From an uncultured Acidimicrobiia bacterium (GTDB lineage Bacteria; Actinomycetota; Acidimicrobiia; Spongiisociales; UBA5794): 64,000 nucleotides of DNA. Location of the stretch: positions 38,771 to 102,770 of the forward strand of contig CAVPHV010000021.1 of assembly GCA_963704825.1 (NCBI GenBank), written 5' to 3'. The notes under the pieces are model-generated. The model did no database searches, was not told where the DNA came from, and worked only from the letters and a program-made list of their open reading frames with translations. Within the stretch, counting starts at the first letter, position 1. Each line of letters opens with the position of its first letter. Positions 1 to 64,000 of the stretch are shown here, piece after piece. The position numbers and the translations under genes are program-made.

Positions 1-1
1 C

Positions 2-2008
2 CGATTCGGGATAGGTGGCTCCGGCCTCCGGCACGGCGAGTTCGACCGTTGGCACCGCCATATCTTCGTTTGCCGGTGGCAGCGTCGTGGTCGTGGTCGT
101 CGTGGTCGTGGTCGTGGTCGTCGTGGTCGGCGCCACCGTCGTGGTCGTCGTGGTCGGCGCCACCGTCGTGGTCGTCGTGGTCGGCGCCACCGTCGTCGTG
201 GTCGTGGTCGGCGCCACCGTCGTCGTGGTCGTCGTGGTCGTCCCCGGCCCGCCGCTCACCACGAGGAAGGCGGCGTCTTTGGCTGGGATGGTGATGGTGG
301 TGACCGGTGTGGGGTCGCCTTGGGGGTTCTTGTTGACGACGTCGTAGTAGGTGCCGCCCAGGTTGTGGGTCTTGGTGGTGCTGGTTGGGTTGACGATGAT
401 CAACCCGTTGCTGTAGGCACGGGCATACAGCCCTGAGGGCAACGCCAACCCCGATACCTGGGAGGTGGTTTCACTCGGGGTACCCCAGTCCCAGAAGTAC
501 AACTCGTCGGGCCGGTCGAGGTTGAACGGGCCCCCATAGGTGTACTTGGTTGCCGAGGGGCGATGCGCCAACAGCAACGACCCGTACGCAAACCGCTCAT
601 AGCGTTGCGGATCGGGCACCCCACGATTCCAGCGCACCCAATACGCTGCGGGCCAGTTGTTGGCCATGGTCCGAATCGTGCGGTCCATCTCCGCGGTCCA
701 CGAGAACCCGTTCCCCCACGACCCGTCGGTACGCATCCAGTTCTCCATCACCCCCGCATCGGTGTGATTGGCCAACAACTCATCCGCACACGAATCATTG
801 TTCTGGAGCGTGTTCGTCACCATCTTCTTCCCCGGCAACTCGGAACGCAGCCCAGCAAGCTTGGTTTGCTGATGGTCACCCCACCGATCCCGCGTCAGTT
901 TCTTGTTCACCGGGTCGTCCCACCCCCACACCGGGTTCCCCGCCCAATCGGCGTTGTTGTACTGCACACACGACGTCACATCCAACCAGAACGCGTTATA
1001 GCCCTGGAACCCCGACCCGAACGTGTCCCGAATCCGATCCGCGATCCACCCATACCCATCGGGCTGCCACAACTTGATCCCATACCGCAACGCATACCGG
1101 CTGTCGTCACGACCCGGAATCCCCGACAGGCCCTGATCATCGGCCACTGCGGTCTTCGACCCGATATACACCGGCGACATCACCCGAGCATTCGCCGCAT
1201 GCGACGTCGCCTCCGTCCCCCACAAACCACGCCGCACCGCCAACACCACATCCCCACCATCAACCGACGGGTTCCCCGTGATCTGCATCAACTCGTCATC
1301 AACCCGAACAAACGACACCACATCATGCGTATTCGCCGTATGCGCCCCCGCCGCCGTCCCCGCACCACGCGAACTGCGATACGGCCACGTCGCCGCCTCA
1401 CCCGACGGCCGCACCGACGCTGCGGACTTGACCCGCACCGTGGTCGCCCCCGCCGACAACGACCCCGACAACTTCGCCACATCCGCCCCATTGTCACCCG
1501 CCACATACGGCGCATAATTCCCCGGCCAGAACGTCGCGATCGCCAACGGGGCATTCGCCTCCAAATCCCCCGCCTCACCAAACAACAACGGCGCCGACTG
1601 CGACGACTGACTCACATACGAACCATTCCGATAATTCGACGCCACCACCCCACGCGACGCCAACTTCGCCGCCAACGTCGACGACGACGACCCCCGACAC
1701 AAATCACCCAACGTAAACACATTCGAACCTTCGCCGTGGAAATGCTCATACCAGACGGTGAGTTCGGCCAACCGCGCGTCCAAGGCGCCACCCGTCAACT
1801 CATTCACCGCCCGAATCTGTCCACAATCACCCACCTCAGTAAACAAATCGACATACGGTTCATCGCCCATGGCGGCATCCGGATAGGCGGAGCTGATGCC
1901 CATGCCCGGGGTCAGGCTCAGCGCGAGCCCGGCCAGCAGAACAAAAGCGAGAGTAGCGATCAGGGCGCGTCGAATGGACGACTTAGCGCCGCTTAGCGTG
2001 GATAGCAT
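2..2008 (-). CDS. Secreted putative glycoside hydrolase (GHL15-like) with Thr-rich linker; 3' end runs off the window
   Basis: Missing from the ORF track because there is no stop in the window. ATG at 2008 after a GAGGAAGGG RBS. Translates as MLSTLSGAKSSIRRALIATLAFVLLAGLALSL (signal peptide), then a core near-identical to 28524-30121 (GYNAFWLDV, GVMENW, YARAYSNGLIIVNP), a poly-Thr/VAP linker and the start of an Ig-like repeat (AVPTVELAVP). Confidence 0.8.
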   Translation of the reverse strand, partial: MLSTLSGAKSSIRRALIATLAFVLLAGLALSLTPGMGISSAYPDAAMGDEPYVDLFTEVGDCGQIRAVNELTGGALDARLAELTVWYEHFHGEGSNVFTLGDLCRGSSSSTLAAKLASRGVVASNYRNGSYVSQSSQSAPLLFGEAGDLEANAPLAIATFWPGNYAPYVAGDNGADVAKLSGSLSAGATTVRVKSAASVRPSGEAATWPYRSSRGAGTAAGAHTANTHDVVSFVRVDDELMQITGNPSVDGGDVVLAVRRGLWGTEATSHAANARVMSPVYIGSKTAVADDQGLSGIPGRDDSRYALRYGIKLWQPDGYGWIADRIRDTFGSGFQGYNAFWLDVTSCVQYNNADWAGNPVWGWDDPVNKKLTRDRWGDHQQTKLAGLRSELPGKKMVTNTLQNNDSCADELLANHTDAGVMENWMRTDGSWGNGFSWTAEMDRTIRTMANNWPAAYWVRWNRGVPDPQRYERFAYGSLLLAHRPSATKYTYGGPFNLDRPDELYFWDWGTPSETTSQVSGLALPSGLYARAYSNGLIIVNPTSTTKTHNLGGTYYDVVNKNPQGDPTPVTTITIPAKDAAFLVVSGGPGTTTTTTTTVAPTTTTTTVAPTTTTTTVAPTTTTTTVAPTTTTTTTTTTTTTTTLPPANEDMAVPTVELAVPEAGATYPES
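84..242. repeat. Intragenic low-complexity tandem repeat (27-bp unit encoding TTTTTTVAP, plus poly-Thr)
   Basis: gtcgtggtcgtcgtggtcggcgccacc-like unit repeated about four times, flanked by (gtc/gtg)n. Confidence 0.9.
261..1858. repeat. Copy A of a 1598-bp near-identical inverted repeat (partner 28524-30121)
   Basis: The reverse complement aligns end to end with 28524-30121. Both ends give the same coordinate sum (30382), so there is no net indel. Only scattered substitutions. Confidence 0.92.
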
Positions 2009-2174
2009 ATTCCCTTCCTCACTCATCTCATCTGCTGAATTGGTGAGGGTTACACAGTCGGTCCAGTCGGGCAACGCCTTGAGGAGATTCTTCCGACCCT
2101 TTTAGGACCGGCTTGTGGTCGCTCCGCGGCGTGAAACTGTCGCTTTCAGGCGCAGAACCGCGCCGGCGGGGGCG

Positions 2175-3296
2175 TCAGCTGCCGAAGGCGTTGGCCTCCA
2201 GCGCGGCATCGAGAGCCTCGAGTTCGTCGGGCGTCAGCAGGCGGTCGTAGTTGCGAGGGAGTTCGACCGCACCGGCGCCCTGACCAACCGCCCACTCCAC
2301 CGCGGCCGCCAAGTCGCCGACCAGCTCCGGCTTGGCGGTCTGGAGCGAGATCGGGGCACCAAGCGCCGCCATCGACTCGTACATCCGCTCATACCGGCCC
2401 TCGAACGGCGGCCACCGGATACTGTTGTTCTCGAGCACACACCGCTCGCCGAGCACCTCTCGGCAGTAGCTCATCATCGAGACCGTGAACTCGAGATCTA
2501 CACCGACCGTGCCATCCTGGTTGATCACCTGATAGGGGTTGAAGGCGAGCCCAGATCGCGTCGATCTCCACACCTGATGTGCCTCGACTTGGCGACGAAG
2601 GCACTCGCGGTCTTGAACCGAGTCGAACTCTGCCGCGAGCAGATTTGCGACGGAGACCTCATCAGCTGCGTCGCGGATGAAGGGTTCCGCGTAGACCGTC
2701 ATGCACTGCGAGATCGTGACGACTCTCAGTTCCGGCACGAGGTCGTAACGGTCGGCGAGTTTGGTATGCAGGTCCGTGTAGGCGTCCCCATAGTCGTCGG
2801 TCCAGAATCGTCCGATGGTGCCACTCACTTTGTCCTGGGGATCCATGATCGCCACGGGCCCTCCGGTGAGGCGCTTGAGTTCCTCAGGAGCCCCCAGACC
2901 GCCGAGGATGCGGAGCTTGATCTGAAGGCCCGTCCCGGGTTCTGCCGCTTCGATGCGGCGCACCTCTTCGATGGCGAGATCGAGTGGATTGCCCTCCAAG
3001 ATAGGACCAAACGGTTCGGCTTGAAGGTCTGACCAGTCCACCAGGACCACAAAGCCGTTGACAACCTCGCGCAACTCCTTGGGTGGCAGCATGTGGCGAT
3101 CTACGAGACCGGCCATAGCCGGCTTGAGTTCCACCGGCGGCTCGGTCGCTTCCGACGCTGCGATCGGATCGTCGCCGCCGGTTTGGCATCCTGCCATGGC
3201 AACGACAACCACCAGCAAGGCCGACAGCTCCAACAACCGGCGGCGTCTCGTTCGAACGCCGCCGGTTGCTACCACTTCGCTCCCAGCCTGGATCAT
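2175..3296 (-). CDS. Lipoprotein with putative glycoside hydrolase (TIM-barrel, GH42-like) domain
   Basis: Arg-rich n-region, hydrophobic stretch and lipobox MAGC. Motifs VDWSDLQ and FWTDDYGDAYTDLHTKLADRYD. Follows the 2244-aa gene after a 13-bp gap. Confidence 0.65.
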   Translation of the reverse strand: MIQAGSEVVATGGVRTRRRRLLELSALLVVVVAMAGCQTGGDDPIAASEATEPPVELKPAMAGLVDRHMLPPKELREVVNGFVVLVDWSDLQAEPFGPILEGNPLDLAIEEVRRIEAAEPGTGLQIKLRILGGLGAPEELKRLTGGPVAIMDPQDKVSGTIGRFWTDDYGDAYTDLHTKLADRYDLVPELRVVTISQCMTVYAEPFIRDAADEVSVANLLAAEFDSVQDRECLRRQVEAHQVWRSTRSGLAFNPYQVINQDGTVGVDLEFTVSMMSYCREVLGERCVLENNSIRWPPFEGRYERMYESMAALGAPISLQTAKPELVGDLAAAVEWAVGQGAGAVELPRNYDRLLTPDELEALDAALEANAFGS

Positions 3297-3309
3297 GGGC
3301 TTCGAGGGC

Positions 3310-6300
3310 TCAGCTTACGCTGAACCGCACCCATGGCTTGGTCTGGTCCGAATTGCCCGCCGCGTCATCGGCGCGAAGGCTGATGGCAAACTGCCCAGGA
3401 GCCGTCGGCGTGAAGTCGTAGCTCCACGTCGTGAGCGTTCCACCCGGTGTCCCCAGCGTGGTGTCGCCCGGGATCCAGATCCAGCCAACCTGCCAGTCGG
3501 TTCCGTTCCAGAACAGAGTGTTGGCGACGTCCTTGATCGCGATCCGGACCCGTGACACGCCGACGTTGTCCGTGGCCTCACCGGAGAACGTGATCGGGCC
3601 AACGGGGAAGTCCTGGTTGTTGGTCGGGACAATCACGGTTCCGTTCGGGTCGATCGTGTCCGGCACCTGGTCGGTGAGGTAGAACAGCACCCACGGCTTC
3701 GATTGGTCTTGGTTCCCGGATGTGTCTTCCGCCCGCACCAAGATGTTGAACTCACCGGCGGCCGGAGGAATCCAGCCCAGGCTCCACGCCGTGCTCGGCG
3801 CCCCCGGGTTGGCCAGCACCGTCTGCAAATACCGGAACCCGGTCACCCAACCCGTCCCGTCCCAGTACTGGTCGGTGAGACGATTCTTGATCGCGATCTC
3901 GACCTCAGCCACGCCCACGTCGTCGGTGGCTTCGCCGGAGAACCCGGTCCACGTCGCCATGTCGTAGGTCGCCTGGTGCAGTGGCACCGCTACGGTGGCA
4001 TCCGGCTCGACCGTATCCCCGGTCGGGATCGTGAGAGAGAAGGCCACCCAGGGCTTGGTTTGGTCCTGGTTGCCGGAGGTGTCTTCGGCCCGAACCAGGA
4101 CGGCATAGTTGCCCGGTCCGGCCGGCACCCAGTCGTTGCTCCAGTCGGTATCCACCGCATTGGGTGCGGCCAACACCGTCGGGAGGTAGACAAAGGCGGT
4201 CTGCCAAGTAAGGCCGTTCCACCAGGTTCCGGCATCACGATCTTTGATGGCAACGACGACCTCGGCAACCCCGACATCGTCGGTTGCGTTGCCGGTAATG
4301 CCGGTCCACGTTGGCAATGGGTAGGTCTGCAGGTGCTGCGGAACGGTGACCGTTGCGTCCGGATCCACCGCGTCCGGCGGCAGTTCGCTCACGGAGAACC
4401 GAACCCACGGACGGGTCGAGTCACTGTTGCCGGCGCCGTCGGTGGCCATCACCGCAATGCCGAAGTCGCCCTCCCGCGGCGTCCACGCAAAGGTCCATCC
4501 GGTGGACACCCCGCCCGGAGCGTCGAGGACGGTGACGTGACGCTTGTAACCCGGGGAGAACGTCACGCCGTCGGCCTCGAGCCACTCGTCCGTGTTGCGA
4601 TCCTTGATCGCGACCTGAACCATGGCGACTCCGCTGCCATCGACCTCGTCTGTTGCGGTTCCGGAGATCACGGCGATTTCGGCAGCCGTATACACCTCGT
4701 CGTTCACCGGCAGCGTGACCTCACCGTTTGGCTCGGTGGTGTCGGGCGGCGTCGGCCCCGAAAGTGCCAGGTCCCAGTACGTGATTCGGTTGTTGTCGTG
4801 GTCGCTGACGGCGAGCGTCATCTCGTCCGGCGACACTGCGACACCCTTGGGGCCGCTCAGCTGTCCGAGGCCAACCGCCGTGGAGAAGGTGCCCGAGGTT
4901 CCGAAGAACTTGACCAGATTGTTGCCCGAGTCGGCGACCAGCAGCATTTCGCTGTCGCCAAACATCTCAACCGCAAGGTTGTGCGGGTTGCGCACCTGAT
5001 TCTGAGCGGTGCCTCCGGTGACAATGGTCCCGATCAAGTCACCGGCAGCGTTGTACTTTGTGATCGAGTCGGTGGCGCCGTCGTTGGCGGAATAGATGTT
5101 GCCGGCGGAGTCGACGGCGACGCCGCGCGGTGACACCACGGAAGCCGTGATCACATCGAGGGTGAAGCCGGTGACATCCAAACGGATCAACCGGTTGTTG
5201 AGGGTGTCGGCGATCCAGTAGGAACCGTCGGCGGCAATCGCCGTCTGATGGGGCCGACCAAGCGTCGTCGACACCGGCACAACCGTGGAGTCAAAGGTGC
5301 CATCGGCTGCGAACAGTGACAGGCGGTTGTTCTCGCTGTCGGTCACGACAACTCTGCCGTCGGCCGCCATGATGGCGGCACGCGGGAAGATGAGGCCGCC
5401 GTCACCCGAACCGTAGGCACCCCACTCGGTGGCAAACGACCCATCAGGGTTGAACTTCTGCATCCGATGGTTGAACCAGTCGGCCACGTAAAGGTTGCCG
5501 GCGTCGTCGTAGGTGAGGCCGAACGGGCCGTTGAACCCACCGGGACTCGGCGGCGTTCCGCCAATCGTCTCGGCATACGAAGGCGCGCCACCACTCACGG
5601 TGAACCGCTGCAACTGGAATGACCACTGGTCGCTGACCACAACGTCGCCGTTGTCCATGAAGATCCCCGAAGGCTGCCGGAACTGGCCGGGGCCGTTCCC
5701 GTAGCCGCCGATCGGCGCCGCAATGGGGGTTCCGTTGGTCTGGACGTGAGCCAGCTGCAGGTTCCTCGCATCACCCACCCAGAGCCCGCCGCTGCCGTCG
5801 GCGGCGATGGCGCGGGGACGGTCGATGAAGAAGCTGCCGAGCTCGGCGCCCGTCGTCGGGTTCAGCGAAACGACCCGGTCGTTGTCGGCATCACCGATGT
5901 ACAGATTGCCGTCATCGCCGATCTCGATCGTGCGTGGCCGCGACAGGGGTGTGCCGCCAACTTCTGTTGTCTGCCACATCTCGAGGTCGGTGGTCGCGTT
6001 GATCTTGACCACCCGGTTGTTGTAGGTGTCGGCAACGTAGACGCCGGTGGCATCGGCCACCACGCCCCATGGCCCGTCAAGTCCCGTGCCACGCAGCTCC
6101 GTCACCACCGTGCCGGTCTTGGTGATCTTGACCACCTTGTTGTCACCGCTGGATTGATCGCCAACCCAGAGGTGGACCCCGTCTGGGTCGAGGGCAACGA
6201 CCCGAGGGTCGTTCCAACCGACATCGGATACCACCGTGACGTTGCGAGCGGCGTCGATTCTCACGATCCGACTGTTACCCGAGTCGGCGACATACCAATT

Positions 6301-9300
6301 GGTTCCGTCGTGGGCGCCGTCGCCCGGGTAGAGCGGAGCCACTCCTGCGGGGTTCGAAGCCTCGCCGCCGTAGGTGTCGTCGAAGTTCACGAGATTCTCG
6401 CCGACGCGGAACTTCTGGACACGATGGTTGTAGGTGTCGGCTACGTACAGGAACCCGTTGTCGTAGCGCAGCGCGTGCGGCCGGGCGAACTCGCCGTTGC
6501 CGGTCCCCGGGGCGCCGAAGCCGTCACCGAGGTCGTTGAGGTCGCTGTCGAAGTGGCGGATCCGGCCGTTGCCGGTGTCGGCAACCCAGAGGGTGCCGTC
6601 GGCAGCCAGTGCGATGCCTTCAGGAGCTGAGAGCCCTGCGGCGGCCTGCGCAACGAAGGTGCCATTGATGGTGAGCTTCTGGATCCGGTTGTTGCCGGAG
6701 TCGGCAACGTACATGTGCGTGTCGTCGACGGCCACACCCTGGGGAGTGTTGAACTGTCCATCCCCGATCCCAAAGCTCCCGATCGCGGCGCCGTAGGTGT
6801 CCGTGGCCGGGTTGTACGGAAGGATGCGGAAGTTGTACGTATCCACGATGTAGAGGATGCCGTTGTAGAACGTGAGCCCCTCAGGTCCGTTCAGTGGGCT
6901 TCCCGGGGGACCCTCGGTCTCGAAGCTGCTCCCATTGAGGTTCGCATCCCAGAGTTGCACTCCGCCGCCGCGAGTGTCGGCCGCCCAGACCGTACCGTCG
7001 TCGGCGACGGCAACAGCCTCCGGCCAGCTGAAGGTGCCCGGAGCAGTTGCGCGCGAACCCTTGTGAGCAACATAGTTGCCGTTGGCATCGAGCTTCTGGA
7101 TGCGATGGTTGAGCCGCTCCATGACGTAGATCGAGCCGTCGGGTCCGATGTCAATGCCGTAGGGCTGGGCGAACCCGGGAACGGGGGCCGTGGCGCCCTC
7201 GATCGACGAAGCGTAGGTCCCATCGGGGTTGAAGACCTCGATGCCGTTACCCCAGAAGTCCAGGCCGTAGACCTTGCCAGCAGAGTCGATGGCGACGCGG
7301 CGCAGGTGGTTGAATAGCCCAGGCTCGAAGCCGGGCGCGCCGGGGTCGACACAGAAGTCGGGGTGAACCGAGCAACGGCCTGCCCACTCTGCGGTGAAGG
7401 ACCAGTCGCCTGCGCTGTAGTCGTAGATGACGACACGGCCGGTTCCGGTGTCGGAGACGTACATCCGATTGCCGGTCGAATCCCACACCATGTTGTACGG
7501 GAAGTTCAGGTCTCCGTCGCCGGGACCGCCGAGTTCGTACACCGGGGTCGAGTTCCACGAACCCCCAGGGGTGACGTCGAAGGCCTTGATACGGTGGTTC
7601 TTGTAGTCGGACACCCAGAGGTAGCCGTCGGGACCCCGCGCCGCGTCGCGCGGACCGTTGAGGCCAACCGCCGGTGAGACCCACTGGAATACGCCGGCGG
7701 CATCCCACGCTTTGATTCGGTCCTGAGCGCTCGACGCCACGAGGACCTGGCCGTTGACGGCATCCCAGCTCAAACCGATAGGTGTGTTCAGGCAGTCGCT
7801 ACAGGTGCCCGTCGTCCCTCGGGTCCACACGTGATTGCCCGCGGCGTCGAACTTCTGAATCCGGTCGTTCTCGGCGTCGGCAACATAGATGTTCCCCACA
7901 TCATCGATCGCGACGTCGCGGGGGCTCTCGAACTCGCCGTCTGCTCCGCCATCGGAACCAAACTCGCCGAGCTTGGTCCCGTCGAGGGCGTAGCGCAGAA
8001 TCCGGTCCATCCCGGTATCGGCGATCACGAGCTGATTGTTGGTGGCGTCGTATTCGAACCCCGACGGATACATCGCAGCGGTTGACTGACCCGCCGGCGT
8101 GCCCACATACGGTGCGGGGGCATCAGCCACGGCAATGTCCCACGTGAACACGTGGATCTGGTCGTTGTAGGTGTCGGAGACGTAGACGAGATCGCCGTCG
8201 ACCGTAACCGCGGCTGGATGGTTGAAGCCCGGGCCGCTGAACTCGCCGATCACGTTGTAGGTGCCGTCCATGATGACGATCTTGTTGTTGTTGGAGTCGG
8301 CGACGTAGATACGACCGAGGTCATCGACGGCGATGCCTTCGGGATGGTCGAAGCCGCGGTCGACGTTGCGCTCGGTCACATAGTTGACGCCGTCGCTGGT
8401 TTGGACGACCTTGATCCGGTTGTTGTTGGTGTCCGAGATCAGGAGCCGGCCGCTGATGGGATGGACGACCACTCCCTGCGGGTTGAGCATCTGACCCCAG
8501 TTGGATCCTTTGGACCCGTACTTGCCGAGGTACTGGCGAGTGGCGACGTCATACGCCTTGATCCGGTGGTTCTCGGTGTCGGCGATGAAGGCAATGTTGT
8601 CGGTCTCGCGAATGTCGAGGGCGTAGGGCCACACAAACTGATTGTCGCCATCACCCGCACCGGCTCCGATGAACTCGATGCCCGTGCAGTTGGGATCAAC
8701 GATTTGGATGCGGTGCTGCTTGGTGTCGGCAATCCAGATCTCACCGGTGGTCTTGTCGACTTCGAGACCGCGCGGCCAGTTGAACTTTCCGAGCTCAGCC
8801 CCGGCAGACGCTCGAGTTCCACAAACCGAGATGACCTCTCCGCCGCCGGTCACGTTGCCTTCAGCGTCCAAGGTGAGTGGGTTCATCCGTACGAACCTGT
8901 GGTGCACGGTATCGATGACGTTGAGAACGCCGTCGGCGCCGATCCCCACTTCGCGTGGCTCGTGGAATACCGAGGTATCGGACGGGACCCCCGGCGGGGT
9001 GCCGATCTCCTGGGCCCAGACATACCCGGTTGGGGTGCGCTCGAAGCGCTCGACCTTGAAGCCCCACAGGTCGGAAACCCAGACGTCGCCGGAACCGTCC
9101 GTGGCGACAGCAGAACGGCGCATCGTCGTGATGGTGCCGGTCGTCTCGGGAGTGCCCTCCACACCGAACTTGTCGATGAACGTTCCGTCGAGTTCGAACG
9201 TCTGCACCCGGAAGTTGAGCGCATCGGCGACGTAGAGGATCTCCCGACCAAGCACCGGGTCGGTGGCCACTCGAACGCCGTACGGCGTCTTGAATTGCCC

Positions 9301-10044
9301 ATTGCCGGTACCCGTCGTCCCCCAGGTGGTGCAGGTGTCGTCGAGGGCGATTTTGGCGATCTCGTTGGTCTCGTAGCCGGCGACGTACACGTTGCCGGCG
9401 GAATCGGCGGTGGCGTCGCGGATGCCGGCGAAATTCAGACACGCGTCGTTTGCGGTGAGGTCATCATGGACGATCTCACGCAGGGTCGAGAAGTCCGTGG
9501 TGTCGATAACCCGCACCCGCTTGCGCCCGGTATCGGCGAGGTAGAGCAGGTCGTCGGTGATTGAACCGCCCATCGGGAAGTTCACGTCCTTTGCGACCGT
9601 GCCCGTGTAGGTGTCGGTCCAGACGCCGTTCGGGTCGAGTTTCACAACGCGCGAGTTGCGGGTGTCTATCACAAAGACGTTGCCGACTGAATCGACCGCA
9701 ACATCACGCGGGTTGTCGAATTGGTTGATGCCGGCACCCCACTCGCCGATCCGCCACAGCTCATTGCCGCTCTGGTCGAACTTCACGATCTGGTTGTTGC
9801 CGGTGTCCGCCACGACCAGCGTGTTGTCGACCGCCGACGTCTCGAGGCCCGACGAGTAGATCTGACTGTGCGAAGGCCCGCCGAGTGTTCCGAGGTATTG
9901 CGGCGTCAGGCCGGCGTCGGCCTTCACCTGGGTTGGGGTGATGATCACCATCGAAACCAGCAGAGCCAACGCCAAGGCGAGGGCGATCAAACCGCGGGCC
10001 TGGGCACGCCCGAGTGTGATTGAAGTGGTCCTGTGCGTTGTCAT
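3310..10044 (-). CDS. Giant secreted NHL-repeat (multi beta-propeller) protein with four C-terminal Trp-rich Ig-like repeats
   Basis: 2244-aa ORF with a signal peptide and many F-x-x-P-x-G/D-[VI]-A-V-D...YVAD-x-x-N-x-R-I-Q-K-F repeats. Four G-x-A-T-D...W-x-G-x-x-W...RA-x-D-x-x-GN-x-D-x-T-K-P-W repeats. Confidence 0.9.
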   Translation of the reverse strand: MTTHRTTSITLGRAQARGLIALALALALLVSMVIITPTQVKADAGLTPQYLGTLGGPSHSQIYSSGLETSAVDNTLVVADTGNNQIVKFDQSGNELWRIGEWGAGINQFDNPRDVAVDSVGNVFVIDTRNSRVVKLDPNGVWTDTYTGTVAKDVNFPMGGSITDDLLYLADTGRKRVRVIDTTDFSTLREIVHDDLTANDACLNFAGIRDATADSAGNVYVAGYETNEIAKIALDDTCTTWGTTGTGNGQFKTPYGVRVATDPVLGREILYVADALNFRVQTFELDGTFIDKFGVEGTPETTGTITTMRRSAVATDGSGDVWVSDLWGFKVERFERTPTGYVWAQEIGTPPGVPSDTSVFHEPREVGIGADGVLNVIDTVHHRFVRMNPLTLDAEGNVTGGGEVISVCGTRASAGAELGKFNWPRGLEVDKTTGEIWIADTKQHRIQIVDPNCTGIEFIGAGAGDGDNQFVWPYALDIRETDNIAFIADTENHRIKAYDVATRQYLGKYGSKGSNWGQMLNPQGVVVHPISGRLLISDTNNNRIKVVQTSDGVNYVTERNVDRGFDHPEGIAVDDLGRIYVADSNNNKIVIMDGTYNVIGEFSGPGFNHPAAVTVDGDLVYVSDTYNDQIHVFTWDIAVADAPAPYVGTPAGQSTAAMYPSGFEYDATNNQLVIADTGMDRILRYALDGTKLGEFGSDGGADGEFESPRDVAIDDVGNIYVADAENDRIQKFDAAGNHVWTRGTTGTCSDCLNTPIGLSWDAVNGQVLVASSAQDRIKAWDAAGVFQWVSPAVGLNGPRDAARGPDGYLWVSDYKNHRIKAFDVTPGGSWNSTPVYELGGPGDGDLNFPYNMVWDSTGNRMYVSDTGTGRVVIYDYSAGDWSFTAEWAGRCSVHPDFCVDPGAPGFEPGLFNHLRRVAIDSAGKVYGLDFWGNGIEVFNPDGTYASSIEGATAPVPGFAQPYGIDIGPDGSIYVMERLNHRIQKLDANGNYVAHKGSRATAPGTFSWPEAVAVADDGTVWAADTRGGGVQLWDANLNGSSFETEGPPGSPLNGPEGLTFYNGILYIVDTYNFRILPYNPATDTYGAAIGSFGIGDGQFNTPQGVAVDDTHMYVADSGNNRIQKLTINGTFVAQAAAGLSAPEGIALAADGTLWVADTGNGRIRHFDSDLNDLGDGFGAPGTGNGEFARPHALRYDNGFLYVADTYNHRVQKFRVGENLVNFDDTYGGEASNPAGVAPLYPGDGAHDGTNWYVADSGNSRIVRIDAARNVTVVSDVGWNDPRVVALDPDGVHLWVGDQSSGDNKVVKITKTGTVVTELRGTGLDGPWGVVADATGVYVADTYNNRVVKINATTDLEMWQTTEVGGTPLSRPRTIEIGDDGNLYIGDADNDRVVSLNPTTGAELGSFFIDRPRAIAADGSGGLWVGDARNLQLAHVQTNGTPIAAPIGGYGNGPGQFRQPSGIFMDNGDVVVSDQWSFQLQRFTVSGGAPSYAETIGGTPPSPGGFNGPFGLTYDDAGNLYVADWFNHRMQKFNPDGSFATEWGAYGSGDGGLIFPRAAIMAADGRVVVTDSENNRLSLFAADGTFDSTVVPVSTTLGRPHQTAIAADGSYWIADTLNNRLIRLDVTGFTLDVITASVVSPRGVAVDSAGNIYSANDGATDSITKYNAAGDLIGTIVTGGTAQNQVRNPHNLAVEMFGDSEMLLVADSGNNLVKFFGTSGTFSTAVGLGQLSGPKGVAVSPDEMTLAVSDHDNNRITYWDLALSGPTPPDTTEPNGEVTLPVNDEVYTAAEIAVISGTATDEVDGSGVAMVQVAIKDRNTDEWLEADGVTFSPGYKRHVTVLDAPGGVSTGWTFAWTPREGDFGIAVMATDGAGNSDSTRPWVRFSVSELPPDAVDPDATVTVPQHLQTYPLPTWTGITGNATDDVGVAEVVVAIKDRDAGTWWNGLTWQTAFVYLPTVLAAPNAVDTDWSNDWVPAGPGNYAVLVRAEDTSGNQDQTKPWVAFSLTIPTGDTVEPDATVAVPLHQATYDMATWTGFSGEATDDVGVAEVEIAIKNRLTDQYWDGTGWVTGFRYLQTVLANPGAPSTAWSLGWIPPAAGEFNILVRAEDTSGNQDQSKPWVLFYLTDQVPDTIDPNGTVIVPTNNQDFPVGPITFSGEATDNVGVSRVRIAIKDVANTLFWNGTDWQVGWIWIPGDTTLGTPGGTLTTWSYDFTPTAPGQFAISLRADDAAGNSDQTKPWVRFSVS

Positions 10045-10424
10045 CTGTGCCGCCTCACGTTGTGCTCATCCCTTGTTGACCCCCACCAATACATCCCGCT
10101 CTGGCACGCCAATTCAGGCGCGCGTGCGCCACCAGGTGATTGGTGCATTTCATTCCCCGACCATCCAGGCACGGTTCCCCCCGCTCCCCACTCTTCCAAG
10201 CCTCAGCAGCCGCGTAGCGCGGCTTCCGTCGTTGCGATTCCTATTGACGCCAGCGTCTGGCACCTTCGGGCCACGATTCCCCCTTGTGGAATCCCCGAGG
10301 TTGTGCCCTCTACGAGCATGTAAGAATCTTAACGGGGCCACGGTGGTATGTCACCAGGAATTGGCCCATTTTGTCAGCCTGTTGCACTGACTAGTCACCA
10401 TGTGCGTCGCGGCGGAGGTTGGGT

Positions 10425-10841
10425 TCAACGGAACCGCACCATCACCTCGTGATTCCCCCGGCCGGGAGGCGGTCCAACGTCTCGATCTTCCACTTCAACC
10501 CAGGCATGAGCAGAGATGTCCTCCCCCGCTTCGGGGAGGCCGATGGCGAGCAGGGCGGGAGATCGCTGCTCATGAAGCACCCGAAACACGACCAATGACC
10601 CGATGAGACAACGTGGCCGATAGGGCCCCAACCGGAGGAGGCGATACGTTGCCCAGCTCACCCGACGCGGCGGATGCACATCGCGGGCGACCGACGCGCC
10701 CACCGCCAGGTTGCGAACGAGTTCCGGGAGGGGGCGGCGGCGCAGTCGCAACCCGACCTGCACGACCACAAAGGCCCGGAAGATCCGCAGCGCGAGGCGG
10801 ATTCGACTCGCCGCCGAAACAGGCGCCCATGAGTCGGTCAT
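10425..10841 (-). CDS. Lasso peptide biosynthesis B2 protein (transglutaminase-like leader peptidase)
   Basis: 138 aa with catalytic motifs RCLIGS and AHAWVE. ATGA overlap with the upstream kinase gene. Confidence 0.88.
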   Translation of the reverse strand: MTDSWAPVSAASRIRLALRIFRAFVVVQVGLRLRRRPLPELVRNLAVGASVARDVHPPRRVSWATYRLLRLGPYRPRCLIGSLVVFRVLHEQRSPALLAIGLPEAGEDISAHAWVEVEDRDVGPPPGRGNHEVMVRFR

Positions 10842-11764
10842 CGCGCTACTGCCGAGGCGATCCTCGCCACCGTTGCCTCGAGTGCCTCCAAGACCATTGG
10901 CCGTCGCAAATCGAGGGTCGGAACGGAGTCGACGAGATCGCTCAAGTGGCCGAGCTTTTCGGCATGAGCTTCGCGTGTCGGTAGATGGAGGCTGAGCAGC
11001 CAGAGATCTCGTAGAGCGAGAGCGGGTTGCACAGGTTCGAGATGAACCGAATCTGCCTCACCTTTGAGCAACACCGTCGCGGCGATCGGCAACGGCCGGC
11101 CGGAACCGCGCCGCTCTCCATCGAGCGCCATGAACTCGCGATCCCCGTCTCCGCCGACCACCCGCAGCTCCAGATCTGCAGCAATCCCGGCAACATCCGT
11201 CCGCACCCTGACTCCGGCGGGCCCCGGGAAGACCATGGGCGTCGGCGACGTCAAACGGACTCGGACGAGATCCTCGCTCAAGATCCGATAGCCCTGTCGA
11301 GCGAAACCCAACGCCAGCGAAGTCTTCCCATGGCGGCTCGGGCCGGCCAACAGAACGGCCCGCCCATCGACCTCGACCGCGGCGGCGTGCAGGGGCATGT
11401 CGCCGGCGGCCAGGAAGATCAGCAGCGTCGGGAGTCCCCACAGCCGTTGCTCGCGCTTGACCACGTTGGGCGAAGTCGGTACGCCGATGAAGTTCGTGGC
11501 AGGATCCACCACATACCAGTCGTTGGGCTCGATCCACAGGTGAAAGGGCCCTTGCGGCTCCCCATACAGTCGAGCCGCAAAGGGCTGCCTACCGCCGCGC
11601 TCCCATTCGAACACAAGACGCTCGAGCGGTTGACGGGGCGGATCAACTTCGACCACCGTCAAGAGCTCACCGCTGCCCTTGCGCAAGTAGGCGAACTCGA
11701 GGTCGGATGCGACGCTATAGCCGTGGCAGACGCCATGCACGGAGAGGTCAACCGGAGCGTTCAT
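10838..11764 (-). CDS. HPr-kinase-like lasso peptide kinase
   Basis: LHAAAVEVDGRAVLLAGPSRHGKTSL (His motif plus Walker A) and ILSED. Start reassigned to ATG 11764, which overlaps the cyclase stop (ATGA). Confidence 0.82.
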   Translation of the reverse strand: MNAPVDLSVHGVCHGYSVASDLEFAYLRKGSGELLTVVEVDPPRQPLERLVFEWERGGRQPFAARLYGEPQGPFHLWIEPNDWYVVDPATNFIGVPTSPNVVKREQRLWGLPTLLIFLAAGDMPLHAAAVEVDGRAVLLAGPSRHGKTSLALGFARQGYRILSEDLVRVRLTSPTPMVFPGPAGVRVRTDVAGIAADLELRVVGGDGDREFMALDGERRGSGRPLPIAATVLLKGEADSVHLEPVQPALALRDLWLLSLHLPTREAHAEKLGHLSDLVDSVPTLDLRRPMVLEALEATVARIASAVAR

Positions 11765-13545
11765 GTGAACAGACTCACGAAGGCGTGGACGCGAGCCAAA
11801 TCGTAAGCCCACATCAGGTCTTGGGACGACAGGTTCCGCGACTCGATGCGCTCGATCAGTCGCGAATAGTCGACACCCGGCATGCGATAGTCGGCATCGT
11901 CGACCCAACCCAACAGTTGGTCGTAGGGAGCAGTAGCGATCATGTGCTCATCGAAGACCGTCTTGTCCGTTCTCCACAGGATCGTGTCCGGCAGCCGGCC
12001 CCGCATGGCGTTGCGCAGCAGCGATTTTGGCAGCGGGTTGGGGTGCTTCACCTCTGCCCTGAGGCTGAGCAAGAACTCCCACAGATCTCGATCGGCGAAC
12101 GGCCGCCGGACCGTGATCCCCAGCCGATCGGCAAAGATCTCGTCCGCCTCCATCGTCGCCGAGGCACCGCGGGTGGGTTCCAGCTGGGGCGCACTCCACC
12201 GCTCCCGCAGTGGCGAGGAGAGGTCGGTTCGCAAACGTGACCCGCCATGAGCTTCCGGTCGAATCCAATCTGGGATCAGCCGATTGTACCGTCGCGCCAA
12301 TCCCGTGTACCGGGCACCAAGCGCTCCCGGCGTGAGGTCCCGCCCCAACTGTCGCACCAGCGCCAGGCGGGTGCGTCCCTCGCGGCGGCGGGCGGTGACT
12401 TGACTCCGCAGCGCTCCAAAACGGCCGCGCAACAAGAGGTGCCCGAGGAAGCCGGCCCGGATGGTGAGTGCGTACTCGGCGAGGTCTCCCGTCATCACGG
12501 TGGAGGCACCGAGCCGGCGTGCCATGCCGTACCCTTCGCACACCAACGGTGCCGGCAGGCTGTCCCAGGGACCGTCGGCGAGGTCGACCCAATCGGCCAG
12601 ATCATCGATCGGACGAGCCTGCTGCTCGTACATGTGAACCTCGATGCCGAGGTAGGCGGCCACCTCCGCGGTGTAAGCCGACTCGTCGGTTGTCTGGTGG
12701 GCCGGGAAGACTGCCGAGTAGGCCGATAGAGGCACACCGGCCACCTCGACATGGGCGGGGGCAGCGAACGCGGCAATCGTGGTCGAGTCGAGCCCTCCGC
12801 TGAGGGCAACCGCGTCGGAGCCGGTGATGTAGCGCGTCACCGTCTGATCGAGGAGCGCCCTGAGCCGCTCGCTCGCCTCGGGTACGGTGAGTGATGAGGT
12901 CTCGAGGAGCGGGGCCGGATCCCAATACCGTGAGGCCGTGAAGGTCGACCGTGTGGCGGTGGCCAGGCACCCACCCATCATTCGCTCGACGCCGGCGATC
13001 GCCGTGTGCGAGTCCATCCCGCGATAGAAGAGCTCTTCGACCACATCCATGTCGGGCCGCCGGGACAGGTCCGATGCGGCGGCGACCATCTTGGCCTCGG
13101 TGGCGAACACCAGGCGCTCGCCCGTTCTCCGATAGAACAGCGGACGCGACCCGAGGTGATCCCGGAACCCCCACGTGGTCGTGCCGTCGGTGACGACGCC
13201 GGCGAATGCGCCGCGAAGTCGCTCAACCGCTGCTCCTCCCCAGCTACGAAAGGTCGCGAGAGTCAGCGCCGCTGCGCTCGCCCCCGATGCGGGTCGCAGC
13301 GGACCGGCCACGGCGGCCGCCAGTTCGGAGTCGTTGTCGATCGTGCCGTGGAGTACGGCCGCCCAGCCGTCCGCAACCGCGAGCGAAATGGTCGCATCGT
13401 TCGGCCGTCGACACACGGCAAGGTGGGTGGAACCGACCGTGTCCGCCCCGGCGAGAGTGCCTCGATGTGGAGCCGCAGCCAGGCCTCGGCGGGCGCGTTC
13501 GGCACGTCCCGGATCGGCATCGATCAGCGCAACAAACGCTCCCAT
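11761..13545 (-). CDS. Asparagine-synthetase-like lasso cyclase / isopeptide-bond-forming enzyme
   Basis: Start reassigned to ATG 13545 (AGGAG RBS). No N-terminal Cys. Motifs LRGAFA, RDHLGSRPLFY, PP-loop LSGGLDS, RRPFAD, KSLLRNAM...R-x-DK. Confidence 0.88.
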   Translation of the reverse strand: MGAFVALIDADPGRAERARRGLAAAPHRGTLAGADTVGSTHLAVCRRPNDATISLAVADGWAAVLHGTIDNDSELAAAVAGPLRPASGASAAALTLATFRSWGGAAVERLRGAFAGVVTDGTTTWGFRDHLGSRPLFYRRTGERLVFATEAKMVAAASDLSRRPDMDVVEELFYRGMDSHTAIAGVERMMGGCLATATRSTFTASRYWDPAPLLETSSLTVPEASERLRALLDQTVTRYITGSDAVALSGGLDSTTIAAFAAPAHVEVAGVPLSAYSAVFPAHQTTDESAYTAEVAAYLGIEVHMYEQQARPIDDLADWVDLADGPWDSLPAPLVCEGYGMARRLGASTVMTGDLAEYALTIRAGFLGHLLLRGRFGALRSQVTARRREGRTRLALVRQLGRDLTPGALGARYTGLARRYNRLIPDWIRPEAHGGSRLRTDLSSPLRERWSAPQLEPTRGASATMEADEIFADRLGITVRRPFADRDLWEFLLSLRAEVKHPNPLPKSLLRNAMRGRLPDTILWRTDKTVFDEHMIATAPYDQLLGWVDDADYRMPGVDYSRLIERIESRNLSSQDLMWAYDLARVHAFVSLFT

Positions 13546-13761
13546 CAAGACTCCTGTCCCCCGCGTCGCCGGCCCTCCAGGGGACCGCCACAAACTACCA
13601 TCGAATGCCAGCCAGCATCTCGAACCAAGCGTTGGCACCACCCGTTCAACCGACCCGCGGACCAAACGCCCCCGACCAAGAAAAGGGTGGCCTATCCAGC
13701 GCCGGTCGAGTACGCTTGGTCTCCAAGAGAAGGCAACCGGAATGGGGCATGGGGGAACATC

Positions 13762-13932
13762 ATGAAACCAGAGTCTTTGATCACGTACGAGCGACCCACG
13801 GTCGTTGACCACGGAAGCATCGCGGACCACACCTTCGCCGTATTCGGCGTACCCGCGGCAACGGCCGGCAAGACGGGCAGCGGTCCGTCGTTCCGTATGG
13901 ACAGCTTGGGCGAAGGCTCCGGCCTTTCGTAG
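13762..13932 (+). CDS. RiPP precursor peptide with a lasso-type leader, 56 aa: MKPESLITYERPTVVDHGSIADHTFAVFGVPAATAGKTGSGPSFRMDSLGEGSGLS
   Basis: GGGGGA RBS then ATG at 13762, TAG at 13930-13932. YERPTVVDHGSIADHT matches the lasso leader YxxPx(L/V)xxxGxxxxxT. Directly upstream of the PqqD/RRE gene. C-terminal Ser. Confidence 0.88.
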   Translation: MKPESLITYERPTVVDHGSIADHTFAVFGVPAATAGKTGSGPSFRMDSLGEGSGLS

Positions 13933-13964
13933 AGACCATTCGAGACAGCGTGCCGGGTTTGCAC

Positions 13965-13995
13965 CCGCCCGCCAACGTCATGGCGGCGGCGTTTC
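13965..13995 (+). terminator. Possible hairpin (attenuator or stabiliser) between the precursor and RRE genes
   Basis: ccgcccgcca-acgtca-tggcggcgg stem with one bulge, followed by cgtttc. Confidence 0.35.
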
Positions 13996-14020
13996 AATAC
14001 GCCCCCTTTGAGGTCCGTCC

Positions 14021-14302
14021 GTGATTGCCACAACTGCTCGGATCGAGCCCAATCCTGTCGTGATCTACCGCGATCTGTCCGAGGGCGCCGTACTCCTGCA
14101 CGCCGATAGCGGGCAATACCACGGGCTCAACCCGGTCAGCGCCGTGATCTGGCGGTACCTCGAGGAAAGCGGCACCGCCGACTTCGGATCCGTCGTCGCC
14201 GCGGTGGAGACCTCGGTCGTCGACCCGCCGCCAGAACTGGCGTCCGACGTTTCCGACTTCATAGAGGACCTTGCCGGGCGCGACCTGGTCTTCATCACCT
14301 AG
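14021..14302 (+). CDS. PqqD-family RiPP recognition element (lasso B1)
   Basis: 93 aa: YRDLSEGAVLLHADSGQYHGLNPVSAVIW...DVSDFIEDLAGRDLV, a typical RRE pattern. Confidence 0.9.
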   Translation: MIATTARIEPNPVVIYRDLSEGAVLLHADSGQYHGLNPVSAVIWRYLEESGTADFGSVVAAVETSVVDPPPELASDVSDFIEDLAGRDLVFIT

Positions 14303-15440
14303 GCGAATCGGTCTCCTCGGCGCGAGCGAGCGACGCGAAGTAGTCGGCGCGTCCTCCGTCCAGCCGGCGAGAGGGTTCGAGCACGTCAGGGGCCGGCGTT
14401 ACCCGGTTCTGCGCCCACCGCACACTTCGTGCCCCGAGGGCGCGTCCGGTTCCAGTCGCAGCCGACCGCAGCGAACTGGACCACACCTCGGCAAGTCCCG
14501 CCTCCGACGTTGCCGATGCATAGGGCCAGCGCCGCTCGACCTGCGCGGTGATCGCCCGTTGCGCCGCTGCGGGCTGAAGGGCCGCCACAACATCCTCGGG
14601 AACCGGGGCATCAGCGAGTCGGTGCGCCCGCAACAGCGAGAGCCACACCAGGGACCCGACCTGCCACGCCCGAGCCCGGGCCACAACATCTGGCCACGAC
14701 AGTCCGCCGCGCTCGATCAAGTAGCGGAGGTCCACGGAGGCCAACAGACGCCGCCCACCCCCCAGCGCCGCGTTCGTCGCGACATGCACGATCGTGTCTT
14801 CGGGACTCATCGTGTCGACCGCGAAGCCACCGACCTTGACACGAACCCGACGATCAAAGAGTGGCTGAATGGGGACGCCGAAGGACTCCCGCACCGAGCC
14901 GCGGTTCATGAGATGCCAATGCAGATCGACCATGTTTCCGAATGGCGTCCGCAGGTGGAGTTGGCTCCTCCGTTCGCTGAGGACCAACTCCCAGTTGGCG
15001 TCGATGAGATCACAGCCGACCGCCTCGAGCGTTTCCACCGCACCCTCGAAGTCCGCAGCGGCAACGAGAAGGTCGATGTCGCCATACGGTCGCAGACTGG
15101 GGTCTCGATACACGCACTCCGTGAGCACCGGGCCCTTGAGGGCCATCATGGCGATTCCCGCGGCATCAAGCGCTGCGGAGATCCGCCGCAGGTCGGCCAG
15201 GACCGCAATGTGGGTGGTCACCCGGCGGTCGGACCACGATCGCAGTTCGTCGACCAGAATGCCATCGGCGGAGATCCGCTCGAGGTCGTGGAGCAGTAAA
15301 CCCTGCAGCCGGTTGGCAGACACCAACGGAGTCAAACGAGTCAGATCGGCCGACCCCATCGCGGCGAAGGCGGTCGCACCACTGAGGTCGCGGCGTGCGA
15401 TCGCCAGGATCGGATCATCGAACAATGCTCGCCGTGCCAC
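14295..15440 (-). CDS. Nucleotidyltransferase family protein (NTP_transf_5-like, lasso-cluster associated)
   Basis: Motifs MALKGPVL, Y-x-DPSLRPYGDIDLLV and VDLHW. Confidence 0.85.
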   Translation of the reverse strand: MARRALFDDPILAIARRDLSGATAFAAMGSADLTRLTPLVSANRLQGLLLHDLERISADGILVDELRSWSDRRVTTHIAVLADLRRISAALDAAGIAMMALKGPVLTECVYRDPSLRPYGDIDLLVAAADFEGAVETLEAVGCDLIDANWELVLSERRSQLHLRTPFGNMVDLHWHLMNRGSVRESFGVPIQPLFDRRVRVKVGGFAVDTMSPEDTIVHVATNAALGGGRRLLASVDLRYLIERGGLSWPDVVARARAWQVGSLVWLSLLRAHRLADAPVPEDVVAALQPAAAQRAITAQVERRWPYASATSEAGLAEVWSSSLRSAATGTGRALGARSVRWAQNRVTPAPDVLEPSRRLDGGRADYFASLARAEETDSPR

Positions 15441-15476
15441 GTCGGGCAGGGTAGCGAATGCCGGATTGACCTGGTT

Positions 15477-15515
15477 GGGCCTTCGGGACCGCCACGGGGG
15501 CGGTCCCGAAGGCCC
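15477..15515. terminator. Strong hairpin terminator downstream of the 1452-aa NHL gene
   Basis: Perfect 17-bp stem gggccttcgggaccgcc / ggcggtcccgaaggccc with a 5-nt loop, about 10 bp after the stop. Confidence 0.75.
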
Positions 15516-15524
15516 TCGTCTTGG

Positions 15525-18500
15525 CTAGTTGACCGAGAACGGGACCCAGGGTTTGGTCGGGTCCTGCTTACCGGACGTGTCCTGGGCTCGCACCCACAGC
15601 GCAAAGTCACCGCTGCCCGGCGCCGACCAGGAATACGACCAGCCGGTTGTCGGTTGGTCGGGATTGTCCAGCGTCGTCTCCAGCACAGTCCACGAGCCCC
15701 ACCCGGTCCCCGTCCACCACTGGTTGGTGACCGTGTTGCGAATGGCGATGTCCACCTCAGCCACACCGATATCGTCGGTCGCCGTACCGGACATGTTCAC
15801 CGTCGTGCTCGGGAACGACTGGTTGTTGCTCGGAACGGTCACGGTTGCGTTCGGGTCCTCGACGTCGGTGCCGCCACCGCCCGACGAGATACTGAACGGA
15901 CGCCACACCTTGGTCGGATCCTGATTACCGGACGTGTCGTCGGCCCGTACCCACAAGGAGTACTGACCATCGCCAGGACCGTTGAAGACGTACGACCAAT
16001 CGGTGCTCGTGCCACCCGGGTTGGTGAGCGTCGCTTGATGCGTCGCCCAGCCGCCCCATCCGGTCCCGTTCCACCATTGATTGGTGGCATTGTTCCGAAT
16101 CGCAACCAGGACCTGACCGACGCCGACATTGTCGGTGGCCGAACCTTGCAGGGTCGGCTGGGCATCGGTCAACACCTGACCGTTGACTGCCGGCACACTC
16201 GCCGTGGCATCCGGCGGCGTCGTATCCGCCACCGCACTCACCTCAACCGTGATCTGCGCCGGCGTCGGATCGACGTTCGGGATCGCATCGGACGCCCGCG
16301 CCGTAACCGTCACCGATCCCGCCAGATTGGCGTTCCAGTTGTAGGACCACCCGGTTGAGGTCGCCCCTGGACTGCTCACCGTGGCCGCGACTGCGGTCGG
16401 GCCGGCCTGCCACGACCCACCGGTCCAGTACTGGTTCGTCGTCGTGTTGTGGATCTCCACGTCAACCCCGGTAACCCCGACGTTGTCGGTGGCGTTACCC
16501 GTGATCGTCACATTCCCGAACAACAGGCTCGCCCCGTTGCCGGGAGAGCCAATCGTCGTGTCCGGCGCAATCGCATCAGCCACCGGGTCGGCGGTGAAGC
16601 CGACGATCTCCGGCGACGCGTCGGCATTGCCGAACGCATCACGCGCCCCAGCCGTAACCGTGTAGTCACCAGGCGGCGCCACAAAGTCATACGACCAATC
16701 CGTGCTCAACCCCAACGGTGCCGACAAGTTCGCCGAAACCACTGCGATCACCGAGTCAAACCCGGAGCCATCCCAGTAGAACCCGGTCGCATCATCAACA
16801 ATCGTCAGATCTATCCCAGCCACACCGGTGTCATCCGACGCGGTCCCCGAAATGGTGACCGGACCGGCATCGACCGACGAACCATCCGCCGGGAAGCCGA
16901 GCGTCGTCTCCGGAGCCACGGTGTCGGTTCCCTCGATCGCCGACACCGTCACTGTGGGCGGCGCCGGGTCCTCATTGCCATCCAGATCGCTCGCAATAGC
17001 GGTGATCACATAGGTGTCGACACCGTCCGGTGTGAAGTCGAAGGACCAGTCGGTCGACGCTTCGACCGGATTGGTCAACGTCGCCGGCGCAAACCGCTCA
17101 CTCGACGACCACGAAGCGCGTGACGCCCGCCACCAATACCCATCGGACTGGCGCTGGATATACACATCGACATCCGCGATGGCAACGTTATCGGTAGCAG
17201 CACCACCGATCTGGAGCGCAACGCCAACACCAACTACGGCCGCGTCCGGTGGCGAGGTCAGTGTCGTCGCCGGTGCTACCTCATCGGGTGCGATCGTGAA
17301 GTTCCTCACTCCCTTGGGTGACTTGTTGCCGGACAGGTCGATTGCCTCAACGAACACCCGGTAGTTGCCGCCCGGGGCCAGCCACGGGAAGCTGAAGCCG
17401 GTCGATACATCCCCGGGGGCATCGATCTCGGCGTCCCACCACCGGAACGCCGTCGAGAAACCGCTCCCGTTCCACCAACCATTGGCGTCGAGATCCTTGA
17501 TGGCGAGATGGACCAGGTCGATCCCGCCGGCATCGGTGGCCGTCCCGGAGATGAGGACCTCACCGGGAGGATTGGCCGAGCCCTCCAGTGGGGTACTCAT
17601 CGTCACCGCCGGAGCGACGATGTCATCCGCCGGTGGCGGGGGCACCGGCGGCGGCGTTGCCCCACCGACGGCAAACGAACCCATCACCGGGTTGCCCAGA
17701 TTGCCGGCATGGTCGCGGGCGCGCGTCTCGATCGTGTAGCGACCGGACTGCGAGCCGCCGAGGAACTCCCACTGCCATTGCACCGACGTCGCCGGCGCGT
17801 TCGGTGCCGTCCAGGCTGCCCGGTTGCGCACCTTCGCCACCTGCCACGACGAATCGAACGCGTTCCAGTACAGACCGGAGTCGACGTCTTGGATCGCGAT
17901 TTCGACGTTGCCGACCGCGATGTTGTCCGCAGCGGTACCCGAGAGCTGGACGTTGCCGGCCGGCAACGAGGCGGCCGGTCCCGGCTGACTCATTGTCACC
18001 GTCGGCGCCACCAGCTCGAACTGCCTCGCAGCCAGGGGGTTGAACACCTGGATGCGGTCGTTGGCAGAGTCGGTGACGTAGATCCGGCCCTGGGGATCGG
18101 CCGCCAACCCAACCGGGTTGCGGAAGTCGTACGGGTTCGAGCCGTACGACGCACCCCAGCCACCCCGGTACGTGCCGTCGAGCTCGAACGCCTGCACGTT
18201 GCCGTTGCGCTCATCAGCGACATACAGCACCTCATTCGAGATCACACCGTCAACCGGATCCTGGAACTGGCCCGGACCGGTCCCACGCTCGCCGAACCCG
18301 AACAACTCGACACCGTCCTGATCGAACACCTGAATCGGCGTGCCGCCGCCGCGCATCACATAGATGTTCCCGGTAGCCGGGTCCACCGCCGTGCCGTGAT
18401 TCGGACTGCTGAACTGACTGATTTCCTGATAGGTGTCGGCGTCGAAGATCTTGACCACACCACCCATCCGGTCACCAATGATCACCCGACGCCCGTAGAA

Positions 18501-19883
18501 CTCGAAGTCCACCGGCCACCGGAAATGACCCGGATCCGTGTCGTCACTCCCGATCTGACCGATCTGACGAATGTAGTTCCCGCCGTACGTGTAGACCTGG
18601 AGATGGTGACCACGCTCATTGGCGATCCACACCCGGCGGGTCACCGGATCGATCCCGATCGACCGCGGGTAATTCATGTCATAGGCGCCACCCGGGCCGC
18701 GCTTGCCCCACGTATTGAGGAACTGACCCGAAGCCGAGAACCGATCAAACCGCTGATTCCAGGCCTCAACGATCCACACGTCGCCGGACTGGGCGTCGAC
18801 GGCGACGTCACGGGGCTGACCCAGATAGCCCTCAGGCGGCAGCCGCGACGGATCCGGCGCCTCCAGCAACGGAGTCCCAAACGCGTTGAACTTGAGCGTC
18901 CGGAACCCACCAAAGTCCGCCACCCACACATTCCCATCACCATCAACCGTGACCTGACGGCCACCACCGGTGAACTGACCGGGCCCATCCCCCTCGCTGC
19001 CGAAGCTGCTCATGTAGGCGCCCGTGTTGAGGTTGAAGACATCAACGTCGGAGTTCTCGGCATCAACGATGTAGACCCGGCCCAGGTCCTCGTTGATCGC
19101 CACCCCACGCTCATCACCACCAAGGAAGTTGCCGGCTGTTTCGCCGAGCAGGGTGCCGTCAGTCGAGTAGCGATAGACCCTTCGGTTCCACGCATCCGAC
19201 ATCCAGATCACACCGTCGGACGTGACGTCGACGCCGTAAAGCCGCGGCGCCTCGTTCACCGAATCCGGGAACACCGGCCACTGCTGGACGATCGTCACCT
19301 CTTCGGTGGCGTCGTTCCACTCGAGTTCGAGCATCCGCGGCGGGTTTGTTTCAGAGTTGGTGAAGTGGCTGTCCATCACCCACATGTGACCGTTGTCGTC
19401 GATCGTCAACCACACCGTATAGAACGCCCGGATCGTGTCGAACGAATTGCGCAAGGCGACGTCCTTGGAATACATGAAGTTGCCGTTGACGTCGTACTTG
19501 GCGATCGCAACATCCAGCGGGTTGTCCTTCAACTCCGATACGTAGATCGACCCATCATTGGGATCAATACCCACCGAATACGGCTGTCCGACGTGATCAT
19601 CACGCCAGAACTCACCGAGGTAGTTCCCCGAGGTGTCATAACGACGCAACTTGAAGTGCAGATAGTCCGACACGATGATCTCGTCGCTGACCGGGTTGTA
19701 CTGGACCCCCCACGAGAACACCCCAGGCCGGCCCTGCCCACCAATCGAACGCTCAAACCGTGGCGTCACCCACGGAGCCGAAGCCGCATCAGCAGGCGTT
19801 GCCGGCGTTGCCGCCACCAGTGCCGCTGCGATCACAAACAATGCAATGAGCGCCGTCAACCAGCGCCGCTGAATAGAAGCCAA
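15525..19883 (-). CDS. Secreted NHL-repeat protein with seven Trp-rich Ig-like repeats (paralog 1)
   Basis: 1452-aa ORF with TTG start and AGGGGGAG RBS. Signal peptide ending in ADA, then NHL repeats, then Ig-like repeats ending DPTKPWVPFSVN. Confidence 0.9.
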   Translation of the reverse strand: MASIQRRWLTALIALFVIAAALVAATPATPADAASAPWVTPRFERSIGGQGRPGVFSWGVQYNPVSDEIIVSDYLHFKLRRYDTSGNYLGEFWRDDHVGQPYSVGIDPNDGSIYVSELKDNPLDVAIAKYDVNGNFMYSKDVALRNSFDTIRAFYTVWLTIDDNGHMWVMDSHFTNSETNPPRMLELEWNDATEEVTIVQQWPVFPDSVNEAPRLYGVDVTSDGVIWMSDAWNRRVYRYSTDGTLLGETAGNFLGGDERGVAINEDLGRVYIVDAENSDVDVFNLNTGAYMSSFGSEGDGPGQFTGGGRQVTVDGDGNVWVADFGGFRTLKFNAFGTPLLEAPDPSRLPPEGYLGQPRDVAVDAQSGDVWIVEAWNQRFDRFSASGQFLNTWGKRGPGGAYDMNYPRSIGIDPVTRRVWIANERGHHLQVYTYGGNYIRQIGQIGSDDTDPGHFRWPVDFEFYGRRVIIGDRMGGVVKIFDADTYQEISQFSSPNHGTAVDPATGNIYVMRGGGTPIQVFDQDGVELFGFGERGTGPGQFQDPVDGVISNEVLYVADERNGNVQAFELDGTYRGGWGASYGSNPYDFRNPVGLAADPQGRIYVTDSANDRIQVFNPLAARQFELVAPTVTMSQPGPAASLPAGNVQLSGTAADNIAVGNVEIAIQDVDSGLYWNAFDSSWQVAKVRNRAAWTAPNAPATSVQWQWEFLGGSQSGRYTIETRARDHAGNLGNPVMGSFAVGGATPPPVPPPPADDIVAPAVTMSTPLEGSANPPGEVLISGTATDAGGIDLVHLAIKDLDANGWWNGSGFSTAFRWWDAEIDAPGDVSTGFSFPWLAPGGNYRVFVEAIDLSGNKSPKGVRNFTIAPDEVAPATTLTSPPDAAVVGVGVALQIGGAATDNVAIADVDVYIQRQSDGYWWRASRASWSSSERFAPATLTNPVEASTDWSFDFTPDGVDTYVITAIASDLDGNEDPAPPTVTVSAIEGTDTVAPETTLGFPADGSSVDAGPVTISGTASDDTGVAGIDLTIVDDATGFYWDGSGFDSVIAVVSANLSAPLGLSTDWSYDFVAPPGDYTVTAGARDAFGNADASPEIVGFTADPVADAIAPDTTIGSPGNGASLLFGNVTITGNATDNVGVTGVDVEIHNTTTNQYWTGGSWQAGPTAVAATVSSPGATSTGWSYNWNANLAGSVTVTARASDAIPNVDPTPAQITVEVSAVADTTPPDATASVPAVNGQVLTDAQPTLQGSATDNVGVGQVLVAIRNNATNQWWNGTGWGGWATHQATLTNPGGTSTDWSYVFNGPGDGQYSLWVRADDTSGNQDPTKVWRPFSISSGGGGTDVEDPNATVTVPSNNQSFPSTTVNMSGTATDDIGVAEVDIAIRNTVTNQWWTGTGWGSWTVLETTLDNPDQPTTGWSYSWSAPGSGDFALWVRAQDTSGKQDPTKPWVPFSVN

Positions 19884-20117
19884 TTCGCTCCCCCTTTTGT
19901 CCCAAGCCCCTGACGATTCCTACAAAGCCCCCCGAGGAGCCCTCCCTTTTTGCACACCTAGTCGTGCGCAGCGTGAAACCTACCGATCGAAATCCGAAAG
20001 CTCAATGGGCAATTGCGAAGAATCAAGGAAAGGCCAGCAAGAGTCCCCAATAAAAACCCCCCGGGGCTGCCCAGGATGGGGTCGGTGATGGCTCACCATG
20101 AGGGGGATACTCGGAAT

Positions 20118-20157
20118 CGGGTCTTCGGGCCGCCCAGATCGGCAGCCCGAAGACCCG
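20118..20157. terminator. Hairpin terminator downstream of NHL paralog 2
   Basis: cgggtcttcgggc...gcccgaagacccg 13-bp stem plus extension, in the same position as the hairpin after paralog 1. Confidence 0.7.
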
Positions 20158-20168
20158 TCGTTTGTTGG

Positions 20169-23100
20169 CTAGGACACCGAGAACGGGACCCAGGGTTTGG
20201 TCGGGTCCTGCTTACCGGACGTGTCCTGGGCTCGCACCCACAGCGCAAAGCTGCCGCTGCCCGGTGCCGTCCAGCTGTACGACCAGCCGGTCGATGCCCC
20301 GTCCGGATTGTCCAGCGTCGTCTCCAGCACAGTCCACGAGCCCCACCCGGTCCCCGTCCACCATTGGCTGGTGGCCGTGTTGCGAATGGCGATGTCCACC
20401 TTTGCCACACCGACATCGTCGGTCGCCGTACCGGACATGTTGACCGTCGTACTCGGGAACGACTGATTGCTCGTCGGAGTCGTCACGGTTGCGTTCGGGT
20501 CCTCAACGTCGGTACCCCCACCGGTCAAGATGCTGAACGGACGCCACACCTTGGTCGGGTCCTGATTACCCGACGTATCGTCGGCCCGCACCCACAGGGC
20601 GTACTGACCATCCCCAGGACCGTTGAAGACATACGACCAACCGGTACTCGAAGCACCCGGGCTGGTGAGTGTCGCTTGATGCGTCGCCCAGCCGCCCCAT
20701 CCGGTCCCGTTCCACCATTGATTGGTGGCATTGTTCCGAATCGCAACCAGGACCTGACCGATACCGACATTGTCGGTGGCGGTTCCCTCGAGGGTCGGCT
20801 GGGCATCGGTCAACACCTGACCGTTGACTGCCGGCACACTCGCCGTGGCATCCGGCGGCGTGGTATCCGCCACCGCACTCACCTCAACCGTGATCTGCGC
20901 CGGCGAACCGTCCACATTGCCCACCGCATCGGACGCTGCGGCCGTGATCGTCACCGATCCCGCCAAGTTGGCGTCCCAGTCGTACGACCAACCCGTCGAC
21001 GTCGCCCCCGGAGTGTTCACCGTGGCCGCAACCGTCGGTCTGACCGGCCTGCCACGACCCACCGGTCCAGTACTGGTCCGTGGTTGTGTTGTGGATCTCC
21101 ACGTCGACCCCGGTTACCCCCACGTTGTCGGTGGCGTTACCCGTGATCGTCACATTCCCGAACAACAGGCTCGCCCCGTTAGCGGGAGAGCCAATCGTCG
21201 TGTCCGGCGCCGTGGCATCCGCCACCGGGTCGGCGGTGAAGCCGACGATCTCCGGCGACGCGTCGGCGTTGCCGAACGCGTCACGGGCCCCCGCCGTGAC
21301 CGTGTAGTCGCCGGCGGGCACCACCACGTCATAGGACCAATCGGTGGTGAGACCCAGCGGCGAATCGAGGCTCGCCGACACCACTGCGATCACCGAGTCA
21401 AACCCGGAGCCATCCCAGTAGTTGCCGGTCGCATCATCAACGATGGTCAGATCAACCCCAGCCACACCGGTGTCATCCGACGCGGTCCCCGAAATGGTGA
21501 CCGGACCGGCATCGACCGACGAACCATCCGCCGGGAAGCCGAGCGTCGTCTCCGGAGCCACGGTGTCGGTTCCCTCGATCGCCGACACCGTCACTGTGGG
21601 CGGCGCCGGGTCCTCATTGCCATCCAGATCGCTCGCAATAGCGGTGATCACATAGGTGTCGACACCGTCCGGTGTGAAGTCGAAGGACCAGTCGGTCGAC
21701 GCTTCGACCGGATTGGTCAACGTCGCCGGCGCAGAGCGCTCGCTCGACGACCACGAAGCGCGTGACGCCCGCCACCAGTACCCGTCGGACTGGCGCTGGA
21801 TATACACATCGACATCCGCGATGGCGACGTTATCGGTAGCAGCACCACCGATCTGGAGCGCAACGCCAACACCAACCGTGCCACCGTCTGGAGGCGAGGT
21901 GAGTGTCGTCGCCGGCGCTTCCTCATCGGGTGCGATCGTGAAGTTCCTCACTCCCTTGGGTGACTTGTTGCCCGAGAGATCGATCGCTTCGACGAACACC
22001 CGGTAGTTGCCGCCCGGGGCCAGCCACGGATAGCTGAACCCGGTTGAGACTCCACCGGGGGTATCGATGTCGGCGTCCCACCAACGGAACGCCGTTGAGA
22101 ACCCGCTTCCATTCCACCACGCGTTCGCGTCGAGATCCTTGATGGCGAGATGGACCAGGTCGATCCCTCCGGCATCAGTCGCCGTCCCCGAGATCAGGAC
22201 CTCACCGGGAGGATTGGCCGAGCCCTCCAGTGGGGTGCTCATCGTCACCGCCGGGGCGACGATGTCATCCGCCGGTGGCGGGGGCACCGGCGGCGGCGTT
22301 GCCCCACCGACGGCAAACGAACCCATCACCGCATCGCCCAGGTTCCCGGCATGATCACGCGCCCGCGTCTCGATCGTGTAGCGACCGGACTGCGAGCCAC
22401 CGAGGAACTCCCACTGCCACTGCACCGACGTCGCCGGTGCAGTCGGTGCCGTCCAGGCTGCCCGGTTGCGCACCTTCGCCACCTGCCACGACATGTCGAA
22501 CGCGTTCCAGTACAGACCGGAGTCGACATCCTGCACCACGATCTCGACATTGCCTACGGCGATGCCGTCTTGGGCGGTGCCGGCCATGTGGACATTGCCT
22601 GCCGGCAACGAGGCGGCCGGTCCCGGCTGACTCATCGTCACCGTCGGCGCCACCAGCTCCCACTGCCTGGCCAGCAGCGGGTTGAACACCTGGATCCGGT
22701 CGTTGGCCGAGTCGGTCACATAGATCCGGCCTTGCGGATCGGCCGCCAACCCAACCGGGTTGCGGAACTCGTACGGGTTCGAGCCGTACGACGCACCCCA
22801 GCCACCCCGATAGGTGCCGTCGAGCTCGAACGCCTGCACGTTGCCGTTGCGCTCATCAGCGACATACAGCACCTCATTCGAGATCACACCGTCAACCGGA
22901 TCCTGGAACTGGCCCGGACCGGTCCCACGCTCGCCGAACCCGAACAACTCGACACCGTCCTGATCGAACACCCGAATCGGCGTGCCGCCGCCGCGCATCA
23001 CATAAATGTTCCCGGTAGCCGGGTCCACCGCCGTGCCGTGATTGGTGCTGTCGAACTGGAGGATCTCCTGGAAGGTGTCGGCGTCGAAGATCTTGACCAC

Positions 23101-24522
23101 ACCACCCATCCGGTCACCAATGATCACCCGACGCCCGTAGAACTCGAAGTCCACCGGCCACCGGAAATGACCCGGATCCGTGTCGTCACTCCCGATCAGG
23201 CCGATCTGGGTGACGTAGTTGCCGGTGTACGTGTAGACCTGAACGTGGTGACCACGCTCATTGGCGATCCACACCCGGCGGGTCACCGGATCGATCCCGA
23301 TCGACCGCGGATAATTCATGTCATAGGGACCACCCGGGCCGCGCTTGCCCCACGTATTGAGGAACTGACCCGAAGCCGAGAACCGGTCAAACCGCTGATT
23401 CCAGGCCTCGGCGATCCACACATCACCCGTGAGGGCGTCGACGGCGACGTCACGGGGCTGACCCAGATAGCCCTCAGGCGGCAGCCGCGACGGATCCGGC
23501 GCCTCCAGCAACGGAGTCCCAAACGCATTGAACTTGAGCGTCCGGAACCCACCAAAGTCCGCCACCCACACATTCCCATCACCATCAACCGTCACCTGAC
23601 GGCCACCACCGGTGAACTGACCCGGACCGGTGCCCTCACTCCCAAAGCTACTGAGGTACTGACCATTCATGTTGAAGACGTCAACATCGGAGTGTTCCGC
23701 ATCAACGATGTAGACCCGGCCCAGGTCCTCGTTGATCGCCACCCCACGCTCATCACCACCAAGGAAGTTGCCGGCCGTCTCGGAGAGCAAGGTGCCGTCG
23801 CTCGAATACCGATAGATGCGCCGGTTCCACGCATCCGACATCCACACCACACCATCGGAGGTGACGTCGACGCCGTAAAGCCGCGGCGCCTCATTCACCG
23901 AATCCGGGAACACCGGCCACTCCTGGACAATGGTCACCTCTTCGGTGGCGTCATTCCAGTCCAACTCGAGCATCCGCGGCGGATTGTCCTCATCATTGGT
24001 GAAGTGGCTGTCCATCACCCACATGTGACCGTTGTCATCGATCGTCAACCACACCGTATAGAACGCCCGGATCGTGTCGAAGCGAGTCCGCATCGCGACG
24101 TCCTTGGAATACATGAAGTTGCCGTTGACGTCGTACTTGGCGATCGCAACATCCAGCGGGTTGTCCTTCAACTCCGACACGTAGATCGACCCATCATTGG
24201 GATCAATACCCACCGAATACGGCTGTCCGACGTGATCATCACGCCAGAACTCACCGAGGTAGTTCCCCGAGGTGTCATAACGACGCAACTTGAAGTGCAG
24301 ATAGTCCGACACGATGATCTCGTCGCTGACCGGGTTGTACTGGACCCCCCACGAGAACACCCCAGGCCGGCCCTGCCCACCAATCGAACGCTCAAACCGT
24401 GGCGTCACCCACGGAGCCGAAGCCGCATCGGCCGATTGTGCAGGCATCACCGCTACCAAGGCCGCTGCAACCACAAACACTGACACGAGCGCCGTCAACC
24501 AGCGCCGCTGAATAGAAGCCAC
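20169..24522 (-). CDS. Secreted NHL-repeat/Ig-like protein (paralog 2, tandem duplicate of 15525-19883) with one frameshift near 21035
   Basis: GTG start at 24522 (VASIQRRWL). ORFs 20884-24588 and 20169-21062 join if one extra base (14 vs 13 nt relative to paralog 1) near 21030-21040 is removed. Ends DPTKPWVPFSVS. Confidence 0.82.
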
Positions 24523-24810
24523 TATCGCTTCCCCCTTTGTGCCCAAGCCCCAAACAATTCCTGGACCCCCAAACCAAGGGGGCCTCACCCTGTGCCCATC
24601 TTCTCACGAGCGCCCAAAAACCTCTAGCCCACAATGTGATGTCACACTGGAGAAGGCCGCCCGCCGGGCGCACCCTCCGCAGCCCGATCGCGACCGGTCA
24701 AGCCCGCAGCCGCAAATTCCTCTGACCGTGCGTCACCCACCGGGTCTAGAATGTGGTCGGGAATGAAGGTGGGGCCTGGCGACAGGCCGGGAAAACAGGG
24801 GGCGTGTCTG

Positions 24811-27800
24811 ATGGTGAAACGAGTGATGGGGCTGCGACGGCTGCAGTCTGCATCCCGCATCGCGATATCGGTTGCACTACTTCTCTCGGTGCTCGTGGTG
24901 GCACAGGGAGAAGCTCGTGCCGAATGGTCGCCGCCGGCTTTCGAGCGATCCATGGCGGGCATCGGACGCCCCGGGGTCTACGCGTGGGGTCTGGCCTACA
25001 ACCCCGTGAGCGACGAGATCATCGTTTCCGATTACCTCAACTTCAAGGTGCGTCGCTACTCGACGGACGGTCGCCACCTCGGTGACCTCGAGGACCAACC
25101 AGGTGAGCCCTGGTCGGTGGCCACCGATCCCAACAGCGGCGACATCTACTACATGAACAACTGGGACAACCGGTTGGAGCGCTTCGACTCGGCCGGCAAC
25201 CACATCAGCACCATCAGCGTCAGCAGTGGATGGAACGCGTGGATCGACGTCGACCACCGCGGATGGATCTGGATCATTCGTGGCGGACCGCAGGCAACCA
25301 ACTTCCGGCTCGACCACTACCACCCCGACGGCACCAAGCTCGGCCAGTGGAACATCAACGCCCCGGCGCCACTCGAACCGACCATGTTCGGCATCGAGGT
25401 GGCCGGCGACGGGTCGGTGTTCCTCTCCGACGCCAACAACGGCCTGATCCACGTCTACGACAACGACGGCAACTACGAACGCAGTTTTGGTGAAGGGCAC
25501 CTCTCCGGGGGCGACGCTCGAGGACTCACTCTGGACGAAACCAACGGCTGGGTCTACGTATCGGATGCCAGCAGCAACACCTTCGTCAAGTTCACGATGG
25601 CGGGCGACTACCTCGGCGCCTATGGAGGCACCGGCGAAGCGCCCGGCTTGTTCAACGGCCCCCGCCAGCTCGCCGTGGACGACGACGGCGACGTCTGGGT
25701 CGCCGACTTCGGCAACTACCGGTTCCAGGAGTTCGCATCGGACGGCACCCATCTGGGCACCTACCCGGACCCGCCCCAATCGCCTCCGGCCGGCCACCTC
25801 GCCCACGCCGCCGACTCGGTCGTCGACCCGGCGACGGGTGATGTGTGGGTCGCCGACACCTACAACCAGCGCTTCCACCGACTGGCGGCCGACGGGACAC
25901 CCACCGGGGTGTGGGGCAAGCGAGGCGGCACCGACGGTTACGGGATGAACTACCCCAGCACGATCGGGTTCGACCCCGTGCTGCGGCGCGTCTGGGTCGG
26001 GATGGAAGAGGGGCGCCACATCAAGGTCTACGACGACCAGGCGAACTACCTGTTCATCATCGGGGATCAAACCAAGACCCCGGAGAACCCCGGCTACCTG
26101 CGCAACGTGACCGACATCGACTTCTACCAGGACAAGGCATTCATCTCCGACGAGCAGGCGCACAACATCAAGGTGCTGGACGCCGACACCGGCGAGGAGC
26201 TCTACGAGATCGACGCGTATGACGGCAGCGGTTGGAGCGGGAACCACGGGCTCGCTATCAACCCGGCGAACGGCGACCTCTTTGTTGCCAGCTACAGCCT
26301 CGATCGGGTCAGCGTGTTCGATCAGAGCGGCGCCCTGCAATACAGCTTTGGATCGAGTGGCACCGGAGACGGTCAGTTCAGGTCGCCACGCGATGTCGCC
26401 ATCATCGATGATGTCGTATACGTCTCGGACGCCGAGACGAGCCGGGTCCAGGCGTTCCAACTCGACGGCACCTATCTGGGCCGGTGGGGTGGCTGGGGCA
26501 ACGGCCCCTACCAGTTCCGCAACCCGATGGGACTCGACACCGACCCCGCCGGTCGCCTCTACGTCACCGATGTCGAGAACGGAAGGATCACCGTCTTCAA
26601 CCCCTCGGTCCCCAAGCCTGCCTTTGTGTGGGGCCGCCCCGAGGTCACGCTCGCCACGCCCGGAAACGGCCAGCTGTTCACGGGTGACCAACTGTTCGTG
26701 ACCGGGACGGCGACCGACAACGACGGTATCGCCACCGTCGGGGTCCGGGTGCAGAACGCCGCCACCGGTCTGTGGTGGAACGGGAGGTCGTCGAGTTGGC
26801 AAACGGCCGCAGTCCCGAATATGGGTTTGTGGATGGCCCCATCGGCGCCGGCCACTTCGGTCACCTTCAGTTGGTACTTCCCGGCGATCGAACCGGGAGC
26901 GTCCTACACCATCGAGGTCGTGGCTCGCGACGTGCACAACACGCCGAGCAACCCCGCCGCCACGGCAACCGTGACGATTGCCGACGACGGACTCGTCGAC
27001 CTCGAGGACCCGACGCTCACCATGGCCAGCCCGGTTCCCGATGAGGTATTTGGGTCGCTGGACTCCGTCACGATCGAGGGGTCGGCGGCCGACGACGTTG
27101 CCGTCGACTTCGTCGACGTTGCCATCCAGGACAAGACAACCTCGCTGTGGTGGACGACGGCCGGCGACTGGGGCTCCTTTGCCTGGCTGGCTGCCGATCT
27201 GGCTGCGCCCGGAACACCGGCGACCGACTGGAGCTACGGATGGGTGCCTCCTGGCGAAGGCGACTACGCCGTCTCGAGTCGGGTCGGCGACGCCGCCGGC
27301 AAGGAGGCAACCCTGCCGCAAACCCTCTTCAGCGTCGTGGACGCAGCCGCCGACACCGAACCGCCCGACGGCACGGTCTCTCAGCCGGCTCGCAACGAAG
27401 CCGTTCCGTTGGGGACGGTCTCCGTCCAGGGCATGGCGACCGACAACATTGGAGTCGGCGCGGTGCAGGTCGCCGTGCGCAACAACGAGACACTCCAGTG
27501 GCTGCGGCCGAATGGAACCTGGGGCAACTTCGCCTGGCACACCGCCAGCATGGCGAGCCCAGGTGAGACCGAGACCACATGGTCGTGGTCCTTTGATGCA
27601 ACCGATGTCGCGGCCTACGGGCTGGCGGCCAGAGCCACCGACCTCGCCGGCAACATCGACCCGACGCGACCGTGGATCCCCTTCTCGGTCTCGTCGGGCG
27701 TCGGAGATACGGTTCCTCCCAACGCAACGGTCACGACGCCGACCCGGCTCCAGACACTGCCGGCCGGCCTCTTCGATGCCGGCGGGTCGGCAACCGACGA

Positions 27801-28050
27801 TGTCGGGGTTGCCGGCGTCAGCCTGGCAGTGCGCGACAACACGACATTGCTTTGGCTTCGCCCCAACGGCACTTGGGGGAACTTCGCCTGGTTACCGGCG
27901 CAGCTCACCAATCCGGACGCGGCGTCAACCGATTGGACGTTCGCCGCCACGCTCCCCGATCCCGGGGACTATGCGATATCGGTACGGGCCGAAGATACGT
28001 CGGGAAACATGGACCCGACCCGACCCTGGGTCCCCTTCACGCTCGAGTGA
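24811..28050 (+). CDS. Secreted NHL-repeat protein with four Trp-rich Ig-like repeats (divergent paralog 3)
   Basis: Probable ATG at 24811 (AGGGGG RBS). Shares the N-terminus FERS..G.GRPGV..WG..YNPVSDEIIVSDYL with paralogs 1 and 2. Ends DPTRPWVPFTLE. Confidence 0.88.
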   Translation: MVKRVMGLRRLQSASRIAISVALLLSVLVVAQGEARAEWSPPAFERSMAGIGRPGVYAWGLAYNPVSDEIIVSDYLNFKVRRYSTDGRHLGDLEDQPGEPWSVATDPNSGDIYYMNNWDNRLERFDSAGNHISTISVSSGWNAWIDVDHRGWIWIIRGGPQATNFRLDHYHPDGTKLGQWNINAPAPLEPTMFGIEVAGDGSVFLSDANNGLIHVYDNDGNYERSFGEGHLSGGDARGLTLDETNGWVYVSDASSNTFVKFTMAGDYLGAYGGTGEAPGLFNGPRQLAVDDDGDVWVADFGNYRFQEFASDGTHLGTYPDPPQSPPAGHLAHAADSVVDPATGDVWVADTYNQRFHRLAADGTPTGVWGKRGGTDGYGMNYPSTIGFDPVLRRVWVGMEEGRHIKVYDDQANYLFIIGDQTKTPENPGYLRNVTDIDFYQDKAFISDEQAHNIKVLDADTGEELYEIDAYDGSGWSGNHGLAINPANGDLFVASYSLDRVSVFDQSGALQYSFGSSGTGDGQFRSPRDVAIIDDVVYVSDAETSRVQAFQLDGTYLGRWGGWGNGPYQFRNPMGLDTDPAGRLYVTDVENGRITVFNPSVPKPAFVWGRPEVTLATPGNGQLFTGDQLFVTGTATDNDGIATVGVRVQNAATGLWWNGRSSSWQTAAVPNMGLWMAPSAPATSVTFSWYFPAIEPGASYTIEVVARDVHNTPSNPAATATVTIADDGLVDLEDPTLTMASPVPDEVFGSLDSVTIEGSAADDVAVDFVDVAIQDKTTSLWWTTAGDWGSFAWLAADLAAPGTPATDWSYGWVPPGEGDYAVSSRVGDAAGKEATLPQTLFSVVDAAADTEPPDGTVSQPARNEAVPLGTVSVQGMATDNIGVGAVQVAVRNNETLQWLRPNGTWGNFAWHTASMASPGETETTWSWSFDATDVAAYGLAARATDLAGNIDPTRPWIPFSVSSGVGDTVPPNATVTTPTRLQTLPAGLFDAGGSATDDVGVAGVSLAVRDNTTLLWLRPNGTWGNFAWLPAQLTNPDAASTDWTFAATLPDPGDYAISVRAEDTSGNMDPTRPWVPFTLE

Positions 28051-28274
28051 ACCGGCGGAGGGTCGGCACTTCCCGCAACGGTTGGGCCCTCCCTCGTGTG
28101 TAGGGACCACTGCGGAGAAGTGGTCATAGTGGCGCGAGCGGGCTACGCTCGCTGCCGCTGCCGCGGTGACTAGTCCGCGGCTGCCCTCAATTGCCATCCC
28201 CCCAATTCTCCTAAAGTCCCGATCCATCGGCCCGAAGTAATCACGGTGCCGGTCACAATCCCGGCCTATTTGTC

Positions 28275-31200
28275 GTGATGCAGAAGGGAAATCTTGTGTT
28301 TCGCAGTCTCGTCACCGCGCTTGTCGCATTCACCACCGCCATCGCCGTCGTCGGCGTCGTTGGCCCCCTCGACCTCGCAGGCTCACCCGCTCAGGCAGCA
28401 GAGCCCGCTCCGATAGCAGAGACGGCCCCACCGGCAGAGACGGCCCCACCGGCACAGCCCGCCCAATCAGCGGAGGCCGCTGATGCGGCGATTCCTGCGG
28501 CCGCCGCAGCTCCGGGATCCTCACCGTATGTGGCCTTGTTTACTGAGGTGGGTGATTGTGGACAGGTGGTGGCGACCAATGAGTTGACGGGTGGCGCCTT
28601 GAACGCGCGGTTGGCCGAACTCACCGTCTGGTATGAGCATTTCCACGGTCAGGGTTCGAATGTGTTTACGTTGGGTGATTTGTGTCGGGGGTCGTCGTCG
28701 TCGACGTTGGCGGCGAAGTTGGCGTCGCGTGGGGTGGTGGCGTCGAATTATCGGAATGGTTCGTATGTGAGTCAGTCGTCGCAGTCGGCGCCGTTGTTGT
28801 TTGGTGAGGCGGGGGATTTGGAGGCGAATGCCCCGTTGGCGATCGCGACGTTCTGGCCGGGGAATTATGCGCCGTATGTGGCGGGTGACAATGGGGCGGA
28901 TGTGGCGAAGTTGTCGGGGTCGTTGTCGGCGGGGGCGACGACGGTGCGGGTCAAGTCCGCGGCGTCGGTGCGGCCGTCGGGTGAGGCGGCGACGTGGCCG
29001 TATCGCAGTTCGCGTGGTGCGGGGACGGCGGCGGGGGCGCATACGGCGAATACGCATGATGTGGTGTCGTTTGTTCGGGTTGATGACGAGTTGATGCAGA
29101 TCACGGGGAACCCGTCGGTTGATGGTGGGGATGTGGTGTTGGCGGTGCGGCGTGGTTTGTGGGGGACGGAGGCGACGTCGCATGCGGCGAATGCTCGGGT
29201 GATGTCGCCGGTGTATATCGGGTCGAAGACCGCAGTGGCCGATGATCAGGGCCTGTCGGGGATTCCGGGTCGTGACGACAGCCGGTATGCGTTGCGGTAT
29301 GGGATCAAGTTGTGGCAGCCCGATGGGTATGGGTGGATCGCGGATCGGATTCGGGACACGTTCGGGTCGGGGTTCCAGGGCTATAACGCGTTCTGGTTGG
29401 ATGTGACGTCGTGTGTGCAGTACAACAACGCCGATTGGGCGGGGAACCCGGTGTGGGGGTGGGACGACCCGGTGGACAAGAAACTGACGCGGGATCGGTG
29501 GGGTGACCATCAGCAAACCAAGCTTGCTGGGCTGCGTTCCGAGTTGCCGGGGAAAAAGATGGTGACGAACACGCTCCAGAACAATGATTCGTGTGCGGAT
29601 GAGTTGTTGGCCAATCACACCGATGCGGGGGTGATGGAGAACTGGATGCGTACCGACGGGTCGTGGGGGAACGGGTTCTCGTGGACCGCGGAGATGGACC
29701 GCACGATTCGGACCATGGCCAACAACTGGCCCGCAGCGTATTGGGTGCGCTGGAATCGTGGGGTGCCCGATCCGCAACGCTATGAGCGGTTTGCGTACGG
29801 GTCGTTGCTGTTGGCGCATCGCCCCTCGGCAACCAAGTACACCTATGGGGGCCCGTTCGATCTCGACCGGCCCGACGAGTTGTACTTTTGGGACTGGGGT
29901 ACCCCGAGTGAAACCACCTCCCAGGTATCGGGGTTGGCGTTGCCCTCAGGGCTGTATGCCCGTGCCTACAGCAACGGGTTGATCATCGTCAACCCAACCA
30001 GCACCACCAAGACCCACAACCTGGGCGGCACCTACTACGACGTCGTCAACAAGAACCCCCAAGGCGACCCCACACCGGTCACCACCATCACCATCCCAGC
30101 CAAAGACGCCGCCTTCCTCGTTGGCAACGTGACTGCGGGTGATCCTCCGCCCAAGTGTGACGGCAAGACGGCCACCATCGTCGGCACCAACGGACCCAAC
30201 ACTCTCATCGGAACGTCCGGCCCTGACGTGATTTGGGGCGGCGGCGGCAACGACACCATCAAGGGCCTTGCCGGCAACGACACCATCTGCGGCGGAGGCG
30301 GCAAGGACGTCATCTTTGGCGCCGGGGGCAACGACACCATACTTGGCGGCAAAGGCAACGACACCATCTGGGCAAGCGACGGCTCAGACACGGTCTCCGG
30401 CGGCAAAGGTAACGACACCATCTGGCCGGGCGGGGGCACCAACGAGAGTCGCGGCAACGGGGGCGACGATGCCATCCACGCCACCTTCGGAAACAACGAT
30501 TCGTACGGCGGCAACAACAATGATGTCATCTACGTCGCAGCCGGATCCGGCGAGGTCTCCGGCGGCAAGGGCATCGATACCATCGACGCCCGGGATGCGA
30601 GTTCTCGCGTCGAGATCGACGTCGCCAACCCGGACGGCAAGGGCGGCACGTTCTCGACGACCCAAGGCAGCGCCGTCTTGTTCGGCATCGAGCACGCCGT
30701 CGGCTCCGCGTTTGGGGACGAGTTGCTCGGGGACTTCAGGAACAACGTGCTCACCGGACGAGGTGGTCCCGACACCATCCGCGGGTTTGCCGGCAACGAC
30801 GCCCTCTACGGCAGCAGCGGCAACGACTACCTCAACGGTGGCAGCGGCGCCGACCAGAACTACGGAGGGGCCGGAACCGGTGATGAGTGCACCAACGGCA
30901 CTCCACACGATTGCGAGTCCGGTGGCGGCGGTGGCGGTGGAGCCTGCACACCCGACAGTGCCCCCTACGGAATCGGGGAGAAGACCGTCACCCTGGTCGA
31001 CCCGAGTCGGGGCCGGACGCTGCAGACAACCATCTACTACCCGGCGACCTCGAACGGGACGAACGCTCCGGTTGTGTGCGGACCCTTCCCGATGGTCGTC
31101 GCCGGCCACGGTGCCGCCGGCACCGGCCGCAGCGCCGCGGACCTGTTCCGGTTCCTCGTGAACGATGGCTACGTTGTGGTCGGCCCGACCTTCCCGTCCG

Positions 31201-31709
31201 GCTTTCAGTTCGACCAAATGGCCCGCGATGTGAGCTTCGTCATCGATGAGGTCCTTGACATGCGGAGCGGGAACGACCCGATGACCCAGTTCGACGGGCA
31301 GAACATCGGCTTCATCGGCACCTCTCTCGGCGGTGGAGTGGGATACTCGCTGTTTTTGAACTGTTGCACGGACTCGAGGGTCGATGCAGTCCTCCCCCGT
31401 GCCGGCGTCGTGCCGACGGGGTCGTTCAACTACAACAACGGTCCCGCACTACTCGCCATACACGGAGACGCCGACACGGTGGTACCGATTGCGCCCGCCC
31501 TCAGCTTCTACAACTCGGCGCAGTCACCGAAGGGCTTCATCCGCCTGGCGGGCGTCGGTCACGACCTCAACGTCGGGCCGCACCCCTTGCTACGAGACGT
31601 CGCCCTGGGATTCTTCGACTGGCAGCTCAGGGGCGACGCCGGCGGCAAGAACGTGATCCTCCAATCGGTGAACAGCTTGGGTCTCGCCACGATCCAGCAC
31701 GACTGGTAG
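28275..31709 (+). CDS. Secreted multidomain protein: GHL15-like putative glycoside hydrolase + RTX Ca-binding repeats + alpha/beta-hydrolase
   Basis: Signal peptide and Pro/Ala linker. Shared GH-like core, GGxGxD nonapeptides, then a C-terminal domain with VVAGHG, GTSLGG (GxSxG), HGDAD and GVGH (Ser-Asp-His triad). Confidence 0.85.
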   Translation: MMQKGNLVFRSLVTALVAFTTAIAVVGVVGPLDLAGSPAQAAEPAPIAETAPPAETAPPAQPAQSAEAADAAIPAAAAAPGSSPYVALFTEVGDCGQVVATNELTGGALNARLAELTVWYEHFHGQGSNVFTLGDLCRGSSSSTLAAKLASRGVVASNYRNGSYVSQSSQSAPLLFGEAGDLEANAPLAIATFWPGNYAPYVAGDNGADVAKLSGSLSAGATTVRVKSAASVRPSGEAATWPYRSSRGAGTAAGAHTANTHDVVSFVRVDDELMQITGNPSVDGGDVVLAVRRGLWGTEATSHAANARVMSPVYIGSKTAVADDQGLSGIPGRDDSRYALRYGIKLWQPDGYGWIADRIRDTFGSGFQGYNAFWLDVTSCVQYNNADWAGNPVWGWDDPVDKKLTRDRWGDHQQTKLAGLRSELPGKKMVTNTLQNNDSCADELLANHTDAGVMENWMRTDGSWGNGFSWTAEMDRTIRTMANNWPAAYWVRWNRGVPDPQRYERFAYGSLLLAHRPSATKYTYGGPFDLDRPDELYFWDWGTPSETTSQVSGLALPSGLYARAYSNGLIIVNPTSTTKTHNLGGTYYDVVNKNPQGDPTPVTTITIPAKDAAFLVGNVTAGDPPPKCDGKTATIVGTNGPNTLIGTSGPDVIWGGGGNDTIKGLAGNDTICGGGGKDVIFGAGGNDTILGGKGNDTIWASDGSDTVSGGKGNDTIWPGGGTNESRGNGGDDAIHATFGNNDSYGGNNNDVIYVAAGSGEVSGGKGIDTIDARDASSRVEIDVANPDGKGGTFSTTQGSAVLFGIEHAVGSAFGDELLGDFRNNVLTGRGGPDTIRGFAGNDALYGSSGNDYLNGGSGADQNYGGAGTGDECTNGTPHDCESGGGGGGGACTPDSAPYGIGEKTVTLVDPSRGRTLQTTIYYPATSNGTNAPVVCGPFPMVVAGHGAAGTGRSAADLFRFLVNDGYVVVGPTFPSGFQFDQMARDVSFVIDEVLDMRSGNDPMTQFDGQNIGFIGTSLGGGVGYSLFLNCCTDSRVDAVLPRAGVVPTGSFNYNNGPALLAIHGDADTVVPIAPALSFYNSAQSPKGFIRLAGVGHDLNVGPHPLLRDVALGFFDWQLRGDAGGKNVILQSVNSLGLATIQHDW
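28524..30121. repeat. Copy B of the 1598-bp inverted repeat (partner 261-1858)
   Basis: Reverse complement of 261-1858, near-identical. Confidence 0.92.
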
Positions 31710-31786
31710 CCCGGCCGCACCCAACGCGCCGTAGACGCGAGGTGGGCAAAGGTGGACAATCGCAGGGTACGACCAGGAGGTACCCC

Positions 31787-32611
31787 TTGACCCGCCCGAA
31801 GCGGACGTTTCCCTTGCTCGTTGTCCTTGGCCTTGGTCTCACGGTGCTTGTGCCGATCGCGGCATCGGCCGCCCCGGTCCCGTACAAATGCGATGGCAAA
31901 GATGCCACCACCTGGGGCGACGACGGACCCAACACGCTGCACGGCACGACCGGGGACGACGTCATCTGGGCCGGAAGCGGCGATGACGTGGTCTTCGGCT
32001 ACGGGGGCAACGATACGGTCTGCGCCGGACTCGGCGACGACCACGTTTACGGCGGACAAGGCGAAGACATTCTCTACGGGGGCGGCGGCGACGACGAGAT
32101 GTGGTCGGGAGCCGGTGTCGACACGATGTTCGGCAATTCAGGCCGCGATGTCCTCCATGCCGGACCCGGACTCAACTTCTCGTATGGCGGCAACGGCAAT
32201 GACCGCATCACGATGTTCGCCGGCGACGGCGAGGTCTACGGCGGTGACGGATTCGATACCATCGACGGCCGACCGGCGGCCGGTCCGGTCCACATCGACC
32301 TCGCCGATCCCAACGGCTCAGGCGGCACCTTCTGGACCTTCGAGGGCGGGGCGCTGCTGTTCGGCATCGAGAAGGCGATCGGATCAGAGTTCAACGACCG
32401 ACTCCAGGGCACCTACCAGGACAACGTGTTGGTCGGCCGCGGTGGCAAAGACACCATCGGTGGCCGCGGCGGCGATGACACGCTCTACGGCGGCAAGGCC
32501 AGCGACTACCTCGACGGCGGCAGCGGTATCAATCATCTCTACGGAGGTTCAGGCCTCAGCGACCGCTGCACCAAGGGGATCTATCACGGTTGTGAGGTCG
32601 TCACCATCTGA
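31787..32611 (+). CDS. Secreted hemolysin-type (RTX) calcium-binding repeat protein
   Basis: TTG start after AGGAGG. Signal peptide, CDGKDAT, GGxGxD repeats, ends DRCTKGIYHGCEVVTI. Similar to the RTX part of 28275-31709. Confidence 0.82.
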   Translation: MTRPKRTFPLLVVLGLGLTVLVPIAASAAPVPYKCDGKDATTWGDDGPNTLHGTTGDDVIWAGSGDDVVFGYGGNDTVCAGLGDDHVYGGQGEDILYGGGGDDEMWSGAGVDTMFGNSGRDVLHAGPGLNFSYGGNGNDRITMFAGDGEVYGGDGFDTIDGRPAAGPVHIDLADPNGSGGTFWTFEGGALLFGIEKAIGSEFNDRLQGTYQDNVLVGRGGKDTIGGRGGDDTLYGGKASDYLDGGSGINHLYGGSGLSDRCTKGIYHGCEVVTI

Positions 32612-32622
32612 GCGAACCAGTC

Positions 32623-33318
32623 TCAGCCGCCGCCGGCGCGGCGCGCCTGGAGCGCCGCCAGCCGCTCGTGGACATCGGTGGTCTGACGAGATGGCTCGTG
32701 GCGGGAAGGCGTCGGTCGGGTTGCTCCCGGTCGGCCGGGTGCCGGCGACCTCGACTCCTCAGCCTCGGGCAATGAAACCCTGGCCGATGCGGCGGGTGCG
32801 GCCATCTCTTGGCCCACCCGCACCACCAGTAGCAGAACGACGATGGCGATGGTCGCCACATACATGGTGAGGACTGCGGAATGCTGAGTGTCAGTGCCTG
32901 CCATCACGCCGTGAAAGGCCGCGGCCGCAAAGGTGCCGAAGGCGAGGAAGTGAATCGTGCGCCACGCCGCCTGGCCGATCCACTTCTTGACGTAGAAGCT
33001 GGCCGAGACCACAAAAGCGGCGTAGAACGCCACGATCCCGAAGGCCACCGCCAACGGCTCCCAGGTGGAAGCTCCGGGGATGAAAAGCTCCCGGGGACCG
33101 AACTCGATGAAGTCATCGCTCCACAGGAAGAACAGGTGCGCTCCCGTGGCGAGCAGCGCCCCAACGGCGAGCCCTTCATGGAGCCAGGTCAGCGGCTTGG
33201 CCTTGACGATGCGAACAAACAGCTTCGACGAAAGGGCAAGACCCCATATCGTCGAGGCCGCCAGCATCAGGTAGGCGACAAGGCCGGTGCCCCGGATCAA
33301 CATCCACTCGAGATTCAT
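32623..33318 (-). CDS. Ferric reductase-like (MsrQ-like) transmembrane protein
   Basis: Start MNLEWMLIRGTGLVAY overlaps the apbE stop. Heme-ligand-like His in WLHEGL, GAHL, WRTIHFLAF and FHGVMAGTD. Several TM helices. Confidence 0.82.
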   Translation of the reverse strand: MNLEWMLIRGTGLVAYLMLAASTIWGLALSSKLFVRIVKAKPLTWLHEGLAVGALLATGAHLFFLWSDDFIEFGPRELFIPGASTWEPLAVAFGIVAFYAAFVVSASFYVKKWIGQAAWRTIHFLAFGTFAAAAFHGVMAGTDTQHSAVLTMYVATIAIVVLLLVVRVGQEMAAPAASARVSLPEAEESRSPAPGRPGATRPTPSRHEPSRQTTDVHERLAALQARRAGGG

Positions 33319-34166
33319 GCCGCCACCTCGACTCCGGGCGTGGCAAATACGTTGCCGTCGTGCCACACCGCAAGCGCCGAGCGAATCCACGACTGCCGAG
33401 CCGCCCACGCCAAGCCGCTCTCACCGAGAATGAGCACTGCCTTCGCTCCGGCTTCCGCTTCGGCGGCTGTGGCGGCGATGACGGTGGCGGAGAGAATCGG
33501 GGTCACGGCGGGGTTGCCGGTGCGAGGATCGATGATGTGGTGAGCAGGACCGCCTGCGGCCGTCCAGCGGCGACGGCCGATGGAACTCGTCGCCAAACCG
33601 CCGACTCCCAGATGAAGGTGGGCGGCAACCTCGCCCCAGGGATCGAGAACTTCGGCCGTCGTGGTGGGGTCGCTGCTTGCGATGTCGCCGCCGGCGGACA
33701 CAACTGCGGCGTGGCCGGCTTCGACGGCACGATCGGCCGTCCAGCCCTTGGCGATACCGCCGAGATCGAATCGGGTACCGGCCGGGCGGTCGATGACACC
33801 GTCCGCGATGCTCCATCCGGCCTGCCTCCGGTCGGCGTCCGGGACCACATCCACCTCGCCGAGTTCGCTGAAGGTTCGGTCGTAGCCCCAGTCGATCACC
33901 CGGCCCCCAACGGCGGGATCGACCAGGCCGTTGGTGCGCCGCACCAACTCCTCGGCCACGGTCAGGACTGCGGCAAGCACCGGAGACAGCTCGACTCGGC
34001 TTGCGATGCTGTCGTTCAGGTGGATGAGTTCGCTCGAGTCGCGGAATCGAGAGAAACAGGCCTCAGCCAACTCGAAGTCGGCCCGCACCGCGTCATGACC
34101 GGCAGCGCTGTCGGCCCGAACCTCGACCCACGTTCCCATGGCGTCAAAACGCTCGACGGTTCTCAT
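33315..34166 (-). CDS. apbE: FAD:protein FMN transferase
   Basis: Motifs AMGT, FSRFRDSSEL, FDLGGIAKGW, SAGGD, GLATSS and HHIIDPRTG. Confidence 0.92.
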   Translation of the reverse strand: MRTVERFDAMGTWVEVRADSAAGHDAVRADFELAEACFSRFRDSSELIHLNDSIASRVELSPVLAAVLTVAEELVRRTNGLVDPAVGGRVIDWGYDRTFSELGEVDVVPDADRRQAGWSIADGVIDRPAGTRFDLGGIAKGWTADRAVEAGHAAVVSAGGDIASSDPTTTAEVLDPWGEVAAHLHLGVGGLATSSIGRRRWTAAGGPAHHIIDPRTGNPAVTPILSATVIAATAAEAEAGAKAVLILGESGLAWAARQSWIRSALAVWHDGNVFATPGVEVAA

Positions 34167-34519
34167 GATCCGGAGGTCGGCACGGGATCGGACGGTGTGG
34201 GGGCGGATCCACCACCACCACCACCCCCGCCCCCACCACCACCGCTCACCGTCACGGTGCGGGTGATGACCTGCGGGGGTGGTGCCGGGGTGGGCGTGAA
34301 CCTGAGGACCACCAGTCCTTCATCGGTCGCTTCGGGCAGCGGTGCCAGAGTGGTGGTCGTCGTCGGGATGGCAGCGGGCTCCTCGGGCGGCGGTGGCGGC
34401 TCGGCGTCGGCGACGCTACTTGATTGGATCACCAGCAGCGACGTCGCCCAGGCGATGGCCGCCCCGGTCCAGGCCAGGATGCGGGCCCAACGGTTTGGGA
34501 AGAATCGCTTGATGATCAC
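34163..34519 (-). CDS. Small membrane-anchored Pro/Thr/Gly-rich protein ending in TSGS (candidate ApbE substrate)
   Basis: N-terminal TM helix and low-complexity linker. ATGA coupling to apbE. Confidence 0.7.
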   Translation of the reverse strand: MIIKRFFPNRWARILAWTGAAIAWATSLLVIQSSSVADAEPPPPPEEPAAIPTTTTTLAPLPEATDEGLVVLRFTPTPAPPPQVITRTVTVSGGGGGGGGGGGGSAPTPSDPVPTSGS

Positions 34520-34887
34520 GGCGACGCCTCCGGGTCATCCTCGGCAACCCGCAGCACGACGTCGTTGTCGGCCAAGACGTTGACGACCGAAACTGGCAGT
34601 CCGAGCGCTCCGGCGCTTTCCTCGCGCACGTTGCCGGCGGCTTCGAGGGCGCGCACCACCGATTCGGGTAGCTCGTTGACTACCACAGGGTCGGGGGTGA
34701 TCACGATGGTTTCGGTCACCGGGGCCGTCTCAGCAATCGTCGAGGTGACGGTGGTGGGAACCGGCTCTGGCACCGCTGCTTCGGACCCCGTCGAGGTGTA
34801 CCACACCAGAGGGACCACGGCCGCGGCCGCCACGACTAGACCGGTGAGCACGGACGCCAGGCCCGTGCCACGTGGGGAAGACGCCAT
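34516..34887 (-). CDS. Membrane-anchored hypothetical protein
   Basis: 123 aa with N-terminal TM helix and Thr/Pro linker. Translationally coupled at both ends. Confidence 0.7.
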   Translation of the reverse strand: MASSPRGTGLASVLTGLVVAAAAVVPLVWYTSTGSEAAVPEPVPTTVTSTIAETAPVTETIVITPDPVVVNELPESVVRALEAAGNVREESAGALGLPVSVVNVLADNDVVLRVAEDDPEASP

Positions 34888-35453
34888 CAGTCGTCGTCCT
34901 CGTGGTGATCGTCCTCGTCGTCCTCGTGGTGATCGTCCTCGTCGTCCTCATCGTGATCGTCGTCTTCATCGTGATCGTCGTCTTCGTCGCCGTGGTCACG
35001 CGACCCGTCATCGTCACTCGCCGGAGCGTCGGATGCGTCGTCGCCACCTCCGCCACCGCTCGACACCGTCACGGTCTGAATCACCGGGGGTGGCGCCGGC
35101 GGGCCGGCAAGCTCCATGCCGGCTTCGGCGCAGATGGGACGCAGTGCATCGAGTGCCGCCTGCTCCAGGTCGGTGATGGTTCCATCCGCCTCGGCCCCCA
35201 CAAGAGCCCAGCCGTCGTCACCACACGCCGCGGCAAGGTCCGCAGCGGGATCGGCCGTCGTCGGGACCGCGACCGTTTCCACGACCTCTACGGCCGTCGT
35301 CGTCGTTGTGGTCTCCTCGGCCGCCAAGGCAGGCGTTGGTTCGGTCGTTCCTCCAGCCACCAAGGCGAAGGCGGCCACCGCGCTGAGCGGAACCAGCAAC
35401 AGACCCATCAAGAACGAAGGGGCGTACTTGCGGCCCCCAGGCTGGCCGGCCAT
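34887..35453 (-). CDS. Membrane-anchored protein with a Cys pair and an Asp/Glu/His-rich tail
   Basis: Probable start MAGQPGGRKY (uncertain). TM helix, AAC...PIC, tail DHDEDDDHDEDDEDDHHEDDEDDHHEDDD. Confidence 0.65.
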   Translation of the reverse strand: MAGQPGGRKYAPSFLMGLLLVPLSAVAAFALVAGGTTEPTPALAAEETTTTTTAVEVVETVAVPTTADPAADLAAACGDDGWALVGAEADGTITDLEQAALDALRPICAEAGMELAGPPAPPPVIQTVTVSSGGGGGDDASDAPASDDDGSRDHGDEDDDHDEDDDHDEDDEDDHHEDDEDDHHEDDD

Positions 35454-35898
35454 CAGCGCAGCTCGGCAATCTGCGGCCCAGCCGCTGCGATCATGGTCAT
35501 CGTTGTCATCAGTGTCAGCTCGCTTCTCGCCATGCATGGCGCTCGACGTCGGGACAGACTGCAGGAAGCTCGGATAAGCGAACGCTAAACGTGACTCAAA
35601 GACCACTTAGCGTTGGGGGTTGGTTGGCGCTTCCGCACGCATTTCGACCGCAGTTGGGGTCTTCCGCCCCTGGTCAGGGGCCTGTCGACCAATCAGGTTG
35701 GTCGTGTAACCGCGGAGGGGTTTCGATGCGAGTTGGGGACGCTCGTCGAGTCGAGTGCACCGGGCGTTCGGTGCGAGTCAGGCGACCGCGCCCCAAACAC
35801 CGGGATACCTCCACGCCGCGAAGCAGATTCATCCCGACCGAGGCTGCGACCTGAGCCAATCCGGCCGCGATGCCGTCTGCAAGAAGGAGGAATGCAGG

Positions 35899-36447
35899 AT
35901 GGGCAAGAAGAGTGCCATTGGGGTTCTGCTGGCGTTGACGCTGATCCTCGCCGTGGTCCCCGGCATCGGGGCAACCACGGAGGCGCCGGAGGCAGACGCT
36001 CCGGAGGCGACGACGGGGTATGTCGACATCGCGACCCAGGGAACCGAGTGGGTTGTCCAGCGGAAGTGGAAGTTCAAGGTCAATATGCCGTACGGATGGG
36101 GGGTGCGCACCAAGGCCAAGGCGGCAACCCAGGAATGGATCCACATCCCGCTGACCTACACGACCTTCCTCGATTCGACGGCAATGGAACTGAGCAAGGT
36201 CGAGTTCTGCGCACAGGCAACCAACCCAACTCAGACCAAACCGGTCAGGATGGACGTCTGGGCCAAGGACGTCAGAATCTCGTCGAAGAACATCACATGG
36301 CCAAACAACACCGGGGTCGTCTGCCAGTGGATCGACTACGCCTCACCCAAGTGGTACGAGGCCATCGGTATCAGCGTGCTGGTCAACTACGCCAACGACA
36401 AGGACAAAGTCACCTTCTACAAGGCGTGGCTGCGTCTCGTCCCGTAG
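35899..36447 (+). CDS. Secreted hypothetical protein
   Basis: AGGAGG upstream, signal peptide MGKKSAIGVLLALTLILAVVPGIGA, strong GC3 codon bias. Confidence 0.75.
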   Translation: MGKKSAIGVLLALTLILAVVPGIGATTEAPEADAPEATTGYVDIATQGTEWVVQRKWKFKVNMPYGWGVRTKAKAATQEWIHIPLTYTTFLDSTAMELSKVEFCAQATNPTQTKPVRMDVWAKDVRISSKNITWPNNTGVVCQWIDYASPKWYEAIGISVLVNYANDKDKVTFYKAWLRLVP

Positions 36448-36478
36448 GCGACTCTGTCCAAATCTCGGAGAAGGACCA

Positions 36479-36514
36479 CGATCCCTCCCCCGCTCAACGG
36501 CCGGGGAGGGATCG
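36479..36514. terminator. Hairpin after the 35899-36447 gene
   Basis: cgatccctcccc...ggggagggatcg 12-bp stem. Confidence 0.6.
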
Positions 36515-36561
36515 CTGCTCATGTGGATGAAATGACCCTCGCGGACAGGGCTTTCCAGGTT

Positions 36562-38186
36562 ATGGTTCGCGCCATGAGCACTTCCCTGCGTTTCCTGATC
36601 GCAGCACTTCTGCTTCTGACGGCGGGGATGGCCCCGGCCGGCGCCGACGAACCCACGGTCATGTGCGACGGCAAGCCGGCCACCATGATCGGGACCCCGG
36701 GCGACGACAAACTCATCGGCGATGCCTCCGACGACGTCATCGTCGGCCTTGGCGGGAACGACACTCTGGTCGGAGCCGGCGGCAACGACACGATCTGTGG
36801 CTTCGACGGCGACGACACGCTCATCGGCGGCCCCGGCGACGATATCCTGCTGGGCGGCCGGGGCTCCGACTGGCTCGACTACCGGACCGCGTATCAACGG
36901 CAATCGAGGTCGACCTCGGCGCCGGCACCGCCGACGGGCACGGAAGCGACACCCTGCTTCGATCGAGAACGTCTAAGGCAGCGACCACCACAACGACATC
37001 TATGGCAGCGCCGCTGCCAACACCTCGTTTCGATGGCGGCGGAGACGACATCGTGTGGGGTCGCGGCGGCGATGACATCCTCGAGGCCGGCCGACGAGTT
37101 CGCCGAACTCCGAGGCGGCCAGGCGACGACCACCTGAGCGGGCCAAATCACTACGACCCCTTCCGCGGCCCAGCGCCGTCATGCGCGGCGGACCCGGCAA
37201 TGACCTCATCGAGAACCGTACAACTCCGACACCGTCACCGGGGCCGCCGGCAACGACCACATCCGCATCCTCTATGGGGGACAACCAGGTCCATCCCGGC
37301 GCCGGCGACGACGTCGTTGAGGACGTCGACGGGGACGCAATGTGTCCGTACTGGAACGCTCCCGGACCAATCGAGGTCGACCTCGCAACCGGTATCGCGA
37401 CAGGTTGGGGCATCGACCAACTCGTCGGCGTGGCCGAAGTCCACGGCAGCCGCTTCGACGACGTCATGCGTGGCGGACCGGCCGGCGGCAGGTTCCATGG
37501 CCTCGGCGGCGACGACGTGCTCGAAGCCGTCGACTTCGCCGACCCCAACACGTCAGCTCTCGAGGAGGCCGCGGCAACGACATCCTCCGTGGCGGCGCCG
37601 GCGACGACTCTCTTTCCGGTGGCCCGGGCACCGACATCTCTTGGGATTCGGCTGGCAGATGATTGACCTGCGGGGTGGGGAGCGGCAGAGACGAACTCGA
37701 CGGCGGAGACGGCAACGACACCATCTCCTTCAGCGACTCGCCCGGCCCTATGGTCATCAACCTCACCACCTCGAAGGCCTTCGGCCCAAGCGCCGATGCT
37801 TCGTCAATATCGAGGACGTCTACGGAAGTCTGGGCGACGATCACATCACCGGGACTATGGGCCGAACTTTCATCCTCGGATCAGCCGGCAACGACATCAT
37901 CCATGGACGAGGGGAGACGACACTATCGGAGGGTGGCCGGGCGACGACGATCATCTACGCCGGTTTTGGCGCCGACTACGTCGACGGCGACGCCGGCAAG
38001 CGACGTCATCTACGGAGGCGCCGGCGAGACATGCTGCGCGGCGGCTCCCGGCGACGACTTGTCTTCGGCGGGCAGCGGGACGACACCCTCAATGGCGTGG
38101 CGGCAACAGACACCCTCGACGGCGGACCGCACTACGATACGTGCAAGGAGGGTACGACCTACGTCTCCTGTGAGCTGATCCTCTAG
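36562..38186 (+). pseudogene. Secreted RTX Ca-binding repeat protein broken by many frameshifts (pseudogene or low-quality assembly)
   Basis: Signal peptide plus CDGKPATMIGTPGDD. GGxGxD repeats jump among all three frames. Ends DTCKEGTTYVSCELIL. Confidence 0.75.
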
Positions 38187-38227
38187 ACGGTTTTGCCCCC
38201 TCGGAATCCGCTGGGTAGCTTCCGCTT

Positions 38228-39277
38228 ATGAACCGAAGCCGGCGTGTCCTCAGCTTCGCCGCCGTGGTGTTCGTCGCCACACTGATTCCCGTCTCGGGTA
38301 CCGCCGCACCCGTTCCAAGGTGCGAAGGCGAGGTCGCCACCATCGTCGGCACTTCTGGAGATGACATCCTGATCGGAACCAACGGCGACGACGTCATCGT
38401 CGGCCTCGAGGGCAACGACCAGATCGAAGGCGGAGCGGGGCACGACATCCTCTGCGGCTCCCAAGGCGATGACACCCTGATCGGCGGAACCGGCAACGAC
38501 ATCCTGCGAGGGGGCTACGGCTCGGACTGGGCTTCCTACGGCAAGGCCCGGGGCGCCGTCATCGTCGACCTCGTCGCCAAGGTTGTCACCGGGCACGGCA
38601 CCGACTCGATCTCAGGAGTTGAGAACATCATCGGGTCGCCGTATTCGGACAAGATCTATGCCAACAACGTCGACAACATCTTGCGCGGCTCGGGCGGCGT
38701 CGACTTCATTCGAGGCCGCGACGGAAACGACACCATCCACGGCGGACCCGCCTACGACCTCATCTACGGCGGCGAGGGCGACGACCTCATGTTCACCGAC
38801 TGTGGCGGGGACTTCGAGGGCCCCGGTCAGTTCGACTACGTCTCGGGCGGAAAGGGCAACGACACCTTGGTGGCCGCCGCGGCGTGGACCGTCATGTTCG
38901 GCGGACCCGGCGACGACATCTTGCAGGGCGGCTACGGCCGCGATGACCTGCATCCCGGCGCCGGCGACGACATCGTTGATGGTTCCGGTGAGGTCGACAC
39001 CGTCCTCTACGGCAACGCCCCGGGTCCGGTGTCGGTTGACCTCACGACCGGGATCGCCACCGGTTGGGGTACCGACCAGATCGTCGAGATTGAATGGGTC
39101 GCCACCGGCACCCACGACGATGTGATCATCGGCAATTCGAGTTACAACAAGCTGCGGGGCCGCGCCGGCGCCGACAAGATCTTCGGCGGAGGTGGCGGCG
39201 ACTTGATCAACGGCGGCGCCGATACGGACGAGTGCCGTCACGGAGCAATGTACCTGAACTGTGAGATCATTCGCTGA
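38228..39277 (+). CDS. Secreted RTX Ca-binding repeat protein
   Basis: Signal peptide, CEGEVATIVGT, GGxGxD repeats, ends DECRHGAMYLNCEIIR. Confidence 0.88.
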   Translation: MNRSRRVLSFAAVVFVATLIPVSGTAAPVPRCEGEVATIVGTSGDDILIGTNGDDVIVGLEGNDQIEGGAGHDILCGSQGDDTLIGGTGNDILRGGYGSDWASYGKARGAVIVDLVAKVVTGHGTDSISGVENIIGSPYSDKIYANNVDNILRGSGGVDFIRGRDGNDTIHGGPAYDLIYGGEGDDLMFTDCGGDFEGPGQFDYVSGGKGNDTLVAAAAWTVMFGGPGDDILQGGYGRDDLHPGAGDDIVDGSGEVDTVLYGNAPGPVSVDLTTGIATGWGTDQIVEIEWVATGTHDDVIIGNSSYNKLRGRAGADKIFGGGGGDLINGGADTDECRHGAMYLNCEIIR

Positions 39278-39384
39278 CCAGCGCGACGGCCGCGGAGACC
39301 CGTACAGCCCGAGGATGTGGGACACTCAGGGCGACGCTCCAAGCCGGCGGCGGCCGAGCCGGGGGCTAGGATGTCACGTTGAGT

Positions 39385-39398
39385 CTATCGATCGATAG
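39385..39398. promoter_or_regulatory. Palindromic operator CTATCGATCGATAG (copy 1), upstream of the aor operon
   Basis: Perfect 14-bp palindrome next to the RBS, 9 bp before the GTG. Same core at 51241-51260 and 51945-51960. Confidence 0.75.
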
Positions 39399-39407
39399 GA
39401 GGCGGGT

Positions 39408-41366
39408 GTGCAGTACGGATACGCAGGCAAAATCCTGCATGTCGACCTGACGAAGGGCACGCTCGACGTCGAGGAACCGTCCGACGACATCTACCGGACC
39501 TACATGGGCGGGAGCGCCCTCGGTCTCTACTACCTCTTCAAGAACACTCCAGCCGGCGCCGACCCCTACGGGCCCGAGAACACACTCGCCTTCATGCTCG
39601 CCGGGGTCACCGGAGCGCCCGTAGCCGGCCAAAGCCGAGCAACGGTCGTCGCCAAGTCACCTCTGACCGGCGGCGTCGGCGACAGCCAAGCCGGCGGCTT
39701 CTGGCCGGCCGAACTCAAGTTCGCCGGATTCGACGGGATCGTGGTGCGCGGGATCTCCCCCAAGCCCGTCTACCTGTGGATCAACCAGGGCGAAGTCGAA
39801 CTGCGCGACGCCGACCACCTCTGGGGCAAGACCACCCTCGAGGTCGACGAGATTCTGCAAGAGGAACTGGGCGACAAGCGGATCCAGGTCGCCCAGATCG
39901 GCCCGGCCGGCGAAAAGCTGGTTCGCTACGCCGCCATCATGAACATGCACGCCCGCGCTCACGGACGCACCGGAATGGGCGCCGTGATGGGAAGCAAGAA
40001 GCTCAAGGCGATCGTGGTTCGCGGCGGCAAGAAGAAGCTGCCGATGGCCGATCCCGACGGGCTCAAGAAGATCATGCAAGGGACACTGCCCAACATCCGA
40101 GGGGATGAGGACGTCTTCGATCTCGCCAAGTACGGGACCATCGGCATCCTGGAGAGCCAAAACGGCTCCGGCGGCCTCCCCACCCGCAACTGGCAGAGCG
40201 GATTCATGGGGTACGACCGCGCCGCGGCCATCGGCGGGGAACGGCTCTACGACGAGCTGTTGCGTGGTGCCCCCGAGGAGACCCAGTTCAAGCAGGGGCG
40301 CGAGACCTGCTACTCGTGTGCGGTGCGGTGCAAACGAGTCGTCCAGGCCGAGTGGGAAGAGCGGATGATCGACCCCGAATACGGTGGACCCGAATACGAA
40401 ACCGCGTCGACCTTTGGGTCGTATTGCGACATCGACGACCTCCACGCCGTCTCCTACGCCAATCAACTGTGCAACGAATACGGCGTCGACACCATCTCGG
40501 CCGGAGCCACGATGGCGTTCGCCATCGAGTGTTTCGAGCGGGGCCTGATCACGGTGGAGGACACCGGCGGTATCGAACTCGGCTGGGGCAAGGCGCCCGA
40601 GATGATCGCCATGCTCGAGTTGACGCTCAAGCGTGAGGGGTTCGGCGACATCCTCGCCGAGGGCTCGGCTGCGGCCGCCGCCCACATCGGCAACGGATCG
40701 ACGGACTTCCTGGTGACGTCGAAGGATCAGGAGTTCCCCGCTCACATGCCTCAGGTGAAGCCGTCGTTGGCCCTCATCTATGCGGTGAATCCCTTCGGAG
40801 CGGATCACCAATCGAGCGAGCATGACCCGATGTACACGCCCGAGGTCATTGCGGACTCCCCGGACAAGTATGGCAAGCGCATGGCCGATATCGGGTTGAC
40901 CGATCCGCAACCCGAGGACGTACTCAACGAGGAGAAGGTGCGCTACGCCCTCACCACCCAATACGCCTACTCAGCGCTCGACACCGCTGATGTGTGCCAG
41001 TTCGTGTTTGGGCCGGCCTGGCAGCTGATGGGGATGGAGGACCTCGCCGACATCGTGACAACCGTCACCGGGGAGGACACCACGGTTGATGATCTCCTCA
41101 CCATCGGGAAGCGCCGATTGAACCTGCTGCGAGCCTTCAACGCTCGCGAGGGCATAACCCGCGAACGCGATACCCTTCCGAAGCGCCTGTTCGAACCGCT
41201 CAGCGGTGGACCGTCGAATGGCAAATCGATCGACCAGAAAGAGTTCGAGGCGGCCCTCGCAATGTATTACCAACAGGCCGGTTGGGATCCGGTCACCGGG
41301 AACCCGCCCCGCGAGACACTCGAAAGCCTTGATCTTGGTTGGGTAGCCGACGAACTCGGCGTCTGA
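39408..41366 (+). CDS. aor: Aldehyde:ferredoxin oxidoreductase (tungstopterin AOR family)
   Basis: Motifs GYAGKILHVDL, AKSPLTGG, GRTGMGAVMGSKKLKAI, CYSCAVRC, GPEYET and CNEYGVDTIS. Confidence 0.93.
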   Translation: MQYGYAGKILHVDLTKGTLDVEEPSDDIYRTYMGGSALGLYYLFKNTPAGADPYGPENTLAFMLAGVTGAPVAGQSRATVVAKSPLTGGVGDSQAGGFWPAELKFAGFDGIVVRGISPKPVYLWINQGEVELRDADHLWGKTTLEVDEILQEELGDKRIQVAQIGPAGEKLVRYAAIMNMHARAHGRTGMGAVMGSKKLKAIVVRGGKKKLPMADPDGLKKIMQGTLPNIRGDEDVFDLAKYGTIGILESQNGSGGLPTRNWQSGFMGYDRAAAIGGERLYDELLRGAPEETQFKQGRETCYSCAVRCKRVVQAEWEERMIDPEYGGPEYETASTFGSYCDIDDLHAVSYANQLCNEYGVDTISAGATMAFAIECFERGLITVEDTGGIELGWGKAPEMIAMLELTLKREGFGDILAEGSAAAAAHIGNGSTDFLVTSKDQEFPAHMPQVKPSLALIYAVNPFGADHQSSEHDPMYTPEVIADSPDKYGKRMADIGLTDPQPEDVLNEEKVRYALTTQYAYSALDTADVCQFVFGPAWQLMGMEDLADIVTTVTGEDTTVDDLLTIGKRRLNLLRAFNAREGITRERDTLPKRLFEPLSGGPSNGKSIDQKEFEAALAMYYQQAGWDPVTGNPPRETLESLDLGWVADELGV

Positions 41367-41416
41367 CCAACCATCAAGGACCTACAACATCAACAGGACA
41401 AGGAGTCGGAGTAGCC

Positions 41417-41878
41417 ATGAAATGGTGGAAGTGGTGGGTGATGATCGGCGCAGTGGCGCTCCTGGCGAGCGCATGCTCCGGTGACGACGAAGCAGACGCC
41501 GAGACCGTGGACTTGCCGCCGCCCGCCGACGACGTGGTGCTGCGGGTGATCGTCGACCAAGAAATCGCCGCCGACTGGACCCTTGAGGAACTCGACTACA
41601 GCCTGCCGTTCGCCACGCTGACCCTCGATGGCGACGAGCAGGAGGGGCCGCTACTCCTCGAGGTACTGGAAGCATCAGGCGTCGTGGATTGGGAATCCAT
41701 GGAGGTGCTTGGTCTCGGCGAGGGTCGAACTTTTGAGGTGACCTTGTTCGTCAACGCACCCGAGGTCAACGAAACCTGGATTCTCGACGTTTCCAACCAG
41801 GGCACACTGAAGCTCGCCGCCGAGAATCTGCCGCGCGAGAAATGGGTACGAGACGTTGCCGAACTCCGGATCAACTGA
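41417..41878 (+). CDS. Lipoprotein, possibly with a molybdopterin-oxidoreductase-like fold
   Basis: Lipobox LASAC. Motifs WTLEEL, EGPLLLEVLEASGV and C-terminal KWVRDVAELRI. Confidence 0.65.
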   Translation: MKWWKWWVMIGAVALLASACSGDDEADAETVDLPPPADDVVLRVIVDQEIAADWTLEELDYSLPFATLTLDGDEQEGPLLLEVLEASGVVDWESMEVLGLGEGRTFEVTLFVNAPEVNETWILDVSNQGTLKLAAENLPREKWVRDVAELRIN

Positions 41879-42587
41879 CCGCGCCGTCATCGGCATCGAC
41901 GACACCGACACCCCCGATGAAGGAGGTACCGGGTGCCTGGCGCGCCGTCTCGTCGGTGAAGTCGAAGCGCTCGGCCTTGGCGTGTCGCTCGGCGTCACCC
42001 GACATCAGTTCTATCAGGGCCCAGAAGTCCCCAAGACGGCGCGCAACTCGGCTGCGGCCATCATCTTCCGCGAGCCGGCCGATCCCGAGGCACTGTTCGA
42101 GGCGGTGACGACCATCGTTTCCCGCGAGTCGATCCGGGGATCCAATCCCGGCGTCGCCATGCTCACCCGCAAGCCACCGCGCCCCGCCGTCCTGTTCGCC
42201 CGCCTCGCTCAGCAGACGATCGTCACTCAGGAGCAGACAGTCACGCTGGCCGCGGCCGTCGAGGTGACCCTGGCCGGCCTGGGCGGAACCGAGGGCGGCA
42301 TCATCGGCGCATTCGGCGCCGCCGTATTGAGAGGCGACGGCCGCGACGGCCGGTTTGTCGGGCTGCGCGGCATTCGCGACGTGTCCGGCGAAATGACCGT
42401 GGCCGATCTGATCGCTGCCACGGACATTGCGGCCGTGGTCAACGTCGACGGATGGGAACCGCTCGAAGCCGAGACAAGCCTCGACATCGGTGACTGGGTT
42501 CGTCCCCGGCTCATCGGGGGTCGTCCCGTCATCGTTGCCCGCGAGGAGAAGGGATCGTGGGTCAATGCAGACACACGCCGTCAGTAG
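41856..42587 (+). CDS. TiaS N-terminal-like (GIDDTD) protein
   Basis: IGIDDTD, VPKTARNS, SNPG and GIIGA resemble the catalytic domain of the agmatidine synthetase TiaS. Too short to include tRNA-binding domains. Confidence 0.6.
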   Translation: MPNSGSTDRAVIGIDDTDTPDEGGTGCLARRLVGEVEALGLGVSLGVTRHQFYQGPEVPKTARNSAAAIIFREPADPEALFEAVTTIVSRESIRGSNPGVAMLTRKPPRPAVLFARLAQQTIVTQEQTVTLAAAVEVTLAGLGGTEGGIIGAFGAAVLRGDGRDGRFVGLRGIRDVSGEMTVADLIAATDIAAVVNVDGWEPLEAETSLDIGDWVRPRLIGGRPVIVAREEKGSWVNADTRRQ

Positions 42588-43146
42588 AGCCACGGCAACC
42601 AGCCGGCCTCTCTACGTCGATGTTCTGCTCGCCCTAGCGATCGGGTTCGTCGCAGCCTTGGCCAAACGATATCTCGACTTCTCCCTCGGCATTCCCGGTC
42701 ACGCCGGAGTGGGGTGGATCGCGGTTTTGGTGCTCGGCCGGATCGTCAACCCGCGGCGCGGCATGGCCACCCTGGCCGGTATCTCGATGGGATTCTGGGG
42801 GATCCCAATCGGACTCGACCACTCCGTTGCCTACAACACGTTGCTCTATGGCGTCTCCGCCGGTCTGCTCGACATGCCGGTCGTGGCGCGGCTGCCGCTG
42901 CGTCGGCCCTGGGGCGCCGCAGTCGCGGGGATCATCGTGCACCTCGGCAAGTACGCCTTCGTCTTCATCAACGCTTGGGTATCAGGCATCGTCCGGCGCG
43001 TCGTCGTGTACGGCCTTGCCGCCGCCCTGGGCAACCACATCCTCTTCGGCGCCCTCGGCGGCTTGCTGGGATGGACGGTGTGGCGCAGCGGGAGGGCCAT
43101 CGCCTACAGGGTGCGGCCATCGCACCGCTCCATCGGCTCGGCGTAG
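42565..43146 (+). CDS. Integral membrane protein, ECF S-component-like
   Basis: About 5-6 hydrophobic helices, LGIPGHAG and NHILFGALGG. Confidence 0.6.
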   Translation: MQTHAVSRATATSRPLYVDVLLALAIGFVAALAKRYLDFSLGIPGHAGVGWIAVLVLGRIVNPRRGMATLAGISMGFWGIPIGLDHSVAYNTLLYGVSAGLLDMPVVARLPLRRPWGAAVAGIIVHLGKYAFVFINAWVSGIVRRVVVYGLAAALGNHILFGALGGLLGWTVWRSGRAIAYRVRPSHRSIGSA

Positions 43147-43154
43147 GTTCTGCG

Positions 43155-44660
43155 GTGGTGCAGGTTTCGATCCCCGGTGCATTGCGCAGATACGCCGCCG
43201 GGCACGAGACGGTTCCCGTTGCCGGCGCCACGGTGGCGGAAGCACTCCGGGCTGCTGCCGTCGCCCATCCCGACCTCCAGATCCGGCTCTTCGATTCGGC
43301 AGGAAGTCTCCACCCGCACCTGACGGTATTCCACGACGATGATCAGGTGCCGCGTGACGAGCTCGACTCGACCCCGGTCGGACCCGACGACCGCGTCGAT
43401 GTGCTGATCGCCATCGTCGGAGGCGCCGAGGATGTGCGGATGCGGGGGTTCCGGGATCGCGCAACCGTCGCGACGGCGCTCGCCACCGCTGTTGCCGGCG
43501 TCGAGCCGCTCCCGGCGGAATCGGTCGAAATCGCCGCCGCCGTCGGACGAGTGCTGGCAGAAGCCGTGGTGAGCGAGGTCGACGTGCCTCCCTTCCGGCG
43601 GGCCACGATGGATGGCTATGCGGTGTGGGCCGAGGCGACGTATGGAGCGTCGCCGTACAACCCGGCGGTGCTCGAGGTCGTCGGTGAAAGCATGCCGGGC
43701 ACCACTCCCCCGGACATGGTTGGACCGGACGCGGCGTGCCGCATCATGACGGGTGCCCCGGTTCCGCACAACGCCGACGCCGTCGTCCGGGCCGAGGACG
43801 CCACTGAACGCGGTTATCACGTCGAGATCACGGCGCCGGTAGCCACCGGCCGCAACGTGGGCCGGATCGGTGAGGACATCGCGATAGGCGCCGAGGTGCT
43901 GCCGGCAGGTCGGCGACTGCTCCCCCAGGACATCGGACTGCTCGCCTCGATCGGGCACGAGCCCGTCGCGGTACACCGCAGGCCTGCGGTGCGGATCATC
44001 GTTTCGGGAGACGAGTTGCTTGCGCCTGGGGCGCGACCTGGAGGCACCAGCATCGTCGACAGCAACTCACCGATGCTCGCCGCCCTCGTGGCCCGCGACG
44101 GCGGCGTCCCCACCGTCGTTCGGCTGCCGGACGACCGCGACGTCATGCGAGCTGCACTGGCCGAACCGGGTGCCGACGTGATCGTTACGGCCGGCGCAGC
44201 TTCGGTCGGACGCGAGGACAACGTCCCGTACCTGGTCGCCGAACTCGGCGAACTGACCATCCACGGTGTTGCCATGCGACCCTCGTCACCGAGTGGCGTC
44301 GGACGGATCGGCTCGGCGCCGGTGCTACTGCTGCCGGGAAACCCGGTCTCATGTCTCGTGGCGTACGACTTCTTTGCCGGACCGGTGATCCGCATCCTCG
44401 GCGGTCGCTCCGAGAGGTGGCCCTACCGCACGGTTCGGCTGCCACTGAGCAAGCGGATCGTGTCCCAGATCGGCCGCACCGACTACGCCAGGGTGACCGT
44501 GAAGGACGGCGCCGTTGAGTCGCTTGCAGTGAGCGGCGCATCGGTCCTTTCGTCCGTCACGCGCGCGACGGGGTTCGTTGTGATCCCGGCCGGTCTCGAG
44601 GGTTACCCGGAGGGCGCCGAAGTGGACGTCCACCTCTATGACGACGAGGCGGCATTGTGA
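43155..44660 (+). CDS. moeA: MoaD/ThiS-MoeA fusion protein
   Basis: N-terminal VQVSIPGALRRY...GATVAEAL...AIVGG (ubiquitin-like) reads in frame into MoeA motifs VDVPPFRRATMDGYAV, IMTGAPVP, SGDEL and LLPGNPVS. Confidence 0.85.
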   Translation: MVQVSIPGALRRYAAGHETVPVAGATVAEALRAAAVAHPDLQIRLFDSAGSLHPHLTVFHDDDQVPRDELDSTPVGPDDRVDVLIAIVGGAEDVRMRGFRDRATVATALATAVAGVEPLPAESVEIAAAVGRVLAEAVVSEVDVPPFRRATMDGYAVWAEATYGASPYNPAVLEVVGESMPGTTPPDMVGPDAACRIMTGAPVPHNADAVVRAEDATERGYHVEITAPVATGRNVGRIGEDIAIGAEVLPAGRRLLPQDIGLLASIGHEPVAVHRRPAVRIIVSGDELLAPGARPGGTSIVDSNSPMLAALVARDGGVPTVVRLPDDRDVMRAALAEPGADVIVTAGAASVGREDNVPYLVAELGELTIHGVAMRPSSPSGVGRIGSAPVLLLPGNPVSCLVAYDFFAGPVIRILGGRSERWPYRTVRLPLSKRIVSQIGRTDYARVTVKDGAVESLAVSGASVLSSVTRATGFVVIPAGLEGYPEGAEVDVHLYDDEAAL

Positions 44661-46591
44661 AGCAGCGGCAGTTCCTCGATGTTGTTGACGAAGCGCTTGC
44701 CCACGAGCGCTTCGACGCTGCGACCGCGCACCTCGCACCGCGCTTCGAACAGATCCCGCTCGACCAAGCTTCGGGACGGGTCCTCGGAGAGGACGTCGTT
44801 GCCGCGGTCGACGTACCCGGGTTTGATCGCAGCAACATGGACGGCTTTGCGGTGCGGGCCACCGACACTCACGGCGCCGAGGAACTCGAGCCGGTCGTCC
44901 TCGCCGTCGCCGACCTGTCTCTGGCCGCCGGGCAAGCCCCTCCCGCAGGGTTCGAGCTTGCGCCCGGCCAGGCCGTCCCCATCGCCACCGGCGCTGTGGT
45001 GCCGCGCGGCGCGGACGCGGTGGTGATGGTCGAGCACACCGAACCCGATGCTGCGGGGGTCAAGATCACCAGGCCGTCGGCACCGGGCGGAAACGTCACC
45101 TTCGCGGGGTCCGACATCGGCCGCGGCGAGATCGTGATGCGACGCGGAACTCGCCTCACGTCACGCGAGACCGGGGTGCTGGCCGCGGTCGGGGTTGCCG
45201 AGGTCACCGTCGTCCGCCGCCCAAGGGTTGCCGTCATCTCGACGGGCGACGAGATCGTGGCGCCGGGGCGGCCGATGGGCGTCGGACAGGTCTACGACTC
45301 CAACCAGCGCATCCTGCTCGACGCCGTTGCCGAACTGGGCGGGGAGCCGATCGGACGCGGCATCGTCCCCGACGACGAGCGCCTCCTCGAGGCGGCGATT
45401 GAGCCACTGCTCACCGGGCCTGATCCCGTTGATGCGGTACTGCTGTCGGGGGGCACATCGAAGGGCGAAGGGGACGTCAATGCCACCGTCGTACATCGTC
45501 TCGCCCAGAGGCTTCCCGACTCTGCAGGCGTTGTCGTCCATGGCGTCGCTCTCAAGCCGGGCAAGCCCATCTTGCTCGCCGTAGTTGCCGAGACGCCGGT
45601 CGTGGTCCTGCCCGGCTTCCCGACCTCGGCGATCTTCACGTTCCATGAGTTCGTCGCTCCCCTGCTCCGCCGTCTCTCGGGCCGAGTTGAGCCCGACCGG
45701 GCGGTGGTTGCAGCGGTGACGCCGCTGCGCATCACCTCGGTTCCCGGCCGGACCCACTACTCGCTGGTCGACCTTGTTGTCGGGTCAGATGGTCTCGCCG
45801 CGTACCCGCTCGGGGCAGGCTCGGGCAGCGTCACCGCATTCGGTCGAGCGGACGGCTTCATCAGGATCCCAGCCAACACCGAGTACGTTGCCGAGGGGGC
45901 GCGAGTCTCGGTTCATCTGCTCCACGCCGAGATCAGGCCGGCCGACCTCGCCGCCATCGGCAGCCACTGCATCGGACTCGACTACCTATTGGGCCTGCTG
46001 ACCGACGAAGGGTTTCGGGTCAAGATGGTGCCGGTCGGCTCGATGGGTGGGATCACCGCGGTCGGCCGCGGCGAGGCCGACGTTGCCGGGATTCACCTCA
46101 TGGACGGGGAAACGGGTGAGTACAACGCACCGTTTCTACCGCCAGGCGTCAGGCTGCTGCGGGGTTATCGGCGCCGTCAGGGAATCGCCTTTCGGAACGG
46201 GGATCCGCTCCTCGACGTCGCCGACGAGGAGGCCCTGTTCGCTGCAGTCCGGCAGGGTTCCGTGCGCATGGTCAATCGCAACCCCGGGGCGGGGACCCGG
46301 ATCATCATCGATCAGCTCCTGGAGGGCCGCACCCCCGACGGATACCTCCACCAGGCCAAGACCCACCACTCCGTCGCCGCCGCCGTCGAACAGGGTCGCG
46401 CCGACTGGGGCGTCACGCTCGATACGGTGGCCGCCTCGGCCGGCCTGGGCTTTCACTTCCTCCAAGACGAGCTCTACGACTTTGCGGTCCCCGAGTCACG
46501 CTGGGACCGCCCGGCGGTCGTGGCCTTCCGCGCCCTGCTCGACGACCCCAAAATAGCGGCCGGCCTGCGCACCCTCGGCTTCGAGCGCTAG
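44657..46591 (+). CDS. moeA: MoeA with C-terminal periplasmic-binding-protein-like (molybdate/tungstate) domain
   Basis: Motifs DVPGFDRSNMDGFAV, STGDEI, SGGTSKG and LPGFPTSA, then GSHC, GSMGG and NRNPGAGTR. Confidence 0.9.
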   Translation: MKQRQFLDVVDEALAHERFDAATAHLAPRFEQIPLDQASGRVLGEDVVAAVDVPGFDRSNMDGFAVRATDTHGAEELEPVVLAVADLSLAAGQAPPAGFELAPGQAVPIATGAVVPRGADAVVMVEHTEPDAAGVKITRPSAPGGNVTFAGSDIGRGEIVMRRGTRLTSRETGVLAAVGVAEVTVVRRPRVAVISTGDEIVAPGRPMGVGQVYDSNQRILLDAVAELGGEPIGRGIVPDDERLLEAAIEPLLTGPDPVDAVLLSGGTSKGEGDVNATVVHRLAQRLPDSAGVVVHGVALKPGKPILLAVVAETPVVVLPGFPTSAIFTFHEFVAPLLRRLSGRVEPDRAVVAAVTPLRITSVPGRTHYSLVDLVVGSDGLAAYPLGAGSGSVTAFGRADGFIRIPANTEYVAEGARVSVHLLHAEIRPADLAAIGSHCIGLDYLLGLLTDEGFRVKMVPVGSMGGITAVGRGEADVAGIHLMDGETGEYNAPFLPPGVRLLRGYRRRQGIAFRNGDPLLDVADEEALFAAVRQGSVRMVNRNPGAGTRIIIDQLLEGRTPDGYLHQAKTHHSVAAAVEQGRADWGVTLDTVAASAGLGFHFLQDELYDFAVPESRWDRPAVVAFRALLDDPKIAAGLRTLGFER

Positions 46592-46601
46592 AGGTCCCAA
46601 T

Positions 46602-46656
46602 CCGTTCTTGCGTGGTTCAGGCGCGCTTTTCGGTACCCCAGCCACGCAAGAACAGG
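46602..46656. repeat. REP-like imperfect palindrome, copy 1
   Basis: gttcttgcgtggtt...ggtacc...gccacgcaagaac. Confidence 0.8.
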
Positions 46657-46692
46657 AAGGGGTTGAATTCGACGCTGTGATTTGGTCCTCTG

Positions 46693-47652
46693 ATGGCGAT
46701 GCTCGATATCGACGCTCGAATTGGCCGACTGGCCCGTCTCCAACATGGAGTCGTGAGCACAGCGCAATGCAGCGACCTCGGGATGCGGAAGCGCCAAGTG
46801 AGCGAACGGGTCAGATCTGGAGTCCTCCTCCGCCCCTTCGAGGACGTCGTTGCGCTCGCCGCCGTGCCGCCGACTTGGAAGCAGAAGGTGATGGCGAGTG
46901 TGCTCGCAGCGGGCAACGATGCGCTTGCCTCCCACCGGACCGCGGCCTACCTGTGGGGGCTGACCTCGTACCAACATCCCACCATCGAGGTCGTCATGCC
47001 ACGCTGGGAGCGAGCGTTTCGCGAGTTCACGGTCCATGAGTCGCTCGATCTGATCGCCAAAGATCGGAGGGAGACGGATGGCATCCCGACAACGTCGCCG
47101 GAAAGGACAGTGGTCGACCTGGGTGCAGTTGCCCCGTGGTTGGTGGAGTCGGCACTCGATACCGGCATTCGCAAGGGCCTCTTCAAGCTTGTCGATGTCC
47201 AGGCATTCGTGAACCGAGTGGCACGCCGCGGCCGTCGCGGCGTGGGCGTGATCAGGCCATTCCTCGAAGCTCGCAGAACGTGGGACGCGGCGACGGAAAG
47301 CGCACTCGAAGATCTGTTCTGCCGAGTCCTGGCAGAGTACAACGTTCCCCTTCCCGTCGCTCAGTTCGTCCTCCGCAACGATGCCGACGCCTTTGTGTGC
47401 CGGGCCGACTTCGCGTATCCCCATCGCAGGATCCTGATCGAACTCGACAGCGAGGCACACCACATGGATCGTCAGACGTTCCGCCGCGATCGCGCCAAGC
47501 AGAACCAGACCGGCCGTTTGGGCTGGCGCACCCTCCGCTACACCTGGTGGGATCTCACAGAAACCCCATGGCGGGTAGCCGACGACATCAGGGCGCTTCT
47601 CGATCCCCTGCCGCACGAACAGCCGCACGAACAAGCGCACGAACAAGCGTGA
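46693..47652 (+). CDS. AbiEi-like N-terminus + DUF559/Vsr-like endonuclease protein
   Basis: LARLQHGVVS, ASHRTAAYLWGL, GIPTTSPERTVVDL, ESALE, RADFAYP...IELDSEAHH and RDRAKQN...GWRTLRYTW. Confidence 0.85.
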   Translation: MAMLDIDARIGRLARLQHGVVSTAQCSDLGMRKRQVSERVRSGVLLRPFEDVVALAAVPPTWKQKVMASVLAAGNDALASHRTAAYLWGLTSYQHPTIEVVMPRWERAFREFTVHESLDLIAKDRRETDGIPTTSPERTVVDLGAVAPWLVESALDTGIRKGLFKLVDVQAFVNRVARRGRRGVGVIRPFLEARRTWDAATESALEDLFCRVLAEYNVPLPVAQFVLRNDADAFVCRADFAYPHRRILIELDSEAHHMDRQTFRRDRAKQNQTGRLGWRTLRYTWWDLTETPWRVADDIRALLDPLPHEQPHEQAHEQA

Positions 47653-47764
47653 TCAAGGTACGGAAAACGGTACCCGAGCCACGCAAGAACAGATTGCGCC
47701 AGCCCCCAAGCCGTTTCGGCGTGGTTGGAGCGCGGTTTTTGGTACCGCAACCACGCAAGAACGG
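47644..47764. repeat. REP-like palindromes, copies 2 (degenerate, about 47644-47692) and 3 (47711-47764)
   Basis: Both contain ggtacc and end in ccacgcaagaac. Copy 3 starts ccgtttcggcgtggtt. Confidence 0.75.
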
Positions 47765-47766
47765 GT

Positions 47767-49581
47767 TTAGAGGTATCCGGCGGCGGTGGCGCGTCTGTCC
47801 AACTCGGCGATGACCTCGGTCTGGACCTCGGCGAAGAATTCCGGGGTGTTGAAATAGGGCAGCGTGGAGTTGACCATCGGCTCGTGGGCTTCGGCGGGCA
47901 GCACGAAGTCGGCCTTGCCAAAACCGGTGCGGCGCTCGACGGCGTAGCCGCGCAGGAAGGTGCGCATCACGACATCGACCAACTCGTCTTCGGTGATAGC
48001 GAGCCCGGCGGCGATCCCGAGCGCCTCCGCTTCGAGGGCCGGGGTTGCGTTGGCGAACTTGCACAGCCCGGTGATGTCGTCCATCAGATACAGCGGACCG
48101 CGGTTGGTGATGGCGTCGACCCAGTAGTCGACACTGGTCTCGCGTTCGATGACGAACAGGAAGAACGTGCGCATCGACATGTGCCCCCCTGCCAGCGCCC
48201 ACGCAAAGCCGGGGTTGGTCTGGGGCTGATACGCCGGGTACTCGACACCCTTCGAGTGCATGGCATAGCCACCCTCGCCGGTTTGGTCGGCGAGCCGCTT
48301 CACCCCTTGGCCCAGCTCGACGAGTCGCCCGGCGGCGATCTCGTGCATGACGTCGAGGACAGCCCCGACATCGCCGTACCCGATGCCGCCCCCCAGCGAC
48401 CCCTCGTTGCGGCGGTTGTACTCCATGGCGTAGCCGATGGTCACCCCGAGCGAAATGGAGTCCATCCCCAGTTCATCGGATAACTCGATGAAGGTGAGCG
48501 CCGGGTCCGGATCGAAGATCCCCAGGTTGGACGACAGCAGTGTGATCGGCTCGAAGTCGACCTTGGCCCGGAACGCCCCGGCCTCACCCTCCGGGCCTTC
48601 GTCGTAGACGTTCTTGTGACACCTGATGCCGCACAGATAACACCCCTCGGCCTTGACGACATAGGGACCCGCCTCAACGCTGGGGCGCAGCAGCGGGACC
48701 GAGGCGTCGGTTCCGCTCGGGGCGAAGTTGAACTCGGGAAGCGATTGCGCCTCCTGCATCATCTTCATCGTGCGCCACGTGCCGCCACGATCATTGGGGA
48801 GGTCGCGGTAGCGGGCACTCCCCTCTCCGAGGTTGATTTCCTTGTTGATGTCCCTCAGGCCGCGCTCCCGACCCGGGTCTGGCCCGTCGGCGGCGATCGC
48901 CCACAGATTCTTCGAGGCCATCACCCCGCCAAAACCACCGCGGGCGCAGAACCGCGCCTTGGGGTCGCCGCTCTCCAATTGGTTGTCGGTGGTGACGGCG
49001 ATGGCGGCGTAGCGCACCGCCTCGTAATGCTCGGCCGCCGGGCCGGTCACGGCGAAATGGGCATCCGGGTACCGGCCGTGGAGGTCGTGAACCCGGTCGT
49101 TGATCATCCGGCCCGCCAGGTCGCTCGCATCGAGAAACTGGAAGACGGGCCCGTCGGCACCGGGCGAGACGTGCAGCAGTGTTGGGTGGTCGCCGCGGCC
49201 GGTGAAAACCACATCATCGATCCCCAGCCCACGAAGCTTGGTACCGAAGTGCCCACTGCCCGCCGACCACATCAGGCCGGGCGCACCAGACGCGGACACT
49301 TTGAGCGGTGAGTAGCCGTGGAAGAATGTGCGAAGCCCGGTCATCACCCGGGTGCCGCTCAGCAACCCGATGTTCATCATCAGCGGGGCGGCCGGGTCGT
49401 AGGGATCGTCGACCTCGACGTCGGCGAGGTACTTCGTCGCCCGGGCGATCCCACCGAGGGCGTCCTCGAAATCCGCGCAGGCGATCCGCTCGAGCCGAAC
49501 GGTACGGGTCGACAGGTCAACGTGGTATCGATTCGCCGAAAATGCGGTGGCCGGCTCCGGCTCACTCACCTGCACGAGCAC
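47767..49581 (-). CDS. Second, divergent AOR-family oxidoreductase
   Basis: Motifs YSPLK, ARGGFGGVMASKNL, CYLCGIRC, DELGMDSIS, GVKRLA and MHSKGVEYPAY. Confidence 0.85.
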   Translation of the reverse strand: MLVQVSEPEPATAFSANRYHVDLSTRTVRLERIACADFEDALGGIARATKYLADVEVDDPYDPAAPLMMNIGLLSGTRVMTGLRTFFHGYSPLKVSASGAPGLMWSAGSGHFGTKLRGLGIDDVVFTGRGDHPTLLHVSPGADGPVFQFLDASDLAGRMINDRVHDLHGRYPDAHFAVTGPAAEHYEAVRYAAIAVTTDNQLESGDPKARFCARGGFGGVMASKNLWAIAADGPDPGRERGLRDINKEINLGEGSARYRDLPNDRGGTWRTMKMMQEAQSLPEFNFAPSGTDASVPLLRPSVEAGPYVVKAEGCYLCGIRCHKNVYDEGPEGEAGAFRAKVDFEPITLLSSNLGIFDPDPALTFIELSDELGMDSISLGVTIGYAMEYNRRNEGSLGGGIGYGDVGAVLDVMHEIAAGRLVELGQGVKRLADQTGEGGYAMHSKGVEYPAYQPQTNPGFAWALAGGHMSMRTFFLFVIERETSVDYWVDAITNRGPLYLMDDITGLCKFANATPALEAEALGIAAGLAITEDELVDVVMRTFLRGYAVERRTGFGKADFVLPAEAHEPMVNSTLPYFNTPEFFAEVQTEVIAELDRRATAAGYL

Positions 49582-49641
49582 CTCCTCGTTCGTCCGCTGG
49601 ACCCCTGCGGGGCCACGAACGCGAGGCTACACCCGTCGGCG

Positions 49642-50982
49642 TCACCCCAGGCTGTGCTCGGCCACGAACCCGTCGAGGATGCCGACCAAGTCCGGTTTAC
49701 CGATCTCCTGCAGGTCGTAGTAGACCCGGGTGTGTGGCTTGTCGATCTTCACGATGCGGGCCAGGTCGATCGGCGTCCCGATGACGACCGCGTCGCAATC
49801 GACCGCGTTGATCGTGGCCTCCAGATCGGCGAGCTGCTCGTCGCTGTATCCCATGGCGGGCAGGATCGTCCCGATCTCGGGGTAGATCTCGAACGTCTCG
49901 GCCAACTTGCCGACCAAATAGGGCCGGGCGTCGACGAGCTCGGTGGCGCCGTACTTGATGGCAGCGACCACCCCGGCGCCGATCTTCATCCCACCGTGGG
50001 TGAGCGTCGGGCCGTCCTCAATCACCAGCACCCGCTTGCCTTTGACCACCGATGGGTCGTCGAGCCGCAGCGTTGATGCGGCTTCCACCACGGTCGCCGT
50101 CGGATTGACCTTGGCGATGTTGGCGCGAACCGCCTCGATGCCGGCAAGATCGGCCGAATCGATCTTGTTGATGATCGCCACGTCGGCGGTGCGCAGGCTG
50201 ACCTCACCCGGGTAGTAGGACAGCTCATGGCCGGGCCGGTGCGGGTCGGTGACGGTGATGGCGAGATCGGCGGCGTAGAACGAGAAGTCGTTGTTGCCCC
50301 CGTCCCACACGATCACGTCACAGCCGTCGGGATCTGCTTCGGCGGCGCGGACAATCGCCTCGTAGTCGACGCCGGCGTAGATCACGTTGCCGCGCACGAT
50401 GTGCGGCTCGTACTCCTCCATCTCTTCGATGGTGCAGTCCTGCTTCTCGAGGTCGGAAAGCTCTGCGAAGCGCTGTACCTTCTGGGCGACCAGGTCGCCG
50501 TACGGCATGGGGTGGCGAATGGCGACGGGCTTGAGGCCCTTCTCCATCAGGATCTCGATGACGCGCCGAGTGGTCTGACTCTTGCCGCATCCGGTCCGCA
50601 CGGCACAGATCGAGATGACCGGCTTGGTGCTCTTGATCTGCGTGTCGGCCGGACCGAGCAGCGTGAACGACGCCCCGGCGGCCTGAACGATGGCGGCCAC
50701 CGCCATCACCTGGTTGTAGGAGATGTCACTGTAGGAAAACGCACACTCGTCGGCACCGAGGTCGACGATCAGGCGGGGCAGCTCCTCTTCCGCATAGATC
50801 GGAATCCCCTGCGGGTAGAGGGGACCGGCGAGCTCGGCCGGATACGTGCGGCCCTCGATCCCCGGGATTTGTTCGGCAGTGAACGCCACCACTTCAACGC
50901 TGTCGTCGTCGCGGTATCGGGTGTTGAAGTTGTGGAAATCGCGGCCCGCGGCCCCGATGATGATGACCCTGCGCTTCGGCAT
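49642..50982 (-). CDS. COG2403-type P-loop enzyme (cyclic 2,3-diphosphoglycerate synthetase-like / arginine synthetase ArcE-like)
   Basis: Motifs IIGAAGRDFHNFN, AVRTGCGKSQT, RHPMPYGDL, WDGGNND and EDGPTLTHG. Confidence 0.82.
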   Translation of the reverse strand: MPKRRVIIIGAAGRDFHNFNTRYRDDDSVEVVAFTAEQIPGIEGRTYPAELAGPLYPQGIPIYAEEELPRLIVDLGADECAFSYSDISYNQVMAVAAIVQAAGASFTLLGPADTQIKSTKPVISICAVRTGCGKSQTTRRVIEILMEKGLKPVAIRHPMPYGDLVAQKVQRFAELSDLEKQDCTIEEMEEYEPHIVRGNVIYAGVDYEAIVRAAEADPDGCDVIVWDGGNNDFSFYAADLAITVTDPHRPGHELSYYPGEVSLRTADVAIINKIDSADLAGIEAVRANIAKVNPTATVVEAASTLRLDDPSVVKGKRVLVIEDGPTLTHGGMKIGAGVVAAIKYGATELVDARPYLVGKLAETFEIYPEIGTILPAMGYSDEQLADLEATINAVDCDAVVIGTPIDLARIVKIDKPHTRVYYDLQEIGKPDLVGILDGFVAEHSLG

Positions 50983-51027
50983 CTATTTGCTCCTCGTTCT
51001 CTTGTTCTGTGGTGTGGGGTCGGGCGG

Positions 51028-51207
51028 TCAGTGGTTGGTCAGAATCAGTAGCGAGGGATCTGCTTCGGTTCCCGCCGAGAATCCGCGCTCGGGCCAGTCG
51101 CGCACCGTCGCGGGTTCGGCAGCTTGCACCATGGTGCCGTCGGCGCGACCAACGATGACCCGGCGTAGCCGACTCCACTCGTTCCAAGAGTTGACGATCT
51201 TCGCCAC
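51028..51207 (-). pseudogene. Truncated amidinotransferase (glycine amidinotransferase-like N-terminus), 59 aa
   Basis: Not in the ORF track. GAGGGG RBS then GTG. Translates as MAKIVNSWNEWSRLRRVIVGRADGTMVQAAEPATVRDWPERGF, then stops. VNSWNEW..L..VIVG is the amidinotransferase N-terminal signature. Confidence 0.7.
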
Positions 51208-51240
51208 AGCTTGCCCCTCTTCTCGATGCTGTCACCACTC

Positions 51241-51260
51241 TACCTATCGATCGATAGGTA
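51241..51260. promoter_or_regulatory. Palindromic operator TACCTATCGATCGATAGGTA (copy 2), between tetR and the divergent operon
   Basis: Perfect 20-bp palindrome, 41 bp upstream of the tetR ATG and 33 bp upstream of the divergent GTG. Confidence 0.82.
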
Positions 51261-51301
51261 TGCGACATCGACTAGCCTATCAAGTGCTAGGGAAGGATTT
51301 C

Positions 51302-51940
51302 ATGGGAACCGCGCCGACGGATATCGCCGACCTCTCAACCCGCCAGCGAATTCTGCGAGAAGCCTCACTCTTGTTCGCCACCAAGGGCTACCACGGGACC
51401 TCGACCCGCGAGATCGCCGCCGCGGTCGGGATCCAACAGCCCTCGCTCTTTCATCACTTCGAGTCAAAGGACGCGATCATGGCCGACCTGATCGCCTTCG
51501 ATCTCGACGAACCCGTCGCCGTCGCCGAACGCGAGGCAGCGGCGGACGGCTCACCGGCGTTGCGCTTCTACCGCTACCTGGTGTGGGACATCGCATTCCT
51601 CTGCAGCTCCCCCTACAACCTCTCGTCGATCGAAACGGTCCGTACCGACCCGGCCTTTGCCTCTGCCGGGCACCGCTTCCGCCGCATCGCCGAGGCTCGG
51701 GAGTCCATGATCGCCCAGGCCGTCGCAGCGGGAGAGTTCATCGAGATCGACCCAACGTTCGCTCAGCTGGCGATCCTCTGGATGATCACGGGAACCGTGA
51801 CCGAGGTGAGCGGCGAACCGGACGATCGAGCCCGAGAGATTGCCCATCAGCTCGCCTCCTTTGCGTTGCGGGCGCTCTTGAAGAACCCGTCACAACTCGA
51901 GGAGATTCAGGCCATTGCCAGCACCAACGACTCTGAGTAG
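51302..51940 (+). CDS. TetR/AcrR-family transcriptional regulator
   Basis: ATG at 51302. HTH: RQRILREASLLFATKGYHGTSTREIAAAVGIQQPSLFHHFESK. Confidence 0.92.
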   Translation: MGTAPTDIADLSTRQRILREASLLFATKGYHGTSTREIAAAVGIQQPSLFHHFESKDAIMADLIAFDLDEPVAVAEREAAADGSPALRFYRYLVWDIAFLCSSPYNLSSIETVRTDPAFASAGHRFRRIAEARESMIAQAVAAGEFIEIDPTFAQLAILWMITGTVTEVSGEPDDRAREIAHQLASFALRALLKNPSQLEEIQAIASTNDSE

Positions 51941-51944
51941 AATA

Positions 51945-51960
51945 CCTATCGATCGATAGG
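51945..51960. promoter_or_regulatory. Palindromic operator CCTATCGATCGATAGG (copy 3), upstream of the aminotransferase-ald operon
   Basis: Perfect 16-bp palindrome in the 40-bp gap between tetR and the aminotransferase gene. Confidence 0.8.
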
Positions 51961-51980
51961 CAAACGAGAGAGGCTACGCC

Positions 51981-53189
51981 GTGCCGAGCCCATTCCTCCA
52001 TCCCTTCACCCCACCACGCAAGGACAAGTTCCTGACCATCACCGGAGGCAAGGACGCCGTCGTCTGGGACGACGCCGGCAAGGAGTACATCGACGGCATG
52101 GCCTCTCTCTGGTACGTCAACGTCGGCCACGGTCGCGCCGAGATGGCCGACGCCATCGGCGCCCAGGCGAAACAGCTCGCCGCATATCACGCCTTCGACC
52201 CCTTCACCAACGAGCCCGCCGAGGCGGCCGCCGCCAAGATCGCTGAACTCTCCCCGTACGAGGGTGCCCGGGTGTTCTTCGGCACCTCAGGGTCGGAGGC
52301 CGTCGACACCGCGATGAAGCTGGCCCGGATCGCCCAGCGGGAAGCCGGCCACCCGGAGAAGACCATCGTCGTCAGCCGAGAACGTGGCTACCACGGCACC
52401 AACTACGGCGGCACCTCGCTCCAAGGCATCGCCCCCAATCGCGAGGGCTTCGGCCCGCTGGTACCCGGCGTGATGAACGTCATGGCCGAGGACGAGGAGG
52501 AGATGAAGCGGGTCTTTGCCGACCACGGCGACGAGATCGCCGCCGTCATCACCGAGCCGGTCCAGGGTGCCGGCGGGGTGTGGCCTCCCCCACCGGGCTA
52601 CCTCCAGTATCTGCGTGACCTGTGCGACGCCTACGGCGCCTACCTCATCCACGACGAGGTCATCACCGGCTTCGGACGCCTTGGCGCCTGGTTCGGCAGC
52701 CAGTTCTACGGCGTCACACCCGACATGATCACCTTCGCCAAGGCCGTGACCTCGGGTTACGTACCCTTCTCCGGGGTCATCGTCGGACCGGACGTTGTCG
52801 CCCCGCTCGAAGCCAACGATGGCTTCCTGCTGCGCACCGGCTACACCTACTCAGGCCATCCGCTTGGCGCCGTGGCCGCCTTGAAGTCAATCGAGATCCA
52901 GGAGCGCGAGGGCCTGCTCGCCCGCGCCACCGCCATCGGGGCTCGCCTCGAACACCGCCTCGACGACCTCCGCAACGACGGGCTCGTGACCAACGTCCGC
53001 GGCGACGGGGCGGTGTGGGGCGTATCACTCCCCGACGGCGTCGATGCCGTCGCAGCCCGTGACGCTCTGCTCGCCGAGGGCGTGATTGTTCGGCCGCTCC
53101 CTCCCCACCTGTTGATGTGCCCGCCACTGGTCATCAGCGACGACCAGATCGACCGTATGGTGGCGGCCATGCGCAAGGTGCTCTCGTGA
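51981..53189 (+). CDS. Class III PLP-dependent aminotransferase (omega-amine:pyruvate type)
   Basis: Motifs YIDGMASLWYVNVGHGR, SGSEAVDTA, GYHG, EPVQGAGG, DEVITGFGRLG, FAKAVTSGY and TYSGHP. Confidence 0.92.
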   Translation: MPSPFLHPFTPPRKDKFLTITGGKDAVVWDDAGKEYIDGMASLWYVNVGHGRAEMADAIGAQAKQLAAYHAFDPFTNEPAEAAAAKIAELSPYEGARVFFGTSGSEAVDTAMKLARIAQREAGHPEKTIVVSRERGYHGTNYGGTSLQGIAPNREGFGPLVPGVMNVMAEDEEEMKRVFADHGDEIAAVITEPVQGAGGVWPPPPGYLQYLRDLCDAYGAYLIHDEVITGFGRLGAWFGSQFYGVTPDMITFAKAVTSGYVPFSGVIVGPDVVAPLEANDGFLLRTGYTYSGHPLGAVAALKSIEIQEREGLLARATAIGARLEHRLDDLRNDGLVTNVRGDGAVWGVSLPDGVDAVAARDALLAEGVIVRPLPPHLLMCPPLVISDDQIDRMVAAMRKVLS

Positions 53190-53223
53190 AGTATCAAGCC
53201 AATCGAGTTCACGGAGGTGAACG

Positions 53224-54345
53224 ATGATCGTCGGAGCCCCCAAGGAGATCAAGAACGCGGAGCGCCGGGTCGGCCTCACCCCCGGCAGCGTTCGTGAATT
53301 GGTGGCGCACGGTCACGACGTGGTTGTCGAGACAGAAGCCGGTGTCGGCATCATGGCCTCCGACGACGACTATCTCGGCGCCGGGGCGGAGATCGCAGCA
53401 ACGGCCGACGAGGTGTGGGAACGAGCCACGCTCATCGTCAAGGTCAAGGAACCCCAGGCGGTGGAACGCGCCAGACTCCGACCCGACCACGTGCTCTTCA
53501 CGTACCTCCACCTGGCACCGGATCCCGACCAGACCAAGGATCTCGTCGCCAGCGGCGCCACCTGCATCGCGTACGAGACCGTCACCGATGCCGCCGGCGG
53601 CCTCCCCCTCCTCGCCCCGATGTCTCAGGTGGCCGGTCGCATGTCCATCCAGGCGGGGGCCCATTGCCTCGAAGCGCCCCACGGGGGAGCCGGCCTGCTG
53701 CTCGGTGGGGTCCCCGGCGTGCATTCGGCCTCCGTTGTAGTGCTCGGCGGCGGCGTCGTCGGCGAACACGCCATCCAGATGGCGGCCGGTCTCGGCGCCG
53801 ACGTCACCGTGCTCGACAACAACGTCACCGTCCTCGCCACACTGGCGCGGCGGTTCGGTGTTGCCCTCGAGACCGTCTACTCGACCCGCACCTCGGTCGA
53901 GGAGTACGTACTCAACGCAGATCTCGTTGTCGGCGCCGTCCTCGTCAAGGGCGACCGGGCGCCGCGTTTGGTGACGGCCGAGATGGTGCGCCAGATGCGG
54001 CCTGGTTCGGTCCTCGTCGATGTTGCTATCGACCAGGGTGGCTGCTTCGAGACCTCCCGGCCAACGACGCACGAGAAGCCGACGTACATCATCGATGAGG
54101 TCGTCCACTACTGCGTCGCCAACATGCCTGGTGCCGTCCCGAAGACGTCGACATACGCGCTCAACAACGTGACGCTGCCGTTCACGCTGGCGCTGGCCGA
54201 CAAGGGCGCCCGCAAGGCCATGCTCGATGACGTGCACCTGCTGGGCGGCCTCAACGTCTGCAACGGGTTCGTCACCGAAGAGCACGTGGCACGGGCTCTC
54301 GGCTACGACTACGTCGATCCAGCCGTAGCTCTTGCCGACGCCTAG
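53224..54345 (+). CDS. ald: Alanine dehydrogenase
   Basis: Motifs [56 protein letters not shown] and [12 protein letters not shown]. Confidence 0.96.
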
Positions 54346-55337
54346 GAAGACATTCCGGCGGCGCGCTCGGCAAGGCCGTTGAGGATTTCGAGCACGACGC
54401 GGTTGCCGAGCAACGAGGTGATCGCGCCCGGTCCGTCATAGGGCGGAGAGATTTCGACGATGTCGGCGCCAACGATGTTCAACTCGCGGCTCAACCGGCG
54501 CACGGTGTCGAGCAGCTGCCGGGCAGTCAGTCCGCCCGGCTCCGGCGTGCCGGTTCCGGGCGCCATGCCGGGGTCGACGACGTCGATGTCGATGGAGAGA
54601 AACACGCCGGACGCACCCTCCCCGGCGTAGCGGACTGCGTCATCCACCACGGCGGGGAGTCCACGCCGCTCGATTTCGGTCATCAGGTAGGAGCGCATCC
54701 CCTGCTCCTTCATCCACGCCATCGTTTCGGGCCCCGGCCAGTAGCCGCGCAGACCGACCTGGACGAAACGATGGCCGGGCACGGCGCCGGACTCGATCAG
54801 GCGCCGCATCGGCGTGCCGTGACCGTAGAGCGCTCCAATCCCGTGAGTCCTTCCCGTATCGGCGTGGGCATCGAAGTGGACGAGGGCGACCTTGCCGAAC
54901 CCATGAACGCGGGCAACGCCGGTGGCGTCGGCGTAGGTGATGGTGTGATCGCCGCCGAGCACAATCGGGATCGACCCTGAGGCGCTGACCTGCTCAACCG
55001 TGGCGGCGATGCGCTCCAAGTCGCCCTCGATGTCGCCCGGTGAGAGCAGCACATCACCGATGTCGACCACACCTTCGAGGGCGTCAAGACCGGTGGGCAG
55101 GTGGGGGCGTTCCCCGTCGGCGCCGAGAGTGTCGCTCTCCCGAATCGCCTTTGGACCAAAGCGGGCGCCGGGCCGGTTGGTGGTGCCCCAATCGAACGGC
55201 GCCCCGATGATCACGGCGCGGGCACCCTGCAGATCGTCCAGAGTCGCGGCGGGAACGCCGGCAAAGGAACTGGTTGCGCTGAACTGGTTCTGTCGTGCCG
55301 CCTCGAATGGGGTTCCTGCAGCCATCTCACTCTCCAA
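54342..55337 (-). CDS. Ureohydrolase (agmatinase/guanidinobutyrase family)
   Basis: Motifs RPGARFGP, GGDHTIT, HFDAHAD, HGTPM and SIDIDVVDP...GTGTPEPGG. The start may be ATG 55325. Confidence 0.9.
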   Translation of the reverse strand: MESEMAAGTPFEAARQNQFSATSSFAGVPAATLDDLQGARAVIIGAPFDWGTTNRPGARFGPKAIRESDTLGADGERPHLPTGLDALEGVVDIGDVLLSPGDIEGDLERIAATVEQVSASGSIPIVLGGDHTITYADATGVARVHGFGKVALVHFDAHADTGRTHGIGALYGHGTPMRRLIESGAVPGHRFVQVGLRGYWPGPETMAWMKEQGMRSYLMTEIERRGLPAVVDDAVRYAGEGASGVFLSIDIDVVDPGMAPGTGTPEPGGLTARQLLDTVRRLSRELNIVGADIVEISPPYDGPGAITSLLGNRVVLEILNGLAERAAGMSS

Positions 55338-55471
55338 CGGGCCGGCGACTATTCAGGCGATGGTCGGGGCCATGGCCGTCACCTCGGCATGATCGCAGGC
55401 TGGTGCAACTTCGACCACGTCCAGGCTGACCTCTCCGGCCGCGGGGATCATGCCTAGCTACGAGGTTCGGT

Positions 55472-56920
55472 CTAGTGGCGCCAGAGTTCTCGGTTGAACA
55501 GGATGACGATGGGCAGGATCTCGAGACGTCCGACGACCATCAGGGCCGACAAGAGCCACTTGCCGAGACCGGGCACTACGAGGTAGTTCTCGGTCGGGCC
55601 TACAAGACCAAGGCCCGGGCCGACATTGCCGAGTGACGACGCCACCGCTGAGACGGTCGACACGGCATCGAGTTGCGGGCCGAAGATCGATCCGATGATG
55701 GCCAGAAGGAAGGTCCCCGTCATGAAGGCGAACATGTAGAGCAGGAAGAACGTTTGGATGGCCTCGACGATCTGATCGGGCACCGGTGCCTTGCCGACCC
55801 GGGTGACAAAGACACCGCGGGGGTAGATAAGGCGACGAACGTCGACCCGTGACGCCTCGTACAGCACCTCGAGGCGGTAGACCTTCACGGCGCCCGAGGT
55901 TGAGCCCGCCATGCCGCCGACGAACATCATGCCGACGATCATGATCTGCAGCGCCGGCCCCCACAGGCCGAAGTCGGCAGTGCCGTACCCGGTCGTCGTG
56001 ATGATCGAAACCGTCGTGAACACGGCGTCTCGAATGACCTCGGCAACCGCTCCGCCCCAGGTGCCGATGACGATCAAGGCAGAAGCGCCGGCCATGATGA
56101 TCATGTAGAGGCGGAACTCGGCGCTGCGCAGGTAGACCCGAGGATCGCGGCCCGCCCGGTAGTGCAGGGAGAACGAAGCACCGGCGAGCACCATGAAGAT
56201 GATCACGATCCACTGGGCATAGGCCGAGAACGCCCCCATCGACCCGACATTGGTGCTGAAGCCCCCGGTCGACATCGTCGTCAGCGAGTGATTGATCGCT
56301 TCGAAGAGCGTCATGTCGCCGATCCACAGCAGCGCCGTCTCAACGACGGTGAGCAGCAGGTAGACGAGCCACAGGCGCTTGGCCGTCTCCCTGAAGCGAG
56401 GGGTCAGCCGATCGGGCGTCGGCCCCGGGCTCTCCGCCCTCGCCAACTGAACTGCCCCCATCCCCAACAGCGGGAGGATCGCCACCGAAAGCACGATGAT
56501 GCCCATGCCGCCGATCCATTGGGTCAGCGAGCGCCAGAACTGGATGCCGTGCGGCAAGGCCCCAGGGTCGGGGATGATGGATGCACCGGTAGTGGTGAAC
56601 CCCGCGGCCGACTCGAACACGGCGTCGGTTACGTTGCCAATCGAGCCGGTGAACAGATAGGGAAGGGTCCCGAGCAGACACATCGCCGTCCACGCCAGAC
56701 CAACCGTGGCAAAGCCCTCACGGGTGGTCAGCTCGCCGGGGCGGTCGAAGACCCTCCACAGCAGGACTCCGATGACAACGGTGACGGCGGCCGCCACCAG
56801 GATCAATACGGCATCGGACCATTCGCGGTAGATGGAGCTGACCACCACCGCCGAGAGCATCGAGGTGCCGATGGCGGCAACCACGGCCCCGACCACATGG
56901 AGCAGGTGGCGCCACTTCAC
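55472..56920 (-). CDS. trkH: Trk potassium uptake membrane protein
   Basis: Motifs FESAAGFTTTGAS, QWIGGMGII, STGGFS, TTTGYG, GSTSGAVK, GNVGPG and GRLE. Confidence 0.95.
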   Translation of the reverse strand: MKWRHLLHVVGAVVAAIGTSMLSAVVVSSIYREWSDAVLILVAAAVTVVIGVLLWRVFDRPGELTTREGFATVGLAWTAMCLLGTLPYLFTGSIGNVTDAVFESAAGFTTTGASIIPDPGALPHGIQFWRSLTQWIGGMGIIVLSVAILPLLGMGAVQLARAESPGPTPDRLTPRFRETAKRLWLVYLLLTVVETALLWIGDMTLFEAINHSLTTMSTGGFSTNVGSMGAFSAYAQWIVIIFMVLAGASFSLHYRAGRDPRVYLRSAEFRLYMIIMAGASALIVIGTWGGAVAEVIRDAVFTTVSIITTTGYGTADFGLWGPALQIMIVGMMFVGGMAGSTSGAVKVYRLEVLYEASRVDVRRLIYPRGVFVTRVGKAPVPDQIVEAIQTFFLLYMFAFMTGTFLLAIIGSIFGPQLDAVSTVSAVASSLGNVGPGLGLVGPTENYLVVPGLGKWLLSALMVVGRLEILPIVILFNRELWRH

Positions 56921-56924
56921 GAGG

Positions 56925-58253
56925 TCACCCGGAGAGCTTTTCGGCCGCAGAGATGCCGTCGGGCAACGCGATGACGATCAGGTGGTCGCCGACCTGAATC
57001 TCAGTGTCGCCGCGCGGGACGAAGGCTTCACCGTTGCGCTGCAAGCCTCCGATGATGACCGAACGATGAATCTTGAGATCGACGAGTGTCTTGCCGATGG
57101 CGGGGCTTTTCGGGCCGACCTCGAGTTCGATTGCCTCGGCCTCAGACCCCGGGATGGTGACGGCCGAATGGATCACGCCACGCCGAACAAAGCGAAGTAT
57201 CTCATTGGCAGCCGAAAGGCGAGAACTCACCGTTGCGTCGATACCTGAACCACCGAGCAAACCGACCAAGTCGGTATCGGTGAAACGGGCGATGACCTCT
57301 CCGGCCCCGAGCGCCCTAGCCACCAAGCAACCCAGCAGATTCTGGCCATCCCAACCGGTGAGCGCCAGCACGGCGTCGCCGCTCCCGATCCCGATCGACT
57401 GCAGGGTCTTTGGTTCGGTAGGGTCACCGCAAACCACCACCGTATCGGGCAACAGCTCGGCGAGCCTCCGGCAGCGAGCCCGGTCGCCGTCGATGAGGGT
57501 GGTCGGTATGCCTCGCTCGGAGAGCATGGATGCGGTCATTCCGGCGAGACGGGTGGCGCCGAGGATGATGACCTTCTCGGCGGGGCTGTCGATGAGGCCC
57601 AGCAGTTCGTAGGGCTCTTCGATCGCATCGGCTTTGGCCATCAACAGAACATGGTCACCCGATTCGAGCATCGTGTTGCCGCGAGCAATCGTCGTCTGAC
57701 CGCCTCGCACCACGGCGACCACGAGCCAATCCCAGTTGACGACGCTGGCCCGCAACTCCTCGAGCGTCGTGCCGACGAACGGCGAGGCCGAGTCAACGTA
57801 GGCTCCCACCAAGACGAGACCGCCGTCGGCGAACTCGATGAGTTCGGCAACATGCCCGTGGCTGACGAGGACCAGCAGGTCACGAGCGGCAGCCTCACCG
57901 GGGTCGATGACAAGGTCGACGCCGAGCGCCTCGACTTCGGCTTTGAGCTCAGGGTCTTCGACCCGGGCCACCTTGCGGGGAATCCCCAGCTTGGTGGCGG
58001 CATTGCAGGCGAGCACGTTGACCGCATCCGAGGAACTGACCGCCACGAGAAGATCAGCCTCGCTCAGCCCGGCTTGTTCGAGGGTGGCAGCGGAAGCGCC
58101 GTTGCCGGTGATCACCAGGCAGTCGAGTTCTGACTGCATCTGGGCGGCCCGTTCAGCTGAGGACTCGATGACTACGACGTCTTGACCCTCGAGCGAAAAA
58201 CGCTCAGCGAGGTACGAACCAACAGCCCCGGCTCCGACGATGACAATCTTCAT
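56925..58253 (-). CDS. trkA: Trk potassium uptake NAD-binding subunit
   Basis: MKIVIVGAGAVG, two RCK_N/RCK_C pairs, PRGDTEIQVGD. Confidence 0.95.
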   Translation of the reverse strand: MKIVIVGAGAVGSYLAERFSLEGQDVVVIESSAERAAQMQSELDCLVITGNGASAATLEQAGLSEADLLVAVSSSDAVNVLACNAATKLGIPRKVARVEDPELKAEVEALGVDLVIDPGEAAARDLLVLVSHGHVAELIEFADGGLVLVGAYVDSASPFVGTTLEELRASVVNWDWLVVAVVRGGQTTIARGNTMLESGDHVLLMAKADAIEEPYELLGLIDSPAEKVIILGATRLAGMTASMLSERGIPTTLIDGDRARCRRLAELLPDTVVVCGDPTEPKTLQSIGIGSGDAVLALTGWDGQNLLGCLVARALGAGEVIARFTDTDLVGLLGGSGIDATVSSRLSAANEILRFVRRGVIHSAVTIPGSEAEAIELEVGPKSPAIGKTLVDLKIHRSVIIGGLQRNGEAFVPRGDTEIQVGDHLIVIALPDGISAAEKLSG

Positions 58254-58425
58254 GCCGGATGCAGGTTAGGCGCTGGCACCACACCGCCCCAGGCGAGCTA
58301 CCTGAGGCTCCTATGACCATGGCCTAGGCGATCAGAGAACCGCGTGACCCGGAGCCCTCCTTCATGAGCGACCTTCCCGCCGCGAGCGATCCCGCCGGCA
58401 TGCTGCGATACGTTGCCAGCCGGCG

Positions 58426-58727
58426 TCACCGCCAGACCCGACGGATCGGGACGAAGCCGAAGTCGTCGATGATGGGCGGGCCGAGGCCGTCGATCACGAC
58501 GCGGTGCCCGGTCCAGACCTCACCCGGGCGCAGGTTCGCCGACACCCACGACCCATCGGAGCAAAGGTATTCGAGCCGGGTCTGGTACCGGGAAAGGACT
58601 CGCGGACCACACCGTCGGGGAACTCGAGAACCCAGGGATTCACCCCATCAGGGACCGACAGGACCGGCAACGGTTCGGTCAAGTCGAGGATGAATCCGCG
58701 ACAGGGGCGATGCAGCCCGGGACTCAA
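58426..58727 (-). pseudogene. Possible frameshifted remnant of a hypothetical CDS
   Basis: Coding-like codon use: ...PWVLEFPDGVVRE / [frameshift] RYQTRLEYLCSDGSWVSANLRPGEVWTGHRVVIDGLGPPIIDDFGFVPIRRVWR*. No family recognised. Confidence 0.3.
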
Positions 58728-58903
58728 GACCCTATGAGCCTTGCGAGGAGAGGATCCACGCCAATGACTAGCGCGTCCAGCAACCCAGGAAACCCTGCCG
58801 CCGTCGGCCAGGAACGCGCCCGAGTCTGACCCAAAACGCGTTATGGTGACCGAAGAGGCGTAGGGCCTCGCGACACGACCAGGGGTATGACAAGGTGGGA
58901 ATC

Positions 58904-61900
58904 ATGAATCGTCATTTGTTGTGGATGACGCTGCTCGTCACTGTTGCCGCCGCGGCACTGCCGGTGCCACATGCAGAAGCCGCAACCATTGCCGAAATCG
59001 TCAGCGACAACCCGGTGAACTGGACGCCGGATGTGCTCGATGGCCAGGTGGAGGCGATTGCCCAGGTCGGCAATCGGATCATCATCGGCGGCACCTTCAC
59101 CCAGGTCGAAGACAATGCCGGAGTCCACAACCGCTCCCGGATCGCCGCCTTCAACGCCTCGACTGGCACGGTCGACCCCGGTTTCAGCCCGACACTTGAT
59201 GGCGTCGTCACCGCCATCGTCCCTGCAGCAGACGGGACCTCGATCTACATCACCGGCGGGTTCAACACCGTCAACGGCACCATCGAACGCAAGGTGGCCA
59301 AACTCGATCTTGCCACCGGTGCCCGCGTCGCCGGATTCGACACCCCCTACATCCTCAACCAGGTCCGTGATGCCCGCCTCGTCGGTGACGAGTTGGTCAT
59401 CGCTGGAGCGTTTGCCGCCGTCGGCAGTGACCCACGGACCGCGCTTGCCAGCCTCGACGCTGCCACCGGCGACCTGACCTCTTTTGTGAACCTCGAGTTT
59501 GCCGGTGTCCACAGCGGCGGCTCCACCCTCGTCTCCAAGATCGACGTCACGCCCAATGGGCAGAAACTCCTTGCGATCGGCAACTTCACCAGTGTTGAAG
59601 CGCAAACCCGCGATCAGGTTGCCCTCATCGACCTCAGCGGACCGACGGCGACCCTCGCCAATTGGTACACGCCGTTTTTCGAGTCGCAGTGCGCCCCGGT
59701 GTTCAACACCTTCATGCGAGACCTCGACATCGACGCCACCGGGCAGTTCGCCGTCATCTCGACCACCGGTGCCTATCGCGGCGGGATCGAGGCGGGGGTG
59801 TCGTGCGACACGATCTCGCGGTGGGAACTCAACATGACGGGCACCAACCTCGAGTCCACCTGGACCACGTACACGGGTGGCGACACCACGTACGCGGTGG
59901 AGATAGGCCCCGGCGTTGTCTACGCCGGCGGCCACATGCGCTGGGTCAACAACCCCTACCAGGGCGACTACGCCGGACCGGGTTCCATTCCGCGCGAAGG
60001 GATCGTGGCGCTCGATACCGTCAACGGAATGCCGTTCTCGTGGGATCCGGGCCGCGCCCGGGGAGTCGGCGTCTTCGACATGCTGCTGACGGATGCCGGG
60101 CTTTGGGCCGGCAGCGACACGAACCGCTGGGGCGGCGAGATCCACATGAAGCTGGCCATGTTCCCCAGCGCTTCAGGCACCGAGGTCGAGGCCTACCAAA
60201 CGGGAAGTCTCCCCAACCACGTGAGCGCTCTTGGCAGGATTGCCTCCGCCGGGACACCCGACCCTGCGGTGCTCTACCGGGTGAATGCCGGTGGATCGGC
60301 TCTGCCCAGCGCCGACGACGGACCCGATTGGGAAAGCGACACGGCGACCACGTCGCCTTATCGCAACTCCGGCAGCAACCGGTCCGACTGGCCGGCGGTG
60401 CACTACGTCGAACCCAGCGTCCCCTCCGAGGACTTCGATCGGGTCCCACTGCAGGTCTTTGCCAGCGAGCGCTGGGATCCCAGCAGCGGTGCCGAACTGA
60501 CATGGAGCTTCCCGGTGACGGCGGGCACGCCGATTCAGGTGCGGCTCTATTTCGCCAACCGCTGCCGCTGCACCGACCAGCCGGGAGAACGGGTCTTCGA
60601 CGTCGACGTCGAGGGAACCGAGGCCATCAATGAACTCGACATCACGGCGGACCACGGCCACGAAACGGCCGTCGCATACACCTTCGACCTCGTCAGCGAC
60701 GGGGCGGTCGACATCGTGCTTCGTCACGTCGTCGAGAACCCCCTGATCAACGGCATCGAGATCGTACAAACCGGCGTTGCCGGAGGAACCATCACCAGCG
60801 ACGACAACGTCCTGCGCCGCTACCTCGACCCGGCCACCGGAGCAGACGCACCGGTTGCCACCGCGGGAACCGAGGCGTGGCGGTGGGCCCGGGGCGGGTT
60901 CATGGTCGACTCGACCGTGTACACCGGCTGGGCCGACGGGTCCATGATGATGCGGTCGCTCGATGGCGGAACCTGGGGCACCCCATCACGGATCGCGCTC
61001 TTCGGGAACAACGTCATCCCGACGACCTACGACATCACGGGAATGTTCTTCGACCCGATCGACGAGCGCGTGTACTACACACTCGCCGGAGACTCATCAC
61101 TGTATTGGCGCTGGTTCACACCAGAGAGCCACTCGTTGGGCGCCACCGCCTTCACCGCCACCGGTGCGGTCGGTGCGCTCGACCCGACCCGGGTGCGCGG
61201 CATGTTCCTCGCCGACGGGTGGATCTACTTCGCAAACGCAGCCAACGGAAACCTGTTGCGGATCGGCTTCGGCGGCGGGGTCGTGTCCGGGTCTGCGAGC
61301 GTGGTCGACACCGGATCGGATTGGCGCAGCAGGGCGCTGATCGTGTCCAGCAATCTGGCGCCGACTGCGGTTGCCAGCGGCGACTGCTCGTTCCGTGAGT
61401 GCGATTTCAACGGGACCGGATCGACCGACGCTGACGGCACCATCGTCTCGTACGACTGGGACTTCGGCGGCGGCTCCACGGACAGCGGTGCCACCGTGTC
61501 ACACCGTTACGACGACATCGGACCGCACACCGCCACCCTCACCGTCACCGACAACGAGGGACTGACGGCGACGGACCACGGTCGAGGTGAACGCCACCAA
61601 CGCTCCCCCGGTGGCGTCGTTCACAGCGGATTGCGACTTCCCCGACTGCGACTTCGACGCCACCGGGTCGACGGACGACGGCACCATCGTCAGCTACAGC
61701 TGGGACTTCGGCGACGGCACGAATGCGTTCCGGCGCCACGGTGTCACACACCTACGACCAACCCGGTGACTACGACGTGACGCTCACGGTGACCGACAAC
61801 GACGACGCCACCGGCGACACCACAACGACGGTCGAGAGTCCGGCGGCGGTCCATCTCCACGACCTCTTGCCGCGACCCTTCGACCGCGAAGGAGACCAGT

Positions 61901-62175
61901 GGGTCGCCAGGACGGTGGTGAAGGTGCGTGATGCCGACGGCTTCAAGGTCGAGGGCGTGGTGATCACTGCGAAGTTCGGCCTCGGGAAGATGAGGACGTG
62001 CACAACCAATGCGGACGGCAAGTGCAAGGTCAAGGCTCCGGTTCCGGACTCCAAGCCCAAGATCCCACTCGAGATCATCGGCGTCGACTGGGCAGGTGGG
62101 TACGACCCGAGCGCCAACGTCGACACCGACGGCGATGGCAACGGGGCGACGACCAAGGTCTTCCGCCCGTTTTAG
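58904..62175 (+). CDS. Secreted surface protein: beta-propeller + malectin-like + two PKD domains + C-terminal beta domain; two frameshifts (about 61575 and 61725)
   Basis: Signal peptide. LYRVNAGG...VRLYFA...GERVFDV...NPLINGIEI (malectin-like), STDADGTIVSYDWDFG and LTVTDN (PKD). The second PKD domain and the tail continue in ORFs 61587-61769 and 61723-62175. Confidence 0.8.
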
Positions 62176-62269
62176 GAGGGGTCGAGCGCCAGACTGGGCC
62201 GCAGGTCTGCTTGCCGGTGACGCCGTGCTGCGCTATTAATTGTGTCAGGGCTTGGAGGAAACAGGCGAT

Positions 62270-62623
62270 ATGCGGGCACTTCACCGCAACGGGGTATCGC
62301 GGAGCATCGAGGTATTGGATGGCAATACCAACCTGCTCGTGGTGCCGCACAGACGAGGGGTCGGCGACCAGACCGAGGTCGTACTCCATATTCTGAACTG
62401 GGACTTCAGCCGGGTCGCTGAGGAAGCCAGTTCGAACGGGCGCGTGCGCTTCTTCATCCCGGCGCGACTGCTGGCTGGGATCGACCGGCCGCGCTTCGAC
62501 CTGTTCGCCTCGGGTTCGGTCATCGAGGGCAACCCCACGGTGCGCCGGTCCGAGACCCGTCCCGGCTACGTCATCGAGATCCCCCAACTCCCTGCCAGCG
62601 CGGTTCTGCGGGTGACCCGGTAG
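62270..62623 (+). CDS. Hypothetical protein (resembles an orphan C-terminal beta-sandwich)
   Basis: GGAGG RBS then ATG at 62270. Beta-rich sequence with VVLHILNWD. Confidence 0.5.
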   Translation: MRALHRNGVSRSIEVLDGNTNLLVVPHRRGVGDQTEVVLHILNWDFSRVAEEASSNGRVRFFIPARLLAGIDRPRFDLFASGSVIEGNPTVRRSETRPGYVIEIPQLPASAVLRVTR

Positions 62624-62762
62624 AGGCGGTTCGCTTGCGCAGGTCGGCCACCGGCGATGCAGGTCCCGCAGGAATCAGACCAATCTTGGGGTCATTCGGC
62701 CTTAGAGCCTTCGCCCGAGTTCGAGTAGTCTCGTGGCAGGACATGGAAGCAAGGGGGAATGG

Positions 62763-63887
62763 ATGAATGCTGTAGCTACGCCCAGGTCGCTGGTTCTGAG
62801 TTCCGCTGCGATGCTTGTGATGACGGCGATGACGCTGCTCCCGGCTCGCACCGCCGACGCAGTGCCTCCGCTGTGTGACGGGAAGCCCGCCACCATCGTG
62901 GGAACCCCCGGCGACGACGTGCTCAAGGGAACCGACGGTGACGACGTGATCGTCGCACTGGGCGGGGATGATCGGCTGGTAGGCGGCGATGGAAACGACA
63001 CCCTGTGCGCGGATGACGGCGATGACACCCTTGTGGGCGGTGCCGGCAATGACGTGCTCATAGGCGGCCCCGGTTCGGATTGGGTTGCCTATGGTCTCGC
63101 CCCCCAACGCATCGTGCTCCGCCTCGACATCGGGACTGCAACAGGGTGGGGAACCGACGAGCTGGAGACCATCGAGAACATCGTCGGATCACAATGGTCT
63201 GACCATCTCGTCGGCGATGGTTCCCGGAACGTGATCAAGGGCAACGACGGTTTCGACACGATCGAGGGTCGACAGGGCAACGATCACGTGCTCGGTGGTC
63301 CCGGCGACGACCTGCTCTGGGGCGAAGAAGGCAACGACGTGGTCGACGGCCACGACGGAAACGACAGCTTGTACGGCGAATGGGGTGATGATCTCCTCCG
63401 GGGTGGCCCAGACGATGATTGGATCGAGCCGGGCTTCGGCGACGACACCGTCAAGGGAGGGAACGGCCGGGACTTCCTATCGCTGTTCCGCGCTCCCAAC
63501 GGCGTCATCGTCGACCTCAAGGCCGGCACCGCATCGGGGTTTGGGGACGACACCCTGGCGGGGATCACGTATGTCTTCGGCACGAGACATGACGACGTCA
63601 TCATGGGCAACGGCGCCGACAACGAGCTCCGGGGATGGTACGGGGACGACGTACTCATTGGCCGAGGCGGCAACGATTCCTTGCAGGGCGACATCGGTGA
63701 CGATGTCCTCAAGGGCGGCGACGGTGACGACGAGCTGCTCGGCAACGACGGCGACGACCGGCTCGCCGGCTGGACCGGCAACGATCATCTCAACGGCGGC
63801 GACGGCATCGACACGCTCGACGGCGGCGACAACAATGACGAATGCACCCGTGGCGAGGTGTACGAGTCGTGCGAGGTGATTCTGTAG
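62763..63887 (+). CDS. Secreted RTX Ca-binding repeat protein
   Basis: Signal peptide, CDGKPATIVGTPGDD, GGxGxD repeats, ends DECTRGEVYESCEVIL. Confidence 0.88.
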   Translation: MNAVATPRSLVLSSAAMLVMTAMTLLPARTADAVPPLCDGKPATIVGTPGDDVLKGTDGDDVIVALGGDDRLVGGDGNDTLCADDGDDTLVGGAGNDVLIGGPGSDWVAYGLAPQRIVLRLDIGTATGWGTDELETIENIVGSQWSDHLVGDGSRNVIKGNDGFDTIEGRQGNDHVLGGPGDDLLWGEEGNDVVDGHDGNDSLYGEWGDDLLRGGPDDDWIEPGFGDDTVKGGNGRDFLSLFRAPNGVIVDLKAGTASGFGDDTLAGITYVFGTRHDDVIMGNGADNELRGWYGDDVLIGRGGNDSLQGDIGDDVLKGGDGDDELLGNDGDDRLAGWTGNDHLNGGDGIDTLDGGDNNDECTRGEVYESCEVIL

Positions 63888-64000
63888 CGGGGCGCCGGCG
63901 CAGCTACGTGGGTCGCAGCTTCTCGGGTCTGGTGAGGACCGGCCTCCACACCTGGCCGGCCTCTTCACCCTGAGGACATGGCTTTCCGTTCTCGAAACAG

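Follow-up and report, generated by a model that had tools for sequence, protein, structure and literature searches.

An exporter-less RiPP cassette of the kinase and nucleotidyltransferase type in an island of surface-protein and glycan genes of an uncultured Acidimicrobiia bacterium

Introduction

The closest described systems to the locus studied here are those of paeninodin and pseudomycoidin, lasso peptides of the kinase/nucleotidyltransferase type. According to the accounts of these systems, the kinase (K) phosphorylates the C-terminal Ser, and the attachment of one or two hexoses to the phosphate requires the nucleotidyltransferase (N) (PMC8498205, PMC6993621). Neither of the two, the characterised members of the type, was described there as having antibacterial activity (PMC6993621, PMC8498205). 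Paeninodin-like clusters inside the capsule loci of Bacilli are already in print; their role is called unknown in that report, with a speculation about biofilm (Popov et al. 2026, PMC13381572).

We analysed a window of 64,000 nucleotides from an uncultured Acidimicrobiia bacterium. A preliminary description had noted a RiPP cluster amid giant surface proteins and glycan-active enzymes, and had suggested that the modified peptide may be part of a cell-envelope or matrix-building system (tag, cross-linker or glycan-linked anchor) rather than a diffusible antibiotic. The cassette resembles the pseudomycoidin cluster psmCAKB1B2ND of Bacillus pseudomycoides (PMC6993621) in its split B1/B2, Asn-synthetase-type cyclase, HprK-like kinase, PF14907-type NTP transferase and Ser-ending precursor. 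It differs in lacking the dedicated ABC exporter (D), in a non-canonical core without Asp or Glu at positions 7-9, in its gene order, with A-B1 divergent from C-K-B2, and in its setting, an Actinomycetota host with the cassette amid NHL/Ig and glycan genes. With the paeninodin-like and LPP (linear polyphosphorylated peptide) clusters of Bacilli (PMC13381572) it shares kinase and NTP-transferase RiPP machinery within glycosyltransferase-rich polysaccharide loci. The phyla differ, however, the clade examined here has its own core motif, and the MsbA-like transporter of the Bacilli clusters contrasts with a DrrAB-like one in this clade and none in this genome. LPP clusters combine an SpI-type peptidase with the lack of a cyclase, whereas a cyclase is present here; no match to a signal-peptidase family was seen among the ORFs scanned in the window and its left flank.

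Results

A complete cassette of the kinase/nucleotidyltransferase type

A complete set of A, B1, B2, C, K and N genes, of the kinase/nucleotidyltransferase type within the lasso family, occupies positions 10425-15440 of the window. The cyclase C (11761-13545, minus strand) is an Asn-synthetase-type macrolactam synthetase homologue (PF00733, E 1.1e-28; GATase_7), and its PP-loop SGGxDS is invariant across the cyclase alignment. It scores 133 bits (E 1.2e-38) against the NCBIfam lasso-cyclase model NF033535, below the cut-off of 525, and its membership among lasso cyclases is therefore at family level only. Overlapping it by 4 nt is the HprK-like peptide kinase K (10838-11764, minus; TIGR04352, E 2.2e-10), which carries the P-loop GPSRHGKTS and matches PF07475 at E 1.3e-5 to 1.7e-5, a score below the Pfam gathering cut-off; its top solved-structure match is the HPr kinase 1KO7 (E 2.8e-5). 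K in turn overlaps by 4 nt the transglutaminase-like leader peptidase B2 (10425-10841, minus; PF13471, E 1.9e-13; NF033537, 48.9 bits against a cut-off of 33). On the opposite strand the precursor gene A (13762-13932, plus; 56 aa) is followed after 88 bp by B1 (14021-14302, plus), a PqqD-like RiPP recognition element (NF033530, E 2.3e-9, below cut-off; TIGR04248, E 3.3e-10) whose cluster representative is assigned to PF05402 (E 2.8e-17). The PsmN-like PF14907 nucleotidyltransferase N (14295-15440, minus; E 1.8e-39, 136 bits against a cut-off of 31.2) has a GDIDLL metal-binding motif in its translation. All six ORFs are open and the catalytic motifs are kept: the PP-loop in C, the P-loop in K, Cys/His/Asp in B2 and DxD in N. 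As judged from its genes, this is probably an intact lasso-family RiPP cassette like those of paeninodin and pseudomycoidin. In a scan of positions 9900-15700, promoter-like sites numbered one (0.6 expected) and terminator-like sites three (2.9 expected), which is uninformative.

A precursor family with non-canonical cores

The precursor comprises a 25-aa leader and a 31-aa core with a terminal Ser. Its leader motif YxxPxVxxxGxxxxxTF matches the lasso motif YxxPxL...G.....Tx exactly, with V replacing L, and the same motif occurs in 64 of 81 sources. We took as canonical a core with Gly, Ala, Ser or Cys at position 1 and Asp or Glu at position 7, 8 or 9, corresponding to a ring of 7-9 residues. 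Here position 1 is Ala and the first acidic residue is D22; since positions 7-9 hold neither Asp nor Glu, a canonical lasso ring is impossible for this core. Among the 62 distinct cores of the clade, 15 have Asp or Glu at 7-9, 5 combine this with the required first residue and 47 end in Ser. What is new here is that most predicted cores of the clade are non-canonical for a lasso peptide and share the motif K-x7-9-D-x3-E-x-S, represented in this precursor by K12, D22, E26 and S28. The core is also without the Cys residues (both lost) and the aromatic residues of its nearest relatives, and reads DSLGEGS where DKFGE[YF]S is usual. We also considered that the core is cut a second time internally to leave a canonical ring of 8 or 9 residues, and dropped the idea, as no such site was conserved, by eye, across the printed cores.

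The exporter of the clade is missing

In agreement with the preliminary description, no transporter, isopeptidase or immunity gene lies near the cassette in the window, and ABC_tran is absent from all 40 window ORFs scanned. A profile of the clade's ABC ATPase matched 77 ORFs in the genome, none of them on this 125-kb contig, and the best genome match to the clade's ABC-2 permease (48 bits) is on another contig, leaving no orthologue in a genome that is 95% complete. For comparison, 80 of 288 relatives were kept as related loci, 40 of them extending 7 kb or more beyond the cyclase in each direction; several 'unknown' clusters (332, 173, 456 and 509 aa), placed by map position antisense to K, B2, the exporter and N, were excluded from the counts. 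Within these 40 orthologous loci we found K in 39, the ABC ATPase in 39, B2 in 38, N in 36, B1 in 35 and the DrrB-like ABC-2 permease in 32, and an orthologue of K is present in 75 of all 80. Besides A, B1, B2, C, K and N, the clade usually has a DrrAB-like ABC-2 exporter, and the notion of an exporter-less kind of cluster is not supported by the relatives. In the three closest relatives that have a kinase and full flanks, A is immediately followed by the exporter genes; B1 takes that place here. By gene content, the exporter-less state is a local, lineage-specific loss at the exact A-to-B1 site where the nearest relatives keep their pump. The best NCBIfam matches of the clade exporter are DrrA (197 bits) and DrrB; on this ground we rejected a role of the relatives' ABC-2 pump in glycan export, as in Wzm/Wzt or TagGH.

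An island of giant surface proteins and glycan-active genes

The surroundings of the cassette proved to be as first described, with four NHL/Ig proteins (2244, 1452, 1234 and 1099 aa), two GHL15-like proteins and a glycoside-hydrolase-like lipoprotein. C-K-B2 points the same way as the gene for the 2244-aa secreted NHL beta-propeller/Big_7 Ig protein (3310-10044, minus; NHL E 1.3e-124, Big_7 E 5.3e-11), which lies 380 bp away and encodes a hydrophobic signal or anchor at the N-terminus. On the other side, N starts 84 bp past the stop of the gene for the 1452-aa secreted NHL/Big_7 protein (15525-19883, minus), in whose translation a signal peptide is visible. The 1234-aa ORF (20884-24588) is part of a split tandem copy of this gene (20169-24588, minus), together with a 297-aa ORF (20169-21062) in which Big_7 is present; the direct repeat, 15477-19921 against 20119-24562, covers about 4.4 kb at 91% identity over 4466 columns. 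The 1099-aa NHL/Big_7 protein is encoded at 24751-28050 (plus; NHL E 2.4e-32, Big_7 E 3e-18).

A 921-aa secreted GHL15-like and Ig-like protein (1-2074, minus; DUF4625/Ig at the C-terminus) continues past the window's left end to C21:38082, and a 1144-aa protein (28275-31709, plus) has a GHL15-like domain followed by RTX repeats (HemolysinCabind E 3.4e-45). Both align over about 300 columns with a GHL15 family from the related loci, A2, at an hhalign probability of 97.3% (E 1.7e-11 and 2.4e-11, respectively); Pfam GHL15 (PF14885) is silent on both up to E 10, and their GHL15 link runs through A2 only, a family whose representative passes Pfam GHL15 with 55.5 bits against a cut-off of 27. An inverted copy of 261-1859, about 1.6 kb long and 98.7% identical, occupies 28523-30121. 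As the assembly is in 25 contigs and the region holds this inverted repeat and the 91% tandem repeat, misassembly may apply. The 373-aa lipoprotein (2175-3296, minus) has the lipobox AMAGC and belongs to no Pfam family; its AF2 model (pLDDT 89.7) is a predicted TIM barrel with best Foldseek matches to GH35, GH42, GH14 and GH5 (E about 1e-7, TM about 0.45).

Inspection of the sequence left of the window, as had been proposed, extended the island by about 25 kb to a total of about 58 kb, adding four NHL/Ig genes and a locus with Wzy/Wzx/Wzz, two GT4 and sulfotransferase genes. The whole island thus holds eight NHL/Ig paralogues, the two GHL15-like proteins, the lipoprotein and a polysaccharide locus. 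That locus has the profile of a Wzx/Wzy-dependent system (PF04932, PF03023/PF13440, PF02706, two GT4 and three Sulfotransfer_3 proteins), and its Wzy_C-family protein belongs to a family of O-antigen ligases by the Pfam description. No Bac_transf priming transferase was found on this contig, the three Bac_transf-type matches of the genome being on contigs C3, C5 and C6. The direct neighbours of the cassette are NHL/Ig genes, and the GT4 and sulfotransferase genes lie 26-35 kb off. Across the genome, the sulfotransferase and GHL15 profiles match nowhere but in the island, which also has the two best GT4 matches.

Searches of two congeners (91% and 89% complete) did not recover the cyclase, N or the Wzy_C-like gene. 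NHL/Ig paralogues occur without the cassette in congeners, G002 among them, and elsewhere in this genome. Among metagenome proteins, the cyclase has relatives at 86% and 69% identity and the lipoprotein one at 89%. For the 86% cyclase relative and the lipoprotein relative the longest contig measures 83,988 bases in each case, which suggests that both proteins share one contig and would suit an island that is being maintained in a sister lineage. Single-protein scans of genome and metagenome contigs and an alignment scan of metagenome contigs returned no relative.

The cyclase clade is tied to glycan genes

The clade is large, with hosts in Actinomycetota, Gemmatimonadota, Chloroflexota, Acidobacteriota and Binatota. 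By HMM labelling, at least one of 12 glycan families was present in 22 of 24 cyclase loci and in 5 of 40 control regions, taken from the same contigs at a distance of 60 or 120 kb; for at least two families the counts were 15/24 and 2/40. The profiles of this comparison derive from the cyclase loci, and related loci are not independent. In a whole-genome Pfam search of 24 genomes, 14 had PF02397 (the Bac_transf priming transferase) no more than 15 kb from the cyclase, against about 0.6 expected by our own arithmetic (62 matches in about 79 Mb), and in 4 it was the sole copy. Same-strand neighbours at most 300 bp apart, one a cassette gene and the other a glycan gene, were seen in 24 of the 80 loci and made up 13 distinct pairings, and at least six subclades of the cyclase have differing glycan families beside them. 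Overall, the association of the clade with glycan genes is strong. The link to NHL genes, found near the cyclase in 5/24 loci and 3/40 controls, is weaker.

Homologues of the island's sulfotransferase, two GT4, Wzy_C-like and NHL genes, 26-47% identical, accompany the cyclase in 7-12 loci, most of them from Gaiellales. Ten Gaiellales/Thermoleophilia loci resemble the present one in combining the cassette with sulfotransferase, Wzy_C-like, two GT4, GHL15 and NHL genes, there within 10 kb. They differ in retaining the ABC-2 exporter, in having one NHL gene of about 750-860 aa as against eight giants here, and in the position of GHL15 directly upstream of B1. Their cyclases form a distant branch, 41-45% identical to this one, which itself has a long branch (0.77 against a median of 0.17). 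The expected recurrence of the neighbourhood was borne out for glycan genes and for GHL15 and NHL beside the Gaiellales branch; for NHL it was weak against controls.

Discussion

We favour a product that is a glycan-bearing peptide acting with an envelope polysaccharide, and no diffusible antibiotic. Taken jointly with the cassette assignment, the exporter loss and the mechanism below, we give this reading a probability of about 0.55. The YxxP leader would be bound by B1 and cut after Thr-Phe by B2, and an isopeptide ring would be made by C. By analogy with the Bacillus homologues, K would phosphorylate the C-terminal Ser and N would place a sugar on the Ser phosphate; neighbouring glycosyl- and sulfotransferases may then decorate the product further. 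The envelope or matrix role first proposed is partly supported: the association with glycan genes stands, but the ABC ATPase in 39 of 40 loci with full flanks and the weak NHL link speak against it; the relatives own an exporter and are nonetheless enriched for glycan genes. The near-universal DrrAB-like pump of the relatives fits a discrete exported molecule and counts against the reading we favour, as do the NHL/Ig genes next to the cassette with the GT4 and sulfotransferase genes far off, the contig's lack of a Bac_transf priming transferase and a core unable to close the canonical ring.

That pump is of the drug type, and would suit a free phosphorylated or glycosylated lasso-type peptide with an unrelated role, such as signalling or competition, that merely resides in a fast-changing accessory island where the NHL/Ig, GHL15 and polysaccharide genes are irrelevant to it. 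We consider this possible, if clearly the less probable account. The island is accessory, judging by the two congeners, and its tandem duplication and inverted repeat indicate rearrangement; the NHL/Ig paralogues without a cassette and the NHL counts near cyclases point the same way. However, the glycan link recurs with differing gene families across the cyclase subclades, glycan neighbours at operon distance are found in 24 of the 80 loci, and two distant cyclase lineages, this one and that of Gaiellales, adjoin the same set of families. The exporter loss, the long cyclase branch and the core without its relatives' Cys and aromatic residues could instead reflect decay, the cassette drifting with no functional product now. 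The exporter pair absent at the syntenic site and the altered DSLGEGS segment would agree with this, but six open ORFs with intact catalytic motifs, the K, D, E and S of the core at clade spacing and the close metagenome relatives of cyclase and lipoprotein make such a remnant improbable.

It is also unlikely, though conceivable, that the clade is not a true lasso family. The cyclase would then join the conserved Lys side chain to an Asp or Glu 8-10 and more residues downstream, and the adjacent Ser, once phosphorylated, would be the attachment point for an envelope glycan built or capped by the sugar machinery next to it; here the product would leave with the glycan via the island's flippase route and not by the lost DrrAB pump. 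The literature searched offered nothing fitting on this clade, on a DrrAB-linked kinase cassette or on Lys-Asp cyclisation by an Asn-synthetase homologue. The strong form of the first proposal, in which the mature peptide is covalently fixed to surface proteins or polysaccharide as a tag, cross-linker or anchor, we hold to be the least probable of these readings. The Ser-phosphate-sugar linkage known for pseudomycoidin could in principle be extended into a polymer, a Wzy_C-family protein is in the island and no exporter is present; against this, no large protein anywhere in the genome gave a convincing match to the leader or to the C-terminal acceptor motif, and the relatives use a small-molecule-type pump.

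The window and its 80 related loci carry the association with polysaccharide loci beyond Bacilli into no fewer than five further phyla, this time with controls, and add a natural variant without an exporter. They also define a precursor family whose cores, unable to form the canonical ring, keep a fixed Lys/Asp/Glu/Ser pattern. That the relatives, too, lie next to sugar-polymer genes is a hint that these peptides act together with the sugar coat of the cell and do not serve as antibiotics.

A lasso-family cassette without the pump of its clade

The window covers positions 38771–102770 of a 125-kb contig in a 3.9-Mb source genome (25 contigs, 95% complete), and six lasso-family RiPP cassette genes lie within its positions 10425–15440. 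On the minus strand an Asn-synthetase-type cyclase, C (11761–13545), an HprK-like kinase, K (10838–11764), and the B2 peptidase (10425–10841) follow one another with 4-nt overlaps at both the C/K and K/B2 borders. Divergent from these, on the plus strand, are the 56-aa precursor A (13762–13932) and the PqqD-like B1 (14021–14302), on which the PF14907 nucleotidyltransferase N (15440–14295) converges. A and B1 are present although the preliminary description did not list them, and the leader of A is an exact fit to the lasso RRE motif YxxPxVxxxGxxxxxTF.

That description saw no ABC transporter near the RiPP genes, and indeed an ABC domain was found in none of the window ORFs scanned. For comparison, 288 cyclase relatives were collected by an alignment-based scan and 80 loci, 36–50% identical, were kept; all ORFs of at least 60 aa were labelled by profiles from clustered neighbours, with cluster representatives annotated with Pfam. 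Forty loci extend at least 7 kb to either side of the cyclase. Of these, an ABC ATPase was present in 39 and an ABC-2 permease in 32, together with K (39/40), B2 (38/40), N (36/40) and B1 (35/40), while in control regions the ATPase profile matched in 9/40 and the permease profile in 0/40. This pump is DrrA/DrrB-like, and in L019, L020 and L067, the closest relatives that have the kinase and full flanks, both pump genes stand directly after A. In the window B1 starts 88 bp past A, where the relatives' pump genes follow A, and the pump is therefore missing at the syntenic place. Genome-wide, the clade ABC ATPase profile matched 77 ORFs, none on this contig, and the best match to the ABC-2 permease profile reached just 48 bits, on another contig. 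The exporter-less state is unusual for the clade.

A shared motif in the precursor cores

A leader motif search recovered 67 precursors with 62 distinct cores, and 64 of the 81 sources contributed to this set. Asp or Glu at core positions 7–9 occurs in just 15 of these, and since only 5/62 combine it with a Gly, Ala, Ser or Cys start, a canonical lasso ring is impossible for most cores. D-x3-E-x-S is found in 51 of the 62, most commonly as DKFGE[YF]S, lying 15–48 residues into the core and 0–12 from its end, and Ser is C-terminal in 47/62. Nearly all of the D-x3-E-x-S cores (49/51) also have a Lys 8–10 residues ahead of the Asp, so that the motif shared by loci L018–L097, orthologous to the window cyclase, and by window 13837–13932 is K-x7-9-D-x3-E-x-S. 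Shuffling the upstream residues placed Lys at that spacing in 11.5 ± 2.8 cores (maximum 20 in 2000 shuffles), a figure that is not a probability because the cores are related. The window core retains K12, D22, E26, S28 and the C-terminal Ser, and is without the Cys and aromatic residues found in its nearest relatives. Our literature search found no published description of the motif or of the clade.

Surface and glycan genes around the cassette

The four NHL/Ig proteins reported in the window are real. One of them, the '1234-aa' gene, forms with a 297-aa ORF a split tandem copy of the 1452-aa NHL/Ig gene; the copies (15477–19921 and 20119–24562) make a direct repeat of 4.4 kb with 91% identity, and the split reflects a frameshift or else a fault of the assembly. 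Two further proteins described as GHL15-like, one of 921 aa at the left edge and a 1144-aa RTX protein (28275–31709), drew no match from Pfam GHL15, but about 300 columns of both aligned to the GHL15 family from related loci with a probability of 97.3%. Each of the two genes contains one arm of an inverted repeat (261–1859 and 28523–30121; 1.6 kb, 98.7% identity). The arms bracket a 26.7-kb segment with the cassette inside, and they could promote inversion or gene conversion, or could be a sign of misassembly. The proposed GH-like lipoprotein (2175–3296) is a 373-aa protein with a lipobox, predicted to form a TIM barrel (pLDDT 89.7), and the closest solved folds to the model are GH35, GH42, GH14 and GH5 enzymes, with modest TM scores. 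No Pfam model covers the large family to which it belongs (143 clusters at E up to 1e-5). Glu 204 and Glu 345 do not vary in this family, and Glu 289 hardly does. A Big_7 Ig domain, as in the NHL giants, is present in two of the members listed (proteins P0108–P0226).

Inspection of the sequence left of the window, as had been suggested, extended the island by about 25 kb. This part encodes four further NHL/Ig proteins (1063, 975, 1478 and 977 aa), two GT4 glycosyltransferases, a Wzy_C protein, a MurJ/Polysacc_synt_3-type flippase, a Wzz protein and three Sulfotransfer_3 (Pfam) proteins, with a fourth sulfotransferase-family gene recognised by clustering. No Bac_transf priming transferase was found on the 125-kb contig.

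Right of the island are four more RTX calcium-binding repeat proteins (31364–32611, 36663–38186, 38228–39277 and 62733–63887), and a further one lies at contig position C21:1809–3161; among the ORFs scanned, none was recognised as a type I secretion gene. Two aldehyde:ferredoxin oxidoreductase genes are arranged around two MoeA-type molybdopterin/tungsten cofactor genes (39408–49581), one fused to ThiS-like and the other to PBP-like domains. Also outside the island, the gene at 58895–61780 encodes 961 aa with malectin and PKD domains, likely another carbohydrate-binding surface protein.

Linkage of the cyclase clade to glycan genes

The preliminary description had proposed a neighbourhood analysis of the cyclase clade, and when this was run a linkage to glycan genes recurred, whereas that to NHL genes was weaker. 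One or more of 12 glycan-related families occurred at 22 of 24 loci on long contigs and in 5 of 40 control regions (20 kb each, 60 or 120 kb off on the same contigs). At least two families were present in 15/24 and 2/40 (Fisher p 7.6e-7), for profiles built from the test loci themselves, albeit at a lax threshold, and for loci whose relatedness makes them non-independent. Pfam PF02397 (Bac_transf) was searched in the 24 whole genomes as a check free of that bias. In 14 genomes a copy lay no more than 15 kb from the cyclase, and in nine no more than 10 kb, with about 0.6 expected within 15 kb by calculation; the 14 are spread over about six separate cyclase lineages, and in genomes G054, G055, G056 and G059 the sole copy is the one near the cyclase. 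The NHL family was found near the cyclase in 5/24 loci and 3/40 controls. Three Gaiellales-type genomes have about 2–5 NHL genes each, one within 5 kb of the cyclase, a synteny that counts as a single event.

At 24 of the 80 loci a glycan-family gene and a cassette gene share a strand and lie no more than 300 bp apart, the close pairs including GHL15–B1 (7 loci), PolysSynt2–B1 (4), epimerase–C (3) and ATPase–GT4 (3). Locus L049 (1–12970) is a one-strand array of GT2, GT4, epimerase, GT2, epimerase, priming transferase (Bac_transf), GT4, N, K, B2, C and B1. It is the tightest physical link of glycan and cassette genes among the loci seen, and two canonical lasso precursors lie nearby. L065 and L070, from cultured isolates of Phytoactinopolyspora halotolerans and P. 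alkaliphila, have the orthologous cyclase and precursor with no adjoining K, B2, N or ABC-2 pump; L070 has a co-directional Bac_transf gene 227 bp upstream.

The window cyclase has a long branch in the cyclase tree, where it groups with loci from Acidimicrobiia and Phytoactinopolyspora (SH-aLRT 96), far from 11 Gaiellales-type loci with GHL15, sulfotransferase, Wzx, GT4 and NHL genes. The sulfotransferase, Wzy_C-like, both GT4 and NHL genes of the island have 26–47% identical homologues beside the cyclase in 7–12 loci, mainly Gaiellales-type. The same families thus adjoin the cyclase despite the distance in the tree, and two distant cassette lineages therefore share a neighbour set. Within the source genome, the sulfotransferase and GHL15 profiles have their only matches in this island, as do the two best GT4 matches.

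Alternative readings and possible function

The cassette might be hitch-hiking in an accessory island, which we consider possible but doubtful. Searches of two congeneric genomes (91% and 89% complete) and of further members of the family found neither the cyclase nor N nor the Wzy_C-like gene; cassette and glycan module are therefore gained and lost together within this lineage. The congener G002 has several NHL/Ig paralogues, 32–47% identical, without cyclase or N; NHL repeats of the source genome are mostly in the island, with some on three other contigs. Beside this stands the recurrence of glycan genes across cyclase lineages. Metagenome relatives include an 86% identical cyclase and an 89% identical lipoprotein, the longest contig listed for each being of 83,988 bases, and we infer that the two share one contig. 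Decay of the cassette after pump loss is improbable; the loss is directly observed, as is a gene content in which all six cassette genes and the core motif persist.

In homologous systems described in a review and in the pseudomycoidin paper, HprK-like kinases phosphorylate the precursor's C-terminal Ser, PsmN is needed for one or two hexoses on the Ser phosphate, and the bacteria tested were not inhibited by paeninodin or pseudomycoidin (PMC8498205, PMC6993621). In Bacilli, paeninodin-like and LPP clusters are embedded in capsular polysaccharide loci; the authors call the roles of these clusters unknown and only speculate on a part in biofilm (Popov et al. 2026, PMC13381572). That the peptide is itself a covalent tag or anchor, the strong form of the original proposal, seems to us even less probable than decay; a search of the whole genome for a surface protein with the leader or acceptor motif gave no convincing match. 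The comparative statistics, like the gene content and the pump loss, are direct observations; phosphate and hexoses would be expected here by analogy with distant homologues, and a role in the envelope is an inference. We favour, at a probability of roughly 0.55, the reading that this is an intact cassette without exporter, from a lasso-family clade of the kinase/nucleotidyltransferase type with a functional tie to genes for glycan synthesis. The cassette product would probably be a phospho-glycosylated peptide, perhaps further decorated, acting with the envelope glycan, and the cultured Phytoactinopolyspora carriers of L065 and L070 are possible models.

Follow-up and report, generated by a model that had tools for sequence, protein, structure and literature searches.

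The precursor gene and the five enzyme genes described here, which lie in a window of 64,000 nucleotides (the whole stretch of DNA that was analysed), are best explained as one member of a large and undescribed family of RiPP clusters assembled from lasso-type parts. As judged from the aligned precursors, the constrained unit in this family is Lys…Asp and not N-terminus…Asp, because the spacing between these two residues is tight while the positions of both in the core range widely. That the family represents a new RiPP class, whose lasso-cyclase homologue would have given up the alpha-amine as nucleophile in favour of a Lys side chain, is a proposal to which we give slightly less than an even chance; the product would be a ‘two-tailed’ Lys–Asp macrolactam of 9–11 residues, possibly threaded by its C-terminal tail and disulfide-locked to its N-terminal tail, and the leader/PqqD/HPr-kinase module would be common to these clusters and to cyclase-less phosphopeptide clusters. 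A candidate new class had already been suggested in a first-pass annotation of this DNA, and although that interpretation is supported, the class remains a candidate as its chemistry has not been shown.

Analysis of ORFs together with Pfam and NCBIfam searches confirmed the gene set claimed in the first-pass annotation, since the genes for a B2 peptidase, an HPr-kinase-like kinase, a cyclase, a PqqD/RRE protein and a nucleotidyltransferase as well as the precursor gene, six in all, were observed where it had placed them (Table 1). The genes expected of a lasso cluster, encoding an RRE (B1/PqqD, PF05402), B2 (PF13471) and an Asn-synthetase-like C (PF00733), are thus all present. B2 scored above the cut-off of the NCBIfam model NF033537 lasso_biosyn_B2 (48.9 bits, cut-off 33), C was below the cut-offs of both lasso-cyclase models, NF033535 (133.9 bits, cut-off 525) and NF033561, and B1 was under those of the lasso PqqD models (37.3 and 21.5 bits). 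The kinase ORF spans 10838–11908 on the minus strand with the ATG at 11764 as the likely start, and a GPSRHGKTS P-loop is visible in its translation; its match to PF07475 (1.7e-5, 24.9 bits) is below the gathering score of 33.3 and that to TIGR04352 HprK_rel_A (2.2e-10) is far under the NCBIfam cut-off. The cyclase starts at the ATG at 13545, with an open frame extending to 13830, and its N-terminus reads MGAF, hence without the Cys at position 2 that is the glutaminase Cys of such proteins, while the SGGLDS ATP-binding loop is kept. C, K and B2 are translationally coupled via ATGA overlaps, one joining the cyclase stop codon to the kinase ATG and the other joining the kinase stop codon to the B2 ATG. 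No transporter gene belonging to the cluster was found in the window, and no peptidase family other than PF13471 was matched by the six cluster proteins in Pfam or NCBIfam. The genes adjoining the cluster encode NHL/Big_7 proteins.

Table 1. Positions of the cluster genes and of the precursor features in the window.
Feature	Positions	Strand	Evidence
B2, lasso-type leader peptidase (transglutaminase-like), 138 aa	10425-10841	(-)	PF13471 1.9e-13; NF033537
K, HPr-kinase-like Ser kinase	10838-11764	(-)	PF07475, TIGR04352, P-loop
C, Asn-synthetase-like (lasso-cyclase-like) ATP-dependent amide-bond former, 594 aa	11761-13545	(-)	PF00733 1.1e-28; GATase_7 1.3e-13
Divergent intergenic region between C and the precursor gene	13546-13761	.	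Gene layout; promoters presumed (inferred)
Precursor gene, 56 aa	13762-13932	(+)	GGGGGA 7 nt 5' of ATG
Precursor leader, residues 1-25, MKPESLITYERPTVVDHGSIADHTF	13762-13836	(+)	GGGGGA ribosome-binding site; family conservation
Precursor core, residues 26-56, and stop codon	13837-13932	(+)	Codons read; conserved family positions
Codon of Lys37 (core)	13870-13872	(+)	
Codon of Asp47 (core)	13900-13902	(+)	
Codon of Glu51 (core)	13912-13914	(+)	
Codon of Ser53 (core)	13918-13920	(+)	
Codon of Ser56 (core)	13927-13929	(+)	
B1, PqqD-type RiPP recognition element (RRE), 93 aa	14021-14302	(+)	PF05402 5.1e-13
N, PF14907 nucleotidyltransferase, 381 aa, convergent with B1	14295-15440	(-)	PF14907 1.8e-39

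The leader of the precursor, YERPTVVDHGSIADHT-F, agrees exactly with the Yx2Px(L/V)x3Gx5Tx spacing, Thr being at position −2, as had been claimed, and the precursor scored 16.6 bits with the lasso leader model NF033521, just short of the cut-off of 19. The translated sequence likewise bears out the earlier reading that the 31-aa core, AVFGVPAATAGKTGSGPSFRMDSLGEGSGLS, has D22 and E26 as its only acids. As far as the accessible part of PMC9266682 goes, described lasso cyclases join the alpha-amine of residue 1 to an Asp/Glu at positions 7–9; the window core, without an acid at these positions after the Thr-x cut, does not qualify as a lasso core in this sense. The precursor ORF is more than a chance ORF because two proteins 95% identical to it exist, a profile of relatives run against 1.84 billion proteins detected 276 representatives (E ≤ 1e-3), and the related precursor genes in the loci that we fetched adjoin the same enzymes as in the window. 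The protein collection also holds a 56-aa protein from the 90% cluster of the window precursor; as a single query, the precursor found only the two near-identical proteins and nothing further in its own genome.

Out of the 276 representative relatives, 147 were analysed for the motif, and in 135 of them the leader was followed by Lys and then by D-x3/4-[E/D]-x-[S/T/A]; as the relatives are not independent, such counts overstate the independence of the evidence. Within these 135 sequences the leader residues were counted as Y-17 (118), P-14 (132), G-8 (135), I-6 (132), H-3 (120), T-2 (133) and F-1 (120), and the first core residue was variable (T 48, A 13, Q 11, others). Lys was present in 139 of the 140 motif-bearing representatives, and the spacing from Lys to Asp, counted inclusively, was 9, 10 or 11 in 127 of the 139, with Lys anywhere from core position 4 to 28 and Asp from 7 to 38. 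The Asp was demanded by the motif search itself, so that its invariance rests on an alignment of 11 sequences and on the motif found in 135/147 representatives. Conservation of the residues flagged in the first-pass annotation was hence upheld for GSIxxHTF, Lys, D-x3-E and Ser, the Ser of D-x3-E-x-Ser being replaced by Ala, Val or Cys in 8/135, and in part for the terminal Ser, which is the last residue in 61/140 with a further 22/140 finishing in [S/T]-P; the window peptide itself ends in GLS. The same annotation had set as its refutation that homologues would normally carry Asp/Glu at core positions 7–9, making the window precursor a degenerate copy, and this fails, as any acid was found there in just 26/135 and at no conserved position. 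A decayed copy of a canonical lasso core was accordingly rejected, the relatives having the same layout.

A class-level search placed the family in 6 of 401 genomes, all in the window's own order, and a phylum-level sample added three genomes from other classes. With the cyclase as a single query against genome contigs only two distant Lachnospiraceae loci (26–27% identity) were obtained, which were not used further, and a PDB sequence search with it returned hydroxyamidotransferase and beta-lactam synthetase only and no lasso cyclase structure. The nearest ESM Atlas clusters, a lead only, are labelled ‘hypothetical protein’ and ‘lasso RiPP family leader peptide-containing protein’. No description of the precursor family or of a Lys-directed lasso cyclase was found in the full-text literature, whose coverage of subscription journals was thin and excluded supplements, so that lists of mined precursors (e.g. 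from RODEO-type studies) could include them.

The reading that we prefer, and to which we assign an even chance, is that B1 and B2 would cut the precursor after HTF, C would link N-zeta of Lys37 to Asp47, and the kinase and the nucleotidyltransferase would decorate a Ser; all of this chemistry, tail threading included, is inferred. B1 (PqqD) would bind the leader motif Yx2PxVx3G, and B2 would cleave after His-Thr-Phe25 to free the whole 31-residue core, a site inferred from its invariance and its canonical leader spacing. The cyclase homologue C would then adenylate the side chain of Asp47 (core D22), and the attacking amine would be N-zeta of Lys37 (core K12) instead of the new N-terminus, giving an 11-residue side-chain-to-side-chain macrolactam with free tails of 11 (N-terminal) and nine (C-terminal) residues. 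Finally, the HPr-kinase-like enzyme would phosphorylate a Ser, which by precedent may be Ser56 with the conserved Ser53 as the alternative, and the PF14907 enzyme would decorate the phosphate. Among the three options offered in the first-pass annotation, it is this side-chain isopeptide (Lys12–Asp22) that fits best, in view of the invariant Lys, the tight 9–11 spacing and the occurrence of the motif where a cyclase gene is present. Several points speak against it, however: all described lasso-cyclase homologues use the alpha-amine and none is known to use a Lys side chain, within what was available of PMC9266682; a Lys-linked ring of 9–11 residues exceeds any known lasso ring; and the conserved Glu51 and Ser53 are only loosely accounted for. 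A fourth, the exact correspondence of the spacing minus two to the canonical ring sizes of 7, 8 or 9, is what cleavage after K-x would predict.

The connection between motif and cyclase was followed in 103 fetched loci, in which unique cores were counted and C was scored within 7 kb. The motif travels with the cyclase gene: among the unique K..[D/E] cores, 48 had C within 7 kb, a single one (L112, with at least 4 kb of flank on each side) had none, and 15 with short flanks were undecidable, whereas 19 cores without the motif had no C despite good cover. C also lay close to four other motif-less cores, namely a copy of a motif core with a frameshift (L080), two artefacts of the regex (L100 and L126, minus strand), and a Lys-less core (L147) beside which the C gene reads in two frames. 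Sister clusters that carry the same leader and no cyclase likewise lack the motif, and some of them consist of precursor, PqqD and kinase only. The kinase was nearly obligatory (11/12 well-covered loci) and occurred in cyclase-less clusters as well; PF14907 was found near the related precursors of L058 and L048 by Pfam and of L043, L066, L091, L116, L132 and L146 by tblastn.

These observations bear on the reading that C does something other than intramolecular Lys–Asp closure, e.g. ligation to another molecule or peptide or a C-terminal reaction, with K…D-x3-E-x-S as a recognition or activity motif, or that the window copy is inactive and its product a linear phospho(glyco)peptide. It would be consistent with the absence of any demonstrated chemistry, with the sufficiency of B1 and K alone in sister clusters, with the scores of C under the NCBIfam lasso-cyclase cut-offs, and with a window core that is atypical of the family, having neither His nor Cys, Leu instead of Phe at D+2, and no exporter gene in its neighbourhood, ABC exporter genes being present in typical clusters; this atypical character also tells against the preferred reading. 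We nonetheless hold it to be unlikely, though by no means negligible, given that the motif stands beside a cyclase gene in 48 of 49 informative unique cores, that the window operon is intact and translationally coupled, and that the two 95%-identical precursors have kept the motif in full. RNA-library contigs that cover the precursor add weakly to this: four metatranscriptome libraries yielded contigs over parts of the stretch, one of them (run X14) spanning the precursor region from 13568 to 14100, and as DNA may be present in or carried over into such libraries this is weak evidence, uncovered parts being uninformative and library matches of small share not being counted as a sign of habitat.

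Retention of the known nucleophile would be possible if B2 cut after HTF and the alpha-amine of Ala26 were joined to Asp47 or Glu51 in a giant head-to-side-chain ring of 22 or 26 residues, with Lys kept for another reason such as target binding. Such a ring would keep the segment before Lys in the product, as the Cys counts below favour, and most clusters do contain B2; the Asp position of 7–38 and the variable first core residue disfavour it, it leaves the invariant Lys and its fixed distance to Asp unexplained, and B2 is missing from some cyclase-type loci. This giant ring, option (a) of the first-pass annotation, is therefore considered very improbable. B2 was absent within 7 kb in 4/12 well-covered cyclase-type loci, and one genome (G119, 91% complete) with the locus A-C-K-B1-ABC had no PF13471 match anywhere, on account of which cyclization seems not to depend on B2; the evidence that B2 is absent is limited to one Pfam model, applied to a 91%-complete genome, and to single-query tblastn.

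Cleavage after K-x had first been preferred over Lys–Asp closure for the rings of 7–9 that it yields, and was downgraded on the Cys-parity counts. In this extended-leader reading a second cut near Lys (after K-x, here K-T or K-T-G) would expose a new N-terminus, which C would join to Asp47 in a ring of the usual 8 or 9 residues followed by SLGEGSGLS as the tail; known chemistry would be preserved, the 9/10/11 spacing would become rings of 7/8/9 in 127/139, and the residue after Lys is indeed conserved (G, D, S or N in 118/139). However, the Cys count over the whole core after HT[F/Y] was even in 132/134 representatives and in all 66 unique locus-derived cores, and an odd number of Cys precedes Lys in 46 representatives and 12 locus-derived cores, which would be left with an odd total if that segment were dropped. 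As the count is even only when the segment before Lys is included, this segment appears to pair with the rest and to stay in the product, an argument which presupposes pairing among the cysteines themselves; the core in the window has no Cys. Furthermore, the would-be first residue K+2 is highly variable (Pro in 7, Phe in 17), Lys lies 4–28 residues from the invariant HT[F/Y] site with its canonical B1/B2 spacing, no second protease gene was present in the clusters annotated, and the same leader and B2 occur in cyclase-less sister clusters that have no conserved Lys. Option (c) of the first-pass annotation, cleavage after K-T-G, thus conflicts with Cys parity and with the absence of any second protease gene from the annotated clusters, and we regard the extended leader as improbable.

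As to the acceptor in the favoured Lys–Asp closure, variants with an x4 spacer and a subfamily with E variants are compatible with either Asp or Glu, and L126 alone, the only member without an N-terminal segment, whose core opens with Lys, carries Asp8 and lacks Glu, points to Asp. The same member agrees with a bicyclic product, in which Lys37 and the N-terminal amine would each be joined to a different one of the two acids (Asp47, Glu51) with a total loss of 36 Da, two amines and two conserved acids being on hand. This is a single correlation, only one cyclase gene is found per cluster and the size of the second ring is not fixed, making the bicyclic product the least probable of the readings weighed here. 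A lysinoalanine route, by which the conserved Ser would be phosphorylated, eliminated and joined to Lys, was rejected, as a lyase gene was not encountered, some members have another residue in place of the Ser, and the cyclase would be left without a role.

The nearest known systems are paeninodin and pseudomycoidin, which, in the sections available of PMC8498205 and PMC9266682, share with the window the split B1/B2, the Asn-synthetase-like C, an HPr-kinase homologue that in the window is putative in view of its sub-threshold matches, PF14907, the Yx2PxLx3Gx5Tx leader and the final Ser of the precursor. According to the same partial sources, kinases of this kind, whose His-Lys-Asp-Asp motif is named in PMC9266682, act on the linear precursor by phosphorylating its C-terminal Ser, and a hexose is attached to this phosphate by the PF14907 enzyme (PMC8498205; PMC9266682); the final Ser and PF14907, as expected of phosphorylated and phosphoglycosylated lasso peptides, are both found in the window. 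In contrast to these two systems, which as there described have Asp/Glu at 7–9 and an alpha-amine ring, the present family keeps Lys-(7–9 residues)-Asp-x3-Glu-x-Ser, which lies nearer to or farther from the cut site in different members, and its kinase is nearly obligatory and not confined to clusters with a cyclase. Class V lasso peptides (lariocidin B, gelatinamin A), so far as the consulted portion of PMC13178200 describes them, resemble our proposal in having a Lys side chain in a macrolactam from a lasso-type pathway, but there the Lys bond forms a second ring to the C-terminus, made by an extracellular clostripain-like transpeptidase atop a canonical Gly1–Asp8 lasso. No clostripain-like peptidase is among the six window genes, and in our proposal Lys would take the place of the alpha-amine when the cyclase acts. 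Weak matches of the window kinase and PqqD to TIGR04352, TIGR04249, TIGR04248 and TIGR04353, all far under the curated cut-offs, recall the kinase–PqqD pairs of the HPr-rel-A system and of the SynChlorMet cassette (ScmC/ScmD) in NCBIfam, which are uncharacterized and for which no precursor of this family is described. Graspetides (omega-amide/ester RiPPs, e.g. the microviridins) contain side-chain macrolactams from Lys to Asp/Glu that are made by ATP-grasp ligases, and would be of the same product type as proposed here; the window differs in that no ATP-grasp family was among the Pfam matches of its six proteins.

Lasso cyclases have been thought to accept no amine but the alpha-amine of residue 1 and no acid outside positions 7–9, and this rule is encoded in genome-mining tools and structure predictors; LassoPred, for instance, assumes rings of 7, 8 or 9 residues, as stated in the part of PMC12214591 that could be consulted. 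At least 276 representative precursors break the rule in one consistent way, and therefore either a new ring chemistry for this enzyme family or a new processing logic has to be invoked, with the implication that lasso mining at present mis-assigns these cores. A Lys-directed cyclase, if true, would be useful for making side-chain-stapled, N-terminally extendable peptides. The family also exposes a wider leader/PqqD/kinase platform, which feeds at least two other uncharacterized peptide types.

ORF calling together with Pfam and NCBIfam searches placed six genes within positions 10425-15440 of the window, and the complete lasso-type enzyme set and its precursor were found where the first-pass annotation had located them (see table). 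The junctions between the genes of the Asn-synthetase-like cyclase (C) and the HPr-kinase-like kinase (K), and between those of K and the leader peptidase (B2), are ATGA start/stop overlaps; C scored below the narrow cut-offs of the NCBIfam lasso-cyclase models. The precursor gene (A) carries a GGGGGA ribosome-binding site 7 nt 5' of its ATG. The spacing of its leader, YERPTVVDHGSIADHT-F, is exactly that of lasso leaders, and the translated ORF bore out the claim that the only acidic residues of the following 31-residue core are D22 and E26 (precursor residues Asp47 and Glu51). No exporter gene was found among the genes neighbouring the cluster, which lies within an array made up of four large genes encoding NHL/Big_7 repeats; related loci gave no link between such NHL, Big_7 or RTX neighbours and the peptide cluster.

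Genes of the window cluster and its flanks (window positions)
Gene	Position	Strand	Profile match	Remarks
C, cyclase	11761-13545	-	PF00733 1.1e-28, GATase_7	first gene of the C-K-B2 operon
K, kinase	10838-11764	-	PF07475 1.7e-5	under the gathering score
B2, leader peptidase	10425-10841	-	PF13471 1.9e-13; NF033537 48.9 bits	cut-off of 33 exceeded
A, precursor	13762-13932	+	leader, NF033521 16.6 bits	cut-off 19; divergent from the C-K-B2 operon
B1, PqqD	14021-14302	+	PF05402 5.1e-13	downstream of A, same strand
N, nucleotidyltransferase	14295-15440	-	PF14907 1.8e-39	convergent with B1
Flanking genes	3310-10044, 15525-19883, 20884-24588, 24751-28050, 28275-31709			four NHL-repeat/Big_7 proteins (1099-2244 aa) and an RTX-repeat protein

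With the window precursor as sole query, two proteins, 95% identical, were retrieved and nothing more. A cluster 47% identical was reached via the cyclase in another genome of the same order (G048), where the precursor combines this leader with another core. This genome is fragmented and carries at least four cyclase paralogues of the family on separate short contigs (L006, L010, L011, L012), so that by inference it has several clusters of this kind. A profile aligned from four such precursors matched 22 of the 401 sampled genomes of the order clearly (E <= 2.3e-4), the leader YE[K/R]PxIxDxGSIxxHT[F/Y] being common to very diverse cores. In the class sample the family was not found in other orders, all genome matches (6 of 401) falling in the same order; from the rest of the phylum about 400 genomes were searched, and 3 of them contain it. 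A second profile (A2), built from 11 cyclase-linked precursors and searched among 1.84 billion cluster representatives, matched 276 of them at E <= 1e-3 and, at 1e-10, 39. Of 151 proteins, 147 were analysed; the four set aside were three long ones and P0002, which nearly duplicates P0001. The window precursor is an ordinary member of this large family, of which no published description was found in the full-text literature (most subscription journals and all supplements were not covered).

A motif D-x3/4-[E/D]-x-[S/T/A] was present in 135 of the 147 representatives, and in 134 of these a Lys lies at least seven residues (inclusive) upstream of the motif Asp; with a slightly looser motif 140 qualified, 139 of them with the Lys. 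The inclusive Lys-to-Asp distance was 9 (n = 44), 10 (n = 52) or 11 (n = 31) in 127 of these 139, the Lys itself ranging from core position 4 to 28 and the Asp from 7 to 38. The unit under constraint, as inferred from these positions, is Lys...Asp and not N-terminus...Asp. Residues K12, D22, E26 and S28 of the window core occupy exactly the family positions, with a spacing of 11, and the last three residues, GLS, are the commonest ending (11/140). An acid at core positions 7-9, which as the normal state of homologous precursors would have marked the window precursor as degenerate, occurred in only 26 of 135 cores, and that explanation was therefore set aside.

Linkage of the motif to the cyclase was assessed in 20 genomic and 80 metagenome loci and 3 from other classes, in which the five enzymes were placed by tblastn with the window proteins as queries. 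Counting unique cores, those with the K..[D/E] motif had C within 7 kb in 48 cases, lacked it despite flanks of at least 4 kb on both sides in one (L112), and had too short flanks in 15; the corresponding numbers for cores without the motif were 4, 19 and 12. The four motif-less cores near C comprise one motif core copy with a frameshift (L080), two regex matches in unrelated ORFs (L100 and the minus strand of L126), and L147 (1699-3711), where the Lys is lost and the halves of the adjoining cyclase gene match in different frames, a cluster that is probably decaying. From these counts the K...D motif is taken to belong to the cyclase. Cyclase-type clusters typically have the order A-C-ABC ATPase-ABC-2 permease-B1-B2-K, with no second protease gene annotated in them, and 11 of the 12 well-covered loci have K together with C. 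A gene for a WecG/TagA-family glycosyltransferase (PF03808), which may contribute to glycosylation, adjoins two cyclase-type clusters of otherwise different arrangement, at 6941-7873 in L130 and 2743-3972 in L048.

The first-pass annotation had offered a giant macrolactam, a side-chain isopeptide from Lys12 to Asp or Glu, or cleavage after the downstream K-T-G. A ring of canonical size from a cleavage near the Lys has in its favour that subtracting two from the Lys-Asp spacing gives the canonical 7-9. The Cys count over the whole core after HT[F/Y], however, was even in 132 of 134 representatives (17 with none, 115 with 2-10), and the number before the Lys was odd in 46 of them, over nine different Cys distributions. 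Unique cores derived from the loci, only 3 of 66 of which overlap the representative set, gave even counts in 66 of 66, with 12 odd pre-Lys counts. If the cysteines pair with each other, as is usual in exported peptides and as we infer, the segment before the Lys is retained in the product, which argues against a second cleavage near the Lys and leaves it improbable. This argument is indirect and inapplicable to the Cys-free core of the window.

B2 was not found by tblastn within 7 kb in 4 of the 12 well-covered cyclase-type loci, and PF13471 had no match anywhere in genome G119 (91% complete, with an A-C-K-B1-ABC locus), which fits a cyclisation needing no fresh alpha-amine. One giant alpha-amine ring would retain the known nucleophile of the enzyme family and runs against both this and the Lys-anchored constraint; we regard it as very unlikely. 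Five loci (L094, L095, L107, L129, L142), all adjoining a cyclase gene, have Glu in place of the conserved Asp (K-G-F-x-N-C-R-[I/V]-E-x4-E-L-S-H) at spacing 9. In L126 (954-1080; core identical in L135), with cluster order A-C-K and neither B1 nor B2 found in its 7.9-kb contig, the Lys is the first core residue after HTF, the Asp stands at 8 and Leu takes the family Glu position. Both variants point to the first acid as the putative acceptor. A bicyclic product, which would use both conserved acids, we regard as very unlikely.

Fixed spacing, Cys parity, absence of B2 from some loci and the first-acid variants together favour the side-chain isopeptide, narrowed to one in which C would join Lys37 N-zeta to Asp47. 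This Lys-Asp macrolactam is our leading model, to which we give about an even chance, its chemistry not having been shown. No enzyme of this family is known to act in this way, a ring closed through the Lys would be unusually large, and the counted sequences are related to each other and not independent events; other chemistry or an inactive copy remains a lesser but real possibility. Lys-Asp rings of graspetides are built by ATP-grasp enzymes, none of which is encoded among the six cluster proteins according to Pfam. In class V lasso peptides the Lys isopeptide goes instead to the C-terminus of a canonical lasso and is formed by a clostripain-like transpeptidase (PMC13178200). According to a 2026 review, lasso cyclases still lack a crystal structure (PMC13352647), in agreement with a PDB sequence search with the cyclase, which returned none.

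Lasso clusters with a kinase and a nucleotidyltransferase share the gene set of the window, in which the kinase is assigned only from a match under the gathering score, but of their defining core rule, an acid at 7-9 and an alpha-amine ring, the acid is lacking in the window core. Two reviews describe that HPr-kinase homologues of lasso clusters add phosphate to the C-terminal Ser while the precursor is still linear, and that in pseudomycoidin the PF14907 enzyme attaches a hexose to that phosphate (PMC8498205, PMC9266682). The window peptide does end in Ser, as do only 61 of 140 relatives, and Ser at D+6 is retained in 122 of 135, so that either Ser may be the one modified. Glu51 and Ser53, only loosely explained by the Lys-Asp model, may serve recognition by the kinase or cyclase.

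Cyclase-less clusters retain the leader, B1 and K, some also B2, N and ABC genes; their cores have a single Cys in 13 of 32 and follow no even-Cys rule. In L052-L057, L087, L089, L105, L106, L108, L119, L123, L138 and L140 only PqqD and the HPr-like kinase lie nearby, often with 2-4 tandem precursors (for example L055 9272-9895), whose cores have a G-x-S-G motif that a lone Cys often precedes by 3-5 residues (C-[D/F]-P-G-G-S-G); these clusters may make phosphopeptides or thioether peptides of a separate, so far uncharacterised type. Directly upstream of the L055 precursors, at 6975-8603, are genes for a serpin (PF00079, 2.7e-109) and an ABC exporter. Arginine-rich cores behind the family leader in L066/L067 (about 1932-2030 and 2512-2610), L096 (about 6469) and L111 (about 8016) adjoin B1, K and B2, plus N in L066/L067, without a cyclase. 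L058 (5645-10892) and L060 encode N, B1, ABC-2 permease, ABC ATPase, precursor, K and B2 and no cyclase; their cores, with DGCHHS at the C-terminus, contain two Cys, and here B2 can only cut at the HTF site.

Half or more of the window's words occurred in DNA runs labelled marine sediment, sediment, freshwater sediment and soil metagenome. Contigs from metatranscriptome libraries matched parts of the window at 99% or more, one of 533 nt (13568-14100) running from the 5' region through all of the precursor gene into the start of B1, which is only a weak hint that the precursor region is transcribed.

We consider the finding real and the interpretation of the first-pass annotation supported: while the chemistry has not been shown, the family may represent a new variant of lasso-type biosynthesis and possibly a new class.

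Follow-up and report, generated by a model that had tools for sequence, protein, structure and literature searches.

Described systems relevant here are those of the arginine synthetase ArcE, whose reaction and family traits are set out in excerpts of PMC11032458, and of the aldehyde:ferredoxin oxidoreductases (AORs), genes for which have been noted previously in other Actinobacteria but, in excerpts of PMC7325909, not in the present context. A preliminary description of this DNA regarded the proposed route as not described in Actinomycetota, which holds for the context but not for the AOR genes themselves. In the 64,000-nt stretch analyzed here (the window) of the source genome G000, a 16-base palindrome present only three times in the genome most likely marks where the neighboring repressor binds, which would bring two tungsten-type AORs under common control with an amine transaminase and an arginine enzyme that yields ATP; the putative regulon points to an undescribed guanidino/polyamine breakdown, plausibly a new pathway variant. 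The features are listed below; Pfam and NCBIfam confirmed the gene calls made earlier.

39367-39372, plus strand: -10-like hexamer TAGGAT, putative promoter element of the AOR1 operon (alignment of AOR1 upstream regions)
39384-39399, no strand: candidate operator site 1, TCTATCGATCGATAGG, between the -10-like element and the AOR1 ribosome-binding site (genome and window scans)
39408-41366, plus strand: AOR1, aldehyde:ferredoxin oxidoreductase family, 652 aa (AFOR_N 257 bits, AFOR_C 377 bits)
41339-41878, plus strand: small predicted lipoprotein of the AOR1 operon (translation; likely start at the inner Met before MKWWKWW...LASAC)
41856-42587, plus strand: TiaS-TCKD/methanogenesis-marker-11-like protein of the AOR1 operon (weak: PF22641, E 6.6e-4; TIGR03280, E 9.6e-13, below cut-off)
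42714-44660, plus strand: MoaD/ThiS-like domain fused to MoeA (ThiS, MoeA_N, MoCF_biosynth, MoeA_C)
44657-46591, plus strand: MoeA fused to a PBP-like oxyanion-binding domain (NF011068 702 bits, cut-off 534; PBP_like PF12727)
46693-47652, plus strand: AbiEi-like gene in the gap between the AOR1 operon and AOR2 (weak AbiEi_4, AbiEi_1, and MTES_1575 matches)
47767-49581, minus strand: AOR2, divergent AOR-family enzyme, 604 aa, last gene of the site 2 operon (AFOR_N 120 bits, AFOR_C 145 bits)
49642-50982, minus strand: ArcE-like P-loop enzyme (arginine synthetase family, COG2403), 446 aa (fold model and context)
51028-51207, minus strand: L-arginine:glycine-amidinotransferase-family remnant, ~59 codons (translation)
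51243-51258, no strand: candidate operator site 2, CCTATCGATCGATAGG, within the divergent stretch separating tetR from the remnant/ArcE-like/AOR2 operon
51276-51291, no strand: imperfect fourth copy (2b), CCTATCAAGTGCTAGG, 10 bases 5′ of the tetR start
51302-51940, plus strand: TetR-family repressor, 212 aa (TetR_N 56.5 bits)
51915-51943, plus strand: promoter-like TTGCCA-17-TAGAAT of the aminotransferase-ald operon (10/12 consensus matches)
51945-51960, no strand: candidate operator site 3, CCTATCGATCGATAGG, covering the expected aminotransferase-ald transcription start
51981-53189, plus strand: class-III (omega-amine:pyruvate type) aminotransferase, 402 aa (Aminotran_3 302 bits)
53224-54345, plus strand: alanine dehydrogenase, Ald (TIGR00518 504.9 bits, cut-off 391.85)
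54342-55337, minus strand: arginase-family ureohydrolase, converging on ald (Arginase PF00491 282 bits)

The palindrome CTATCGATCGATAG, reported earlier from three positions, indeed occurs exactly at 39385-39398, 51244-51257, and 51946-51959, and the window contains no further match even when 2 mismatches are allowed; 100 shuffles of it gave a mean of 0.12 sites, and none reached 3. A genome-wide motif scan, one of the checks proposed in the preliminary description, showed that the palindrome is not frequent: the three known sites are the only matches at 0-1 mismatch in the 3,898,187 bases of G000 (25 contigs, GC 65%), and the reversed pattern gave 0 matches across the same genome. A second scan of G000 returned 3, 0, 2, and 85 sites at 0, 1, 2, and 3 mismatches, compared with 0.004, 0.20, 4.7, and 66 expected under a simple base-composition model, so that exact copies lie far above chance and degenerate copies at chance level. 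The core sits inside CCTATC-N4-GATAGG, with the proposed operator consensus CCTATC-RATY-GATAGG; CCTATCGATCGATAGG is the extended form of sites 2 and 3, the palindrome at site 2 being perfect over 18 bases, and TCTATCGATCGATAGG is the extended reading of site 1. The final 3 bases of site 1 overlap AGGAGG, the AOR1 ribosome-binding site, and upstream of it TAGGATG is invariant 5′ of AOR1 in an alignment of four genomes (G000, G001, G040, and G060), the hexamer not being picked up by a sigma-70 consensus scan. Sites 2 and 2b both fall within the 92-base divergent region 5′ of tetR, and CCTATCAAGTGCTAGG has a counterpart at the equivalent position in the sister genome G001. Site 3 begins 1 base past the end of TTGCCA-17-TAGAAT, the single promoter-like site detected there; shuffled sequences gave 0.3 such sites on average.

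Seven further Acidimicrobiia genomes carry CCTATC-N4-GATAGG close to a TetR orthologue or paralogue (34-90% identity), and in them it precedes the same gene set, namely the class-III aminotransferase with Ald, amidinotransferase, ArcE-like, AOR2, ureohydrolase, ABC importer, and amidase-urease genes; all genomes compared are metagenome bins. Residues 29-56 of TetR, its helix-turn-helix, hardly vary among 11 such homologues, and the rest of the protein diverges. Thirteen places with a TetR homologue were listed, 10 examined first and three afterwards; the motif was counted as present if no more than one of its 12 fixed bases differed. It lies within about 150 bases of tetR in 8 of the first 10 (one each in G000, G012, G051, and G060, two each in G001 and G040) and 1.3 kb away, within the cluster, in G055; no motif was found near the TetR homologue of G002. 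Among the other three, it is present at G191 and at the TetR-like gene L096 of G424, and missing at the second G424 copy, L085 (47% identical TetR). Sites in other genomes were located by motif search, which makes the conservation of their 12 fixed bases partly circular; only where they lie, and the preference for RATY as spacer, are independent observations. Because the sites precede tetR and the divergent and neighboring operons, and because the motif accompanies TetR orthologues in other genera, the palindrome is most likely the operator core of the adjacent TetR (51302-51940), with binding deduced from sequence. Directly observed are the three sites, their absence elsewhere in G000, their co-occurrence with TetR in other genomes, and the conserved gene order, and we regard the conserved regulon as real.

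The best solved relative of AOR1 is Pyrococcus furiosus AOR (1aor; 366 bits, with CxxCxxxC and the later Cys aligned). The lipoprotein gene behind it, without a Pfam family match, is retained 3′ of AOR1 in G001, G051, G060, and L054, and the first ~145 codons of the MoaD/ThiS-MoeA frame look untranslated (Arg-rich, implausible translation). The AbiEi-like gene, which is outside the pathway, is present in G001 and absent between MoeA-PBP and AOR2 in G040 and G060. Site 1, too, is found in G001 and missing from the equivalent place in G040 and G060; an operator precedes AOR1 only in G000 and G001, which form one genus, and among 29 AOR1-orthologue loci only that on G001's own contig carries it. 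Class-III aminotransferase paralogues lie beside AOR1 orthologues at 6 of 29 other Acidimicrobiia loci and in G051.

In the operon behind site 2, AOR2 matches 1aor at 83 bits with CxxCxxxC aligned, and the 60-base gap between it and the ArcE-like gene contains a ribosome site, GAGGAGG, and nothing resembling a promoter or terminator. The ArcE-like protein has no Pfam, NCBIfam, or PDB sequence match; its predicted structure (pLDDT 93) best matches the fold of cDPG synthetase (8oru; E 7.7e-17, 15% identity). In G000, two carbamoyltransferase-like genes flank an arcC equivalog (380.8 bits, cut-off 358), and the genome yields no ADI-family match; in G012, an OTC-like gene follows the ArcE-like gene. 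The earlier label "ArcE-like" is therefore a fair fit to an arginine synthetase, a likeness drawn from fold, context, and the traits in excerpts of PMC11032458. The amidinotransferase remnant has also proved real, ~975 bases of the G001 gene being missing in G000; the full-length G040 orthologue matches AGAT (1jdx) at E 5e-78.

The nearest solved relatives of the aminotransferase are putrescine, polyamine, and omega-amino-acid:pyruvate transaminases. The ureohydrolase clears the NCBIfam agmatinase model TIGR01230 (183.1 against a cut-off of 174.3), and its nearest solved relatives are guanidinopropionase (3nip, the best), guanidine hydrolase, and guanidinobutyrase; agmatine and putrescine, suggested in the preliminary description, would be candidate substrates at most. 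It converges on ald, as described before, but no copy of the palindrome lies 5′ of it in G000, where the operator and ureohydrolase paralogue of G001 are deleted.

The best explanation, to which we assign a probability of roughly 55%, is a TetR operator regulon governing a catabolic module for guanidino/amino compounds that includes the AORs. In the scheme that we infer, which extends to TetR binding, inducer, flux direction, substrate, and all enzyme activities, TetR would repress its own gene via sites 2 and 2b, the divergent remnant/ArcE-like/AOR2 operon via site 2, the aminotransferase-ald operon via site 3 on its transcription start, and the AOR1 operon, which includes genes of its own for cofactor insertion, via site 1, until released by a small-molecule inducer. 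The ancestral regulon, more complete in relatives, would serve nitrogen- and energy-yielding catabolism of an imported guanidino/amino compound. An amidinotransferase would move the amidino group to ornithine, or the ureohydrolase would remove it as urea; ArcE would split the resulting arginine (arginine + ADP + Pi -> citrulline + NH3 + ATP), and ornithine carbamoyltransferase and carbamate kinase would regenerate ornithine. The leftover primary amine would be transaminated to pyruvate, with alanine dehydrogenase recycling the alanine, and AOR2 (in this genus also AOR1) would oxidize the aldehyde to the acid with ferredoxin as acceptor. G000 carries a trimmed version, with the amidinotransferase deleted and the ureohydrolase lacking an operator, so the guanidino part cannot run there as drawn. 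The original regulon reading is partly supported, for the TetR operator and the AOR link. The label "probably anaerobic" does not follow: the genome has three COX1-family haem-copper oxidase genes and, away from this locus, seven full-length ALDH genes of the NAD(P) type, so the route need not be anaerobic. The same seven genes mean that AOR is not required for want of a dehydrogenase, and nothing compels the reading "instead of an NAD-dependent dehydrogenase."

Across genomes, operators head aminotransferase(-Ald) genes (G000, G001, G040, G051, G060, G055, and G424), ArcE-like genes (G000, G001, G012, G040, G051, G060, and G055), amidinotransferases (G001, G040, G051, G060, G424, and G191), ureohydrolases (G001, G040, and G060), Pot-like ABC importers (G040 and G060), and amidase-ureases (G040 and G191). 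A co-directional amidinotransferase/ArcE-like/AOR2 block follows the operator in G040, G051, and G060 (family f5) and likewise in G001; in G424 (family f9), the operator-headed block is amidinotransferase/aminotransferase/AOR2, with Ald divergent and only 30 bases between aminotransferase and AOR2. The association of AOR-family genes with amidinotransferase, aminotransferase, and Ald genes is conserved over three families and is tightest in G424. G000 has just two AOR-family genes, both in operator-headed units. These arrangements, with the new operator gained 5′ of AOR1 in this genus, argue against a reading that we consider unlikely, though not negligible: that the regulon is real and the AORs are passengers, serving general aldehyde detoxification or another aldehyde source (e.g., an alcohol dehydrogenase), with an acquired operator. 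What speaks for it is that AOR1, the MoeA pair, and a convergent AOR2 form a self-contained island in many Acidimicrobiia without TetR or motif, that AOR2-type genes elsewhere pair with Zn-alcohol dehydrogenases (G040 and G051 paralogues) or have unrelated neighbors (G012, L057, and L058), that the Aromatoleum AOR is described, in excerpts of PMC10413684, as mainly detoxifying surplus aldehydes, and that the seven ALDH genes are at hand. Both AOR genes of G012 lie on other contigs, with no motif near them. In a sample of 401 genomes from the class Acidimicrobiia, 7 had a TetR orthologue and 11 had AOR genes; AOR genes occur in 7/7 TetR-positive versus 4/394 other genomes, a further point against passengers, although the seven come from only five genera and are not independent.

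The characterized amidinotransferases matched here (AGAT, SxtG, HsvA, and StrB1) are all known as biosynthetic enzymes, which makes the catabolic direction an assumption. The pathway could instead run the other way: AOR would reduce an acid to the aldehyde with reduced ferredoxin, the aminotransferase would aminate it with Ald-regenerated alanine, and the amidinotransferase would add the amidino group of ArcE-supplied arginine to give a guanidino product. The G424 gene order reads well backwards too; excerpts of PMC11032458 present ArcE as reversible and supporting arginine synthesis in vivo, and excerpts of PMC10413684 describe AORs as able to reduce acids. We nonetheless judge this improbable, since the same operator heads the ureohydrolase, ABC importer, and amidase-urease genes of breakdown and uptake in G040, G060, and G191, and the rest of the regulon is kept in G000 despite loss of the amidinotransferase. 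Furthermore, where a TetR repressor adjoins its targets, these usually serve catabolism or efflux.

It is very improbable that the palindrome is instead an RNA hairpin in leaders, another protein's site, or a small repeat element. The observed spacer variation would also suit a hairpin with a 6-bp stem and a 4-base loop free to vary, and site 1 lies in a probable 5′ leader adjoining the ribosome site, but the predicted RNA folds no better than shuffles (z +0.1, -1.2, and -1.8), stem bases lack compensatory change (weak evidence because the sites were found by motif), the motif tracks this TetR subfamily between genomes, including positions 5′ of tetR, and a mobile repeat would leave copies elsewhere, of which G000 has none.

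For the catabolic reading of the regulon, a precedent is the AOR of Aromatoleum, which, according to excerpts of PMC10413684, oxidizes aldehydes from phenylalanine and benzylamine breakdown.

The 14-mer CTATCGATCGATAG occurs in the window at positions 39385, 51244, and 51946 (sites 1, 2, and 3), with no further copies at up to 2 mismatches in the window (shuffle mean, 0.12). The assembly of the window's genome (G000; 3.9 Mb in 25 contigs, 95% complete) has no sites with 0 or 1 mismatch beyond these 3, and the reversed-pattern control yielded none. Counts in the assembly at 0, 1, 2, and 3 mismatches were 3, 0, 2, and 85, compared with 0.004, 0.2, 4.7, and 66 expected under a base-composition model (both copies with 2 mismatches are on contig C1), so that the palindrome is not a sequence frequent at random genomic positions. 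The preliminary description had built on this palindrome a TetR regulon tying tungsten-type aldehyde:ferredoxin oxidoreductases (AORs) to guanidino and polyamine catabolism, and its gene map was confirmed by Pfam and NCBIfam.

Genes around the palindrome copies in the window
39408-41366: AOR1, an AOR-family gene; followed by genes for a small lipoprotein, a TiaS-TCKD-like protein, a MoaD-MoeA fusion, and a MoeA-PBP fusion
46693-47652: AbiEi-like gene, after the MoeA-PBP fusion; weak REase_MTES_1575 match
47767-49581, strand opposite AOR1: AOR2, the second AOR-family gene
49642-50982, strand opposite AOR1: 446-aa ArcE-like protein, without Pfam or NCBIfam family
51028-51207: remnant of an amidinotransferase N-terminus, 59 codons
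51302-51940: TetR; followed by genes for a class-III aminotransferase, alanine dehydrogenase (Ald), and a converging arginase-family ureohydrolase

Copies of the palindrome adjoin tetR itself (site 2 and an imperfect fourth copy, site 2b, at 51276-51291, 10 bases upstream of the tetR start) and head the target operons (sites 1 and 3). Sites 2 and 2b both fall within the 92-base divergent region between tetR and the unit comprising the amidinotransferase remnant, the ArcE-like gene, and AOR2; the last 2 genes are separated by 60 bases, in which there is a ribosome site and nothing that resembles a promoter or terminator. Sites 2 and 3 share the extended form CCTATCGATCGATAGG, and site 1 has the extended form TCTATCGATCGATAGG. 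Because a promoter-like TTGCCA-17-TAGAAT ends 1 base ahead of site 3, this site would lie on the expected transcription start. A sigma-70 consensus scan before AOR1 gave no match; a TAGGATG upstream of AOR1 is invariant in G000, the sister genome of the same genus (G001), and 2 other Acidimicrobiia genomes (G040 and G060), and the gap between it and the ribosome site of AOR1 is filled by the operator only in G000 and G001. A reading of the palindrome as an RNA hairpin was rejected, as the predicted folds of the three leaders were no better than those of shuffles.

The protein encoded by tetR carries a TetR_N domain (PF00440) at residues 17-61 (56.5 bits; cutoff, 24), and its orthologues are rare, found in 10 of 61 relatives (E ≤ 1e-20) and, among 401 sampled genomes of the class, in 7 (E ≤ 1e-45). 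The motif CCTATC-N4-GATAGG (≤1 mismatch) was surveyed at 10 of the 13 places with TetR homologues, leaving out G005, G024, and the second place in G060. It lies within about 150 bases of tetR at 8 of these 10 and inside the cluster, 1.3 kb from tetR, in G055, and was not found near tetR in G002. The motif is also present at G191 and at the TetR-like gene of locus L096 in G424; it is absent from a second G424 locus (L085), where the TetR copy is 47% identical. Operator copies prefer R-A-T-Y in the spacer, the 12 fixed bases being the search criterion, so that their invariance is no independent evidence, and the helix-turn-helix is nearly invariant among 11 TetR sequences with overall identities of 34% to 90%. 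The arrangement resembles TetR-tetO in its inverted CTATC and GATAG half-sites and in the TetR_N helix-turn-helix, here with a QPSLFHHF recognition stretch, but the half-sites are spaced by 4 bases rather than the 3 of tetO; only the N-terminal 50 residues resemble Tn10 TetR, with a match to NF010319 (E = 6.8e-8) that falls far short of the cutoff. We predict, with a probability of about 0.85 to 0.9, that the palindrome is the operator bound by the adjacent TetR-family repressor.

Five other matches to the motif with 1 mismatch in G000 were rejected as extra operators, their number being close to chance expectation (about 5; reversed-pattern control, 1); the match at C14:232577 lies within a coding region. 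The one at C18:254287-254302 (position 4288 of locus L102), CCTATCGGTGAATAGG, has one mismatch and is located in a divergent region upstream of a pntA-like three-gene operon; no counterpart is listed in G001, and the match may be due to chance.

Outside the genus, the operator accompanies a similar set of genes. Three genomes of family f5 (G040, G051, and G060), with a TetR 55% identical, share a layout in which AOR2 converges on the AOR1 operon; AOR2, the ArcE-like gene, and a full-length amidinotransferase form a co-directional block bounded by the operator, and the aminotransferase and Ald genes diverge from the operator on the amidinotransferase side. Further operators in this layout precede the ureohydrolase, a Pot-like ABC importer, and tetR and, in G040, also amidase-urease. 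In G424 (family f9), 2 operators head the amidinotransferase, aminotransferase (55%), and AOR2 (69%) genes, with the transaminase and AOR2 as direct neighbors and Ald divergent. The supposition that the AOR link is limited to the genus of the window is therefore overturned, since AOR2 stands in an operator-headed operon in 2 other families. In G012, the operator heads the ArcE-like gene, which is directly followed by an OTC-like gene, and tetR, aminotransferase, and Ald run in the opposite direction; the AOR genes of this genome are located elsewhere, without the motif. In G166, AOR2 adjoins an ArcE-like gene and the motif is absent.

AOR-family genes are present in 11 of the 401 sampled genomes of the class, namely in 7 of 7 TetR-positive versus 4 of 394 TetR-negative genomes, a co-occurrence that is suggestive and, with 7 genomes from just 5 genera, not a formal test. 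G000 has exactly two AOR-family genes, each in an operator-headed unit. Orthologues of AOR1 with the MoeA pair are common in Acidimicrobiia bins, and the closest public loci are from uncultured Acidimicrobiia and Acidimicrobiaceae bins. Among the 29 of 43 AOR1 loci with at least 61% identity (the 14 with ≤38% were dropped), the motif precedes AOR1 only on G001's own contig, and a class-III aminotransferase paralogue is present in 6 of the 29. In G051, CCTATCGCCCGATAGG, a possible further copy whose spacer departs from RATY, lies ahead of an MFS gene that precedes AOR1.

Between the AOR1 operon and AOR2, both G000 and G001 have the AbiEi-like gene, which is absent from that place in G040 and G060. 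The small lipoprotein and TiaS-TCKD/methanogenesis-marker-11-like genes (41339-42587) occur between AOR1 and MoeA in some genomes only, including loci L017, L054, L089, and L098. In another Acidimicrobiia bin (L059, 17-4463), genes for a class-III aminotransferase and a saccharopine-dehydrogenase-family protein lie immediately upstream of the AOR1 orthologue, in the same orientation. A third AOR2-type paralogue followed by a Zn-alcohol dehydrogenase gene, with creatininase-family and 2-hydroxyacid dehydrogenase genes nearby, was observed at L094 and L095 (G040:C77 and G051:C11). In genus g34, the operator-headed operon continues after Ald with genes for a 697-aa OYE/TMADH-like flavoprotein and a polysaccharide-deacetylase-family protein (L021/L087 of G051, 9113-11203, and L022 of G060); contig C1 of G000 encodes a flavoprotein 68% identical to the former. 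The window also encodes several RTX calcium-binding repeat proteins and four NHL-repeat/Big_7 proteins of very large size (1099 to 2243 aa), at 3310-28047, 28275-31706, 36663-39277, and 62733-63884, with one such pair directly upstream of AOR1 and a similar pair in G001. Genes for a transglutaminase-like protease (PF13471), an asparagine-synthase-like protein, and a PF14907 nucleotidyltransferase stand side by side at 10425-15437, a set that appears to be of the lasso-peptide maturation type.

Both AORs match AFOR_N and AFOR_C above the cutoffs (257 and 377 bits for AOR1; 120 and 145 bits for AOR2). The best solved relative of AOR1 is the AOR of P. furiosus (PDB 1aor; 366 bits over the full length), with which the CxxCxxxC motif, a later Cys, and also the conserved Glu and His align; the roles of these residues and the positions of the four [4Fe-4S] Cys ligands are presumably those of the P. 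furiosus enzyme. AOR2 is a distant member (83 bits to 1aor), with a CxxCxxxC motif and an alignment that ends before the fourth Cys. An indirect hint of tungsten rather than molybdenum in the cofactor comes from the AOR1 operon, where one of the two MoeA genes includes a fused PBP-like domain of the oxyanion-binding kind. The aminotransferase belongs to PF00202 (Aminotran_3; 302 bits) and reached the cutoff of no NCBIfam model. Its top PDB matches include 6gwi ("putrescine aminotransferase"), amine transaminases, and 9j4z ("polyamine:pyruvate transaminase"), the closest solved relatives being putrescine, polyamine, and omega-amino-acid:pyruvate transaminases, and its fold and nearest relatives place it in the predicted omega-amine:pyruvate (class III) group. 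Ald matches TIGR00518 at equivalog level (504.9 bits; cutoff, 391.85). The ureohydrolase exceeds the cutoff of the TIGR01230 agmatinase model (183.1 versus 174.3) but not that of NF002564 (229 versus 302), and its solved relatives are guanidinopropionase (203 bits), Sll1077-type "agmatinase 2" (182), proclavaminate amidinohydrolase (179), guanidinobutyrase (179), and SpeB-type agmatinases (145). The full-length amidinotransferase orthologue of G040 matches AGAT (E = 5e-78), as well as SxtG, HsvA, and StrB1.

The 446-aa protein has 3733 representative relatives; source names for the family are only "GTPase," "cyclic 2,3-diphosphoglycerate synthase," or "hypothetical." It had no match among PDB sequences at E 0.01; its structure model (pLDDT 93) is closest in fold to the cDPG synthetase of M. 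fervidus (8oru; Foldseek, E = 7.7e-17, 15% identity), with LpxK and HypB/UreG-type P-loop proteins ranking next. With Pfam, NCBIfam, and PDB sequence searches empty, "ArcE-like" could be considered an unfounded label for a cDPG-synthetase-like GTPase. This reading is changed by the traits of the arginine synthetase ArcE, described in 2024 in a pathway with ArcB and ArcC: TK2200 of Thermococcus kodakarensis converts arginine, ADP, and Pi to citrulline, NH3, and ATP, and its homologues, present in bacteria, Actinomycetota among them, carry the annotation of putative GTPases, show weak similarity to cDPG synthase, are gene neighbors of arcB and arcC, and are found in genomes with ArcC and without ArcA (PMC11032458). 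The protein studied here is likewise a P-loop protein of roughly 440 aa with these database names, a distant cDPG synthetase fold, an OTC-like neighbor in G012, and, in one relative (P0009), a fused N-terminal amino-acid-kinase (AA_kinase) domain, possibly carbamate-kinase-like. G000 encodes an arcC equivalog (380.8 bits; cutoff, 358) adjoining two carbamoyltransferase-like genes and, at 95% completeness, has no match to the arginine deiminase family (PF02274). G000 thus appears to fit the ArcE description, the assignment being made by fold, source names, and gene context. Another relative, P0111, is split by an intein with a LAGLIDADG domain.

Compared with its sister, G000 has a reduced version of the gene set. 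About 975 bases of the amidinotransferase gene are missing relative to G001 (window 51028-51207 versus L017 13369-14343) through a clean internal deletion, which left about 59 codons, and hence no full-length L-arginine:glycine amidinotransferase catalytic domain, beside an intact operator and downstream ArcE-like gene. Also missing is a segment between trkH and the ureohydrolase gene that in G001 contains a ureohydrolase paralogue (38% identical) and an operator (window 55338-55471 versus L018 10100-11078), so that the remaining ureohydrolase gene of G000 might be transcribed by readthrough from trkAH. A tblastn search of G000 found neither a urease nor an importer homologue. Still under the operator are tetR, ArcE-AOR2, aminotransferase-Ald, and the AOR1 operon.

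Among readings of the conserved operons, we favor by a narrow measure the one in which an AOR, above all AOR2, oxidizes the aldehyde produced by the co-regulated transaminase. The preliminary description had considered such a route probably anaerobic, which does not follow, as G000 has three COX1-family genes; an obligately anaerobic setting was rejected on the same grounds. Nor would AOR be needed for want of aldehyde dehydrogenases, of which G000 has seven full-length genes (PF00171), so that the route is neither necessarily anaerobic nor forced by a lack of dehydrogenases. A broader and rather unlikely scheme is an "amidino shuttle," a catabolic pathway of four steps under one TetR operator in oxygen-respiring Acidimicrobiia. 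The substrate taken up would be a guanidino acid or a guanidino-amine, for example agmatine; its amidino group would be transferred to ornithine by the amidinotransferase acting in the catabolic direction; the resulting arginine would be processed by ArcE, ornithine carbamoyltransferase, and carbamate kinase, yielding up to two ATP and returning ornithine; and the carbon chain would be oxidized by the pyruvate-coupled transaminase and a tungsten AOR, delivering low-potential electrons. Because it would run via ornithine, arginine, and ArcE, the shuttle would explain the pairing of amidinotransferase and ArcE; we infer it, and it depends on an unusual direction of the amidinotransferase.

Few regulons have been defined in Acidimicrobiia, an abundant class with mostly uncultured members; here, a short exact operator, its evident cognate repressor, and a limited number of targets make the prediction directly testable with purified protein. 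We found no link among AOR, Acidimicrobiia, putrescine/aminotransferase, cDPG-synthetase-like COG2403, and amidinotransferase in open-access papers and preprints. If true, the favored reading would assign a defined metabolic task, in an actinobacterial lineage capable of aerobic life, to AOR-family enzymes, which are known mainly from work on anaerobes and hyperthermophiles. AOR would then occupy the operon position held by NAD-dependent aldehyde dehydrogenases in the polyamine and arginine routes of Pseudomonas. The shuttle, if true, would tie ArcE via the amidinotransferase to the use of guanidino compounds, as an energy-conserving exit of their breakdown, and would be the first physiological role of AOR-family enzymes in Actinomycetota.

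The arginine, agmatine, and polyamine routes of Pseudomonas aeruginosa involve the polyamine:pyruvate transaminase SpuC, the aldehyde dehydrogenase KauB, the guanidino-acid hydrolases GbuA and GpuA, and the TetR-type regulator AguR. In these routes, a pyruvate-dependent omega-transaminase is followed by aldehyde oxidation, a ureohydrolase frees urea, and the agmatine genes are controlled by a TetR-family repressor; the nearest solved relatives of the aminotransferase and ureohydrolase described here belong to the same enzyme groups. However, the aldehyde step in P. aeruginosa is NAD-dependent (KauB), whereas here an AOR-family enzyme takes that operon position, and ArcE, amidinotransferase, and Ald are not known to be part of the pseudomonad routes. 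Compared with the ArcE pathway of T. kodakarensis, the gene here shares an operon with those for an amidinotransferase and an AOR-family enzyme, headed by a TetR operator, in an organism able to respire oxygen. The P. furiosus AOR serves peptide fermentation by a hyperthermophile; it is shorter than AOR1 by about 45 residues, and AOR2 is far more distant from it (83 bits).

A precedent is AorABC of Aromatoleum aromaticum, a mesophilic, non-fermenting bacterium, whose oxygen-tolerant AOR-family enzyme oxidizes aldehydes from amine and amino-acid breakdown beside NAD-dependent dehydrogenases (PMC10413684). AorABC uses NAD and includes Fe-S and FAD subunits, whereas Pfam searches found no such subunit genes beside AOR1 or AOR2; its substrates are aromatic; and a TetR operator, a transaminase-Ald link, and an ArcE link are not known for it. 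AOR genes have been noted before in other Actinobacteria as well (PMC7325909), in a different context.
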